From a virus (lineage: Duplodnaviria > Caudoviricetes): a stretch of DNA of 44,255 bases. The notes beneath the pieces were generated by a model. It was not told the DNA's origin and made no database searches. It was given only the letters and a program-made list of their open reading frames with translations. A program made the translations under genes and the position numbers. Shown piece by piece: positions 1 through 44,255 of the stretch (its first letter is position 1; each line of letters opens with the position of its first letter). The stretch is taken from the IMG/VR virus record IMGVR_UViG_3300033076_001027, positions 1 to 44,255 of that record, one strand, 5' to 3'.

Positions 1-318
1 CCAGCCGGAGCATCGGCCGGACCGATGACTGTTCGTACGGCCGGCGGCATGGGCTGGCCCGATCAGCTGCAGCTTGGTGACGCTAACAATGTGGTCTATG
101 TGCCTGGCGGCACCTACACCAACGCGATCGAGATCCCGGACGACGGCGTGGTGGCCTTCCCTGACGGCACCGAGATCACCATCGTGACGGATGATCCGAC
201 CAACGGGTGGTCCGGGCAATACGGCGTCGTGACCGGCAACAATTCCATCAGCGGATCGCTTGGCGGCTACATGGTGAAGTTCGTCAAGGCCGGCTACCGG
301 AAGTGGTTCTACGCATGA
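1..318 (+). CDS. C-terminal part of collagen-like fibre protein, continuing 42786-44255 across the circular junction
   Basis: Frame 1 is open from base 1 (PAGASAGPMTVRT...). The window ends ...GPQG, so the join gives G-P-Q G-P-A G-A-S in register. Its stop overlaps the TerL start (ATGA, 315-318). Confidence 0.85.
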   Translation, partial: PAGASAGPMTVRTAGGMGWPDQLQLGDANNVVYVPGGTYTNAIEIPDDGVVAFPDGTEITIVTDDPTNGWSGQYGVVTGNNSISGSLGGYMVKFVKAGYRKWFYA

Positions 319-1892
319 GCAAGGGCGAGGATCCGATCGACGAGCAGCTGAAGCAGCTGATGGCTGCGGAGCGGCTGCTGCGCACGCGCAAGGCGCGCGC
401 GAGCCTCATGGAGTTCACCAAGTTCACGCTGCCCGATCCGGAGAACCCGGACGACACGAACATGAGCCGGTACAAGCCGGTGAAGCACCACGAGGTGATC
501 GCGGCGGCCCTGGAGGAGGTCGAGGCCGGGCGCATGCCGCGGCTGATCATCACGATGCCGCCCCGCCACGGGAAGTCGGAGCTGGCGAGCCGGCGGTTCC
601 CGGCGTGGTTCCTGGGCAAGGACCCTTACCGGCAGATGATCTTCGCGACCTACAACGACGACTTCGCCCAGGACTTCGGCCGGTCGGTGCGCGCGACGAT
701 GACATCGAACGAATTCTCGCAGATCTTCCCTGGCTGCAAGCTGCGGACGGGCAGCAAGGCGAGCGACAAGATGCAGACGGAGGAAGGCGGCATGCTGAAT
801 TTCGTCGGCCGCGGGGGCGGTTTGACGGGTCGCGGCGCGGATCTGCTGATCATCGACGACCCGATCAAGGACCGCGAGGAGGCCGACTCCAAGAACATCC
901 GGGACAAGCTCTGGTCCTGGTTCACGGAGGCCGCGATGACGCGACTGATGCCGGGCGGGCGTGTCGTGATCATCATGACCCGGTGGCATGAGGACGACCT
1001 TATCGGCCGGCTTACCGATCCCAAGAACCCGTGTTTCAACGCGGACGAGGCGTCGAGCTGGAAGCTGCTGGCCTTGCCGGCTATCGCGGACGACAACGAC
1101 GCGATGGGCCGCAAGCCCGGCGAGGCCCTGTGGCCGGAGCGGTTTCCGCTGCCGGTCCTGGAGGCCCAGCGACGGATCAACCCGCGCGGTTTCTCGGCCC
1201 TGTACCAGGGCAAGCCCACGCCGGACGACGGCGACTATTTCAAACGCGAATGGCTGAAGACCTACGACAGCCCGTCGGATCTGCCGACGAACCTCCGGAT
1301 CTACGGGGCGTCGGACCACGCGGTCTCGATCGCCCAGGACGCGGACCGGACATGCCTGGGCTGCGTCGGGATCGACGAGGACGACAACATCTGGGTCCTG
1401 CCGGACCTGTTTTGGCGCCGGGCTGCGACCGACGCGGTGTGCGACGGGCTGCTGGATCAGTTCCGGCGCAACAAGCCCCTGCTGTGGTGGGCCGAGCATG
1501 GTCACATCTCCAAGGCGATCGGGCCGTTCCTGCGGAAACGCATGCACGAGGAGCGGATCTACTGCGCGATCGACGAGGTCGTCCCGGCCAAGGACAAGCA
1601 GACGCGCGCCCAGGCGATCCGCGGCCGCATGGCGATGGGCAAGGTGTACTTCCCCAAGTTCACGACCTGGTGGAACGACGCCCAGCTGGAGCTGCTGAAG
1701 TTCCCGTCGGCCCGGCACGACGACTTCGTGGACTGGATCTCCCACATCGGCATGGGCCTGTCGCTCCAGGTGGCCGCCGGCGAGAAGGTCAACGCTCCCA
1801 CCGGCCCCAAGACGGGCACCCTGGCCTGGGTGAAGCACTCCTCCAAGATGAGGGAGTGGAGCGAAAACAGGTTGCGGATGTTCTGGAGCTGA
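315..1892 (+). CDS. terL: Terminase large subunit
   Basis: Walker A MPPRHGKS, Walker B LLIIDDP, motif III MTRW, nuclease region SDHA...FPSARHDDFVD. ATG 315 (ATGA coupling) is preferred over the track start at 207. Confidence 0.96.
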   Translation: MSKGEDPIDEQLKQLMAAERLLRTRKARASLMEFTKFTLPDPENPDDTNMSRYKPVKHHEVIAAALEEVEAGRMPRLIITMPPRHGKSELASRRFPAWFLGKDPYRQMIFATYNDDFAQDFGRSVRATMTSNEFSQIFPGCKLRTGSKASDKMQTEEGGMLNFVGRGGGLTGRGADLLIIDDPIKDREEADSKNIRDKLWSWFTEAAMTRLMPGGRVVIIMTRWHEDDLIGRLTDPKNPCFNADEASSWKLLALPAIADDNDAMGRKPGEALWPERFPLPVLEAQRRINPRGFSALYQGKPTPDDGDYFKREWLKTYDSPSDLPTNLRIYGASDHAVSIAQDADRTCLGCVGIDEDDNIWVLPDLFWRRAATDAVCDGLLDQFRRNKPLLWWAEHGHISKAIGPFLRKRMHEERIYCAIDEVVPAKDKQTRAQAIRGRMAMGKVYFPKFTTWWNDAQLELLKFPSARHDDFVDWISHIGMGLSLQVAAGEKVNAPTGPKTGTLAWVKHSSKMREWSENRLRMFWS

Positions 1893-1905
1893 CGATTTTA
1901 CCATC

Positions 1906-4041
1906 ATGGAAAACAACGAACCCATCGAGACTGACAAATACGACGCGGACGACGCCACCGAGGGCGAGGTCCGGCCGGCCGGCATCAAGCGCAAGCCGGA
2001 CGAGAACCTCCGGGCGTCAAGACGCGCGCTGGTGCGCGAATGGACGGACAAGGTGATCCGCGCGAAGAAGCACTGGGAGCTCGCGCATCGCCGGATGAAG
2101 GAGGACAGCGATTTCTACATGGGCAAGCAGTGGCCCTTCCACCGCGGCGACGACGACCGCTATGTGGCGAACCTGGCGCAGCGGCATGTGCAGACGCGCG
2201 TGGCGGCTCTTTACGCGAAGAACCCGAAGGCGATCGCGAAGCGCCGGCGCGTGATGGATTTCCAGATCTGGGAAGGCAACGCCAGCGAGCTGATGATGGC
2301 GAAGACCGCCAACGACCAGTCGCTGATGATGCTCGGCTCGCCGAACCCGTCGTCGATGGCCCTCATGCAGGATGTGCAGCAGGGTTTCGAGAAGCGCCGG
2401 AAGCTGGACAAGGTCGCCGAGACCCTGGAGATCGTGTTCAAGCACACCCTGGAGCACCAGAATTTCAAGATCCAGATGAAGCAGCTTGTCCGGCGCGTGT
2501 GCGTGACCGGCGTCGGGTTCGTCAAGATCGGCTATCACCGCGTGATGGGCAACCGCCCGGAGGATGTCGAGAAGATCACCGACATCACCGAGCAGCTGCG
2601 CGTGCTTGAGCGGCTGATGCTGGACCAGCAGGACGGCAAGTTCGACGAAAACCAGGCCAAGGCCGAACAGCTCCGGCTGCTGCTGAAGGAGCTCCAGGAA
2701 TCGCAGCAGGAAGGCGAGACGATCACCGACGAGGGCTTGGTGTTCGACTTCCCGCAGTCGCAGAACATCATCGTGGACACGCGCTGCCGCCAGCTCCAGG
2801 GATTCATCGGGGCCGAGTGGGTCGCCCAGGAATTCCTGCTGACTTGCAACGAGGTCAAGGAGGTCTACGGCGTGGACCTCGGCACGACCTACACGCGCCA
2901 GGAGCACAAGATCACGGAGTCCGGCCTGTCCGAGAAGACGAGCGACGACCTGGCCCGGATCTGGGAGGTCTACAACAAGCGCGACGGCCTCAAGTATGTG
3001 ATCGCCGACGGCTATCCGGACTTCCTGGTCGAGCCCAGCTGCCCGGACATCAAGCTGCGCCGGTTCTGGCCGTTCTTCTGCCTCCTGTTCAACGAGGTCG
3101 AGAACGACCGGGACATCTACCCGCCGTCCGATGTCCGGCTGCTGAAGCCGATTCAGATGGAATACAACCTCGCGCGCCAGCGTCTCCGCGAGCACCGCAA
3201 CGCCAACCGGCCGCTGTATGTGACGCCGATCGGCATGCTGTCCGAAAACGATGTGAAGAAGCTGATGGACCGGCAGCCCAACGAGGTGATCCAGCTGAAC
3301 AGCCTCCAGCCGGGCCAGGCGGTCAACCAGGTGATCCAGCCGATGCAGCCGATCCCGATCGACCCGCAGCTGTACGACACCTCGATGTTCATGGAGGACA
3401 TGTTCCGCGTCGTCGGCAGCCAGGAAGCGAACCTGGGCGGCGGCACCGGCAACACGGCGACCGAGGTCTCGGTGGCCGAATCCAGCCGCATGAGCTCCCT
3501 GGGCTCGCATGTGGACGACCTGGACGAATTCCTGTCCGAGATCGCCAAGGCCGCCAGCCAGGTGCTTCTGACCCTCATGGACCCCATGACCGCCAGCAAG
3601 ATTGCCGGCCCTGGTGCATCCTGGCCGACCCTTTCTGCCCAGGAGATCGCCGATGAGCTGTACCTGGAGATCGAGGCCGGAAGCTCCGGTCGCCCGAACA
3701 AGGCCACGGAAATCGGCAACTTTGAGCGCCTGGCGCCGTTGCTGATCCAGATCCCTGGCATCGACCCCACCTGGCTTGCCAAGGAGGCCATCAAGCGCAT
3801 GGACGACGGCATCGACCTCACCGAGGCGGTCAAGGCTGCGATCCCGTCGATCGTGCAGCAGAACGCCCAGAAGCAGATGGGCGAGGCAGCCATGGCTGGC
3901 GGCCCGGCGGCCCAGGGCGGGGCTCCGATGCCTGGTCCCGAGGCGGCTGCGCCTGGTGCTCCGGTAGGCGCCGGCGGCACTCCTGGGGTCCCGAACATGC
4001 CCCAGGCCAAGACATACGGGCTACCGACGGCCCCCCAATAA
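1906..4041 (+). CDS. Portal protein (podovirus type)
   Basis: 711 aa directly after TerL; DFYMGKQW near the N-terminus, TATEV motif, low-complexity Q/P/A/G C-terminal tail. Confidence 0.88.
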   Translation: MENNEPIETDKYDADDATEGEVRPAGIKRKPDENLRASRRALVREWTDKVIRAKKHWELAHRRMKEDSDFYMGKQWPFHRGDDDRYVANLAQRHVQTRVAALYAKNPKAIAKRRRVMDFQIWEGNASELMMAKTANDQSLMMLGSPNPSSMALMQDVQQGFEKRRKLDKVAETLEIVFKHTLEHQNFKIQMKQLVRRVCVTGVGFVKIGYHRVMGNRPEDVEKITDITEQLRVLERLMLDQQDGKFDENQAKAEQLRLLLKELQESQQEGETITDEGLVFDFPQSQNIIVDTRCRQLQGFIGAEWVAQEFLLTCNEVKEVYGVDLGTTYTRQEHKITESGLSEKTSDDLARIWEVYNKRDGLKYVIADGYPDFLVEPSCPDIKLRRFWPFFCLLFNEVENDRDIYPPSDVRLLKPIQMEYNLARQRLREHRNANRPLYVTPIGMLSENDVKKLMDRQPNEVIQLNSLQPGQAVNQVIQPMQPIPIDPQLYDTSMFMEDMFRVVGSQEANLGGGTGNTATEVSVAESSRMSSLGSHVDDLDEFLSEIAKAASQVLLTLMDPMTASKIAGPGASWPTLSAQEIADELYLEIEAGSSGRPNKATEIGNFERLAPLLIQIPGIDPTWLAKEAIKRMDDGIDLTEAVKAAIPSIVQQNAQKQMGEAAMAGGPAAQGGAPMPGPEAAAPGAPVGAGGTPGVPNMPQAKTYGLPTAPQ

Positions 4042-4092
4042 GGGGGAAGTGGCGGGTTTGCAAAGCCACGGCACCGACGAAAGATCGGTGTC

Positions 4093-5160
4093 GTGGACAA
4101 CCCGACGCTAACTGACCCCGCCGCAGCCTCGTCCGCTGCGGCCACAAACGACCCGGCCCCGGTTTCGACTGGGGCTACGCAATCCTCTGCCGCGGACACG
4201 GGGACCGCCCAGGGGAACGCATCGACGCTAAACGAAGTGGCAACCGGTTCGTCTCCGGCGGCCGACAAGGACGCTAAGAAGGAGAGCTTGCTTGATGTCG
4301 TGAAAACGGCGTTTGAAGCCAAGGATCCCGCGAATTCGTCCCTCGCGAAGGCACAATCGGATCCCGCGCCGGATCAGCCTAACGATGCACAGGGCAAGGA
4401 CAGCCAGGTGCAGAAGGATGGCCCCGAAGCGCAGCCCGACTTGCCGTTCCACAACCACCCCCGATGGAAAGCGATGATCGCTGAACGCGAAAGCTTGAAG
4501 CCGGCGGCTGAGCAGTACGGAAAGATCACGCAGTTCATGAAGACCAACGGCCTGACCCCCCAGGAAATGGCCGAAGGCATGACTGTGATGGCACTCATGA
4601 AGACCAACCCGGCGGCCGCCTACCAGCAGCTGCAGGGCTATGTCAACAACCTGGCCCGGTTCACGGGGGATGTACTTCCCCCGGAGCTCAAGGCCAAGGT
4701 CGATGAGGGCTTGACCGATCCGGAGACCGCGAAGCGCCTCGCGCAGCTTGAGGCTGAGCGTGAGTTTTCATACGCCCGTCAGTTGGAAGAACAGCAGCGC
4801 ATCCAGGCTGAACAGGAAGCGGTCGCCCGACAGATGGCGGCCGATAATTCCAATCAGATGGTCGCGGCTGTCATGCGTTGGGAACAGGCCGAGCGAGCGA
4901 AGGACCCCGACTGGGCCCAGAAATACGAGATGGTGCAGGACCGGGTGAAGGCTCTCCTGGCGATGCAGCCGGCTCGCAATCCATCGGACGCAATCCAGAT
5001 CGCACAACGCGCCCTGGCCGATGTGAACGCGCGCTTGAGGCCGCTCGCAGGGAGGACGATGCCGCTCAGGACCCCAGCCAGCTCTTTGTCGTCCGTCTCA
5101 ACTACTCCGGCCCCCAGATCCCTCGCGGACCTGGTCCGGATGGGGCTGCAAGGCTCCTAA
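4093..5160 (+). CDS. Capsid scaffolding protein
   Basis: Lies between portal and MCP; disordered A/T/S/P-rich N-terminus, PFHNHPRWK motif, helical E/Q-rich body; GTG start. Confidence 0.8.
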   Translation: MDNPTLTDPAAASSAAATNDPAPVSTGATQSSAADTGTAQGNASTLNEVATGSSPAADKDAKKESLLDVVKTAFEAKDPANSSLAKAQSDPAPDQPNDAQGKDSQVQKDGPEAQPDLPFHNHPRWKAMIAERESLKPAAEQYGKITQFMKTNGLTPQEMAEGMTVMALMKTNPAAAYQQLQGYVNNLARFTGDVLPPELKAKVDEGLTDPETAKRLAQLEAEREFSYARQLEEQQRIQAEQEAVARQMAADNSNQMVAAVMRWEQAERAKDPDWAQKYEMVQDRVKALLAMQPARNPSDAIQIAQRALADVNARLRPLAGRTMPLRTPASSLSSVSTTPAPRSLADLVRMGLQGS

Positions 5161-5184
5161 TCCAAACACGAACCAGATACAACC

Positions 5185-6279
5185 ATGGCTAACTCATTCT
5201 CCACCCTCGACCACATCGTCGCCTCGGCGCTCGACTTCCATGTCAAGTCCGATGCGTTCGCCCAGACCATCCAGGAAAAGCCTCTGATCGGCGTCATGAC
5301 CAAGCGCCAGCAGACCTTCCCGGGCGGCAAGGGCGACATCTCGATCCCCCTCACCTTCCAGGACACGCTCCCGCAGATCGCCGGCTACGAAGGCGCTGAT
5401 GTCGTCTCCTACAGCAACCCGCAGAACACCCGTCGTGCTTTCTTCCCCTGGAAGGAAATCCACTCCGGCATCACTGTGACGCTGACCGAGCTCAAGATCG
5501 ATGGCATCTCCGTCACCGATTCCGTGACCGGTGAGAACACCAGCAAGCACAGCGGCCGCGACGCCACTGTCCTCACCAACATCCTCAAGGCCAAGCTCGA
5601 CGACATGACCGAAGGCTGGGCCCGCGGCTTCAACAACATGCTGTGGAAGGACGGCGCCCAGGACGCCAAGCAAGTCCCGGGTCTGTCCAACTTCATCAAG
5701 CCCGGCCTCGCCATCACCGGCGGCGCCACGGATCTGAACGCCACCGGCACCACCGGCGGCATCTCCCGCGCGACCAACGCCCTCTGGCGCAATCGCTCGG
5801 CGAAGTTCACCTACGCCTCGGGTTCGACGAACATCATCGACGGCCTCCGCTACGAGATCCGACAGCTGAAGCGCTACGGCGGCAAGCCCTCGACGATCTT
5901 CTGCGGTTCCGGCTTCCTGGAAAAGCTGGAGAAGGAAATCCACAACAAGGGTTTCTACTCCATGACCGGCTTCTCCAAGGGCACGAACACTGTCGGCATG
6001 GGCGCCACCGAGCTCCTGGGCATCGGCGAGTTCGTCTACGACCCGACCCTCGACGGCATCGCTGACTACGGCGAGTCCGGCGGCGACGGCACCCGCACCA
6101 ACTACTGCTACCTCGTGGACACCGACGCGATCCAGCTGTATGTGATGGACGGCGAAGACAAGAAGACCCACAACCCGGCCCGCCCCGAAGACAAGTATGT
6201 GATCTACAAGGCGATGACCTGGACGGGCGGCTTGATCACCAAGCAGCTCAACGGCAACGGCGTCTACAAGGCTGTCTAA
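5185..6279 (+). CDS. Major capsid protein
   Basis: 364 aa after the scaffold, strongly biased codons, followed by a strong terminator; GGISRATNALWRN segment typical of this podovirus MCP group. Confidence 0.9.
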   Translation: MANSFSTLDHIVASALDFHVKSDAFAQTIQEKPLIGVMTKRQQTFPGGKGDISIPLTFQDTLPQIAGYEGADVVSYSNPQNTRRAFFPWKEIHSGITVTLTELKIDGISVTDSVTGENTSKHSGRDATVLTNILKAKLDDMTEGWARGFNNMLWKDGAQDAKQVPGLSNFIKPGLAITGGATDLNATGTTGGISRATNALWRNRSAKFTYASGSTNIIDGLRYEIRQLKRYGGKPSTIFCGSGFLEKLEKEIHNKGFYSMTGFSKGTNTVGMGATELLGIGEFVYDPTLDGIADYGESGGDGTRTNYCYLVDTDAIQLYVMDGEDKKTHNPARPEDKYVIYKAMTWTGGLITKQLNGNGVYKAV

Positions 6280-6298
6280 GGGATAGGACATCCTACAC

Positions 6299-6329
6299 AA
6301 AGGGGGCCCGCAAGGGCCCCTTTCTTTTT
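6299..6329 (+). terminator. Rho-independent terminator after MCP
   Basis: GGGGCCC-GCAA-GGGCCCC stem followed by TTTCTTTTT. Confidence 0.9.
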
Positions 6330-6364
6330 GCCCGGACGCCAGGCCGGTGCAGATTGGTTTCACC

Positions 6365-6682
6365 ATGCAGATCGCCATCGTCGAGATCCTGCTGAACGGG
6401 AATGTTCAGCACACTGTCACCCGCCCTGTCACGGCCGCCGAAATTCTGATCCTCCGGGACATCCACGGGTCTGATTCGGTCGTCAACCCGGTAGAGCTGA
6501 CCACTGTCAAGAGATCCAACCTGGATGAGATCCAGCGCCTCAAGGACCAGTACGGCTCCAATGTCTTCTCCCGCGTCTACCCGGGCGCGGCCCCGAAGCT
6601 TCCCGAGACCTTTGCCGAAGTCGGCGTTTCCATCGAAGAACCCGAGACCAAGCCCGCCAAGAAGGCCGCGGCTGCCGAGTAA
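6365..6682 (+). CDS. Hypothetical protein in the virion module
   Basis: ATG 6365 (MQIAIVEILLNG); phage-like codon usage; between MCP and tail adaptor. Confidence 0.75.
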   Translation: MQIAIVEILLNGNVQHTVTRPVTAAEILILRDIHGSDSVVNPVELTTVKRSNLDEIQRLKDQYGSNVFSRVYPGAAPKLPETFAEVGVSIEEPETKPAKKAAAAE

Positions 6683-6685
6683 GCC

Positions 6686-7387
6686 ATGGCCCGGGGCACC
6701 AGCTTGCTGGCCCTGCGAGACCAGCTGAAGGCCGAGATCGGGGCATCTCCGAATGTCGCGATGGGGGTCAACACGATCGAGCAATTCGACAACCTGTTGC
6801 GCCGGACGCAGCAGCGCCTGTGGAACGACTTTGACTGGACCTTTGCGCTGATCGAGCGGGACGAACCGCTGATCACCGGGCAGCGGTATTACACATTCGA
6901 CCCGGACATCGACTTTGACCGGATCGTCGAGGCGCATGTCAAATACGGCAACATCTGGCACCCGATCGACTACGGCATCGGCCCGGCTCAGTACAACAAC
7001 CACGACTCCGACATGGGCGCCAAGGTCGAGCCCGTGGTCCGCTGGCGCCATTACGAGGGCAACCAATTTGAGGTCTGGCCGGTGCCCACGACGGACAACC
7101 AGTCCTTGCGGTTCAAGGCCATCAAGAAGCTGCAGCCGCTGATCGCCACGACCGATGTCGCGCTCCTGGACGACACGCTGATCGTCCTGTACGCGGCCGC
7201 GGAATACCTGGCCCGCACCAAGGCAGCTGACGCCACGGCGAAGCTCAGCCAGGCCCAGGCCCATTTCAACCGCCTCAAGGGCCTCGGGCTCAAGACGGAC
7301 CGGTTCATCTACGGCGGCGGCGTCGATCGCGCCGAGCGCCTACGCATCGTTGGCGGTCGATTCGTCCGGGATGACCGGCCCTACTGA
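6686..7387 (+). CDS. Head-tail adaptor (tail tubular protein A-like)
   Basis: 233 aa; position; DWTF near the N-terminus, FEVWPVP, LIVLYAAAEYL as in podovirus adaptors. Confidence 0.75.
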   Translation: MARGTSLLALRDQLKAEIGASPNVAMGVNTIEQFDNLLRRTQQRLWNDFDWTFALIERDEPLITGQRYYTFDPDIDFDRIVEAHVKYGNIWHPIDYGIGPAQYNNHDSDMGAKVEPVVRWRHYEGNQFEVWPVPTTDNQSLRFKAIKKLQPLIATTDVALLDDTLIVLYAAAEYLARTKAADATAKLSQAQAHFNRLKGLGLKTDRFIYGGGVDRAERLRIVGGRFVRDDRPY

Positions 7388-10300
7388 TGCCCTACATCGT
7401 CGTCGAACATTTCAAGGGTGGCCTGGACACGCGCCGGTCGGACCTTGTCTCGTCCCCTGGGACTCTGATCAAGGCCCAGAACATCCACATCACGCGCGGC
7501 GGCGAGATCGAGAAACGCAAGGCGTTTAAGACCTACTCCAGCGTTCCTGGCACATTCGGCATGGAGGCAACCGGAGATGGAGTAGTCGTGTTTGCGCCGG
7601 CTTCCTATGAATACCAGGTTTACCAGGACTGCATTGTCACAGCTGGTCATTCAGAATTTGTTAGCTTTCCAACATCAGGTCCCGCTCCAAGCGAAGACAA
7701 TCCATCGTTGAATTGGGGCCCTGCGCTTCCTGGCGATCCATCAAGCGGAGCCAGCACGAATTGCGGATTTCCTACGACATCCAATGGTGAGTATGTGTCA
7801 TTTCCTGGTGACGGACCTGGTTGGACTCTGAGGAAAAAATTTAGCTACGAAGCAAAAAATCTTGGTGATGGATACTGGCATCCGGTAAGAACATTCAGAA
7901 CCTATTACACGATCGTAAATGGCGTGATTGTTCAAAAGCTGGTCCACCCGGACGGCTATCAGCTGACCGGGATCGTCAGCTCGACTGTCTACGGCGGCAA
8001 GGCTTTCGCGATCGCCAAGTTCAGCAACGGCGATGTCTTGCCGTTCCTGGACGGGACGCTGATCAGCGCGTTCTTTGACGGCAAGGTCCGCAACACGATG
8101 GGCAACCTGGATGGGTTCGCCAACCACATGCGCATGCTGATCCAGGCCACGATCGACGAGGCCAAAGCCAAGTTTGCTTCCAACCCGGATTGGAACGACC
8201 CGATCAAGGATTATTCGGTTTCCAACTCCGGCCCGGTCTTGACCATCACCGGACCCAACGGCGTCAAGTACGCGACCTCAAACAACAACGGGTCGTCCGA
8301 GCTCTCTCCGATCACGATCAGCTCCAATGTCGCCCAGGAGTCCACGACCCCGGTCGGCAACAAGGGGGCCTACGGCGGGTTCACCATCCTGTCCGGATCT
8401 GACGGCAGCGCGCTGATGCAGATCAGCTTCAGTGGTACATTCAACCGCCCCGACCTGTTGAATTACGGAGGCCATCCGACCCCGTTCCCTGGCATCAGCG
8501 GGGTCTATGTGAAGGCCTCCGGGCCGACGACCGGTGACGGCGTCGATTGCCTCCTGTATTCGCCCCCTGGAGGCACCTCCTGGGTCAAATACGACACGAT
8601 CTCCCGGAACGATGTCGCCGGCGCCCAGGACCCGAACCAGCGCCTTCTGTACGCCCTGGCGACCATCATCAACGCCGCCTCGGAAACGACCCACATCCGG
8701 GCCGAATACCAGTGGGCTGGTTGGTACAAGGGGGGCTGGGACAAGGCCAACCTCAACATCATCACGGCCCCGGAGGTCGCCGCGTCGTTCCACAAGACCT
8801 ATGTGCAGATCGAATTCGACTCAGATCCGACCCCGTACGCCGGTACGATCTGGGAGCTGATCGACACGACGACCATCGTCCCCAGCCCGTACAATTCGGG
8901 CCGGTACATCGCCAAGGCCATGGGCTACACCTACGCGGCCAATTCCACCGGCGGTGGCATCACCTGGACACCGACCCTGGAGCGCGACACCTTTGTCGGC
9001 CGGGACAATTGCATCTATTCCGTCAAGGTCGGGACCACGGAGCTGATCAGCAATCCGGTGTATTACTACGAAAGCACCGACGATGTAGCCCGGCGCGTCG
9101 TCGAGGAGATCAACGCCAATACAGACCATGGGCTGACCCACCATTACACGGCTGAAAGGTCCGGCTCAAAGGTGACGATCCATGCTCTGGCGTCCACCGG
9201 TTCGTCGGAAAACGGCAAGGAGGTGTTCGCCTACACGCGCGGAGATGTCGTCGTGTACGGCCGGTTCAACATGCAAGGAGGGTCCGATGGCACGCCGGCC
9301 CTGCCTAAGATCACCGAATTCACTTTTGGAGGCACCTTTACCGAGGACAAACAGGCCTGGATCCTGGTGACTGATCCGAACCGGCCCAACCAGCCTTACA
9401 AATTTGGGGCAACGCGCGTGACCGGCAAGAAGCCGGCGTTTTGTTTCACCTACAAGGGCAAGATGTATGTGGGCATCGGATCTGCCATCTATTTCTCGGC
9501 GCTGAACGACGCCGGCAAGTGGGACCTTTACGACACCGGTTCCGGGTTCATCGACATGGCGAACAATTTCGGGGGCCGCGAGGATGTCACCGGAGCCGGC
9601 GTCTACCAGAACACTGTCGCCGTATTCACCGAGCGAAATTGCCAGCTGTGGTTCCTGGACCCCGATCCGAACCTCAATTCGCAACACCAGGTCCTGGACA
9701 ACACCGGCTGCATCGCCCCGGATTCCGTGATCTCCGTCGGATCTATCGACCTGTTCTACCTGTCCTACAACGGCGTCCGGTCGCTGAAAGCGCGCGACAA
9801 CACCGACGCGGCCTACGCCAATGACATCGGATCACCGATTGACGACATCATCGTCAAGCACCTGGACACCTTGTCTGCCGACACCCGCTACGCAGCCAAG
9901 GCCATCATCGAGCCCCAGGACGGCCGATACTGGATTGCGGTCGGCGGCCGGCTGTTCGTCCTGTCGTCCTTCATGGGCAGCGGGATCTCGGCCTGGACCG
10001 AGTATGTGACCGGCTTCCCGGTCACGGACATGATCGTCCGAAAGAACCGGGTCTATGTGCGATCCGGCGACACTGTCTACCTGTACGGCGGCCTCAGCGG
10101 CGTCGAATACGACGACAGCCATGTCGATGTCGAGCTGCCGTACCTTGACGCCAACAAGCCTGGCACCTTCAAGTCGGTCAACGGGGTGGACATCACTTGC
10201 GAGGGCGAATGGCTGCTCAGCCTTGGATTCGATTACACCAACCCAACCGCCAAGGACGAGATCGCGACATTTACCAGGCCGTCGTTTGCGCTGGGCAAGA

Positions 10301-10425
10301 TCCCGGCGACCGGCATCGGAACCCATGTTGGCGTCAAGTTCACCAGCGATTTCGACGGCTACTGCAAGATCGCAAACCTCCTTGTCCATTACGACGACCT
10401 TCACTCCAAACACGAAGCCGGATAA
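7387..10425 (+). CDS. Tail nozzle (tail tubular protein B / P22 gp10-like) with large inserted domains
   Basis: N-terminus FKGGLDTR...NIHITRGGEIEKRK; beta-propeller-like C-terminal half (IYFSALND, NTGCIAPDSV, LFYLSYNGVRSL, IGSPID). Confidence 0.75.
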   Translation: MPYIVVEHFKGGLDTRRSDLVSSPGTLIKAQNIHITRGGEIEKRKAFKTYSSVPGTFGMEATGDGVVVFAPASYEYQVYQDCIVTAGHSEFVSFPTSGPAPSEDNPSLNWGPALPGDPSSGASTNCGFPTTSNGEYVSFPGDGPGWTLRKKFSYEAKNLGDGYWHPVRTFRTYYTIVNGVIVQKLVHPDGYQLTGIVSSTVYGGKAFAIAKFSNGDVLPFLDGTLISAFFDGKVRNTMGNLDGFANHMRMLIQATIDEAKAKFASNPDWNDPIKDYSVSNSGPVLTITGPNGVKYATSNNNGSSELSPITISSNVAQESTTPVGNKGAYGGFTILSGSDGSALMQISFSGTFNRPDLLNYGGHPTPFPGISGVYVKASGPTTGDGVDCLLYSPPGGTSWVKYDTISRNDVAGAQDPNQRLLYALATIINAASETTHIRAEYQWAGWYKGGWDKANLNIITAPEVAASFHKTYVQIEFDSDPTPYAGTIWELIDTTTIVPSPYNSGRYIAKAMGYTYAANSTGGGITWTPTLERDTFVGRDNCIYSVKVGTTELISNPVYYYESTDDVARRVVEEINANTDHGLTHHYTAERSGSKVTIHALASTGSSENGKEVFAYTRGDVVVYGRFNMQGGSDGTPALPKITEFTFGGTFTEDKQAWILVTDPNRPNQPYKFGATRVTGKKPAFCFTYKGKMYVGIGSAIYFSALNDAGKWDLYDTGSGFIDMANNFGGREDVTGAGVYQNTVAVFTERNCQLWFLDPDPNLNSQHQVLDNTGCIAPDSVISVGSIDLFYLSYNGVRSLKARDNTDAAYANDIGSPIDDIIVKHLDTLSADTRYAAKAIIEPQDGRYWIAVGGRLFVLSSFMGSGISAWTEYVTGFPVTDMIVRKNRVYVRSGDTVYLYGGLSGVEYDDSHVDVELPYLDANKPGTFKSVNGVDITCEGEWLLSLGFDYTNPTAKDEIATFTRPSFALGKIPATGIGTHVGVKFTSDFDGYCKIANLLVHYDDLHSKHEAG

Positions 10426-10428
10426 ACC

Positions 10429-10743
10429 ATGTGCATCCTAAGCCAAAAAAGCCCAGATAGGCCGACCCCTCACGACCAGCCACTGTATTCGACCACAGGT
10501 GCCGTTCCTCCAACACGATCTCTGACCAGGCCGACCATTGTTGGTGCAGGATCTGGCGGTGGAGCGGTGGTGAATGTCATGACTCCTGCCGCGCAGCAAT
10601 ACGCCACCGACAAGATCACCAGCATCACATCGCCACGGCAGTCGCCGGCTGCGCCCCCGTTTAATCCGATCCCGGCTACCGGAGGCACGACGACGGCCGC
10701 CAAGAAATCGACCGATCAAGACGCCCAGAAGATCGTAAAATGA
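10429..10743 (+). CDS. Small low-complexity protein starting Met-Cys; probable internal virion protein
   Basis: Fills the gap between nozzle and GNAT with tight spacing and ATGA overlap; P/T/A-rich. Confidence 0.55.
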   Translation: MCILSQKSPDRPTPHDQPLYSTTGAVPPTRSLTRPTIVGAGSGGGAVVNVMTPAAQQYATDKITSITSPRQSPAAPPFNPIPATGGTTTAAKKSTDQDAQKIVK

Positions 10744-11219
10744 TCCTGGCCGACCTAACAATCGATGCGGTCAAGCATGTTGCGGTCAACATGCGTGCCA
10801 GGGATCGCGAGGAGATCTTTGCGACCAGGTGGGATGATGACCCAGAGATGGTGGCGAAGACCCTGGTGTCATTGAATCCTGCAGGGTTCGTCGTCAAGGC
10901 CGACGACGGAGAGCCCGTCAGCGTGTTCGGCGTCTACGAGATGTGGCCTGGAGTTTTCTCCGTCTTTATGTTCGCCACCGACAGATGGGAGGAGGTCGCG
11001 TTCAGCATGACCAAGTTCGTCATGCGCGAGCTGATCCCGTCGATCATGTCCGGAAACTTTGTACGGGCCGAGTGCAAGACTCTGTCCACGCACGATCAAG
11101 CTCATCGCTGGCTTGAAACGCTTGGTGCCTACAAAGAGTCGGAGCACCCATGCTACGGAAAGAACGGCGAGACATTCTTCACTTACTGCTGGACCAAACA
11201 ACCGACGAAAACAAACTGA
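10740..11219 (+). CDS. GNAT-fold protein (T7 gp13-like)
   Basis: NMRARDREEIFA motif, HDQAHRWLETLGA...YGKNGETF; canonical position after the nozzle. Confidence 0.78.
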   Translation: MILADLTIDAVKHVAVNMRARDREEIFATRWDDDPEMVAKTLVSLNPAGFVVKADDGEPVSVFGVYEMWPGVFSVFMFATDRWEEVAFSMTKFVMRELIPSIMSGNFVRAECKTLSTHDQAHRWLETLGAYKESEHPCYGKNGETFFTYCWTKQPTKTN

Positions 11220-11224
11220 CCATC

Positions 11225-11845
11225 ATGTGTTTCACAAGCTCAGGGCCCGACTACGGAGGCATGGCTCGCGCCGATGAGGAAGCACGCCAGGCGCGGATCA
11301 AGGAAGGCATGGGGAAAATCGACTCCACCTTCAAGCAGTTCAACCCGGACTTCTACGATCGCCGCAAACAGGCGGTGCTTGATACGACGATGCCTCAGCT
11401 CAACGACCAATTCCAGAAGACCAAGGAGCAGCTGCAGTACAACCTGGCGCGATCCGGTCTCACGGACTCCAGCGTGCGCGCAGCCAACGAAGGCGAGATG
11501 CAGCGACAGATGGATGTGAACAAGGCGGCCGTCGCCGGCCAGGCCCAGGACTACGCGAACCAGGCTCGTCAGCAGATCGAACAGAATCGATCCGAGCTGG
11601 TCGGCCAGCTCAACGCCACCGGCGATGCCCAGGCTGCGGCCCAGGGCGCGCTGTCCAGGGCTTCAATTGCAGCCGGACAACCTGGCGTCAGTCCGCTTGG
11701 AATGATGTTCCAGAACACGACCGGTCTCCTGGGCCAGGCCAGCCAGGCCGGCGCCTACGATCGACGAGCCCCAGGCCTCCAGGCTTTTGGCATGCCCATC
11801 AGAACCATCGGCGTTTCTCGCGACAAAGAAAGGACTGTAGGCTAA
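11225..11845 (+). CDS. Ejection / internal virion protein starting Met-Cys
   Basis: ATG 11225 (MCFTSSG); Q/A-rich helical; LARSGLTDSS motif. Confidence 0.7.
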   Translation: MCFTSSGPDYGGMARADEEARQARIKEGMGKIDSTFKQFNPDFYDRRKQAVLDTTMPQLNDQFQKTKEQLQYNLARSGLTDSSVRAANEGEMQRQMDVNKAAVAGQAQDYANQARQQIEQNRSELVGQLNATGDAQAAAQGALSRASIAAGQPGVSPLGMMFQNTTGLLGQASQAGAYDRRAPGLQAFGMPIRTIGVSRDKERTVG

Positions 11846-11846
11846 C

Positions 11847-12728
11847 ATGTGCGACGCAGCAACAGCATCCTATGTAGCCATGGCTATGGGCACCGCTGCC
11901 ACCTACGAGGGGCAGCAACAGGCCAAGAGCGCCATGAGCAAGGCCCAGCAAGCCGAGAACGAGCGCCAAAAGAAGATGCGCAGCGAGGCTGACACCTTGT
12001 TCAATGAATCCCTGGGCACCGAAGGCCAGGACAGCACGATCAAGTCCGAAGACAAGGCCGTCAAAGACCGCCAGGACGCTGCCGCTGCAGCCCAGGCCCA
12101 AGGCACCGGGATTGATGTCGGATCGGCCTACGGCAACAAGTCCCAGGTGGTTTCAGATGAATCCGGAGTCCGAAAGGCCGCCGGCAAAGCGTCGTCCGGC
12201 ATGGAGGCTGCCGCCAAAGCCAAGCTCGCCGGGTTTGGCGACGCAGCCCAGCTGAACGCCATCAAGAACGCGCGCATGCGCCTGGGCCAGGGAATCATCG
12301 CCGGCAACATGGCAGGATCTGCCGCGGCCCTTACTCCAGAGCTTGATTACGCCGGTCACGCCGGCGACAGCATGAAGAACCTTGGTGCCGGCCTTCAGAC
12401 CTTGAGCATGCTGACCGGCATGTACGCGGCATCCGGCGCGGGAGCCACGACCGCAGAGGAGCTTGCCAAGTCCCAGATCGGCGAGGCCGGCCAGCTGACC
12501 GGCACCGATGGAAGCATGCTTTTCCCGTCAGAAGGTGGCGGTTTTACCGAGCTGAATCCAACGACCGGCGAATACGGAATCTACAAGGGTGACTTCACCA
12601 ATTATGTGCCCAAGGAACACCTGGCCTGGGCCAACAAGCCGGCCTTGTTCAAGCCGTTCAGCTCGGCGCCCCAGGGCTATGTGGCCCCGGCCAGCTGGTT
12701 CAGCGCGCCAACCCCTAAGATCCGATAA
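11847..12728 (+). CDS. Ejection protein (T7 gp14-like)
   Basis: MCD start, then a hydrophobic A/G segment and Q-rich coiled coil. Confidence 0.7.
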   Translation: MCDAATASYVAMAMGTAATYEGQQQAKSAMSKAQQAENERQKKMRSEADTLFNESLGTEGQDSTIKSEDKAVKDRQDAAAAAQAQGTGIDVGSAYGNKSQVVSDESGVRKAAGKASSGMEAAAKAKLAGFGDAAQLNAIKNARMRLGQGIIAGNMAGSAAALTPELDYAGHAGDSMKNLGAGLQTLSMLTGMYAASGAGATTAEELAKSQIGEAGQLTGTDGSMLFPSEGGGFTELNPTTGEYGIYKGDFTNYVPKEHLAWANKPALFKPFSSAPQGYVAPASWFSAPTPKIR

Positions 12729-12730
12729 CG

Positions 12731-13858
12731 ATGCCCGACTATTCCGGATACGCGCAGCGCCCGCAGCAGGACCCGAACCTGGCAGCCTGGGCTCAGATTG
12801 GCGGCAACATCGCCAACATCTTTGGCCTCGATCCGGCCAAGGCCGCCGAGGCCCGCCGTGGCCTCCAGCAGGAGGACTACAACGAGCAGCGCAACCAGGC
12901 CTACATCCGGCAGCAGCTAGCCAACAAGCGGATCGGCGAGCTGTTTTCAAAGATCGACCCGACGACCGGGGAGTTCAGCGACCCGTCGGATTTCAAGGAG
13001 TACGCCGGCCTTGTCGGCGAATTGGGCGGCAGCTTGAATCCGCATTACGGCACCGGCTATTCTGCCGGCCAGGAACAGATCAGAATCCGGGCCGAAGACA
13101 GAAGGAACACCGAAGCCCAAAAAAGGGCCGAAGCAGCCAACGCTCAAAGGATTGCTGAGGAACAGAAGAAAGCGGTGGCAGCCTACCAAGAACGACTAAG
13201 GGTCAAGGCTGATCGAAATTCGATCGTCAAAGGTCGTAGGTATGACCCGGATGCGGCCATCAACAAATTTGATTACGGAATCAAAACAGGATTCCCTGGT
13301 GGATGGTTTGAGGAATCTCCGGAAACAAAGGCCCAGAAGGATCTACCGGAGGAAAAACGGAAATACAAGATGACCGCTGCGTTTGCGGATTGGCTCAACA
13401 AAAACGGCTATTCATCCACCAGCATCGATCCGGCGTTGTTCAATGGATCCGGCAATTCTTCCGGAGCTTTGCAGGACACCGCCAATCAGCTTGGATTGAT
13501 GCTTGGTCAGCCCGGAAACCATCCCCAGGTCCTCCAATTGGCGAAACAGGTCATGATGAATCAGTTCGCCGACCAGGACAAACGATTCAATTCGGATGTC
13601 ATCATTTCTGACGACAAGCAATCGCTTGAGTCATCGATAAACGGCATCGTCAATTCCTTGAACCAGGGCAAGGACCCTGGCGTCAGATCTGTGATTGTCA
13701 GAAAGATGGTCAGAAATCCATCAACCGGCATCCTTGAACATGTCCATGGAGAGTACTCCCTGGACGAATTGCTTGATCGCGGCCCGGATGGTAAATGGAT
13801 CTTCAATCCGACCAAGTCCCTAGGAGAGAATCATCCCGACATCTTCTTCAAACGATAA
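12731..13858 (+). CDS. Putative ejection / internal virion protein
   Basis: 375 aa helical ORF in the ejection cluster; IGGNIANIFG amphipathic segment. Confidence 0.6.
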   Translation: MPDYSGYAQRPQQDPNLAAWAQIGGNIANIFGLDPAKAAEARRGLQQEDYNEQRNQAYIRQQLANKRIGELFSKIDPTTGEFSDPSDFKEYAGLVGELGGSLNPHYGTGYSAGQEQIRIRAEDRRNTEAQKRAEAANAQRIAEEQKKAVAAYQERLRVKADRNSIVKGRRYDPDAAINKFDYGIKTGFPGGWFEESPETKAQKDLPEEKRKYKMTAAFADWLNKNGYSSTSIDPALFNGSGNSSGALQDTANQLGLMLGQPGNHPQVLQLAKQVMMNQFADQDKRFNSDVIISDDKQSLESSINGIVNSLNQGKDPGVRSVIVRKMVRNPSTGILEHVHGEYSLDELLDRGPDGKWIFNPTKSLGENHPDIFFKR

Positions 13859-16413
13859 TGGGCGCGTTCAACGATTGGCTAAAAACCCAGCAATCGCAAC
13901 CAGCCGTCCCCAGCCAGGCCGAGATTGACGCGAAAGCCAAGCAGGATGAATTGCCAGAGCAAGCTCCGGATTTCCCGTCGCTAAAAAAGACGGCCCGGCT
14001 GTCCTACAATCTTCCGAACATCGCAAAACAAGGCGAGCAGATCCTGGTGCCGTCTACCGAGGAAGGGTTCGACTATGTGATGCAGAATTACGGGGAGACA
14101 GGGTTTGAGGCATCTCCCGATGCCTCGGGCGTCAATGTTTTCAAGATCAGAGATCAGATCATCAAGTCAGACCCGTTCTTTCTCAAGGGTGGATCGCCCA
14201 AGATGCTTCTTCCGGCAGCGTCGGGTTTCACCAAAACGACGCCAGACCAATTCAAGAAAGGTCAGCGATCGTCCATGCAGCAGGATTTCTATGTGGTTCC
14301 GCAGGGGAATGTCCCTGGTGATTACTGGAAATTCAACCCAAACGACATCGAGAAATTCAGATCAGATCCATCGATTCTAAGGGCCGCAAAATACATTCAT
14401 TCAATCGACCCTAACGCCGGTAATTTTGACGACGATCCGGATCATTACATCAAGCAAGCGATCCAGGTGATGAGGTCGAATGTCATCGACCAACATTACG
14501 GGAAAGGGATCCCTACGGCATTTTCATCGCAATCAACCAATAAACAGGAAGACAAAGTAATCCCGGATAGGCTGCCTGTTGGCGTGCCTGGCGTTCCGAT
14601 GCTTCAATTTAATGCGCCGATTGCCCCGACTCTCGTAGGATCCGGGGCTGCAGCCATGAACAGCGCCTATGACGCGATGATTGCCAACAGCATGTTCGAC
14701 TTTGGTCAGGCCATGATGGGTCAGTACGACGACAAACAGCTTGGAGACCTGGTAGCCGGGGCTTCCGGTCCGATGAAACAGCCTCGCGCCGGAGGATTCC
14801 TTGGGGGCCAGGAGGAACGGCGCAGCAGAAACCCGATTGCAGCCGGGTTGTTTGACAGAGCCAATGCGATCAACGGGATCATCGCATCAAAGTATTCAGC
14901 TGATCAGCTCGCAGCCATGAGCCCAGAGCAGCGCCGCCAGGTTGGCTACGATGCCGCCAAGGAACATCTCAGATCCGAAGCCACGGCCCACTTGAAAACA
15001 GCTTTTGAGCTGAACAAGGGGAAAACAGAGGGAATTTCCGGTTTTAGGACCAAGGAATTCTACGATCAAGACAACCAAACCTTGTCAAAGCTGACCCAGG
15101 CTACGGCCAGCTCCTTTGTTCCTACGGCAGCTCCGATGTTGGCGTCGATGTTTGGCAGCATCGCGGCCGGCCCGGTAGGAGGAAAGGCCGCATCGGCAGC
15201 CATGACATACAAGCTGTCAACCGACGCTGAATTCCTTGACCAAGTCACACAATGGGCTTCCGACAATGGCTTGGACATCACCCAAGACCCGGCAGATGTG
15301 ATCGATGCGATGGTCAAAATGGCCGAAGCCGACCCGGAAGGATTCTCCAGGAAGATGAAGGACATGGTTCACCATGCGCGCGTAGCTGGCGGCCTGGAAG
15401 CCGGCGTTGCTTTTGGTCTAAACGAGATCCTGGACAAGGTCCACCTCCCGGAAAAATGGTCAAAGGAAGGTTCGATCCTAAAGATCATCATGAAGACAGG
15501 CAATCCAGGTGTTGCCAGGAGGTTGCTTGTTCCAAGGGCCGTCAAGGTCCTGGAAGAAACCGGCAAAGAAGCCGTCGAAGAATACCTCACCGAAGTTTTC
15601 GTCAACATGGGCAAGAGCGCGGACAGTAAGATCCAAGCCGGCACGCCGGCCTGGGATGCCGCCAGGGATTCGATCCGGGAGATGGTTTCCTCGTACCAGG
15701 AGGACGACCCCAACGCCACGCCCGAACAGCTCCAGGCCAAAAAACAGCTGGTCCAAGGTCGAAACGACGCCGGCATGGTAGGCGCCTACATGAGCTTGAT
15801 CACGCGGTTGATCACCGGACACGGCAATCCAGATACGGCCTTGATTCAGAAAGCTAGGTCGGGTGCGGCCAAGGCCATCGCATCCAGGAGCAGCAAGCCT
15901 GTCACCGAGGAGGAAATCATCAACCAGCTGAAGACCATGGAAGGTGCCACATTCCAGCAGCTTTGGGAATTCGCCGATGAACAGCTGATGTTGGCCGGCC
16001 ATGGAACGATCGATGATTACATCGAGCAGAGACTTAGGCCGCTTACGGAGGATCAGTTTAACCAGGCGTTCCCGGATCCGTCGAATTCCAGGATCGGAGG
16101 AGATTCCACCCTGTTGCCAGGCCAGCAATCCATCGTTTCCCCGGAACCGATCACCCAGCAAGGCAATCGCCAGGAAGCGAGCGCACAGGCCCAGGAAAAA
16201 TTCCTCAAGGAGATGCAGAAGAACCGGCAATCCCTTGAGGAGGAGGCGGCCCAGTACAACCGGAACCTGGATCTGGAAATTGAAAAAGCTTACAGTGAGC
16301 TGCTGAAGGCCACTAGGTATTTGCGCCTTAATCCAGAGAACCAAGGGGCCATCAACGCCGTCAACCAGGCGCACGACAGGTACATCTCTCTTAAAAACGA
16401 AAAACGGCGCTGA
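13858..16413 (+). CDS. Large putative ejection protein
   Basis: ATG 13858 overlaps the upstream TAA; A/G-rich hydrophobic stretches (LASMFGSIAAGPVGG) and EAVEEYLTE motif. Confidence 0.65.
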   Translation: MGAFNDWLKTQQSQPAVPSQAEIDAKAKQDELPEQAPDFPSLKKTARLSYNLPNIAKQGEQILVPSTEEGFDYVMQNYGETGFEASPDASGVNVFKIRDQIIKSDPFFLKGGSPKMLLPAASGFTKTTPDQFKKGQRSSMQQDFYVVPQGNVPGDYWKFNPNDIEKFRSDPSILRAAKYIHSIDPNAGNFDDDPDHYIKQAIQVMRSNVIDQHYGKGIPTAFSSQSTNKQEDKVIPDRLPVGVPGVPMLQFNAPIAPTLVGSGAAAMNSAYDAMIANSMFDFGQAMMGQYDDKQLGDLVAGASGPMKQPRAGGFLGGQEERRSRNPIAAGLFDRANAINGIIASKYSADQLAAMSPEQRRQVGYDAAKEHLRSEATAHLKTAFELNKGKTEGISGFRTKEFYDQDNQTLSKLTQATASSFVPTAAPMLASMFGSIAAGPVGGKAASAAMTYKLSTDAEFLDQVTQWASDNGLDITQDPADVIDAMVKMAEADPEGFSRKMKDMVHHARVAGGLEAGVAFGLNEILDKVHLPEKWSKEGSILKIIMKTGNPGVARRLLVPRAVKVLEETGKEAVEEYLTEVFVNMGKSADSKIQAGTPAWDAARDSIREMVSSYQEDDPNATPEQLQAKKQLVQGRNDAGMVGAYMSLITRLITGHGNPDTALIQKARSGAAKAIASRSSKPVTEEEIINQLKTMEGATFQQLWEFADEQLMLAGHGTIDDYIEQRLRPLTEDQFNQAFPDPSNSRIGGDSTLLPGQQSIVSPEPITQQGNRQEASAQAQEKFLKEMQKNRQSLEEEAAQYNRNLDLEIEKAYSELLKATRYLRLNPENQGAINAVNQAHDRYISLKNEKRR

Positions 16414-16480
16414 TGTCCTACTAAGTGTAGAACCAAAATTCGTTGCCTACGCATCATCTCAAAAATAAAAATCTCTCAAC

Positions 16481-19400
16481 ATGGCATCCAAAGGGAATCT
16501 CAACATCAACCCGAACATCAAGCCGCAGATCCGGACGCAAACCGATCAAGGGCCGCTTTCAGGGATTGATCCCAACATCGCAGCTGGCGCGATCCAGGCC
16601 CTCCAGGATAGCGCACGCGCAAGCACCCCTAGCGCGCTTTCCGAGGCGCAGAGATCTGCAGCCGCGCTGCCGACCAGCGGCACCGACACGATTCTGAACC
16701 CGTTTGTCCGGCCCGAAGGCGTGCCGGCTGGAGCGCCGACTGATCTGTCATCTCTATTTGGGATGGGCACCGCTGGCCTGGGTCCGATCGAGCAGAGTCC
16801 GATGTCATCCCCGACCCTGGGTGCCGGCCTTCCTACCTACGACGCCGGCATGGCTCCGACCATGGCGCCGGCCGTTTCGCCCTTTGCCCAGCCCCAGGTA
16901 TCACCCCAGCTGGCGATGGGCCAGGCTCAAGGCCAGGCGATCACCGGGGCCACGACCCTGGCTGATCTTGTCTCCCGTGGCCTGGGAGGCCAGGTGCCCC
17001 AGGTTGCCCAGCCTCAGATTCCTCAGCTGGCGCCTCAGCCTTTCGGCCAGGCCATGCCCCAGGCGATGCCCCAGGCTCCCGTTGCCGCCCCCCAGATGGC
17101 TCCCCAGGCCGCTTTCCCTCAGGCCCCTGGCATCGCTCAGCCCGCAGCCCCTGCCGGCCTTGGATCTTTGTTTGCGCCTCCGGCCCCGGTCGTCCAGGCT
17201 CCGCAGCAACCCTATGGAATCCAGGCCCCAATTCAGCCCCAGGTTCAAGCGGCGAGTCAGCCCCAGCTGCCCCCTGCTCCCGTTGCCCCCTTCCAGGCCC
17301 TCGCTCCGGCAGCCCCCGCGCCGCTCCCTGCTCCAGTCGCTCCGGCTCCTGTTCAACAGGCTGCTCCGGCTCCCGCCCCGGTAGCCCAGGCTCCCGCCCC
17401 GGCTCCGGCTCCTGCCCGTCAGCAGCCCGCCCGCCGCGGTGCTCCGCTGCAAACCGATCCCAACGCCGTCAACCCGGCCGAGGACTTCCCGGAAGCCCTG
17501 GCCGCCCGCCGCGCCAATCAGCGCGCCGACGGCGACACCGGCAACGACCCTGGCCGCCCGTACACCCCGACCCCCTACGAGCGCCCGGATGAGCCGGCCC
17601 CGATCGAGCAGCCCCAGGAACAGCCGGCCGAAGCTCCGGTCGAGCCCGAGCTGGAACCGGCCATGGCTGGTTCCCCCCTTCAGAACGCGCAGCCGGCCGA
17701 ATCGGCTATTCAGAACGGCGAGCTGATGATCGCCGGCGGCAACCGCCGCTATTCCCGTGGCGGCCCGATCGGCGACAACGCCGGCGGCAAGGGCGTCCCG
17801 ACCAACCTCCTGTCCCGCGTTGGCCTCACCCGCGCCATCCTAAGCCAGTTCGTGGATCGGTCGATCGTGGGCACAATGATGGTTCCGGACCGCCCGATGG
17901 ATAACGCGGACGATGTGGCCGCCCTGGCCTACGAATACCTCCGCAAGCAGCCCCAGGAAAACTTCATGGCTGTCATCCTGGACGGACAGGGCCGTCCGAT
18001 CCAGATCCTGCGCCACACCCTTGGTTCCATCAGCTCGACCAATTTCGTACCCCATGTGATTGCTGGCGTCGCCGCCAGCACGCGCGGCGCCCGGACTGTG
18101 TACATGGTCCACAACCACCCGTCCACCACCACCCGGTTCTCCACGGCCGACATGCTGGCTGCCCAAAGCCTGTCCAAGTCGATCGAGGCGATCGGTCTCC
18201 GTTTCGGCGGCTCACTGGTCGTGACCGACGGCGACGCGCACGAGGGCAACATGACGCCCAAGTACATCTTCCACCCGGGCGGCGAGCTGGTCGAACACAC
18301 GCCGGCCGCGATGTCCAACAATGCCGAAGGCGATGCTCAGACCGATGCTCGCGCCGTTCATCCTGTTGTCGTCTTTGATGATCGTCCTGGCTCGGATACG
18401 ACCACCGAGCTGATGGTCGTGGAACGCACCTTTGAGATCCGCAAGAACGCCCTGTTCCCCCGCATCTCCGATGGCAAGTCAGCCGTGGAACAGATCCCGC
18501 CGCTTCTCCGGAACCTTCCTGGCGTTGCTTTGATGGACAATGCCGGCCGGTTGGTCGGCGTCGTCCAGATGAGCATCGGCGAGATGCGGAATGTGTCTTC
18601 CGCTGGCAGCATTATTTATCCGTCCCAAGGCCAGGATCGCGATTACATCGGCAGCGAAGACGAGCGCGTCAACCCGCCCATGGACAACCGCGTCTACAAG
18701 CGGAAGGACGGTTTGCCCAAGGACGCCCAGGCCGGTTCCTGGAACAACCCTCTCGCCATGCTCATGGCAGCCCTTGAGCGATCCAATGCCGAGCGCGTGA
18801 TCATCAGCGTCGGCCCGAATGAGTTCGGTCAATCCGGCAACGATGTCAGATCTGATGCCGTCCGCAATCTCCAGAAGGCCATCATGCGCGTCGGTGGCAA
18901 GAAGGTCGAAGTTCTGGATGTCATCAACAACAAGCAGAGCTTCCCGAACCAGGTGCTTTCCGCTCACATGTACGGGAATTACCCAAGCCCGCATGGCCCC
19001 GAAACCAAGAACATGGGTGGCCGCCTCAAGTCCGGCTACCGCCTTGGCTTCAACGAGGAAGGCGCCTCCTACGGCGACCAGGGCCAGGAAGACCAGGCCC
19101 CGATCGAACGCGAAGCTCCCAAGTCCCTTGGCGATGTCGTCAGCCAGGGCATGGAGGGCGAGGGGGTTTCTGAAACCAACCCCGAAGATCCCAATGCCGG
19201 GGCTGAATTCGCCCGCCAGGAGCGCGAAGCCGGTGCCCGCGTCAACCCGCCCGGGATCACCACCCCCAGCGGCCTGGACAACGCCCAGCCGGCCGAGCCG
19301 GTCATCAAGAAGACCCGCAAGCCCCGCGCCAAGAAGGTGCCTGGCGTCAATGTCTCTGCGTTCCCCAAGCTGGACGCCACCCCGGGCGTGTTCGGCCGCC

Positions 19401-20509
19401 TTTCCGGCGAGCAGATGAAGCAATTCGGTCTGTCCGACGCCATGCTGGATCAGTTCATCGAGCACTCCACCTACGGCCAGGTCATGTCCGGCGTCTCCGA
19501 GGTCAAGACCGACGACGACGCAGCCCACATCGTGGCCGCCATGCGCAAGCGCCCCCAGGAACAGATCGTGCTGCTAATCACCGACAAGAACGGCAAGCCC
19601 CTCCAGATTGCCGTCCACCAGCTGGGCGGTCCTGCCTCGGCCGGCTTCAATCCTGGCATCTTGATCGGCACCGCCGCCAGCACCCCTGGCGCCGCCAAGG
19701 TCTGGTTCATCCACAACCACCCGTCCGGCAAGAGCTCCCTGTCCCCGGCCGACCTCAGCGCCGGCAACGCAGTCGAGAACCTGTGCAAGGCCGCCAATCT
19801 CAGGTACATGTCCACCATGGCTGTTGCCGGCTCCAAGTACGCGGTCATGAACAACAGCGGATCGATTCTCGCCAACCAGCAGATCCCCCCGCATCCGCGC
19901 AAGTTCAGCATCCCGCTGACCGAGCGCATCTTCTCCTACCGCGTCAGCCAGAACACCCCGGCCTTTGCGGACCCTGCCGTCGCCGGGCCCGAGATGAAGC
20001 GCATCTTTGGCGAAAGCCAGCCTGGCATCATCCTGGCCGACAACTCCAACCGCCCGGTCGCGGCGATCCCCCTGGACGGCGATGTCATGCAAGCCATGCG
20101 CGCGACCCTGCCCGGCGAAAACCCGAACAAGCAGACCGGTTTCGCCAAGTACGCAGCCGGCGTCGAGCGTTCAGGCGCGGTCAACATGTTCATCTACACG
20201 GCTGACTTGCCGATGGATCTCGCGATCAAGGTCATCGAGAACATGAGCAAGGTCGCCAACGCGACCAAGATCACGGCCCTGGACGCGCTGAATTCCAAGG
20301 AAGTCACTTTGAGCCGCCACATCATCGGCTACGCCAGCGACTTCAAGGAGCCCGGCTCCAGCTACAACGCCGGAGAGAACCCCCAGGAAAACGCCGCCGA
20401 AGGTGGCGTCGAGAACGCTGCCGAGACCGAAGCCGAGGCGCCAAGCTCGATCGGCGACATCGTCAAGCAGGGGCTCTCTGAGCCCCAAAAAAAAAAGACG
20501 AGGCGGTAG
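16481..20509 (+). CDS. Polyvalent ejection protein, part 1: P/A/Q-rich N-terminus plus two RadC-like JAB modules
   Basis: Two complete JAB metal sites: PQE...HNHPSTTTRFSTAD (HNHPS 18110-18124) and PQE...HNHPSGKSSLSPAD (HNHPS 19712-19726). Ends at an A10 run. Confidence 0.85.
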   Translation: MASKGNLNINPNIKPQIRTQTDQGPLSGIDPNIAAGAIQALQDSARASTPSALSEAQRSAAALPTSGTDTILNPFVRPEGVPAGAPTDLSSLFGMGTAGLGPIEQSPMSSPTLGAGLPTYDAGMAPTMAPAVSPFAQPQVSPQLAMGQAQGQAITGATTLADLVSRGLGGQVPQVAQPQIPQLAPQPFGQAMPQAMPQAPVAAPQMAPQAAFPQAPGIAQPAAPAGLGSLFAPPAPVVQAPQQPYGIQAPIQPQVQAASQPQLPPAPVAPFQALAPAAPAPLPAPVAPAPVQQAAPAPAPVAQAPAPAPAPARQQPARRGAPLQTDPNAVNPAEDFPEALAARRANQRADGDTGNDPGRPYTPTPYERPDEPAPIEQPQEQPAEAPVEPELEPAMAGSPLQNAQPAESAIQNGELMIAGGNRRYSRGGPIGDNAGGKGVPTNLLSRVGLTRAILSQFVDRSIVGTMMVPDRPMDNADDVAALAYEYLRKQPQENFMAVILDGQGRPIQILRHTLGSISSTNFVPHVIAGVAASTRGARTVYMVHNHPSTTTRFSTADMLAAQSLSKSIEAIGLRFGGSLVVTDGDAHEGNMTPKYIFHPGGELVEHTPAAMSNNAEGDAQTDARAVHPVVVFDDRPGSDTTTELMVVERTFEIRKNALFPRISDGKSAVEQIPPLLRNLPGVALMDNAGRLVGVVQMSIGEMRNVSSAGSIIYPSQGQDRDYIGSEDERVNPPMDNRVYKRKDGLPKDAQAGSWNNPLAMLMAALERSNAERVIISVGPNEFGQSGNDVRSDAVRNLQKAIMRVGGKKVEVLDVINNKQSFPNQVLSAHMYGNYPSPHGPETKNMGGRLKSGYRLGFNEEGASYGDQGQEDQAPIEREAPKSLGDVVSQGMEGEGVSETNPEDPNAGAEFARQEREAGARVNPPGITTPSGLDNAQPAEPVIKKTRKPRAKKVPGVNVSAFPKLDATPGVFGRLSGEQMKQFGLSDAMLDQFIEHSTYGQVMSGVSEVKTDDDAAHIVAAMRKRPQEQIVLLITDKNGKPLQIAVHQLGGPASAGFNPGILIGTAASTPGAAKVWFIHNHPSGKSSLSPADLSAGNAVENLCKAANLRYMSTMAVAGSKYAVMNNSGSILANQQIPPHPRKFSIPLTERIFSYRVSQNTPAFADPAVAGPEMKRIFGESQPGIILADNSNRPVAAIPLDGDVMQAMRATLPGENPNKQTGFAKYAAGVERSGAVNMFIYTADLPMDLAIKVIENMSKVANATKITALDALNSKEVTLSRHIIGYASDFKEPGSSYNAGENPQENAAEGGVENAAETEAEAPSSIGDIVKQGLSEPQKKKTRR
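20487..20497 (+). other. Putative -1 frameshift or slippage site (A10, includes A_AAA_AAG)
   Basis: Zero frame CAA AAA AAA AAG ACG AGG CGG TAG. The -1 frame is closed by TGA at 20479-20481 and open from 20482 through ATG 20575 to 25683. Confidence 0.65.
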
Positions 20510-20574
20510 CCGAGGGTGATACCCGCTATGAGGCCAGCCTGGTAGACCAATACAAAGAGGTCGTTCGCCAGGGC

Positions 20575-23500
20575 ATGGACGACTTTGGCCTGGATCAGCT
20601 AAGCGACGCCGAGCTAGGGCAGCTAGCCACCCATGTAGCTGCAGCTTCGGCTGAAGCTCGTGCCAAGGTCGGCGCCGAGATGACCGATGACCAGCGCAAT
20701 GAGATCAACACGATCGAGATGGACGCCCAGGAGCAGTGGCTGCGCGACCGCCAGGATGTCCATGGCATGAATGAAACTGCAGCTAGCTATGGCGATAGCG
20801 AAAACCCTGTGATTCCTGGCGGCGAGCGCGAGGCTCGACTGAAGGCCAGGACCCCGGCCCGCAAAACCTATTACACCGACATCGGCCACAACCCGGACAA
20901 CGCCGACAACAGCTACCTGTACCTGGTTGACTCCAAGGGGGTCATGCAGCTGATCCGCGTTTCCGACCTCCAGGACTACATCCGAAAGAACGCCGTCCCA
21001 GAGGAAAAAGAACAGGATCCTTACTTGAAGGCCATGGGCAGGGAGGAGAACCCCGGTTATTCCGTTCCCGGAAGCGACAGCGTGTTCTACGAGGACGAAA
21101 ACGGAGAGCTGGACCTGACCGATGTCACGCACAACGACTGGTCGCCGGCGTCCCATGGATCTGGCAAGACGCCATGGAACAAGGTCGTGGCCTACGGCCG
21201 CATCGAGGTCAAGGACGGCAAGCCTGTCATCGCCGTTGGCTCCAGGGGTGGCGCCGCCGACAAGGTCGGCGACATCCGGGCCGTGATCCGTAACGCCGCC
21301 CAGGCCGCCATCGACAACGGCGAGATCACCGGAGTCACGCAGCGCGCGGTTGGAATGGATTTCGTGTCCAACGAAGACAACGGGCAGCCAGGCATCTTTG
21401 AGCCTGGCTCAGAATACGGCGACCGCCGCAAGCGGTTCAGCCAGGGGATCGCCAACGGCAAGATGGACAAGGTCAAGGCGCGCCAGGCGGCCGAGAAGAT
21501 CTTTGGACGCAAGATCATCGCGGCCATGGTTGACTCCGGCATGCTGACCTTTGCGGACAGCCTCAAAGAGGCTGACCCGTTTTTGACCGCGTTTGACATC
21601 GCCGGGATGGAAGGTGTCCAAGGTTGGGCCGATAGCGACGGAAAGGCCTTCATTCTTGCCAAGACCATCGAAAGCGAAACCGAGCTAAAGGCCATCATCC
21701 TTCATGAGATCGGCCAGCACCTTGGTTTTGGCGACGACATCCAGGCCGTTTCGGACTTCTTTGACGACATGGTCGAGGCCGCTCAAAAAGGCAACCCGAT
21801 CGCCAAGCGCGCGGTCCTCCAGGCCACCTGGGCCATGCTGCAGGACGGCCGGTATTCCGACGCGGTCGCCCTCCTGGGCGACAGGTACACCCGTTTTGTC
21901 GGCATGGATTTCAAGGAATTCCTAAACGAGATGTCCGACGAGGACCTAGATACCTTGCTGGACGCCGTGTTCCTGCCGGCCGGGACCGGGATCGAGATCG
22001 ACGAATACGACCGACGGGCGTTTGCCAATACCTTGATGGAGGAGGTCGGCGCCTATGTGCACAACGCCCGGGCCGCAGCCACCGATGCCGAGAAGGCGCA
22101 GTCGCTTTGGGCCAAGTTCCTTGGCTTCATCCGTCGCACCCTGTACCGGCTCAGCAACGGCCGGCTCAAGATGGGGTCGTTCACCGATGCCGACATCGAG
22201 GCCATGGCTATGTCGGCGATCAAGAAACAAGCCGAGCGTGGCGCGTCCAACCAGCGCCAGGAAACCCGCCGCCGGTTCAGCGTCAACGAAGCCAGGGCGA
22301 AAGAAGCCAAGGCCAACACCGATGTGGATAGAGCCGTCATCAAGCCGGACGAGTTCATCGACCAGGCGGCCTTGGATGCCCTTGCTAAACCCAACAAATC
22401 CGGTGCGGTTAAATACTACACGCCTGGCGTCGAAAGACGAATTCGCATCATGTATGAAGACTTGCGCGCGATCCTTGAAGGCCCTGGGGCTTTTGAAAAA
22501 TACGGCAAGATGCTGGCGAAGCCCACCGAATCCGGGTTCTATGTGCTCGACGCCGAGGCAGCTTCCCAGATCTCAAGCGATCCCAACAGCCCGGCATCAG
22601 AATCCAACATCACCGGTGTCAGCAAATTGGACGGCAAGGATGTGATCATCCAGAAGGGCATGCAATACGCAGGATTGAAGGGTGCCATGGGATCTGGAGA
22701 TGCTGTAATCGATGGGGTCGATCCTGGGTTCGGCGAGGAAGCCGGTTTCGGCCTAGCACACATGATCAAGCATGTCCTGGCTGTGACGGCCCGGTACGCT
22801 GCGTCCAAGTCCATCGTCAATGGAAAGCTAGATGAGGTAGCGTTTAAAGATCGTTTGAATCAACTGAGAAACAATCCGGATTTTGGCCTTGTCGAGGCCA
22901 TGAACGACTTGATCGAAAAATCAAAACAGGAAAACGGGTCCGTCTCAGTGTTTGAGTACAACAACAAGATCAGCCTGTACGACAACGACACCGGCATGCA
23001 GCTTGTACTGAACAAAGTCGGCGACAAATACGCGGTGAGAACATTCATGGTGATGGGCGCATCTACCGAGGGTGATGACAAAGCCGTTGGGAATGTGGCC
23101 GTGAAGATCGCCAACGGGGATCTCACCCCTGCTGTGGATGGACAAGGCAAGCCCGTCGAGCAAACCACCTACAAGGAAAAATTCTCCAAACAAGCTGAGG
23201 CATGGGGCCAGAAGCCGGACAATTTGGTGAAAGGAGATAGCTCCAGAAAAGCCGGACGAAGGTTCAGCGTTTCATCCGAGGTCGGCGGCAGCCTTGAAAG
23301 CCCGGCGTCCAATTACCCTCCGGTAATCCCGCCAACCACCCCTGCTCCTCCTGGTGCGGCCCCGGTCAACCCGGAGCTGTCCGGAGCTCAGCGCGCCTGG
23401 GACATCGTCACCGGCCGGTATTTCAGCGGTATCAGCGTCAAAGCCCATCAGAACGCCCGCCGTTTCCCCGGGGCGTCCATCCAGGCTGTCGCCGACATCA

Positions 23501-25683
23501 TCCACAACCGACCCGGCAGCCAGGGCAGCGCGGCCCCGCGGTCGATCCCGACGGCGATCATGACCGCCAGGGCCAGGTACACCAACCGGTTCCGGGACAT
23601 CATGGAGCCCATGCGCGAACACCTGTCCAGGATGGACACCGCCACGCGCGAGGCCTTCTACGAGAAACTGACCGACATGATCACCGGTCGCCGCAACATG
23701 GACACCGGCTTTGTCGGACAGATGGCCGAAAACCTCAAGAAGCTGCTGGCTGATCTGCACACCTACCGGACCGACGCCGGCGAGGAGCTGGGCGAGATCC
23801 AGGATTACTTCCCGGTCGTCTACAATTCCGACATGATCTCAAAGGACCGCAACGGGTTCCTGGCCGACGCCACCCGCGCGTACAAGATCGAGCTCGGCAA
23901 GACCCTGTCCGGTCCGGAGCTGGACGCCACCGCGGCCGCGTCAGCCCTGGCGCTGTACAACACCCATGTCCGTGGCATGGGCGCCCAGGAATTCGGCAGC
24001 CTTTTTGAAAAGGCCACCCCGGGAGGCCGCGAAAACTCCGCGCGCGAACGCGCGTTCGGTCGCCAGGCCCAGAACATCATGCGCCGTTGGCAGTCCAACG
24101 ATCCGTTCCTGGTGATCACCCGCTACATCGGCGGGGCCACCAAGTCGGCCGAGCTAGCTCGCCGGTTCGGCGCCGACGGATCCGGCTGGACCCGGTACGC
24201 CGAAGGCATGGAGGCCGAGGGCGTCCCTCACGAGGTCATCGACGAGATGCACCAGCTGGTTTGCCAGGCCGCCGGCGTCGCCACCCCCGGCATCGGCAAG
24301 TCCGGCCAGACCTTCATGGACGCGGTCGCCATGTACACGGCTGCCACCTCCCTGGGCAAGAGCTTCATGAGCAACCTGTTTGAGCCCGTCTCCATGGGCG
24401 TCAGAACAGGCAGCCCGCTCTACATGATCCGAGCGTTTGTCGAAACCTGGACCAGGTCCTTGAATGAATTCGCCAAGGACGGAAAGATCTTGGGCGCCTT
24501 GCACCAGGACAGTTTCTGGCAGGAATACGGCGAACACATCGGCACGATCCATAACAACCTGGAGGATGCCTGGATGACCACCCACAGCATGGAGCTTGGC
24601 ATGGACAACCAGAACCCGCGCATGCGCTGGCTGACCAACCGGATCTACAAGGCCAACTTGATGGATGCCACGGAGACCGCCAAGCAACAAGCATCCCATG
24701 CCCTTGGTCACAGCTACATCAACGACCTGTGCAACATGATCTCCGGGGATCATTGGATGAACAAGTTCGGCATGGACGCCAGCCGGTCGGCGACCCAGGA
24801 CCTTATCGAGCTCGGCGTCCCCGAGGCCGATCACCAGCAATTCATCTCCTGGATGAAGAACCTCCAGGCCATTAACCCCCGGCAGCGCATGGCCTTGATG
24901 ACGGATGGCAGCCCGATGTCCAAGCTGTACGAGGAAGCCCAGGTTCGGTTCACCAACCAAACCGCGGTCCGATCGAACCGGGCGCACCGGCCGGTTTTCC
25001 AGGACAACCTCATGGGCAAGATGTTCCTGCAGCTCCAGAGCTTCAGCTACAGCTACGCAGCCGAGGCCAACAGCCGGATCTACGACAACCTCAAGCGCAG
25101 CGCGTCTTCCGGCGATTACACCGCAGCGGATCGCATGCGCTTGATCGCGCCGGCATTGATGCTGCCGTTTGCCATCCTCGCGTTTGGAGCGATGTTCAAG
25201 CTCCGCAGGGAGCTGTATCCGACCGAGGCTTCAATCAAGCATGATGATGATCCGTGGTGGGCCAAGCTAATGGACGCAGCGTCATACGCCGGCGTCTTTG
25301 GACCCAAGGTCGAACAGGCCATGAAGTTCGTCATGCGCGACCAACCCCCTGGCGGCGTCGTCGGCCAGCACACGATCAACGCAGCGCGCGCCGCCAAAGG
25401 CTACGCGACCGCGGCGATCGGCCCGGACGAGAAATACGACAAGGCCATGGCTGCCGCCAACAAGGCTGCCGTCAAGGCCGCCATCCCGCCGGTGAAGGGC
25501 GCCATCGTTGCCGGAGCTTCGGCGATCAATCCTACCCTGGGTACTGCCGCTTCGATGTTCGTTAACGACACGACCCTGTCCAACGCGGCGATCGAGGCCA
25601 CGCAGCCGGAGAAACCCGACAAAAAGAGGGAGCCCAAGAACCCATACACCTATCGCCAACCGCCGGCAAAGCCGGCTAAATAA
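20575..25683 (+). CDS. Polyvalent ejection protein, part 2: zincin metallopeptidase, PBECR-like nuclease, large C-terminal ejection domain (frame open from 20482)
   Basis: ILHEIGQHLG (HEIGQH 21703-21720) with downstream EEVGA; GFGLAHMIKH (22744-22773); QDYFPVVY and FLQLQSFSY plus a hydrophobic helix as in large ejection proteins. Confidence 0.8.
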   Translation: MDDFGLDQLSDAELGQLATHVAAASAEARAKVGAEMTDDQRNEINTIEMDAQEQWLRDRQDVHGMNETAASYGDSENPVIPGGEREARLKARTPARKTYYTDIGHNPDNADNSYLYLVDSKGVMQLIRVSDLQDYIRKNAVPEEKEQDPYLKAMGREENPGYSVPGSDSVFYEDENGELDLTDVTHNDWSPASHGSGKTPWNKVVAYGRIEVKDGKPVIAVGSRGGAADKVGDIRAVIRNAAQAAIDNGEITGVTQRAVGMDFVSNEDNGQPGIFEPGSEYGDRRKRFSQGIANGKMDKVKARQAAEKIFGRKIIAAMVDSGMLTFADSLKEADPFLTAFDIAGMEGVQGWADSDGKAFILAKTIESETELKAIILHEIGQHLGFGDDIQAVSDFFDDMVEAAQKGNPIAKRAVLQATWAMLQDGRYSDAVALLGDRYTRFVGMDFKEFLNEMSDEDLDTLLDAVFLPAGTGIEIDEYDRRAFANTLMEEVGAYVHNARAAATDAEKAQSLWAKFLGFIRRTLYRLSNGRLKMGSFTDADIEAMAMSAIKKQAERGASNQRQETRRRFSVNEARAKEAKANTDVDRAVIKPDEFIDQAALDALAKPNKSGAVKYYTPGVERRIRIMYEDLRAILEGPGAFEKYGKMLAKPTESGFYVLDAEAASQISSDPNSPASESNITGVSKLDGKDVIIQKGMQYAGLKGAMGSGDAVIDGVDPGFGEEAGFGLAHMIKHVLAVTARYAASKSIVNGKLDEVAFKDRLNQLRNNPDFGLVEAMNDLIEKSKQENGSVSVFEYNNKISLYDNDTGMQLVLNKVGDKYAVRTFMVMGASTEGDDKAVGNVAVKIANGDLTPAVDGQGKPVEQTTYKEKFSKQAEAWGQKPDNLVKGDSSRKAGRRFSVSSEVGGSLESPASNYPPVIPPTTPAPPGAAPVNPELSGAQRAWDIVTGRYFSGISVKAHQNARRFPGASIQAVADIIHNRPGSQGSAAPRSIPTAIMTARARYTNRFRDIMEPMREHLSRMDTATREAFYEKLTDMITGRRNMDTGFVGQMAENLKKLLADLHTYRTDAGEELGEIQDYFPVVYNSDMISKDRNGFLADATRAYKIELGKTLSGPELDATAAASALALYNTHVRGMGAQEFGSLFEKATPGGRENSARERAFGRQAQNIMRRWQSNDPFLVITRYIGGATKSAELARRFGADGSGWTRYAEGMEAEGVPHEVIDEMHQLVCQAAGVATPGIGKSGQTFMDAVAMYTAATSLGKSFMSNLFEPVSMGVRTGSPLYMIRAFVETWTRSLNEFAKDGKILGALHQDSFWQEYGEHIGTIHNNLEDAWMTTHSMELGMDNQNPRMRWLTNRIYKANLMDATETAKQQASHALGHSYINDLCNMISGDHWMNKFGMDASRSATQDLIELGVPEADHQQFISWMKNLQAINPRQRMALMTDGSPMSKLYEEAQVRFTNQTAVRSNRAHRPVFQDNLMGKMFLQLQSFSYSYAAEANSRIYDNLKRSASSGDYTAADRMRLIAPALMLPFAILAFGAMFKLRRELYPTEASIKHDDDPWWAKLMDAASYAGVFGPKVEQAMKFVMRDQPPGGVVGQHTINAARAAKGYATAAIGPDEKYDKAMAAANKAAVKAAIPPVKGAIVAGASAINPTLGTAASMFVNDTTLSNAAIEATQPEKPDKKREPKNPYTYRQPPAKPAK

Positions 25684-25690
25684 TCGCACC

Positions 25691-25834
25691 ATGTTCACAC
25701 TGATCCTGCTCTCCTCTGCCTTCTCGTTCATCGCCGGTGCCGTTGGCGGCGTGCTCCTTTACAGGAACAATGTCGATCGCGCCCGACGCTTGGAGGCCAA
25801 GGCCAAGACCATCGCTGACGAATTCAAGAAATGA
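25691..25834 (+). CDS. Small single-TM membrane protein in the lysis cluster
   Basis: MFTLILLSSAFSFIAGAVGGVLLY followed by a basic helix; ATGA-coupled to the next gene. Confidence 0.7.
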   Translation: MFTLILLSSAFSFIAGAVGGVLLYRNNVDRARRLEAKAKTIADEFKK

Positions 25835-26541
25835 AGGCCATCCTGGCAGTCACATTGGTCCTGGCTAGCTGCGCGACACCGCCGGCCCCGGATCCGCAGC
25901 CATCGCCTGGCGGCGACGCGCTGGACAAGATTGGCAAGAACCAGGACAAGATCGACGGCCGGGTGGCCGGCGCCCTGGTTGCGATCGAGGTCAACGCCGA
26001 GAAGCCGGCCGTGGTCAGATCGGAGTCCAAGCTGGCCCAGGCCTACTTGCCACCCCCGTCGGAAGGCGACAAGGCCTTCGCCCTGGCCCGGGCTGCCGCC
26101 GCCGACGAGAAAGCCTACCAGGACCAGATCGCTTACGCGCGCAAGATCCTGGCTAAATTGGAAAAGGACTGGGAGGACGGAGAGAAGCGAGCCGCGATCA
26201 ACGCCGCCGAGATCAAGGCCTTGAAGGATGAGAACAAGCAGCTCAAGGCCGACATCGTGCGCGTCGAGAAAGACAGTGACCGCAAGATCTGGACCCTTAC
26301 CGGGGCCGTCCTGGTCGTCGCCGGTGGCCTGGCTATGGCCTTTGCCAGCATCAAGAAAGGCGCCCCGCTGCTCCTGGCCGGGGCCTTCGCCGGCGCCGTC
26401 CCTTACATCATCGACAGCCCATGGTTCGCCTGGATCGCCGGATCAACCATGGCTGTGGCCGCCGGCCTCCTGGCCTGGGTGGCTTTCGACAAAGCACGAG
26501 ACACAGTCAATGAGCCCCATCCCGACGCCAAACAATCCTGA
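25831..26541 (+). CDS. Lipoprotein with coiled coil and C-terminal TM helices (candidate unimolecular spanin)
   Basis: Signal peptide with lipobox LASC, long coiled coil, 2-3 hydrophobic C-terminal helices. Confidence 0.65.
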   Translation: MKAILAVTLVLASCATPPAPDPQPSPGGDALDKIGKNQDKIDGRVAGALVAIEVNAEKPAVVRSESKLAQAYLPPPSEGDKAFALARAAAADEKAYQDQIAYARKILAKLEKDWEDGEKRAAINAAEIKALKDENKQLKADIVRVEKDSDRKIWTLTGAVLVVAGGLAMAFASIKKGAPLLLAGAFAGAVPYIIDSPWFAWIAGSTMAVAAGLLAWVAFDKARDTVNEPHPDAKQS

Positions 26542-26869
26542 GGAAGTTCAACAGGTGATCCGAGACGGGGCGACGGCGTCGGCCCTGGGCGCCGGGGCGA
26601 TGACCGCACGCCTGGTCATGTCTACGGAAAAGCAGTCGGTCGGCTATGTGGCGCGCCGGATCTTCGTGGCGTGCGTCGTCGGATTCTTCAGCTCGATGGT
26701 CGTCAAGGAATACATCAGCTCGATCCATCTTCAATTCGCAGCCGTCGGCGCGTTGTCGTACGCGGCCCCGGAAGTCGCCGACTGGACCCTCGCCATGGTC
26801 CGGACCAAGCTCAACTCCAAGCTCGATGAAGCCAAAGCCCAAGCCAAAGCCGGAAAACGGAAACGCTAA
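26510..26869 (+). CDS. Holin-like membrane protein
   Basis: ATG 26510; three hydrophobic segments and a basic tail (AGKRKR). Confidence 0.65.
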   Translation: MSPIPTPNNPEEVQQVIRDGATASALGAGAMTARLVMSTEKQSVGYVARRIFVACVVGFFSSMVVKEYISSIHLQFAAVGALSYAAPEVADWTLAMVRTKLNSKLDEAKAQAKAGKRKR

Positions 26870-27149
26870 CGACATCTACGCGGTCGGCGTGTCGGCATGC
26901 GTGTCGGTGCTTTGCGCCGGCGCCACCGCCTGGCTGCTGCAGTACACGCTCGACAGCTTCCAATCGTCCCACGCGATGGCCGGGCTGATCACCGATTCCG
27001 GATTGGTGTTCGACGACAAGAACACGGAACGGCAGCTGAGCCAGGCGACCCTGGCGATGAGGGCGACCAGGGACATCGCGATCGCCATGGCTTTCGGTTC
27101 GGCTGCGGTCCTAGGTGCTATCATTTACAGGGTGTTTAGGAATCGCTGA
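26826..27149 (+). CDS. Two-TM membrane protein in the lysis cluster
   Basis: ATG 26826 (MKPKPKPKPE); two clear TM helices flanking a soluble loop. Confidence 0.6.
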   Translation: MKPKPKPKPENGNANDIYAVGVSACVSVLCAGATAWLLQYTLDSFQSSHAMAGLITDSGLVFDDKNTERQLSQATLAMRATRDIAIAMAFGSAAVLGAIIYRVFRNR

Positions 27150-27206
27150 CAGTCCTACAAATTGTGGTTGCGCGAGCTGACGGCCCGGGCAGGGTTCATC
27201 TCACCC

Positions 27207-27470
27207 ATGGAGTATCAGCTTGATGTCAAAGCGATCATCCACCGCTTCGGAGGACGCACCGAGCTGTGGCGCCGGCTGAACAACACCATGCGCCACAGCA
27301 TCTCGGTCAAGACGATCGAGAAGTGGACCGAGCGCAGCTCGATCCCGTCGTCCAGGCTGCTGATCCTCATGGAGCTCGCCAAGCGCGAGGGCAAGCCCCT
27401 GGTCATTTCCGAGTATGTGAGGACCATCCTCCCCGGCCCCAATTCCATCCAACCCAACCGACATGACTGA
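27207..27470 (+). CDS. Cro-like HTH regulator
   Basis: IIHRFGGRTELWRRL...ISVKTIEKWTERSSIP pattern; first gene of the replication module. Confidence 0.75.
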   Translation: MEYQLDVKAIIHRFGGRTELWRRLNNTMRHSISVKTIEKWTERSSIPSSRLLILMELAKREGKPLVISEYVRTILPGPNSIQPNRHD

Positions 27471-27885
27471 CAACAACATCAACAGCGCCTCCATCCAGGA
27501 GCTCGCTGATAACATCCGCAAGCTGGACCAGGCGATCTCCCAGCTGGAACAGGCCAAGGCCACGATCAGCACCGCCCTGGTCAACCGGACCAAGGACGCC
27601 CTGGCCCGCGAGCTGCACGCCGCCGGCAAGACCCAGGGGTCCATCACCGCCGAGGTCGATGGCGTGAAGCTCAACTACGAGCTCAAGCCCAAGATCACCT
27701 GGGATTCCAAGCGCCTCCAGGCGGTCGCCGCCGACATGCCCTGGGACAAGGTCGAGAAGATTTTCAGCATCAAGTTCTCCGTCAAGGAGACCACCTACAA
27801 GGCCCTCACCGACGACGCTCTGATCGCCTCGCTGAACGAGGCCCGGACTGTCGAGCACACCGAGCCCAAGATCACCCTGGCCTAA
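27463..27885 (+). CDS. Hypothetical protein (N-terminal coiled coil; KITWD)
   Basis: Strong codon bias; sits upstream of the Sak4-like gene. Confidence 0.75.
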   Translation: MTDNNINSASIQELADNIRKLDQAISQLEQAKATISTALVNRTKDALARELHAAGKTQGSITAEVDGVKLNYELKPKITWDSKRLQAVAADMPWDKVEKIFSIKFSVKETTYKALTDDALIASLNEARTVEHTEPKITLA

Positions 27886-27892
27886 GCCTTCC

Positions 27893-27964
27893 TGCAGGGC
27901 GTCGTGAGGTTCGACACCGGCTCTCATAAGGCCGTCCACGCTGGTTCGACTCCAGCCCCTGCAA
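27893..27964 (+). tRNA. tRNA with CAT anticodon (Met or Ile2), atypical D arm
   Basis: Acceptor TGCAGGG/CCCTGCA; anticodon arm CGGCT-CTCATAA-GGCCG; T arm GCTGG-TTCGACT-CCAGC; no encoded CCA. Confidence 0.75.
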
Positions 27965-27988
27965 TCTTTTCCCAACCCAAACCGACAC

Positions 27989-28843
27989 ATGATCCGCATC
28001 ATCAAGGCTGACGACCGCCTCAAGGCCGTACCCAAGATCAACATCGCCATCTTCGGCCCGTCCGGAGTCGGCAAGACCACGCTCGCGCGCACGCTCGACC
28101 CCAAGACCACGCTGTTCGTGGACTTGGAAGCCGGCACCCTCGCCATCCAGGACTGGCCCGGCGATGTCCTCGATGTGCGCGCCGCAGCCATCGAGCTCGG
28201 CGCCCACCCGTGGGAAATCTCCAAGGCCCTGGCCCTGTTCATCGGCGGTCCCGATCCGTCCGACCGGGACGGCGCCTACAGCCCGGCCACCTACGAGGCC
28301 GTGAAGAAGGTCTTTGAAGGCATCGACCTGTCCAAGTACCAGACCATCTTCGTGGATTCCATCACTGTCGCCTCCCGCGAGGCGCTGAAGTGGTCCCAGA
28401 TCCAGCCCGAGGCCATGTCCGAGAAGACCGGCAAGCCGGACAACCGGGGCGCCTACGGACTTCTGGGCCGTGACATGATCCGCTGGCTGACCCACCTCCA
28501 GCACTCCTCCAAGTCCATCATCGTTGTCGGCATCCTCGACTCCGAGAAGGACGACCTCAACCGCGTCACCTGGACCCCGCAGATCGAGGGCTCCAAGACC
28601 GGCCGTGAGCTGCCGGGCATCTTCGACCAGGTGATGACCCTTCAGACCTTCACGACGACGGAAGGCCAGCCCTACCGCGGGCTGGTGTGCCAGCAGATGA
28701 ACCCCTGGAATTACCCGGCCAAGGATCGGTCGGGCCGCCTCGACCTCATCGAGGCCCCGGACCTCGACGCCGTGATCCGCAAGATCCGCACCGGCCAGCG
28801 CCTCGACACCAACATCGTCACCACTCTGCCTCAGCAGAAATAA
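27989..28843 (+). CDS. Sak4-like (AAA_24) ATPase / single-strand annealing protein
   Basis: GPSGVGKT Walker A, FVDLEAG, IFVDSIT, LPGIFD, AKDRSG; followed by an SSB-like gene. Confidence 0.85.
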   Translation: MIRIIKADDRLKAVPKINIAIFGPSGVGKTTLARTLDPKTTLFVDLEAGTLAIQDWPGDVLDVRAAAIELGAHPWEISKALALFIGGPDPSDRDGAYSPATYEAVKKVFEGIDLSKYQTIFVDSITVASREALKWSQIQPEAMSEKTGKPDNRGAYGLLGRDMIRWLTHLQHSSKSIIVVGILDSEKDDLNRVTWTPQIEGSKTGRELPGIFDQVMTLQTFTTTEGQPYRGLVCQQMNPWNYPAKDRSGRLDLIEAPDLDAVIRKIRTGQRLDTNIVTTLPQQK

Positions 28844-28882
28844 AAAACCAAAAAACCAAAAAACCCAAACCCAAGAAACATC

Positions 28883-29581
28883 ATGTTCACCCCCCAATCC
28901 GGAGCCTCCAACACGCCTAGCGGCAACGGCTCCCTCATCCCCCACGGGACCCTCGCCTTCGCTGTCGTGAAGGTCAATGGTCTCAAGCAGAGCAAGCGCA
29001 CCGGTGGCGAGTACGCCAACCTGGAGTTCACGATCAGCGACGGCCCGTTTACCAACCGCAAGGTCTGGTCGATCGTCATGAACCCCCAGGACTCCCGGAA
29101 CATCAACCAGGAGCTCCGCAACGAGGGCAAGTCCGACGGCGCCTCCATGGGCCTCGCCGCCATGACCCGCATGTTTGAGGCTGCCGGCGTGTTCAACGCT
29201 CTCGACGCCCGCACCTACCAGCGCTTCGACGGCGCCACCTTCACCGATGTGGTCGCCGCCCTTGAAGGGCTGACTGTCGCGATCAAGATCAAGATCGCCA
29301 AGGGCAAGGACGGCTACGACGACAAGAACGAGGTGGCCGAATTCCTGTCGCCCGCCCCGACCTCCGGCACTGTGAAGCTCTGGACCCAGCTCACCGGCGA
29401 CGGCGCGGCCGCCCGCAAGGGTGCCTTCGGCGCCTTCCAGCAGCCGACCATCCAGCCCCCGATCCAGTCTCCGATCGCTGCCCAGCGTCCGACCAACCAG
29501 ATCACCAGCGGTCCCAAGTGGATCACCAAGCGCGCCAACGGCGACCTTGGCCTGGACAATTCGGGCAACAACCCGTACTGA
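28883..29581 (+). CDS. Putative ssDNA-binding protein (DUF669-like)
   Basis: LIP.G N-terminus, LEFTISDGPFTNRKVW, KNEV, disordered tail ending NPY; adjacent to Sak4. Confidence 0.75.
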   Translation: MFTPQSGASNTPSGNGSLIPHGTLAFAVVKVNGLKQSKRTGGEYANLEFTISDGPFTNRKVWSIVMNPQDSRNINQELRNEGKSDGASMGLAAMTRMFEAAGVFNALDARTYQRFDGATFTDVVAALEGLTVAIKIKIAKGKDGYDDKNEVAEFLSPAPTSGTVKLWTQLTGDGAAARKGAFGAFQQPTIQPPIQSPIAAQRPTNQITSGPKWITKRANGDLGLDNSGNNPY

Positions 29582-29587
29582 TCCAAA

Positions 29588-29617
29588 CCGGCCGGGGCAA
29601 CCCGGCCGGATCTCTTT
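29588..29617 (+). terminator. Strong hairpin, probable terminator or attenuator
   Basis: CCGGCCGGG-GCAA-CCCGGCCGG followed by ATCTCTTT (weak U tract). Confidence 0.6.
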
Positions 29618-29623
29618 AAGGAC

Positions 29624-29723
29624 AGGGGGCGTGGCAGGAAAGTAAGGACGGAGTCGGTTCCATCCCGGCTACCATGCCTTCATCGGTGAAGCTTCCGGTT
29701 GGCGAGCCTATCCCGACGCCCCC
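29624..29723 (+). ncRNA. Candidate ~100-nt multibranch structured RNA
   Basis: Closing helix GGGGGCGT/ACGCCCCC; internal hairpins AGTCGG/CCGGCT, CTTCA/TGAAG, GGTT/AGCC. Confidence 0.45.
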
Positions 29724-29743
29724 CCTCCACACTGCATACCGAC

Positions 29744-31384
29744 ATGCAACTCCGACCCCGTCAGATTGACTTCGTCAAGCGCTGCATGACCGCGCTTGAG
29801 ACCAAGGGCAACGCCCTCGGCATCGCGCCTACCGGCGCCGGCAAGACTGTCATGCTATCCGCGGTCGCCCACAGGATGGGCGGCCGGACGCTGATCCTTC
29901 AGCACCGCGACGAGCTCGTCGCCCAGAACCGGGCCACCTTCCGGGCCGTCGCGCCCGGCGTGGACACCGACCTTTACACGGCGAACCGCAAGCGATGGTC
30001 GCCGTCCGTCACCTTCGGCATGGTCCAAACCCTCTGCCGTAAGGACAACCTGGAGACCATGCCCAAGCTGGACCTCCTGGTGATCGACGAGGCCCACCAT
30101 GTGGCTGCCTCCAGCTACCGGAACATCATCAAGCGCGCCCAGGAGATCAACCCGTCGATCCGGATCTTCGGCGTCACCGCCACCCCGCAGCGCGGCGATG
30201 GCAAGGCCCTGCGCGAGACCTTCACCAATGTCTCCGATGTGATCACCCTGGGCGAGCTGATCCAGACCGGCTTCCTCGTGAAGCCCAGGTTCTTCGTGAT
30301 CGACCTGGGCATCGACGACCAGATCAAGAAGGTGAAGATCACTAACGACGACTTCGACATGGTCCAGGTCGCCGAGATCATGGACAAGCGGGCCGTCAAC
30401 GAGCGCGTCATCTCCGAATGGAAGGACCGCGCGATCGACCGGAAGACAGTCGTCTTCTGCTCGACCATCGCCCACGCCGAGCATGTAAAGGAAGGCTTCG
30501 TCGAGGCCGGATTCAAATGCGACATCGTCCACGGCGACCTTCCGGACGGGGAGCGCAAGCGCGTCCTGGCGTCCTTCGACAAGGGGGCCATCCAGGTGCT
30601 GGTCAATGTCGCGGTCCTTACCGAGGGCTGGGACTGCCAGGATGTCAGCTGCGTCGTGCTGCTGCGCCCATGCAGCTACAAGAGCACCATGATCCAGATG
30701 ATCGGGCGCGGGCTGCGCAAAGTGGACCCGGCCAGGTATCCAAACGCGGTAAAATCCGACTGCATCGTCCTGGACTTCGGCTGCTCGCTGATCACGCATG
30801 GATCGATCGAGACCGATCCGACTGTCGGCGTGGACAAGGAAAAAAGGGATGGCGCTACCAAGGCGTGTTCCAACTGCGGCGTCGAGCTGCCGGCTGCCAC
30901 TAAGATCTGCCCGATCTGCGGCCATGACCACAGTGAGGACCGGTCCCAGAAGATCCGGGACCCCCTGGAGTCCTTCGTCATGACCGAGATCCATCTGATG
31001 GAATTGTCGCCTTACCGGTGGCAGGACATGTTCGACGGGGCCGTCACCATGGCTAACGGGCTGGACGCCTGGGCCTGTCTCATCGACCACGACGGCATGT
31101 GGCATGCGATCGGTGGACTTGATGCAACCCGGGTAAACCTCCTTAACCGATCCCCGGACAAGCTCCAGGCCCTGGCGTCCGCTGACGACTTCCTCCGCGC
31201 GTACGGCAACAAGGACGCGGCCCAGAAGACCAAGCGATGGCTGGCGCAGCCGGCTACTGACAAACAACTGTCACTGCTTGGACTTGCGGGTGGCATGTAC
31301 TTCGGCATGACCAAGTACCTGGCGTCCTGCTTGATCACCTGGAAATTCAACGAACCACGCATCCAGCGAATCATCCTCAAGTAA
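29744..31384 (+). CDS. Superfamily 2 helicase with Zn finger (RadD/YejH-like)
   Basis: LRPRQ, APTGAGKT, DEAH, TATP, LTEGWD, QMIGRGLR, CxxC...CPxC. Confidence 0.93.
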   Translation: MQLRPRQIDFVKRCMTALETKGNALGIAPTGAGKTVMLSAVAHRMGGRTLILQHRDELVAQNRATFRAVAPGVDTDLYTANRKRWSPSVTFGMVQTLCRKDNLETMPKLDLLVIDEAHHVAASSYRNIIKRAQEINPSIRIFGVTATPQRGDGKALRETFTNVSDVITLGELIQTGFLVKPRFFVIDLGIDDQIKKVKITNDDFDMVQVAEIMDKRAVNERVISEWKDRAIDRKTVVFCSTIAHAEHVKEGFVEAGFKCDIVHGDLPDGERKRVLASFDKGAIQVLVNVAVLTEGWDCQDVSCVVLLRPCSYKSTMIQMIGRGLRKVDPARYPNAVKSDCIVLDFGCSLITHGSIETDPTVGVDKEKRDGATKACSNCGVELPAATKICPICGHDHSEDRSQKIRDPLESFVMTEIHLMELSPYRWQDMFDGAVTMANGLDAWACLIDHDGMWHAIGGLDATRVNLLNRSPDKLQALASADDFLRAYGNKDAAQKTKRWLAQPATDKQLSLLGLAGGMYFGMTKYLASCLITWKFNEPRIQRIILK

Positions 31385-32152
31385 ATGTTCCAGGACAACG
31401 CCCCCAATCCTGCGGCCTTCGTCGTCTCCCTGCTTGGCGACGCGATGACCGCCAAGCGCGCCGGCCAGGAGCGCCGGCAATACCTGGGCGCCTCCATGTG
31501 GGGCGACCCGTGTGACCGGAAGCTTGGCTTCATGTACCACAAGGTGAAGCCCGACTCCGACTTCAAGCCGGAGACCCTTCGGATCTTCGACATGGGCCAC
31601 GACGGCGAGAGCCGGATGGCTGAATACCTAAAGCTCGCTGGGTTCCAGCTGCTCACCGCCGGCGAGGACGGCAAGCAATTCGGCTTCTCGGCCGGAGGCG
31701 GCAAGCTCAAGGGCCACATCGACGGCGTCATCGTCGCCGGCCCTGGCGTGGTCGGGATCGCCTGGCCCGCTCTCTGGGAGAACAAGGCGCTGAACGACAA
31801 GGGATTCAAGGAGGCCGTCATGAAGGGGATCAAGGTAGCCAAGCCCCTGTACTACGCCCAGGCCCAGGTCTACATGGCCTACATGGAGCTCCAGGTCTGC
31901 CTGTTCACAGTCCAGAACCGGAACACCGGCGAGGTCCATGCTGAGATCATCCCCTTCGACGCGCGCGCAGCCCAGGAGGCCAGCGACCGGGCCGTCCGCG
32001 TCATCAGCTCCGGGTCGCCGCTTGAGCTGAACCGGATCGCCGCAGAGTCCACCGACTTCCGGTGCAAGTTTTGCGACTTTAGGTCCGTGTGCTGGACACA
32101 ACCGACATTTACCAAACCCCAACAAAACAAACCGAAATGGCTTCAAAGCTAA
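31385..32152 (+). CDS. Cas4-like PD-(D/E)XK exonuclease
   Basis: YLGAS...C, GH, GHIDG, WENK, YYAQAQVYM, CKFCDFRSVC. Confidence 0.88.
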   Translation: MFQDNAPNPAAFVVSLLGDAMTAKRAGQERRQYLGASMWGDPCDRKLGFMYHKVKPDSDFKPETLRIFDMGHDGESRMAEYLKLAGFQLLTAGEDGKQFGFSAGGGKLKGHIDGVIVAGPGVVGIAWPALWENKALNDKGFKEAVMKGIKVAKPLYYAQAQVYMAYMELQVCLFTVQNRNTGEVHAEIIPFDARAAQEASDRAVRVISSGSPLELNRIAAESTDFRCKFCDFRSVCWTQPTFTKPQQNKPKWLQS

Positions 32153-32454
32153 ACAAGCGCCTTATCAAGGAGCTGGAAACCGAGGGCAAGCGACTGCGGG
32201 CCTGGGTTGACGAATTCGCGGAAAACCTGGGCGAGGGCGACGAGGTCCTTGTCGCCGACGGCCTGGACGCCGCGATCGCCGGCATCTCCGAGGGCATGGA
32301 ACCGGTCGTGATCTACGACTGGGACAAGTGCATCGAGATCTTCCGGGTCCGCGACGGCATGTCCGAGGAGGACGCCCTGGAATACATGAGCTTCAATGTG
32401 ACCGGCGCCTATGTCGGAAAGCGCACCCCCATCTTCTGCCGGTTCATCCCATGA
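32137..32454 (+). CDS. Conserved-looking phage hypothetical protein
   Basis: ADGLDAAI..IYD...GMSEEDALEYMSFNVTGAYVGKRTP; ATG 32137. Confidence 0.75.
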   Translation: MASKLNKRLIKELETEGKRLRAWVDEFAENLGEGDEVLVADGLDAAIAGISEGMEPVVIYDWDKCIEIFRVRDGMSEEDALEYMSFNVTGAYVGKRTPIFCRFIP

Positions 32455-32837
32455 AACGCGCGCGCTTCAATTTCAAGGGCGTCGAGATGACCTACGCCCG
32501 GATGGAACGGATCAAGGCCCTGCTGCCCCTCATGCACCGGGCCAACGACAACAACATGAACATCAACCAGGCGGCCGAATGGATGGGCTGGTCGGCTTCC
32601 TCGCTCCGTAATTGGTCCAGGATCCTCGGGTTCCGCTGGAAGAACCGGCGCAACCGCCGGGGCTACAGCTACGACAAGACCGGCTGGGAGGCCAAGATCA
32701 TCGAGCTCCGCGCCAAGGGGTTCACCCACGCCCAGATCGCCAAGGCCCTGGGTGATGTCGGCGCACACAACATCTCCAGGTTCATCAAGGCCAACGGGCT
32801 TCAGATCCCGAACCGCAACAACGGGCTGCTGCCGTGA
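32451..32837 (+). CDS. HTH DNA-binding protein (two HTH motifs)
   Basis: INQAAEWMGWSASSLRNW and LRAKGFTHAQIAKALG. Confidence 0.75.
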   Translation: MKRARFNFKGVEMTYARMERIKALLPLMHRANDNNMNINQAAEWMGWSASSLRNWSRILGFRWKNRRNRRGYSYDKTGWEAKIIELRAKGFTHAQIAKALGDVGAHNISRFIKANGLQIPNRNNGLLP

Positions 32838-35116
32838 GCGACATCACAAAGGAAACGATCGACGCCTACCTGTCGGTCGTGCTCGGCAATCTTCCGGACC
32901 GGGGCTGGATCAACCTCCGCGGCCTTGGCGAGAAGGGCACCAGCCAGGAAGGCAAGTTCCGCGAGGACATCTTCATCGACCTGGCGCCCATCCAGGGCAA
33001 CACGGACGCCCTGTCCGAGGCCGTGGCCCGACATGTCACCCGGTGGAACGACAACGGCATCGGGTCGTTCATCGTGCCGGCGATCCTGTCGGAACCCAGG
33101 GGAGCGTCCAAGAATGTCTACGCCTTCGGATCCATCGTCGTGGACATCGACAGCGGGGACATCCCGGCAAAGATGGAGGTCCTGGCCTCGGCCCTTGGCG
33201 AACCCACCGCGGTCGTCTACTCCGGTGGCATGACCCAGGACGGGGTCCAGAAGCGACACGCCTATTGGACCCTTACCGACCTGTGCAAGGACATCCCCAT
33301 GCTGATCAAGCTGCGCCATCGCATCGCCCAGGGCGGCGGCGGCGACATGATGTTCGGGCTTGGGGTGGCAACCAATCCCTTCGGCCGGGCGCATCAGCCC
33401 GTCCGCATCGCCGGATCCGTCCACAACAAGAACGGCAAGAAGACCAAGGTGTCCATCCAGCCGGTCAGCTTGCGCATGTACAGCCTCCTGGACATGATCG
33501 CCGCAGCCGAACACCTACCGGCGCCCGATGTGGAGGTCCTGCCGAACGCCCCGGACGACGGCCCGGAGCCGGCATCTCTGGAAAGGAAGGCCCCGCTGGT
33601 CATGGACGAGAAGGTCTACGAGGGCGGCGACGAGGAAACCAACCGGTGGGCCAGGTTCAGCCGGGTCGCCGGCTATTACCTCAGCCTGGTGCGCAAGGGC
33701 GAATACACCCTGGACCAGGCCATGGATCTGACCCGGGTTTGGATGGAGATCAACATGGTCCCGCCCTGGGACCCGGCCAAGTTCCGGTCGGAATTCACCG
33801 GGCTGGCGAACAAAGACCGGGCCGAGAAGGGGGAGATCATCGCCCCTAAGAAGGAGGAGCTGAACCTGGACGACTGGATCGTCAACCGCTGGGACAACGG
33901 GCCGATCGAGCCCCGCCGGTTCCTGGTGTCCGACCTGGTCATGGACGGGAAGCACCAGCTGCTGGTAGCCGAGGGCGGCGCCGGCAAGACCTTCCTCATG
34001 CTTGACCTGGCTATCAAGGTCGCCACCTGGACGCCGGGTTGCGAAAACACCTGGCTTGGGCACAAGGTCAACTACGGCGGCAGCGTCGTCTACCTCACGA
34101 CCGAGGACGACGGCGAGGAATTGCGCCGGCGCATGAACGACATCGACCCCGACAACACCCGCCGGAAGCACAAGAATCTTCGCATCGTCCCGCTGATCGA
34201 GGCCGGCGGCAGCTTCGCCCTGGTCGAAAAGGATCTGAAGACCGGCGGCTCCGGGCCGAGCGAGCGATGGAAAGACCAACTCAAGAAGCTGGCAGCCATC
34301 CCGGATCTCCGGCTGTTCATGCTGGATACCCTCAACAGCACCCTGCATGGGGAGGAAAACGCCGCGATTATCATCAACGAATTCGTCCGCGAGCTGACCA
34401 AGGTCAGGGGCGGCCACGGCGCCATGCCGACCATCCTGGTCTCCCACCATGTGCGCAAGGCCGGGGACGAACCCATCCGGAATTGCGAGGACATGCTGGC
34501 CTCGATCCGCGGCAGCTCCGCGCTGCCGGCCGCCTTCCGCGCCGTCATCGGCATGTGGCACTGCCCGGATTACGACCGGCGCATGGCAGCCATGGACCTC
34601 CAGCCCCAGCGCAACATGCTCTACAAGCTGGGCATCGTTAAGTGCAACAACCCCGAGATGCTGAAGGGCGAGATGACCCTGCACCGGCAGCCCTGCGGGC
34701 TCCTGGCCGATGTCACCGACCAGGACCGGTACAGCGATGTCAACTTCAGCGAGCACCACGCCTGGCTCCTGGCCGCCCTGCGCGAGGCTGCAGCCGCCGG
34801 CCACCCCTATTCCCAGGAGAGCAAGAACGCCCGCTCCGGGCTCTACAAGCGACGGAACGAGCTCCCCCCTATCTTCAGCCATACCGGCCCAGGGGAATTC
34901 GCCCGCCTGGTGGACCACCTTCTCATGGACGGGCAGATCGTCGCCACCGCCGCCAAGGGCGGCCGGGACAAGAAGTGGCTGGACATCCCCGATGGCCCCA
35001 TCGCCGGCGACAGCGCCGGTGCCGAGCTCAATTCCGGCGCCTACACCCCGCCGATCTGGCGTGACTGGATCTTCGACGCCTCCGATAATTCCTGCCGAAA
35101 CAAATACCAAAAATGA
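32834..35116 (+). CDS. Primase-helicase (RepB-like primase plus AAA_25 RecA-type helicase)
   Basis: VVDID, PTAVVYSGG...HAYW, PVRIAGSVHNK; AEGGAGKT, YLTTED, MLDTL, SHHVRK, IRGSSAL. Confidence 0.9.
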   Translation: MSDITKETIDAYLSVVLGNLPDRGWINLRGLGEKGTSQEGKFREDIFIDLAPIQGNTDALSEAVARHVTRWNDNGIGSFIVPAILSEPRGASKNVYAFGSIVVDIDSGDIPAKMEVLASALGEPTAVVYSGGMTQDGVQKRHAYWTLTDLCKDIPMLIKLRHRIAQGGGGDMMFGLGVATNPFGRAHQPVRIAGSVHNKNGKKTKVSIQPVSLRMYSLLDMIAAAEHLPAPDVEVLPNAPDDGPEPASLERKAPLVMDEKVYEGGDEETNRWARFSRVAGYYLSLVRKGEYTLDQAMDLTRVWMEINMVPPWDPAKFRSEFTGLANKDRAEKGEIIAPKKEELNLDDWIVNRWDNGPIEPRRFLVSDLVMDGKHQLLVAEGGAGKTFLMLDLAIKVATWTPGCENTWLGHKVNYGGSVVYLTTEDDGEELRRRMNDIDPDNTRRKHKNLRIVPLIEAGGSFALVEKDLKTGGSGPSERWKDQLKKLAAIPDLRLFMLDTLNSTLHGEENAAIIINEFVRELTKVRGGHGAMPTILVSHHVRKAGDEPIRNCEDMLASIRGSSALPAAFRAVIGMWHCPDYDRRMAAMDLQPQRNMLYKLGIVKCNNPEMLKGEMTLHRQPCGLLADVTDQDRYSDVNFSEHHAWLLAALREAAAAGHPYSQESKNARSGLYKRRNELPPIFSHTGPGEFARLVDHLLMDGQIVATAAKGGRDKKWLDIPDGPIAGDSAGAELNSGAYTPPIWRDWIFDASDNSCRNKYQK

Positions 35117-35331
35117 ACGACCAAGAACGACTGAACGACCACATCAGCCACATCCTGGGCCGGATCACGCACCTGGAAGCCCAGGTCGCGTCCCTGGCCC
35201 TGCAGCTCGCGCAGCTCCAAGCTGCCGTCGCCATGCGCACCCGCACCTTCCCGGACGGGTCGCAACTGATCGAGACGCGCGACGGAACCACCATCGTGGA
35301 CGGCCCTGCTCCGTACAACAATGGACGCTGA
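35113..35331 (+). CDS. Hypothetical coiled-coil protein
   Basis: ATGA overlap with the primase stop; heptad pattern. Confidence 0.6.
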   Translation: MNDQERLNDHISHILGRITHLEAQVASLALQLAQLQAAVAMRTRTFPDGSQLIETRDGTTIVDGPAPYNNGR

Positions 35332-35977
35332 TTACACCGGACCGCAGCGCGGAAGCATCGACCGCAGCCTCCGTGATCGCGACTGGATCCGCGAGCTGAT
35401 CGACAAGCTGGTTGACCTGGAGACCGCCAGCCGGGCCAACAATCAAAAGATCAAGACCCTGTCGGCCGAGAACACGCAGCTGCGCAACAATGTCCTGGAC
35501 GATCCCAATCTGCGCCAGGCCTTCCTGGAGGCTGCGCACAAGGATCACCAGGCCTTGGTTGACCGGCATGCCAAGTCCGTCGAGCAATACAACAGCATCA
35601 TCGACCAGCACCTGGCGGTTAACGCCGACCTCAAGGCCGAGGTCGAGCGGCTTAAAGAGAACATCGACAAACTGTGCAAACACGGCGACCTTGAGATTGA
35701 ACGCCTCCGGGCCGAGGTCGAGCGGCTGAAGGGTATCATCCTTGCTCAATCCTCCGACTTTGTGCGAAGCAAGACTGCCGACGATGGCATCAAGCCCGAT
35801 GGTCACAACGACCTTGCTGGTCGGGCAGTCGAGCGTTGCCTTGAACTGCAAGCCGAGGTCGAGCGGCTCCGCAAGGCCGGGGATTGGATGCGTGAAGCCC
35901 TTGAAGAAGGCCCGATTGATTACCAATGCAGGATTGACCGCTGGAACGCCGCCAAGGAGGGCAAGCAGCAGCCATGA
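35321..35977 (+). CDS. Coiled-coil protein with three AEVERL repeats
   Basis: Overlaps both neighbours; LKAEVERL, LRAEVERL, LQAEVERL. Confidence 0.7.
   Translation: MDADYTGPQRGSIDRSLRDRDWIRELIDKLVDLETASRANNQKIKTLSAENTQLRNNVLDDPNLRQAFLEAAHKDHQALVDRHAKSVEQYNSIIDQHLAVNADLKAEVERLKENIDKLCKHGDLEIERLRAEVERLKGIILAQSSDFVRSKTADDGIKPDGHNDLAGRAVERCLELQAEVERLRKAGDWMREALEEGPIDYQCRIDRWNAAKEGKQQP
35636..35868 (+). repeat. Three exact 17-nt direct repeats GCCGAGGTCGAGCGGCT
   Basis: Copies at 35636-35652, 35711-35727 and 35852-35868. Confidence 0.9.
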
Positions 35978-36294
35978 TTCAATTCAACGACAAGCCAGGC
36001 TTCCTGGATAAGGACGACATCTTGAAGATCCAGCAGCATGAGATCGACCTTCTCCGCAAGGAGATCCGCGAACATGTCGCCGTGAAGGACATGCACCGCG
36101 AATACATCGACAAGCTTCTCAAGGAACAGATGGAGGGCTACAACGGCCCGACGCTGGACGACATTATGGGTTCCATGGCGCGAACCGGCGCCCATGAGGC
36201 CGGCTACTGGGTCACGCGCGCCTGGGCGCACATCACGATCGCCGCTATCACCGGCTCCCTTATCGGATTCATGATCGGACATTACACCAAATGA
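35974..36294 (+). CDS. Hypothetical protein with C-terminal TM helix
   Basis: ATGA-coupled on both sides; ITIAAITGSLIGFMIG. Confidence 0.65.
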   Translation: MIQFNDKPGFLDKDDILKIQQHEIDLLRKEIREHVAVKDMHREYIDKLLKEQMEGYNGPTLDDIMGSMARTGAHEAGYWVTRAWAHITIAAITGSLIGFMIGHYTK

Positions 36295-36497
36295 GCGAAC
36301 CCAACGAAAGAAAACTGATCTCCCAGCTGGCCGACAAGGACATGCTGATCCGGCGCCTGATCGAGGCCGGCAACAACATCGCGCTGCCCATCCAGGACGG
36401 CTGCGCCCACGACGAGGACGGCTGCGACCAATGTCACGCCGCCGTGGCGATCTGGGATCGCCTGGTCCGGGAGGCCACGCGCCATGGCAACAAGTGA
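36291..36497 (+). CDS. Small hypothetical protein with Cys/His cluster
   Basis: CAHDEDGCDQCH; ATGA-coupled. Confidence 0.65.
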   Translation: MSEPNERKLISQLADKDMLIRRLIEAGNNIALPIQDGCAHDEDGCDQCHAAVAIWDRLVREATRHGNK

Positions 36498-36618
36498 CGA
36501 GATCCAGGCCCTGGCTAAGGAGCTTGCGCAGCTCCTGGTGCACACGGCTCCAGGCCAATGGAACGCTGCGCGGATCCTGGCGATCGCGCGCCGGCTGCAC
36601 GAGCTGACCGGTGGCTAA
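36484..36618 (+). CDS. 44-aa helical protein (not in the ORF track)
   Basis: MATSDEIQALAKELAQLLVHTAPGQWNAARILAIARRLHELTGG; overlaps the upstream gene end; phage-like codons. Confidence 0.55.
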   Translation: MATSDEIQALAKELAQLLVHTAPGQWNAARILAIARRLHELTGG

Positions 36619-36759
36619 GGGATCGGAGGCGTCCTACTAGCGGGGCTACCGCCTGGCCGGCGTCCTCCGGCCTCCCTACCACCGGCCTTTCGGCCGACCC
36701 AGGCTGCTATGCGCCTGGGTATGATCAGAAACATGGGCGTGACCCCTAAAAAGGCACGC

Positions 36760-36820
36760 CCAAAACTTTTTTGAAATAAGCGCAAAATGCACTTGCATGA
36801 TCTGATAACACGGACATGTT
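36760..36820 (+). promoter_or_regulatory. Putative sigma70-type early promoter with UP element
   Basis: A/T tracts (AAAACTTTTTTGAAATAA), then TTGCAT (36793-36798), 16 nt, CATGTT (36815-36820). Confidence 0.5.
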
Positions 36821-36825
36821 CCCAT

Positions 36826-37645
36826 CTGTCGCCAGTACGGGACACGCTACCGACCGCGTCATGCGGGAGCTCAGCGGATCCTCGAAAACGGCCCGTTTTT
36901 TGACAGTCCAACCAAACCGACAAGACCTGGCATAGGCCAGGCACACACCCAGCTGGGCAACCAGCTGGGCCACTTTACCGGCCCCGTACGGGGCCACCAA
37001 CCGCATGAAACCGACACAACCGACTCCCTCAAGAGTCCGGGCCGGTAGCACCAGCTCATGGTAGCGACCCGGCCCGTCATGCGGATCCTTTGGCCCTGGG
37101 AATTCTCGGGGCCCGCATCGGTGCGATACTTACCAGGCCTAGGCCTCGGCTGGGGTCGCATGGGTGCGTCACTTTCCTCCCCCGCCGGAGTCTAACTGCG
37201 CGGACGGCAGCGCCCGTTCAACGCTATCTGAGGATCATGCCCCCGCGCTCTGCAACGGGGCCAATGCTTAACCAGGCTCCGGACCGGCTACTCCCACGGG
37301 ACATGCCGGACGCCATGGAAAACGCACATGCAGCGTGACCCATACCTGGCCCCAGATCACCTTTACGCCGGCTCCTGCCGGCTTGACTAGCCGGATACTG
37401 AGACCGCCCGCGCCCACTACATTTCCGGGTACACGGCGGTTTCTACGAACCGGCAGTCTTCACTTTCCGGCATAACGATCCTTCATGGATGGGACGCCGG
37501 CCAGAAAACAATGACCTGGAAGCCGTTCAGCCGTAAGGCTGGAGGACGACAAGACAGGGCGCCGGTGGCAACCGGCCCAGAAACACCGCGGATCAGTAAT
37601 ACAGGCTGTATCCACCGGCGCGCGCCGTCATCTCCGCGCCGGCTT
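36826..37645 (+). ncRNA. Candidate large structured ncRNA, or an array of structured RNAs
   Basis: No convincing ORF; more than 15 hairpins including GNRA-capped ones, plus nested long-range helices; ends just before tRNA-Glu. Confidence 0.6.
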
Positions 37646-37651
37646 AATTTA

Positions 37652-37726
37652 GCTCCCATCGTCTAGCGGTTAGGACACGCGGTTTTCATCCGCGCGACCG
37701 GGGTTCGATTCCCCGTGGGAGCGCCA
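37652..37726 (+). tRNA. tRNA-Glu (TTC)
   Basis: GCTCCCA/TGGGAGC acceptor, D arm GTCT..GGAC, anticodon arm CGCGG-TTTTCAT-CCGCG, GGTTCGATTCC, encoded CCA. Confidence 0.96.
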
Positions 37727-37736
37727 CTTTCTACTG

Positions 37737-38153
37737 ATGCGTAAGCAGCAGCCGACCCCCGTGGACACGGGCACACAGTCCACCGAAGCCGGCGCGGTTC
37801 AAGCCGCCGGCAAGCCGACCAAGTCCAAGTTTCACCGGGGCAAGGATGTCACCTTCAAGGTGAACACCAAGCTCACGACGAACCTCATCAACCTCGGTCA
37901 CATCGCGTACCAGGCCCTCGAAAAGCCTGGGCAGGACATCGACCTGGCGGCGTGCAAACGCCTCTGGATCTCCAATGTCCGATCGCTCATCGGCATCCGG
38001 CTCGCGGCCGGTGCGCGCGTCCCGGACATCAAGGGCGTGGATGTCGTCGCCTTCTACGGCGTCGAGGGCGCCAAGCCCAGCAAGACCGAGGCCGAGATCA
38101 AGCGACTGGAAGCCAAGCTCGCCAAGCTGAAGGCCAAGGTCGGCAAGAAGTGA
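37737..38153 (+). CDS. Basic hypothetical (putative early) protein
   Basis: Strong codon bias; K-rich coiled-coil C-terminus. Confidence 0.65.
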   Translation: MRKQQPTPVDTGTQSTEAGAVQAAGKPTKSKFHRGKDVTFKVNTKLTTNLINLGHIAYQALEKPGQDIDLAACKRLWISNVRSLIGIRLAAGARVPDIKGVDVVAFYGVEGAKPSKTEAEIKRLEAKLAKLKAKVGKK

Positions 38154-38157
38154 ACCC

Positions 38158-38191
38158 ACGGGGCGCTCATCCAAAACGATGGGCGCCCCGT
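38158..38191 (+). promoter_or_regulatory. 14-bp intergenic hairpin (possible processing site)
   Basis: ACGGGGCGCTCATC-CAAAAC-GATGGGCGCCCCGT, with no adjacent U tract. Confidence 0.55.
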
Positions 38192-38225
38192 CCTATTTAT
38201 GAGGGGCGATCCCTTTTTCCCAACC

Positions 38226-38627
38226 ATGAAACACAACCAACCCGGCAAGTGGACCGCGAGCGAGCTCGCCGACCATGCTGCCAAACAGGTTCCGGCTTAC
38301 CTTGACAAGCCGACCGAACGCCTGGTGCGGTATTACACCACGCGACAGATCCTGGACAAGCCCACCCGGACCGACGCCGACAAGCGCCGGGCCGTCTACG
38401 GCGAGCGCCAACTGTACCAGCTCCTGCTGGCCCTCGTGTTCAACTACGCGGGCCCGGGCGCCATCGAGGCCCACAGTCGCGGATACTTCCGCTTCCCCAC
38501 GACCTCGCAGACCGGTACGGAGCACGCGCTCCGGGATCTGTACCTCAATGCCATCGGGCCCGGCGGCATCGCCAACAGCGCTTACACGCTCAAGGTGAAG
38601 ACCAAGGTGAAGGGGGGTTCCAAGTGA
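38226..38627 (+). CDS. MerR-family HTH protein
   Basis: WTASELA...ERLVRYYTTRQILDKP...RAVYGERQLYQL is the MerR winged-helix pattern. Confidence 0.75.
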   Translation: MKHNQPGKWTASELADHAAKQVPAYLDKPTERLVRYYTTRQILDKPTRTDADKRRAVYGERQLYQLLLALVFNYAGPGAIEAHSRGYFRFPTTSQTGTEHALRDLYLNAIGPGGIANSAYTLKVKTKVKGGSK

Positions 38628-39076
38628 GCACCCCGGAAACCGAGCCCCTGGAGCCCAAGGTGCTGGAGGCCTTCTCCTATGTCATCGTGACCGCCGTCGA
38701 AGGCGGTTCGTACACCCGGGACGATTACGCGCAGTGGACGCAGTACGCGCACGCCGACGGACCCTTTGGGTTCCAAGCCGCCGTCACTGTCTACCCCAAC
38801 CGGGTCGGCAAGTACGACACCGACGAGAAGCCGGACCCCATCCGCGTCACCGCGGACTGGTTCGCCCGGCGCATCGTCCAGGGCGTCTTGTCCAAGATCG
38901 GCGAGCGGTATCAGATCCTCGGCATCCCGAAGACGGGCCCGGAGATCCCGCCGGCGCTGTTCGACAAGGCCACCCGGCTGATCCTCGGCGACGAGGATGT
39001 CGCCGGTGAGATCGATGTCATCGACGCCGGCGCGCTGCTGCAAGCGGCGGTCTACGGCAAGGTCATCTACGGATAA
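38624..39076 (+). CDS. Hypothetical protein
   Basis: GTGA overlap; C-terminus IDAGALLQAAVYGKVIYG. Confidence 0.7.
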   Translation: MSTPETEPLEPKVLEAFSYVIVTAVEGGSYTRDDYAQWTQYAHADGPFGFQAAVTVYPNRVGKYDTDEKPDPIRVTADWFARRIVQGVLSKIGERYQILGIPKTGPEIPPALFDKATRLILGDEDVAGEIDVIDAGALLQAAVYGKVIYG

Positions 39077-39079
39077 CAA

Positions 39080-39138
39080 GGGCGAAACGCACCGGCATTG
39101 GCCGGGCGTCCCGGCGTCTCGCGCCGGCTGACGAGCCC
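39080..39138 (+). ncRNA. Type II hammerhead ribozyme
   Basis: GGGC-GAAA-CGC(A)CCGGC-ATTG-GCCGG-GCG-TC^-CCGGCG-TCTCG-CGCCGG-CTGACGA-GCCC. All core nucleotides and three stems are present; predicted cleavage after C39110. Confidence 0.92.
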
Positions 39139-39175
39139 CGTCAGTTAATCCAAACCAACCAAAAACACCGAAAAC

Positions 39176-39595
39176 ATGATCAAAAACCTCAACCCCGATG
39201 TCCTCAAGGCCTTGGCCCTGGACATCGACACCGCGCTCAAGGCCGTCGCCGAGAAGCATGGTCTCAGCATCACGACGGGCAACAGTCGCTACGACGACCA
39301 GAGCGCCGAGATGAAGCTGAAGATCTGCACCCTCGACGACACCGGCGCCAAGCACACCCGCGAGCGCAACGCGCTCAACACCTGGTCCGAGCACCTTCTG
39401 AACGGGCTGCAGTACGGCGACAAGGTCACGCTGCTCACCCGCAAGGGCAAGCTGCAGTACTCCGTCGCCGGCTATGTCAGCCGGTCGGGCAAGCTGCAGA
39501 TGACCGGCCCGGACCAGAAGACCTGGCTGTTCGACGCAGCCGCGGTCGTGGGCCAGATCAAGGACGGCAAGGCGTCCGTGTCCAAAGCCTCCTAA
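39176..39595 (+). CDS. Hypothetical protein
   Basis: A/C-rich leader, strong codon bias. Confidence 0.75.
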   Translation: MIKNLNPDVLKALALDIDTALKAVAEKHGLSITTGNSRYDDQSAEMKLKICTLDDTGAKHTRERNALNTWSEHLLNGLQYGDKVTLLTRKGKLQYSVAGYVSRSGKLQMTGPDQKTWLFDAAAVVGQIKDGKASVSKAS

Positions 39596-39596
39596 C

Positions 39597-40025
39597 ATGG
39601 GCCTCGACATGTACGCGCTCACCTGTGACCCGGACAAGGTCACGCGCACCGAGCTGGGGGTGGATCAACTCCCGTCGTGGCACCCGGACAGCCCGGATGA
39701 CGCGACCATGATCCACACCTGGCGCAAGCACCCGGATCTCCACCAGTGGATGACCGACCTGTACTTCCGCAAGGAAGGCCTGGAAGGGGACATCACCCGG
39801 GCCGAGATGGGTCCCGCCTTCAACGCCGGCCAATTCGTGCGCCTCACGGAGCACGATCTGGATCAGCTGGAGGCTGCCGTCGAAGCCGGCGCGCTGCCCA
39901 AGGCGTCCGGATTCTTCTGGGGCGTCAGCAGCCCGGAAGACAAAGCGGACGACCTGGCCTTCATCAAGAAAGCCCGCAAGGCCATCAAGGCCGGCAAGGT
40001 CGTCTTCTATTCGTCCTGGTGGTGA
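39597..40025 (+). CDS. Conserved phage/mobile-element hypothetical (MGLDMY...WRKHP.LH.WM...GFF type)
   Basis: Recognisable motif set ending YSSWW; function unknown. Confidence 0.8.
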   Translation: MGLDMYALTCDPDKVTRTELGVDQLPSWHPDSPDDATMIHTWRKHPDLHQWMTDLYFRKEGLEGDITRAEMGPAFNAGQFVRLTEHDLDQLEAAVEAGALPKASGFFWGVSSPEDKADDLAFIKKARKAIKAGKVVFYSSWW

Positions 40026-40045
40026 TCGGTTTGGTTGGCTGTCTC

Positions 40046-40075
40046 AAGGCTCCGGCTCACGCCGGGGCCTTTTTT
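40046..40075 (+). terminator. Rho-independent terminator
   Basis: AAGGCTCCGGC-TCAC-GCCGGGGCCTT followed by a T run. Confidence 0.88.
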
Positions 40076-40120
40076 GTGCCTTGCGCCGATCGGCGCCGGC
40101 AGCACGATCAGATCCACGAT

Positions 40121-40159
40121 GGCCCTCCCCGCTGCTGCAAAGCAAGGGAGGGTCTTTTT
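40121..40159 (+). terminator. Second, tandem terminator
   Basis: GGCCCTCCC...TGCT-GCAA-AGCA...GGGAGGGTC followed by TTTTT. Confidence 0.7.
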
Positions 40160-40286
40160 GTGCCCGCTGCTGTCAGCACATGATCGCGAAATCCAGCCTT
40201 TCCGGTTCGGAAAACCCTCCAGGGTTTACCGAACGCACATAAAAGGCCCGATCTCGTGCGCATACGCTGACACCGGCCGGCGCCGA

Positions 40287-40586
40287 TCAGTCGCCCTTGC
40301 GCCAGATCTTCCGGATGTCGTCCAGCTCAGCCCGGACCTTGGCCCGGTATCGGCGCATCGCCAGGGCCTTCTGCGCCCGTCGATCCGCGCAGCGGACCCG
40401 GCTCTCGTTTACCTGGCACCGATGCGCGTCCAGCCTGTCCTGGTACCAGGCAAACATGGATCCGACCGGCCCGGCCGGCAGCTTCAGCCGCCGGATCACG
40501 CGCGGCACAGATCCCACCGGATCGAGAAATTCGCTGTTTTCGCCCGTTATTTTGAGGAAAGTTCCTCGTTTTTGGATGTGGCCCAT
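40287..40586 (-). CDS. Possible small basic protein
   Basis: MGHIQKRG...ALAMRRYRAKVRAELDDIRKIWRKGD; start uncertain, weak support. Confidence 0.35.
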   Translation of the reverse strand: MGHIQKRGTFLKITGENSEFLDPVGSVPRVIRRLKLPAGPVGSMFAWYQDRLDAHRCQVNESRVRCADRRAQKALAMRRYRAKVRAELDDIRKIWRKGD

Positions 40587-40973
40587 TTTCCTAGGGTTTT
40601 CGGAAAATCCCGGATAGGCAAGCCCATCAGCTGACAGTCGCGTAGCGTTTTGCCTATCAGAACATGCCTTCCACACGCGGATTCTACGCGGCGATCCATG
40701 GATCTGATCACCAGGCATTTACGACGGCCCTGGCTGATAGGCAAAGCTGCTAGGCAGTGAAAATGTAGATCTTTGCCTCTAACGAGAGGAAAGTTTTCCT
40801 TTCCCTTCTACGCATGAAACCCCTGCAAACATTAGGGGAAAGTGAGTCTCCCTACGGGATAGGTTAAGACGCCCTAACGGGCTGTCGTTAACCCCCTTAG
40901 GCCTAAAGGCCAGGGGGCACGACCCGTTAACTCTATTCTCGCGTAGGCCGGACCCCTTCCTCACATCAGATCC

Positions 40974-41408
40974 ATGAAAGTCATCGTGATCGTCCGGGGC
41001 CACCCTAGACCCCAACCCAGGCCCAGGTTCATCAAAGGACGCGCCGTCAGCTGCGCCGATCCCCTCGCCGCAGCCTGGAAGGCCAAGATCAAGGCTGCCG
41101 TCTCCCAGATCCCCCTGGAGCTGCCCAAAGGCCCCCTTAGCTGCAGCATGTGGTTCCGCATGCCCACCAAGGACCAGGCCAGGGCCGACAAGCCCCACAC
41201 CCAGGTCCCGGACCTGGACAACCTGGCAAAGCTCGTCCTGGACGCGATCCAGGACACCGGGCTCCTGGTCAATGACTCCCAGGTCGCCAGGCTCAACCTG
41301 GATAAAACCTGGTCATCCCTGGATCAGTCCGGTGTCCTGGTTGAGCTCGAAAGCTGGGAACCCTCAGATCAGCGCGCAGAGCTGCCAAAGCCGGGCTGGC
41401 TGCAGTGA
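40974..41408 (+). CDS. rusA: RusA-family Holliday junction resolvase
   Basis: GHPRPQPRPRF, PDLDNLAKLVLDA, NDSQV catalytic pattern. Confidence 0.9.
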   Translation: MKVIVIVRGHPRPQPRPRFIKGRAVSCADPLAAAWKAKIKAAVSQIPLELPKGPLSCSMWFRMPTKDQARADKPHTQVPDLDNLAKLVLDAIQDTGLLVNDSQVARLNLDKTWSSLDQSGVLVELESWEPSDQRAELPKPGWLQ

Positions 41409-41463
41409 GGGGTGTCCCAGGCCAGGCCAGGAGATCAAAAGGCTTCCTGGGGCATTTACGGGC

Positions 41464-42036
41464 CTACTTTTTTGGCCCGTCCAGGTCGATAACCCCCTCT
41501 TTTTGCGAAACCCCAGCTTTTACCGCGCTTTTCAGCGTGTCGAAGGTTTGCCGGCCCCGGGTCACGAATTCCTCCAGCTCGGTCAAGCTCAGCTGGTGCA
41601 GCTGTTTGCCGGAGCTCTTGAGCCCCAGCTGCAAGCTCGCAGCCACCGCGCTCAGCCCATGCCCGGAAGCCTCCAGGGTCCACTTGGCTGCCTGGAACCG
41701 GACCTGGGCCGGCGAAGCCGGATCGGTCATCAGCTGCTGGATCACGCCCCAGGCCCTGGTTGCCCCAGCTGTCTTGATCTCCGTGTCCCGCCGGACCTCG
41801 ATCAGCTCCCGGATCCGCGGATCTGCCAGCAGCTGCTTTTGCGCAGCCACCGGTTCCGCGTAGCCGGCGCCTTCAGCTGCCAGCTTCCCGTCGCCGCCGT
41901 TGCCGATGTAGATCTCGCAGAAGCTCAGCTCCTGGTCCGTCAGCTGCGCAGCCCCCGGCCCTGGTTTGACCTGGAGCTCGCCCTTCCAGGCGTCCTTCAG
42001 CTGCTGCATGTTTGCCGGTGTCTTAGGTGTAGTCAT
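41464..42036 (-). CDS. terS: Terminase small subunit
   Basis: LTDQELSFCEIYIGNGGDGKLAAEGAGY...LLADPRIRELI HTH pattern; VRFQAAKWTLE oligomerisation helix. Confidence 0.75.
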   Translation of the reverse strand: MTTPKTPANMQQLKDAWKGELQVKPGPGAAQLTDQELSFCEIYIGNGGDGKLAAEGAGYAEPVAAQKQLLADPRIRELIEVRRDTEIKTAGATRAWGVIQQLMTDPASPAQVRFQAAKWTLEASGHGLSAVAASLQLGLKSSGKQLHQLSLTELEEFVTRGRQTFDTLKSAVKAGVSQKEGVIDLDGPKK

Positions 42037-42045
42037 GGGAAAAGA

Positions 42046-42489
42046 TCAACGCGCCAGGGCCTGGACCCGCTGCGCAGCCTCGTACCTGGCTGCCGGTAGA
42101 TCCGGGTGCCAGGCCTGGAACCGATAGCGCCGGAACCCCTCAAACCCCAGGTTCCAGGCTAGCCAGGTCTCGTTAGCCATCGCCGGCCGGCCGATCTCCC
42201 TGGTCAGCCTGGCGCGCAGATACGACAGCCAGGTCTCGGCGTAGGCCCGGGCTCGATCCGGGATCGACGCGGATCGGTAAGGCCAGGTCGGCAGCCCGGC
42301 AGCCTTGCGGACCCGGCTGCAGTCAGCCCAGGCCGCAGCGTGCCACTGCAGCACGCCCTTGGCTGCGCCCCGGTCGCCGGTGACATTCCGGCTGCCGGTC
42401 TCGACCGCCTCGACCGCCTGGACCCACCTGGCCGGCACCGGATCTGCGGTCACTGAGGCCAGGGCAAGGGCGCATAGGGCGATGGGCAT
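42046..42489 (-). CDS. Lysozyme-like / lytic transglycosylase with signal peptide (candidate endolysin)
   Basis: ATG 42489 [15 protein letters not shown]; AVEAVETG (catalytic Glu), [18 protein letters not shown]. Confidence 0.7.
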
Positions 42490-42785
42490 GCCGGCATCCT
42501 GCTGCCGATCGGCCGGCGTGCAAGGGCAAAGCCCGGCGTGCAAACCCCACCCCGATCGGCGCCCTCGCTCTAATGTGCTCACGCACGCGCGCGAGGGGAT
42601 CACCCCACCCACCACCCCATGCACCACCACCTACTGCCCATCGTCCACCATCGACCCCCGCCTACCTCCCCCGTTTCTCTTACTCTTTTTCATCCCGGCG
42701 CGCGCGGAAAAATTTCCGCACCCAGAAAACTTTGTCCTACATTTTGAGCCGTTGCACTTATTCCCGGTTTTCACAAGTTATCAAC

Positions 42786-44255
42786 ATGCCCTCATCGCCG
42801 CCCGATCCGTATTCGCGTCAGTACGACTTCACGAACCATTCGACGCTGCAGCCCAATGTGCCGCAGCCCGGCAACAAGCTCGACCTTGAATTCAACGAGC
42901 TCCTGGAGACTGTGAACGCAATCATCAGCCGGCTCGGCGAGATCCAAGCGGACGACGGAAAGGTGCGACAGAGTGCCGTCACCTTGACTGTCGGCCCGGT
43001 TGGGCCTCAAGGCCCCCAGGGCGTCAAAGGCGACACGGGAAGCCAAGGCCCCCAGGGCATCCAAGGCCCCGCGGGTTTGCAAGGCCCGCAGGGAATCCAA
43101 GGGCCCCAAGGGGACACAGGGGCCACAGGGGCCACCGGCAGCGTCGGCGCGACGGGACCGCAAGGGGCCCAAGGGATCCAAGGGATCCAAGGGCCCGTGG
43201 GACCCACGGGACCTGTCGGACCTGTCGGACCAGCGGGTGCGACGGGAGCAACCGGAGCGACCGGACCCCAAGGCCCCGTCGGACCGCAAGGCGCGCAGGG
43301 CGACAAATACGCATGCACATCGACGACGAGCCTGGCTGTCGTTAACGGGGCCGCGACGCTGACGACGCAGACGGGCCTGGCGTGGACGATTCAGCAGGAT
43401 CTGACGATCGTCTACAACGCGAGCAACCACATGCACGCGACTGTGACGAGCTACAACGCGACGACCGGCGTGATGGTCGTCGATGTGACGCAGCACACCG
43501 GATCGGGCACCTATTCGTCGTGGACGATCAACCTGGAAGGCGCTGCGGGCGTGCAAGGCCCGGCGGGACCGACGGGTGCGACGGGTGCGACCGGTGCCAC
43601 CGGACCGGCGGGCCCTGTAGGCCCTGCGGGCCCTGCGGGCCCCACGGGTGCCACCGGAGCCACGGGTGCGACGGGACCGGCTGGACCGGCGGGACCCCAG
43701 GGTCCTGCGGGCGTTGCCGGAGCCACTGGAGCCACGGGGGCCACGGGCCCTCAAGGCCCTGCGGGCAGCGTCGGACCGCAAGGTCCGCAAGGACCCCAGG
43801 GAATCCAGGGACCCGTCGGCGACACCGGGCCGCAAGGCGTGGCGGGCACGCCTGGATCGATGCTGTTCAACTTCCTGGGCGCGTACGACAACGGCGTGAC
43901 CTACACAGTGAACGACGCGGTGCAGTACAACGGCAGCTGTTATGTGATGACGAGCTACATCGGCGCGGCCGGCTACGATCCGGTCGGCAATCCTGGGAAT
44001 TGGTCGTTGGTCGTTAGCAAGGGCGATACGGGCGCGACTGGCGACACGGGTGCGGCCGGCGCCAACGGCGTCCCATGCAACATGCGCGGGACCTGGGCGA
44101 ATTACACGAGCTACACGGCCGGAGATGTCGTTGAATACGGAGGGCTGATCTACTCCGCGCTCACGACCCATTATTCGTATTACGACAACCCTCCTGGCGG
44201 CAACTGGGTCGCCGTGACGATCGTCGGGCCGACCGGACCGACCGGTCCTCAAGGT
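42786..44255 (+). CDS. Collagen-like fibre protein, N-terminal part (continues at 1-318; ~595 aa total)
   Basis: ATG 42786 [16 protein letters not shown]...LDLEFN; long Gly-X-Y tracts; globular inserts. 1470 nt with no stop, so it is absent from the ORF track. Confidence 0.9.

Follow-up and report, generated by a model that had tools for sequence, protein, structure and literature searches.

By what means podophages choose proteins for injection is largely open. For P22, the sites at which ejection proteins bind in the procapsid are described as not known (PMC8402733), and the organization of the giant ejection protein of phage phi24B is listed as an open question (10.64898/2026.04.10.717836). 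The window analysed here, a single stretch of 44,255 nucleotides of DNA from an uncultured short-tailed phage, gives the question a concrete form: the short peptide that closes the putative head scaffold is found three more times in the same genome, all within one giant protein that is probably injected. Because the case pins exact residues on cargo, scaffold and capsid, it makes the loading question testable. In our view, the chances are slightly better than even that these copies are a lineage-specific capsid-loading tag in which the cargo mimics the scaffold. The genes concerned are as follows.

1906–4041, plus strand: portal protein, P22-like (PF16510, E 4e-12)
4093–5160, plus strand: head scaffold (putative), 355 aa, between the portal and capsid genes
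5185–6279, plus strand: major capsid protein (MCP), HK97 fold (NF033394 capsid_maj_Podo, 251 bits against a cut-off of 80)
13795–16413, plus strand: 872-aa protein with a Gly/Ala-rich hydrophobic segment (from gene counts and hydropathy)
16481–20509, plus strand: giant polyvalent protein, short frame, 1,342 aa, with a P/Q/A-rich N-terminal region and two JAB (RadC-like) modules
17900–18235 (residues 474–585), plus strand: JAB/RadC domain 1 (PF04002; HNHPS at residue 544)
19502–19837 (approximate), plus strand: JAB/RadC domain 2, placed via the offset from HNHPS at residue 1078
20482–25683, plus strand: second (-1) frame of the giant protein, which extends it to about 3,067 aa

The capsid protein has Foldseek matches to the capsids of cyanophage A-1(L), Mic1 and SU10; no solved relative was found by sequence profile. 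The giant-protein gene lies in the ejection module, 3′ of the tail tube and gp13-like internal protein genes. Its short frame matches PF04002 in two stretches (E 5e-29), and the second frame carries an HExxxH zincin-like motif near 21703, three R/K-R-F-S linker motifs and a conserved C-terminal domain. The two PF04002 domains, the HExxxH motif, the exchange of modules and the position near virion genes in a portal–terminase phage are also features of the phage-type polyvalent proteins (Iyer et al. 2017; phi24B gp47), which are likewise giant and multidomain, carry RadC/JAB and zincin-like motifs and are predicted or found to be packaged (PMC5512222; 10.64898/2026.04.10.717836). The phi24B protein is reported from virions (10.64898/2026.04.10.717836). 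The LPD and MuF families gave no match in the giant protein.

The scaffold has no match in Pfam, PHROG or NCBIfam and no fold match in the PDB at E ≤ 0.001 (Foldseek), P22 gp8 included. Its nearest named Atlas cluster is the ‘Scaffolding protein family’ (score 0.90), with PF09306 on 13% of the members. The AlphaFold model comprises a disordered N-terminal third, a helical core (residues 123–320), a linker and a terminal helix (344–354). Two copies of the motif are present in the protein.

4276–4314, plus strand: scaffold N-terminal motif copy, KKESLLDVVKTAF (109/120 homologues by regular expression)
5110–5148, plus strand: scaffold C-terminal motif, APRSLADLVRMGL, 3 residues ahead of the stop

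The scaffold thus ends APRSLADLVRMGL-QGS* (5110–5160). This C-terminal motif is kept throughout the family: it was found in 51/51 upstream ORFs, recovered from 52 loci, and in 116 of 120 homologues. The N-terminal echo that the preliminary description had listed as weak (SLLDVVKTAF) is real and conserved, and is modelled as an isolated helix (66–75). The same description had likened the scaffold end to the C-terminal coat-binding helices of P22, but the end is predicted as a single helix with no helix-turn-helix. Arg is present at position 349 in 80 of the 120 scaffolds and is absent from most copies in the cargo. The cultured phages Mae-Yong1326-1 and RHph_N65 have both scaffold copies (the C-terminal one of RHph_N65 is weak) and no cargo copy. 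In the giant protein of the window the motif is found at these positions.

16733–16771, plus strand: possible weak fourth copy, APTDLSSLFGMGT (BLOSUM score 26, fourth in the proteome)
16946–16984, plus strand: cargo copy 1, GATTLADLVSRGL (10/10 rows covering the site), of which ATTLADLVSRGL is 16949–16984
19115–19153, plus strand: cargo copy 2, APKSLGDVVSQGM (11/11 rows), preceded by an F-x-E-E-G-A-S-Y linker motif
20438–20476, plus strand: cargo copy 3, APSSIGDIVKQGL (9/9 rows covering the site), 10 residues before the end of the short frame

The scaffold tail and the three cargo peptides reported earlier are all present where they had been placed. They share the consensus P-x-[ST]-[LI]-x-[DE]-[VIL]-V-x-x-[GA]-[LMA], and in each cargo copy 7 of 13 residues are identical to the scaffold tail of the same genome. 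In six frames, [ST][LIVM].D[LVIM][VIL]..G matches these four peptides and nothing else, although the pattern was composed post hoc with the peptides already known. A fairer test queries the proteome (13,730 aa) with the scaffold 13-mer; its top four scores (40, 39, 29 and 26, the next being 19) all fall in ORF 16481–20509. Among 4,434 control 13-mers, only one other has a third-best score as high in one protein, and it is a Pro/Ala low-complexity peptide. With a profile built from scaffold copies alone, the cargo (1,342 aa) yields three matches at scores of at least 13, and other phage proteins, totalling 492,468 aa, yield seven; the seven include one likely N-terminal copy of a partial scaffold and one giant cargo. 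The background rate is thus about 1 per 70,000 aa. The motif is common to scaffold and cargo far above chance, and in this genome it occurs in one cargo protein only. The weak fourth copy can be aligned in relatives, where the scaffold profile gives 4.4–7.6, which is not significant. A further echo claimed for the -1 frame (YKEVVRQGM) exists but is noise (score 4.3, shuffle p=0.80).

The cargo copies have held their positions in 11 close genomes, between indel-rich linkers that are probably disordered, as judged from these flanks and their P/Q/A-rich composition. The identity of copy 1 to the second subgroup is 0.74, compared with 0.27 and 0.41 in its flanks. In that subgroup copy 2 is degenerate (xG[IV]EGIVRxGL), copies 1 and 2 score low with the scaffold-only profile (6.0–15.1), and copy 3 now reads ...VVxxAA while the scaffold still reads ...RxG[LF]. 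Substitutions among the cargo copies (S/T, D/E, GL to AA) mirror those among the scaffold copies. Third codon positions agree in 2/7, 3/7 and 3/7 of the residues identical between the respective cargo copies and the scaffold; they have diverged, and recent DNA copying out of the scaffold gene is not supported. Conservation of the motif is at the protein level and is not that of recently copied DNA. Copies 2 and 3 lie in one duplicated unit with 26% identity, and the alignment of the duplication runs through the motif; from this alignment copy 3 is identified as a paralogue of copy 2, derived from one duplication.

The preliminary description had proposed that one tag closes each JAB module. 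Copy 1, however, lies about 300 aa before any JAB domain, and copies 2 and 3 close two JAB modules because both are inside the duplicated unit. The link was rejected on comparison with relatives: genomes G002 and G009 have two JAB-like modules without a tag, and G023 has a tag without a JAB match. Relatives have swapped modules within the giant protein, with the swaps clustered directly behind copies 2 and 3, but the module joints are marked more regularly by E-x-G-x-x-Y and R/K-R-F-S linker motifs.

The triple tag is lineage-specific. The 12 tag-bearing genomes make up one side of a single branch (97/95), which makes the tag one event. Outside this clade, one of 22 genomes (G023) has a clear copy in the giant protein, whereas the scaffold tails are kept wherever they could be read; its lone cargo copy, EPQTLAEVVQKAA, resembles its own scaffold tail, QPKTLLDVVRTAA. 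Among the 25 sister-clade giants (P0135–P0159) none has a linker copy. The expectation that the motif would be conserved therefore held for the scaffold end across the family and for the cargo copies in the 11 close genomes; a general presence of the tag in the giant proteins of the family is rejected by the 1/22. Co-variation of scaffold tail and cargo across relatives was not borne out, copy 3 having changed in the second subgroup against an unchanged scaffold tail; one clade and one outlier are too few independent events for it to be demonstrable at the level of residues.

Binding of the motif to the capsid protein, which the preliminary description had put forward for all the peptides, was weakly predicted for cargo copy 2. 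With alignments for both the MCP and copy 2, ESMFold2 gave a score of 0.52 (runs 0.52, 0.58 and 0.36), against 0.01 for the best of three controls, and the score fell to 0.01 once the capsid protein was replaced. The contact agreement between runs is at least 82% and the partner pLDDT is at least 54. The mark applied is reached by 116 of 157 solved complexes and by 2 of 215 mismatches; at scores of 0.60 or below it is reached by 18 of the 157 and by both mismatches, which makes the pass of copy 2 a weak one; it names no interface.

Close behind copy 3 the short frame of the giant protein runs into a homopolymer.

20487–20496, plus strand: A10 run, likely slippage or frameshift site; no other A/T run in the window reaches 7

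All nine loci that cover the site have A10 or A11, 0–5 codons 3′ of copy 3. A10 is found in contigs from five studies and in three relatives, and A11 in five relatives, which rejects a sequencing error at the run; one contig has one additional A at a depth of 3.9. In the A11 relatives a single frame spans the first part and the second. In 8/8 loci for which downstream sequence is available, two of them with the same context, each of the other two frames meets a stop within 7 codons. Two products would probably arise from the run, a short one whose end lies near the motif and a long one of about 3,070 aa, although the data are DNA contigs and two forms could instead reflect genomic phase variation (A10 versus A11). 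Frameshifting or slippage of the dnaX type similarly uses A_AAA_AAG or runs of 9 A/T with nearby stops in both other frames (PMC5009743). In contrast, the gene here is for a putative virion cargo, the default frame varies by genome, and a search 3′ of the run for a stimulatory RNA structure found none (z = -0.5).

The claim that the cargo mimics the coat-binding helix of the scaffold is thus upheld in part: the motif is shared and kept and has a weak pass with the MCP, while the JAB link, the generality and the co-variation found no support. Under the loading-tag explanation, the terminal helix of the scaffold would be its coat-binding element, as in P22 and 80alpha, and the three cargo copies would probably dock on the inner face of the MCP, at the site that the scaffold uses. 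The giant protein would be built into the procapsid through these copies and injected later. Several weak copies could supply avidity, with the far more numerous scaffolds still driving assembly. Slippage or -1 frameshifting would yield a short, tag-terminated JAB protein and the long form, both tagged. The tag may be needed because the giant protein of this lineage has lost from its start the Gly/Ala-rich ejection segment with which it begins in relatives. The 872-aa protein, which by gene counts has a gene of its own in no clade but the tag-bearing one, likely replaces this hydrophobic N-terminal part; the account of a split is drawn solely from the number of genes and their composition. An HMM gave no support for homology between this protein and the N-termini of the fused giants (best E 0.3); its one match at a lower E (0.035) is internal and unrelated.

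More tentatively, and with distinctly less than an even chance of being right as a whole, these elements may be combined into one history. The lineage would have uncoupled its giant protein, an injected arsenal, from the ejection core and redirected it to the head through copies of the scaffold's coat-binding helix in its linkers. The slippery A run would make a short isoform with a scaffold-like layout, with one copy in the disordered N-terminal part and one C-terminal, and the helix, 12 residues long, would serve as an encapsidation tag of natural origin that acts irrespective of position and can load proteins of more than 300 kDa.

Two observations from P22 count against the coat-binding reading. 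P22 coat binding is reported to depend on R293 and K296 (PMC12005531), whereas most cargo copies have no Arg and copy 2 is inside a stretch of net charge -3. The P22 ejection proteins are, in addition, thought to be recruited by scaffold and not by coat (PMC8402733). The motif might accordingly be an assembly handle for the scaffold itself or for the portal, with the cargo riding in on the scaffold lattice, a possibility that we regard as rather unlikely. It would accommodate the two scaffold copies, one of them N-terminal, which are unexpected from the single C-terminal hook of P22, as well as the lack of the tail's basic residue in most cargo copies. It also agrees with the reported need of P22 gp7, gp16 and gp20 for scaffold to enter the procapsid (PMC8402733) and with a proposed model in which they dock on scaffold columns (PMC12005531). 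The weak ESMFold2 pass, which is lost when the capsid protein is replaced, argues instead for the capsid as partner, as do the C-terminal scaffold ends that bind coat in P22 (PMC12005531) and 80alpha (PMC6893505). S/T-x-x-D/E capping and L-x-x-V-V spacing form a common helix pattern. The copies could be generic N-capped amphipathic helices of this kind, serving an unrelated partner (by self-association, or on a host protein after injection) and resembling the scaffold by convergence. In P0135, P0136 and G029 the profile does match within folded parts, at a peptidase-like helix, and co-variation with the scaffold is absent. Three matches in 1,342 aa against so low a background, the seven identities per copy to the genome's own scaffold tail and the weak predicted capsid binding nevertheless make convergence improbable.

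A proteolytic processing site common to scaffold and cargo is less credible still, and we consider it very improbable. The long form does carry the HExxxH motif, zincin-like peptidases have been proposed to process polyvalent proteins (PMC5512222), and the module swaps lie right behind copies 2 and 3. However, hardly anything would be removed by a cut 3 residues from the scaffold end, a scan of 28 proteins identified no prohead protease, and the joints have their own more regular linker motifs. The confinement to a single lineage and the origin of copies 2 and 3 by duplication would suit a chance resemblance or a functionless neutral relic, but the copies were kept through the divergence of the duplicated modules to 26% identity and the accumulation of many indels in the flanks, and the 13-mer ranking and the scaffold-only profile both show enrichment; we give this explanation almost no weight.

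Comparison of the loading-tag explanation with known systems indicates both likenesses and differences. The capsid-targeting sequence (CTS) of the T4 internal proteins and the 30 N-terminal residues of P1 DarB, itself a giant injected protein, are likewise short peptides that send variable, injected cargo into the head, and both are reported as sufficient to load reporters (PMC3012670, PMC9024508). These signals are single and N-terminal and are not described in those reports as copies of a scaffold C-terminus; no scaffold is known for P1. The putative tag here is also a short conserved cargo peptide (11 genomes), on one cargo protein only, but it is an internal, repeated copy of the scaffold tail (residues 156, 879 and 1320), with none at the cargo N-terminus. 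SaPI1 CpmB is likewise a second protein that shares a scaffold's terminal motif, carrying the RIIK end of the 80alpha scaffold and binding the same capsid site by cryo-EM (PMC6893505). CpmB, however, belongs to a satellite and acts as a rival scaffold that alters the size of the capsid, whereas the mimic here is the phage's own cargo of 1,300–3,000 aa with three internal copies, and same-site binding is weakly predicted. In P22, the end of the gp8 scaffold binds coat, and C-terminal fragments (141–303 and 238–303) load fused cargo into shells (PMC12005531, PMC9962691), of which the present tag may be a natural counterpart. The gp8 hook is a basic C-terminal helix-turn-helix with essential Arg/Lys, in contrast to the single predicted helix of about 11 residues found here, and the natural ejection proteins of P22 are thought to bind scaffold via their N-terminal parts (PMC8402733).

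The word ‘scaffold’ is absent from the main texts of Iyer et al. (PMC5512222) and of the phi24B paper, and ‘frameshift’ from that of the former. A literature search of titles and abstract openings, mostly open-access and without supplements, found no natural cargo with copies of its own scaffold's C-terminus. On the best reading, these cargo copies of the scaffold tail would be new, combining capsid targeting as in T4 CTS and P1 DarB with the same-site trick of CpmB. The signal is limited to one lineage and so does not explain the general loading of giant ejection proteins. If the loading-tag explanation is true, nature employs the scaffold-fusion trick of those who engineer P22 shells, with a much shorter tag, and head cargo could then be sought by searching the proteome of a phage with the tail of its own scaffold. 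Three matches to genome bins were also noted, all of them phage-sized contigs of distant relatives.

The window, a complete phage record of 44,255 bases, has a G+C content of 62% and its genes are arranged, from the left, as follows.

Terminase
P22-like portal protein
4093–5160, 355-residue protein, putative scaffold; motif at 4276–4314 and, as its terminal peptide, at 5110–5148
5185–6279, major capsid protein (MCP; NF033394 match, HK97-type fold)
SU10-type adaptor
1,012-residue protein in the tail-tube position
gp13-like internal protein
231-, 293- and 375-residue proteins
13795–16413, 872-residue protein
16481–20509, first long frame of the giant cargo (JAB, RadC-like; 1,342 residues); motif copies 1, 2 and 3 at 16946–16984, 19115–19153 and 20438–20476
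20482–25683, second (−1) long frame of the giant, overlapping the first

We take the 355-residue protein as the scaffold from its gene position, a weak Atlas lead and its AlphaFold-predicted architecture of a disordered start, a helical core and a free terminal helix; family and fold searches gave no match proving this identity. One scaffold homologue (P0086) bears a source label assigning it to a Verrucomicrobiota MAG.

The preliminary description reported that the peptide ending the scaffold recurs three times in the giant, and all four peptides were found where it had placed them. With the scaffold 13-mer as query against 13,730 residues, the top four scores all fell inside the 1,342-residue JAB protein, a performance equalled by only one other, Pro/Ala-rich, peptide among 4,434 control 13-mers. 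A scaffold-only profile scored the cargo copies at 19.0, 15.6 and 14.0, all at least 13, a level reached by 7 matches in 492,468 residues of other proteins from related loci (after removal of 120 scaffold-like ORFs). Each cargo copy has 7 of 13 residues in common with the scaffold tail and the third codon positions have drifted, which argues that the likeness is maintained at the protein level. The motif is real and selected, and we give almost no credence to chance as its origin. The supposed echo YKEVVRQGM in the second frame is background (p = 0.80). Lone high-scoring matches were noted at residue 99 of a 362-residue ejection-module protein (L122, 9457–10542) and at residue 11, close to the start, of a 695-residue portal-sized protein (L196, 6822–8906).

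The scaffold is, family-wide, a two-motif protein. For 52 capsid loci, 51 upstream ORFs were recovered, and every one of them has the tail motif; its columns in 120 homologues read P 114, S/T 118, L 112, D/E 118, V/I 119, G/A 113 and R 80. The second copy, near residue 65 in the disordered N-terminal part, occurs in 109 of the 120 and is conserved equally well. Both are predicted by AlphaFold to form isolated helices (66–75 and 344–354). Among cultured phages, Mae-Yong1326-1 carries both copies and RHph_N65 has the N-terminal copy and a weak tail.

Within the giant, the copies are conserved between indel-rich linkers when 11 close genomes are aligned (copy 1 in 10/10, copy 2 in 11/11 and copy 3 in 9/9 covered rows). 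One subgroup has a degenerate copy 2, scoring 6.0 in three rows and 15.1 in one, and a copy 3 that is strong (19–22) but ends in AA. Copies 2 and 3 belong to a duplicated unit (26% identity) that aligns through the motif. Of 40 database homologues, copy 3 is found in nine of the 11 closest, the other two apparently beginning downstream of it; 25 sister-clade giants (P0135–P0159) lack a linker copy, two of them matching a peptidase-like helix, and the four remaining rows gave no significant match. A scan of giant genes, whole or partial, from 22 genomes beyond the close group (9 + 12 + 1) yielded one clear linker copy, in G023, which resembles that genome's own scaffold tail. The G022 giant (L086) has two tandem TLADL[TI]AAEQ peptides at about residues 253–293 in a P/A/Q-rich linker, placed like copy 1, for which the profile is not significant; G027 and G037 show marginal matches (p about 0.04), and the strong match in G029 lies within the same apparent peptidase helix. 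On the capsid tree, with tag labels assigned by us from gene counts, a single branch (97/95) separates the 12 tag-bearing genomes from all others.

The proposal that one tag closes each JAB module does not hold: neither G002 nor G009, each with two JAB-like modules, carries a tag, and G023 carries one without any JAB match. Tag and JAB modules are thus not linked. Co-variation of scaffold tail and cargo motif was not shown. The idea of a loading tag itself stands as plausible, in a narrower form confined to one lineage and separate from JAB.

On balance we favour the view that the cargo copies mimic the coat-binding end of the scaffold: they would act as coat-binding mimics, through which the cargo would be tethered inside the procapsid. 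The precedents are CpmB, the SaPI1 protein that binds the capsid site used by the 80alpha scaffold, and engineered P22 scaffold fusions. A complex prediction of the MCP (95-row alignment) with a 37-residue stretch around copy 2 alone (8 rows) scored 0.52 against 0.01 for the best control, with contact agreement of at least 82% and a partner pLDDT of 54 or more. Of 157 solved complexes 116 pass the tool's mark, as do 2 of 215 mismatches; those passing with scores of 0.60 or less include only 18 of the solved complexes but both mismatches, and the model thus lends weak support to binding of copy 2 by the MCP. The main rival, a possible but less likely one, has the scaffold or portal as the partner. 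The second motif copy in the scaffold speaks for it, as do the absence of the Arg from most cargo copies and, in P22, the dependence of ejection proteins on the scaffold. The copies are unlikely to be a generic helix kept for some unrelated partner, and very unlikely to mark cleavage. The favoured coat-binding mimicry would resemble in mode of action the capsid targeting sequences of T4 and P1 DarB, although those are N-terminal and the window's copies are not. It resembles CpmB in scaffold-end mimicry, but the cargo is not a rival scaffold. In listings and passages of the open-access literature, we came across no natural cargo that repeats the tail of its own scaffold internally. The motif is a plausible loading tag, open to direct testing.

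A conserved slip site adds to the original proposal. An A10 run (20487–20496), the sole A/T run of at least seven in the window, begins four codons after copy 3; AAA is the less frequent of the two Lys codons (100 versus 412). All nine loci covering the site have the run, A10 with split frames in four and A11 with a single frame in five, such that the default frame of the giant varies by genome (window, L054–L057, L061–L063 and L073). Early stops, within seven codons, occur in both other frames in 8 of 8 loci with downstream sequence. A10 recurs in contigs from five studies, one possibly the window's own source, with an extra A in one low-depth contig; an assembly error was therefore rejected. 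Bacterial transcription slips on runs of nine A/T, and dnaX shifts frame at A_AAA_AAG (PMC5009743). The likely products, predicted from sequence, are a short JAB protein that stops 10 residues past the motif, and a longer one of about 3,067 residues; phase variation of the DNA may be an alternative to slippage. Contigs from several studies match the window to 20519 and then enter a different module, a cassette-swap point just past the slip site, and insertions cluster directly behind copy 2.

The tag-bearing clade has one additional gene between the 293-residue protein and the giant (872 residues in the window), with a Gly/Ala-rich hydrophobic segment similar to one that most other giants carry close to their start; the clade's own giants begin with a P/Q/A-rich region instead. 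This suggests that the clade's giant lost an ejection-type N-terminus and gained a different route into the head. Because homology of the 872-residue protein to the N-termini of other giants was not detectable, and G023 combines both features, this loss and gain is an inference.

At five places in 16481–25683 a module opens or closes with a further linker motif, [FVM]-x-E-[EPGT]-x-x-x-Y (first-frame residues about 857 and 1288; second-frame residues 9, 96 and 305). R/K-R/K-F/Y-S motifs at module joints (first frame 422 and 1140; second frame 317, 597 and 926) may be where the HExxxH peptidase-like domain processes the protein. Sister-clade giants (P0135–P0159, L081, L082) often start with a short acidic-hydrophobic peptide, e.g. 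MAKDINEILAMG, and a similar one follows the second frame's ATG (20575–20620); it may act as another kind of loading signal or mark an internal start. The homologous giants of L085 (G021) and L057 (G024) carry other modules, SNF2-like (4,428 residues) and GNAT-like, below the Pfam cut-off.

Follow-up and report, generated by a model that had tools for sequence, protein, structure and literature searches.

The window analysed here comprises all 44,255 nucleotides of a virus record (IMGVR_UViG_3300033076_001027) and represents a near-complete tailed phage, with terminase, portal, capsid and internal virion genes present along with genes for Sak4, a helicase, a Cas4-like protein, a primase, RusA and a tail fibre. 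Its closest cultured phages are distant (capsid protein identity 40% and 36%) and contain no hammerhead under a looser descriptor script, so that they provide neither a host nor a test system. A BLASTN search of the ribozyme element described below against cultured phages returned 26 short matches, all with an E-value of at least 0.7.

One tRNA and five small ORFs without assigned function form a + strand cluster between two non-coding gaps, a layout that resembles phage early regions. The ribozyme sits within this cluster, with the flanking ORFs and a terminator-like hairpin all on the same strand (Table 1). It begins three bases (CAA) after the stop codon of the upstream ORF (TAA, 39074-39076), exactly as a preliminary description of this DNA had reported.

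Table 1. Features of the ribozyme locus, in window coordinates
Feature	Position	Strand	Basis or remark
Upstream ORF, 150 aa, no assigned function	38624..39076	+	weak PHROG 2355 match, E 6e-4
A, predicted Hoogsteen partner of U39117	39079	+	directly 5' of stem II
Stem II 5' strand GGGC, open stem	39080..39083	+	descriptor match
Core GAAA (G12 A13 A14 A15.1)	39084..39087	+	Rfam alignment and descriptor
Stem III hairpin	39088..39108	+	3 bp, A bulge, 5 bp, 4-nt loop
GUC triplet, predicted cut 3' of C39110	39108..39110	+	hammerhead consensus alignment
Stem I hairpin, 6 bp (39111-39116/39122-39127), 5-nt loop from U39117	39111..39127	+	descriptor, folding
Core CUGACGA, N7 = C39132	39128..39134	+	Rfam alignment and descriptor
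Stem II 3' strand GCCC, loop of the competing hairpin	39135..39138	+	descriptor, folding
Anti-core tail	39139..39146	+	6 nt complementary to core 39128-39133, plus two possible G-U pairs
Leader, unstructured, A/C-rich	39147..39175	+	sequence; predicted single-stranded in the 3' product
Downstream ORF, 139 aa, no assigned function	39176..39595	+	gained or lost jointly with the ribozyme
Second downstream ORF, 142 aa, no assigned function	39597..40025	+	82-89% identity, 6 related contigs
Terminator-like hairpin and T run, end of gene cluster	40046..40077	+	11-pair stem (40046-40071), then T run

The 150-aa ORF upstream of the ribozyme shows 63-80% identity in relatives. Downstream, the two-gene unit postulated earlier is indeed present, as two ORFs followed by the terminator-like hairpin; the leader that precedes the first of them contains no Shine-Dalgarno motif. 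We could not assign the 139-aa protein to any family, with no Pfam or PHROG match at E 0.001, and none of its six homologues has an assigned function. Its single-sequence structure model (pLDDT 43.5) is too low in confidence for use. Its neighbours in the Atlas are hypothetical proteins of viruses, 15-28% of members having Y4mA_C, which is a lead only.

Other parts of the region also show signs of structure. The stretch upstream of the tRNA (36760-37095) is non-coding, 78-94% conserved across all six related contigs and without an Rfam match. It contains several hairpins, one of which (around 36949-36972) has changed in both arms in contigs L004 and L007, and a longer-range helix that pairs the region of 37001 with that of 37080; judging from the sequence, it is a candidate structured RNA or control region. 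The tRNA site differs among relatives, with no tRNA in the fetched flank, two tRNA-Glu (L004, L007) or three tRNA-Asp (L006). Between a 138-aa and a 142-aa ORF, a 14-pair hairpin at 38158-38208 overlaps a terminator-like site, and this upstream 142-aa ORF (38199-38627) has a faint match to a MerR-type helix-turn-helix (E 0.08, under the cut-off). The cluster is followed by a second gap (40080-40970), some 0.9 kb long, in which no gene is convincing; it holds further hairpin-plus-T sites, is partly conserved in relatives (70-82%) and has no Rfam match. The flanking non-coding gaps yielded no Rfam RNA besides the tRNA, and a scan for sigma-70-like promoters over 36400-41100 returned no site.

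Anatomy and context of the hammerhead

A complete type II hammerhead had been claimed at 39080-39138, and every coordinate of that claim is borne out. The core is canonical at C3 U4 G5 A6 N7 G8 A9, at G12 A13 A14, at the A15.1-U16.1 pair and at H17, and is surrounded by three helices of 6, 4 and 3+5 bp (stems I, II and III), in which G10.1-C11.1 corresponds to G39135-C39083. Stem II is open and both stem I and stem III are closed, which is the type II topology. A descriptor search for the three topologies on both strands found 39080-39138 as the sole match in the window, and an independent pattern search of the whole record likewise gave one match; there is no antisense hammerhead and no further one elsewhere in the genome. 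Dinucleotide shuffles of the 44-kb window produced a match in 1 of 300 cases at stem lengths from 3/3/2 to 4/4/3; at the observed 6/4/3, none of the 300 matched. The Rfam check proposed in the preliminary description had a mixed outcome: Hammerhead_II is the best-scoring family and the whole core is aligned, but the score of 21.4 bits (E 0.054) falls below the gathering threshold of 37, so that the ribozyme is missed by a routine Rfam scan, which reports a tRNA-Glu (TTC, 37652-37723) as the only RNA of the window. On sequence grounds we conclude that 39080-39138 is a real type II hammerhead motif, of a known kind and in a known context, and that a transcript shared by the neighbouring genes is likely cut after C39110.

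A set of eight related loci, corresponding to six distinct contigs, allows this motif to be followed among close relatives. Four of the six contigs (L001, L002, L004, L007) carry both the ribozyme and the 139-aa gene, while L005 and L006 have neither and place the 142-aa gene three bases past the upstream stop. The ribozyme and its tail are 97% identical in L001, L002 and L007, where differences are confined to loop III, and 87% identical in L004, compared to 72-93% for the neighbouring genes. Covariation, which had been suggested as a check, is indeed seen in L004, as compensatory changes of two stem III pairs; stem I is identical across all four contigs. In L004 the upstream gene is also set apart from the ribozyme by about 260 extra bases (3226-3480) that look like a short ORF, and since this insert lies on the upstream side, the ribozyme goes with the downstream gene. 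Three further loci from a metagenome scan have flanks and ribozyme identical to those of relatives already in the set.

Both the topology and the canonical core are those of bacterial and prophage type II hammerheads (Perreault et al., 2011, PMC3088659; RF02276), which also lie between small phage ORFs and were proposed to cut transcripts into gene- or operon-length mRNAs. The idea of protein-free transcript processing put forward in the preliminary description is not new: the processing of long transcripts by phage type II hammerheads was proposed, and tested on prophage clusters, in 2011 (PMC3088659). In vivo evidence was also obtained for type II hammerheads near phage-like genes of Desulfovibrio vulgaris (Olzog et al., 2021, PMC8782182), and in the haloviruses HF1 and HF2 the 5' end of an early transcript was mapped within 3 nt of the cut site of HHphage (PMC3088659), which is a core variant, unlike the canonical core found here. 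The role and regulation of bacterial and phage hammerheads are treated as an open question in the relevant parts of two reviews (PMC6155905, PMC6765202). By itself, the present ribozyme is one more example of a known element. It may also be set beside T7 as an analogy only, given that a self-cleaving RNA is expected here and that T7 employs a protein enzyme that leaves 5'-phosphate ends. The T7 early mRNA is a polycistronic transcript cut between genes by RNase III.

RNA-library data consist of assembled contigs only, from diverged strains, and cover the gene cluster without resolving ends. In run X5, the upstream contig ends at 39083 and its successor begins at 39171, and another contig gap falls at the 38158-38191 hairpin. 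In run X6, the match of the upstream contig to the window is lost from 39084 onwards, where 28 differing letters point to another variant, and its successor begins at about 39127. X1 and X2 (probably DNA) and X7 and X9 (of a kind not on record) cross the site. With one clean study, low depth and the second gap at 38158-38191, we did not count the contig gaps as support for cleavage.

A pseudoknot-free subclass and its U-A positions

The published type II consensus includes a pseudoknot between loop I and the 3' tail, described for the majority of type II hammerheads and not for all (PMC3088659). The ribozyme studied here departs from it. At most two loop I/3' tail pairs are possible (longest Watson-Crick run 2, in L053 and L097, which have the same loop and tail), short of the at least four that define the pseudoknot form, and its tail pairs with the core instead.

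We found, however, that U39117, next to residue 1.6 of stem I, and A39079 occupy the positions of the conserved A-U Hoogsteen pair defined in the sTRSV and Schistosoma hammerheads (PMC2553840). Both bases are placed as in the type III hammerheads of the sTRSV class (Chi et al., 2008, PMC2553840). Unlike in that class, loop II is open and does not form a closed GNRA-type loop, so that the A is supplied by upstream RNA; the ribozyme is intergenic in a DNA phage and not part of a replicating circular RNA, and the pair is here predicted from position and conservation. Three of the four bases of the full U-Nm-Y-N/R-Nm-A motif are present, the exception being C39139 after stem II, which is not a purine.

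These positions recur well beyond the present phage. A scan fixing only the core and the U, run on 4 of the 64 parts of the collection (about 2500 stretches estimated), gave 159 distinct hammerheads, 141 of them with a 4-bp stem II, and among the latter the 5' A, which was not forced, is present in 140. Among short-stem-I ribozymes whose stem II has at least four pairs, and with neither base forced, U1.7 and the 5' A co-occurred in 103 of 104 and, in a second such set, in 36 of 41. We infer that the U39117-A39079 pair replaces the pseudoknot. Since Fig. S5 of PMC3088659 scores the U-Nm-Y-N/R-Nm-A contact for all three types, a U-A contact is not wholly new for type II and at most extends what is known.

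Twenty members drawn from the 98 tailed hammerheads described below were submitted to Rfam, and a single one passed the threshold, the other match obtained being a neighbouring ribozyme. Our scans thus suggest a large phage subclass, mostly missed by Rfam, that shares the U-A positions without the pseudoknot, and point to many phage ribozymes below the Rfam threshold.

A tail complementary to the catalytic core

Immediately after stem II, positions 39139-39144 are the exact reverse complement of the core at 39128-39133. The fold had earlier been taken as uncontested, and this view no longer holds, as the conserved tail competes with the core. In the minimum-energy fold, a tail hairpin takes the place of stem II (predicted pair probability 0.91-0.95 versus 0.02), and it lies 2.3 kcal/mol below the active secondary structure in nearest-neighbour energies. 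The switch to this hairpin is predicted once transcription has passed 39144, within 6 nt of the completion of stem II. The predicted 3' product consists of two adjacent hairpins (-19.9 kcal/mol) followed by the open A/C-rich leader. The tail hairpin is favoured over the active fold in all 91 of 91 family members, with a median difference of 2.6 kcal/mol (IQR 2.2-2.8). As the folding model favours the tail hairpin, activity depends on the energy of the core and of tertiary contacts, which the model omits.

Our reading of the literature, which is thin on subscription journals, gave no account of natural type II hammerheads with a core-complementary tail, and the text passages of PMC3088659 make no mention of one; the anti-core tail appears to be undescribed so far.

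The tail is found in many other hammerheads. A scan in which CRTCAG was forced 2-8 nt after the core covered 13 of the 64 parts, the estimated number of stretches being about 600. It returned 121 distinct matches. Full hammerheads make up 98 of them, with spacers of 2 nt (73), 3 nt (14), 4 nt (5) or 5-8 nt (6). A scrambled-tail control over the whole collection gave 97 stretches and 29 distinct hammerheads, mostly from one pseudoknot family. The tail and core-plus-U scans overlap in the parts of the collection that they cover, and their samples are dependent. Metagenome-assembled genomes of several phyla contain nine stretches with the tail pattern, eight of which pass the hammerhead test; none of these genomes is that of a cultured isolate.

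Five of the six tail pairs are fixed by the search pattern and uninformative on covariation, which thus rests on a single position, N7. Among the 98 hammerheads, N7 and its partner are U-A in 56, C-G in 38, U-G in 4 and C-A in none. When the 92 tailed copies with spacers of 2-4 nt were grouped by shared flanks and stems into 49 clusters, and one was retained per cluster, the counts became 33 U-A, 15 C-G, 1 U-G and 0 C-A (Fisher p 1e-11), that is, a Watson-Crick partner in 48 clusters and a wobble in one. Both N7 states are found at a GC content of 0.5-0.6 (22 and 18); they also coexist in four clusters and in a group of three paralogues on contig L116. When 56 of the 57 same-register copies were aligned without gaps, the remaining one extending beyond its locus, the counts were 29 U-A, 25 C-G, 2 U-G and no unpaired case.

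Sets that are not biased towards the tail comprise 311 distinct hammerheads, 183 of the U-A class and 128 other type II. A full 5-bp Watson-Crick helix including C3-N7 within 13 nt of the core is present in 43 of the 183. The corresponding figures are 1 and 0 of 183 for the two windows that follow and 5 of 183 when N7 is swapped; the other type II hammerheads contribute 1 case in 128. The helix has moved by one position into the 3' strand of stem II in 10 Watson-Crick cases, and N7 is still tracked there. We had first applied an energy test to the tails, which we abandoned for the helix count owing to its high background: a hairpin of -2 kcal/mol or below was found in 86 of 150 own tails, but also in 58 of 150 downstream controls and 76 of 150 N7-swapped ones. 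Extension of the hairpin into stem I is disfavoured (14 of 91 versus 27 in shuffles), a figure uncorrected for relatedness on which we place no weight.

Together, these counts indicate that about a quarter of the subclass is under selection to keep a second fold, with which the active one is incompatible. Roughly three quarters of it (140 of 183) lack the tail, which is thus dispensable. Its absence from the pseudoknot types may reflect the fact that their tail is already occupied.

What the tail may do

We lean towards a reading in which the hammerhead cuts the shared transcript and the tail slows this cut, then locks the downstream product so that the two halves part and do not rejoin; we consider it somewhat better than an even guess. 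The tail hairpin and the active fold would interconvert, and cleavage after C39110 in vivo would be slower but would still go on. A slowed yet active ribozyme is in fact expected, given that cleavage is irreversible and that neither core nor tertiary energy enters the folding model. Of the two products, the upstream RNA would have the stem III hairpin at its end, with a 2',3'-cyclic phosphate, and the two-gene RNA downstream would begin with a 5'-OH and two adjacent hairpins, with no unpaired 5' base, followed by the open leader. By locking, the downstream product would push off the upstream fragment, which four pairs and the tertiary A hold in place. The main job of the tail would then be that of a post-cleavage lock, and slowing its cost, as the pairing of tail and core must also compete before cleavage. 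The unique canonical match, the compensatory pairs, the association with the downstream gene and the N7 covariation would all count for this proposal. The need for a lock is weaker, however, if the equilibrium lies, as for sTRSV-type hammerheads, already toward the cleaved state (PMC2553840).

The preliminary description had also placed a hairpin at the new 5' end, and folding supports it: the stem I hairpin adjoins the predicted cut. Type II is the topology that leaves a closed hairpin on both products at the cut. That this end should resist decay is plausible but would depend on the host: RNase J1 degrades the product with the 5'-OH end left by glmS cleavage, whereas a 5' hairpin blocks this enzyme (PMC3328962).

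Below the lock we rank, in this order, an off state, a neutral palindrome and an inactive relic. The tail may be a built-in off state that adjusts cleavage and downstream expression for each gene separately, for instance if stem II is melted by a ribosome that terminates at the neighbouring stop, leaving the core open to capture by the tail; we regard this as possible but doubtful. It would agree with the lower energy of the competing fold and its narrow band (IQR 2.2-2.8 kcal/mol), although this band is partly a product of the search pattern, and with the dominance of the tail hairpin by the time transcription has gone 6 nt beyond stem II. Of the 82 tailed ribozymes for which an upstream ORF was found, 70 have an in-frame stop at most 6 nt from stem II, but stop proximity is equally common in untailed ones (35 of 42), and compact genomes account for it. 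Tailed and untailed copies are mixed in 10 of 27 multi-ribozyme loci, and a competing helix further downstream can prevent a ribozyme from assembling in vivo (PMC2817708); the analysis turned up no signal, ligand or antisense partner. In a wider form, to which we give a similarly tentative weight, the anti-core hairpin would be a subclass-wide, protein-free and ligand-free conformational control that determines, junction by junction, the extent to which a polycistronic phage transcript is cut, and it might be linked to translation termination at the adjacent stop codon.

We find it unlikely that the hammerhead is constitutive and its tail a neutral inherited inverted repeat, maintained by template-switch correction, or a protein-bound DNA palindrome. 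Correction of quasi-palindromes can keep both arms of a repeat matched to each other, and the tail is missing from most of the subclass, both of which are in its favour. The tail nevertheless persists despite full divergence of all three stems, and the varying spacer, together with the 10 helices shifted into stem II that still track N7, argues against a fixed operator. The scarcity of scrambled tails (97 stretches and 29 hammerheads, compared to about 600 estimated for the real tail and 98 of 121 sampled) also speaks against a neutral repeat, as do, weakly and in small numbers, the mismatches on the ribozyme strand (5 U-G, 0 C-A). More improbable still, in our opinion, is a copy that is effectively inactive, either trapped by its tail or lying on an untranscribed + strand, and serves as a structured spacer only. 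The stem II pair probability of 0.02 with the tail and the Rfam score under threshold would fit this reading; on the other side, the catalytic and U-A positions are all kept and stem III carries compensatory changes, which is hard to explain without selection for cleavage, and the orientation of the flanking ORFs and terminator is that of the + strand throughout.

The co-varying tail makes the distinction between a tuned or locked ribozyme and a constitutive one directly testable. It also points to a compact natural design, which may serve as a transcript insulator.

Further variation was noted in the course of the scans. Arrays of at least three type II hammerheads between small ORFs occur in L083, L286, L318, L345, L354 and L515, and some hammerhead arrays combine tailed and untailed copies. 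In L121, L138, L143 and L155 the anti-core tail can alternatively lengthen stem II to 8-9 pairs, and its bases thus have two possible partners. Finally, L283-L286 (at about 300-360) contain paralogous ribozymes with a wobble tail, GUUG after C7 and AUUG after U7, which still tracks N7.
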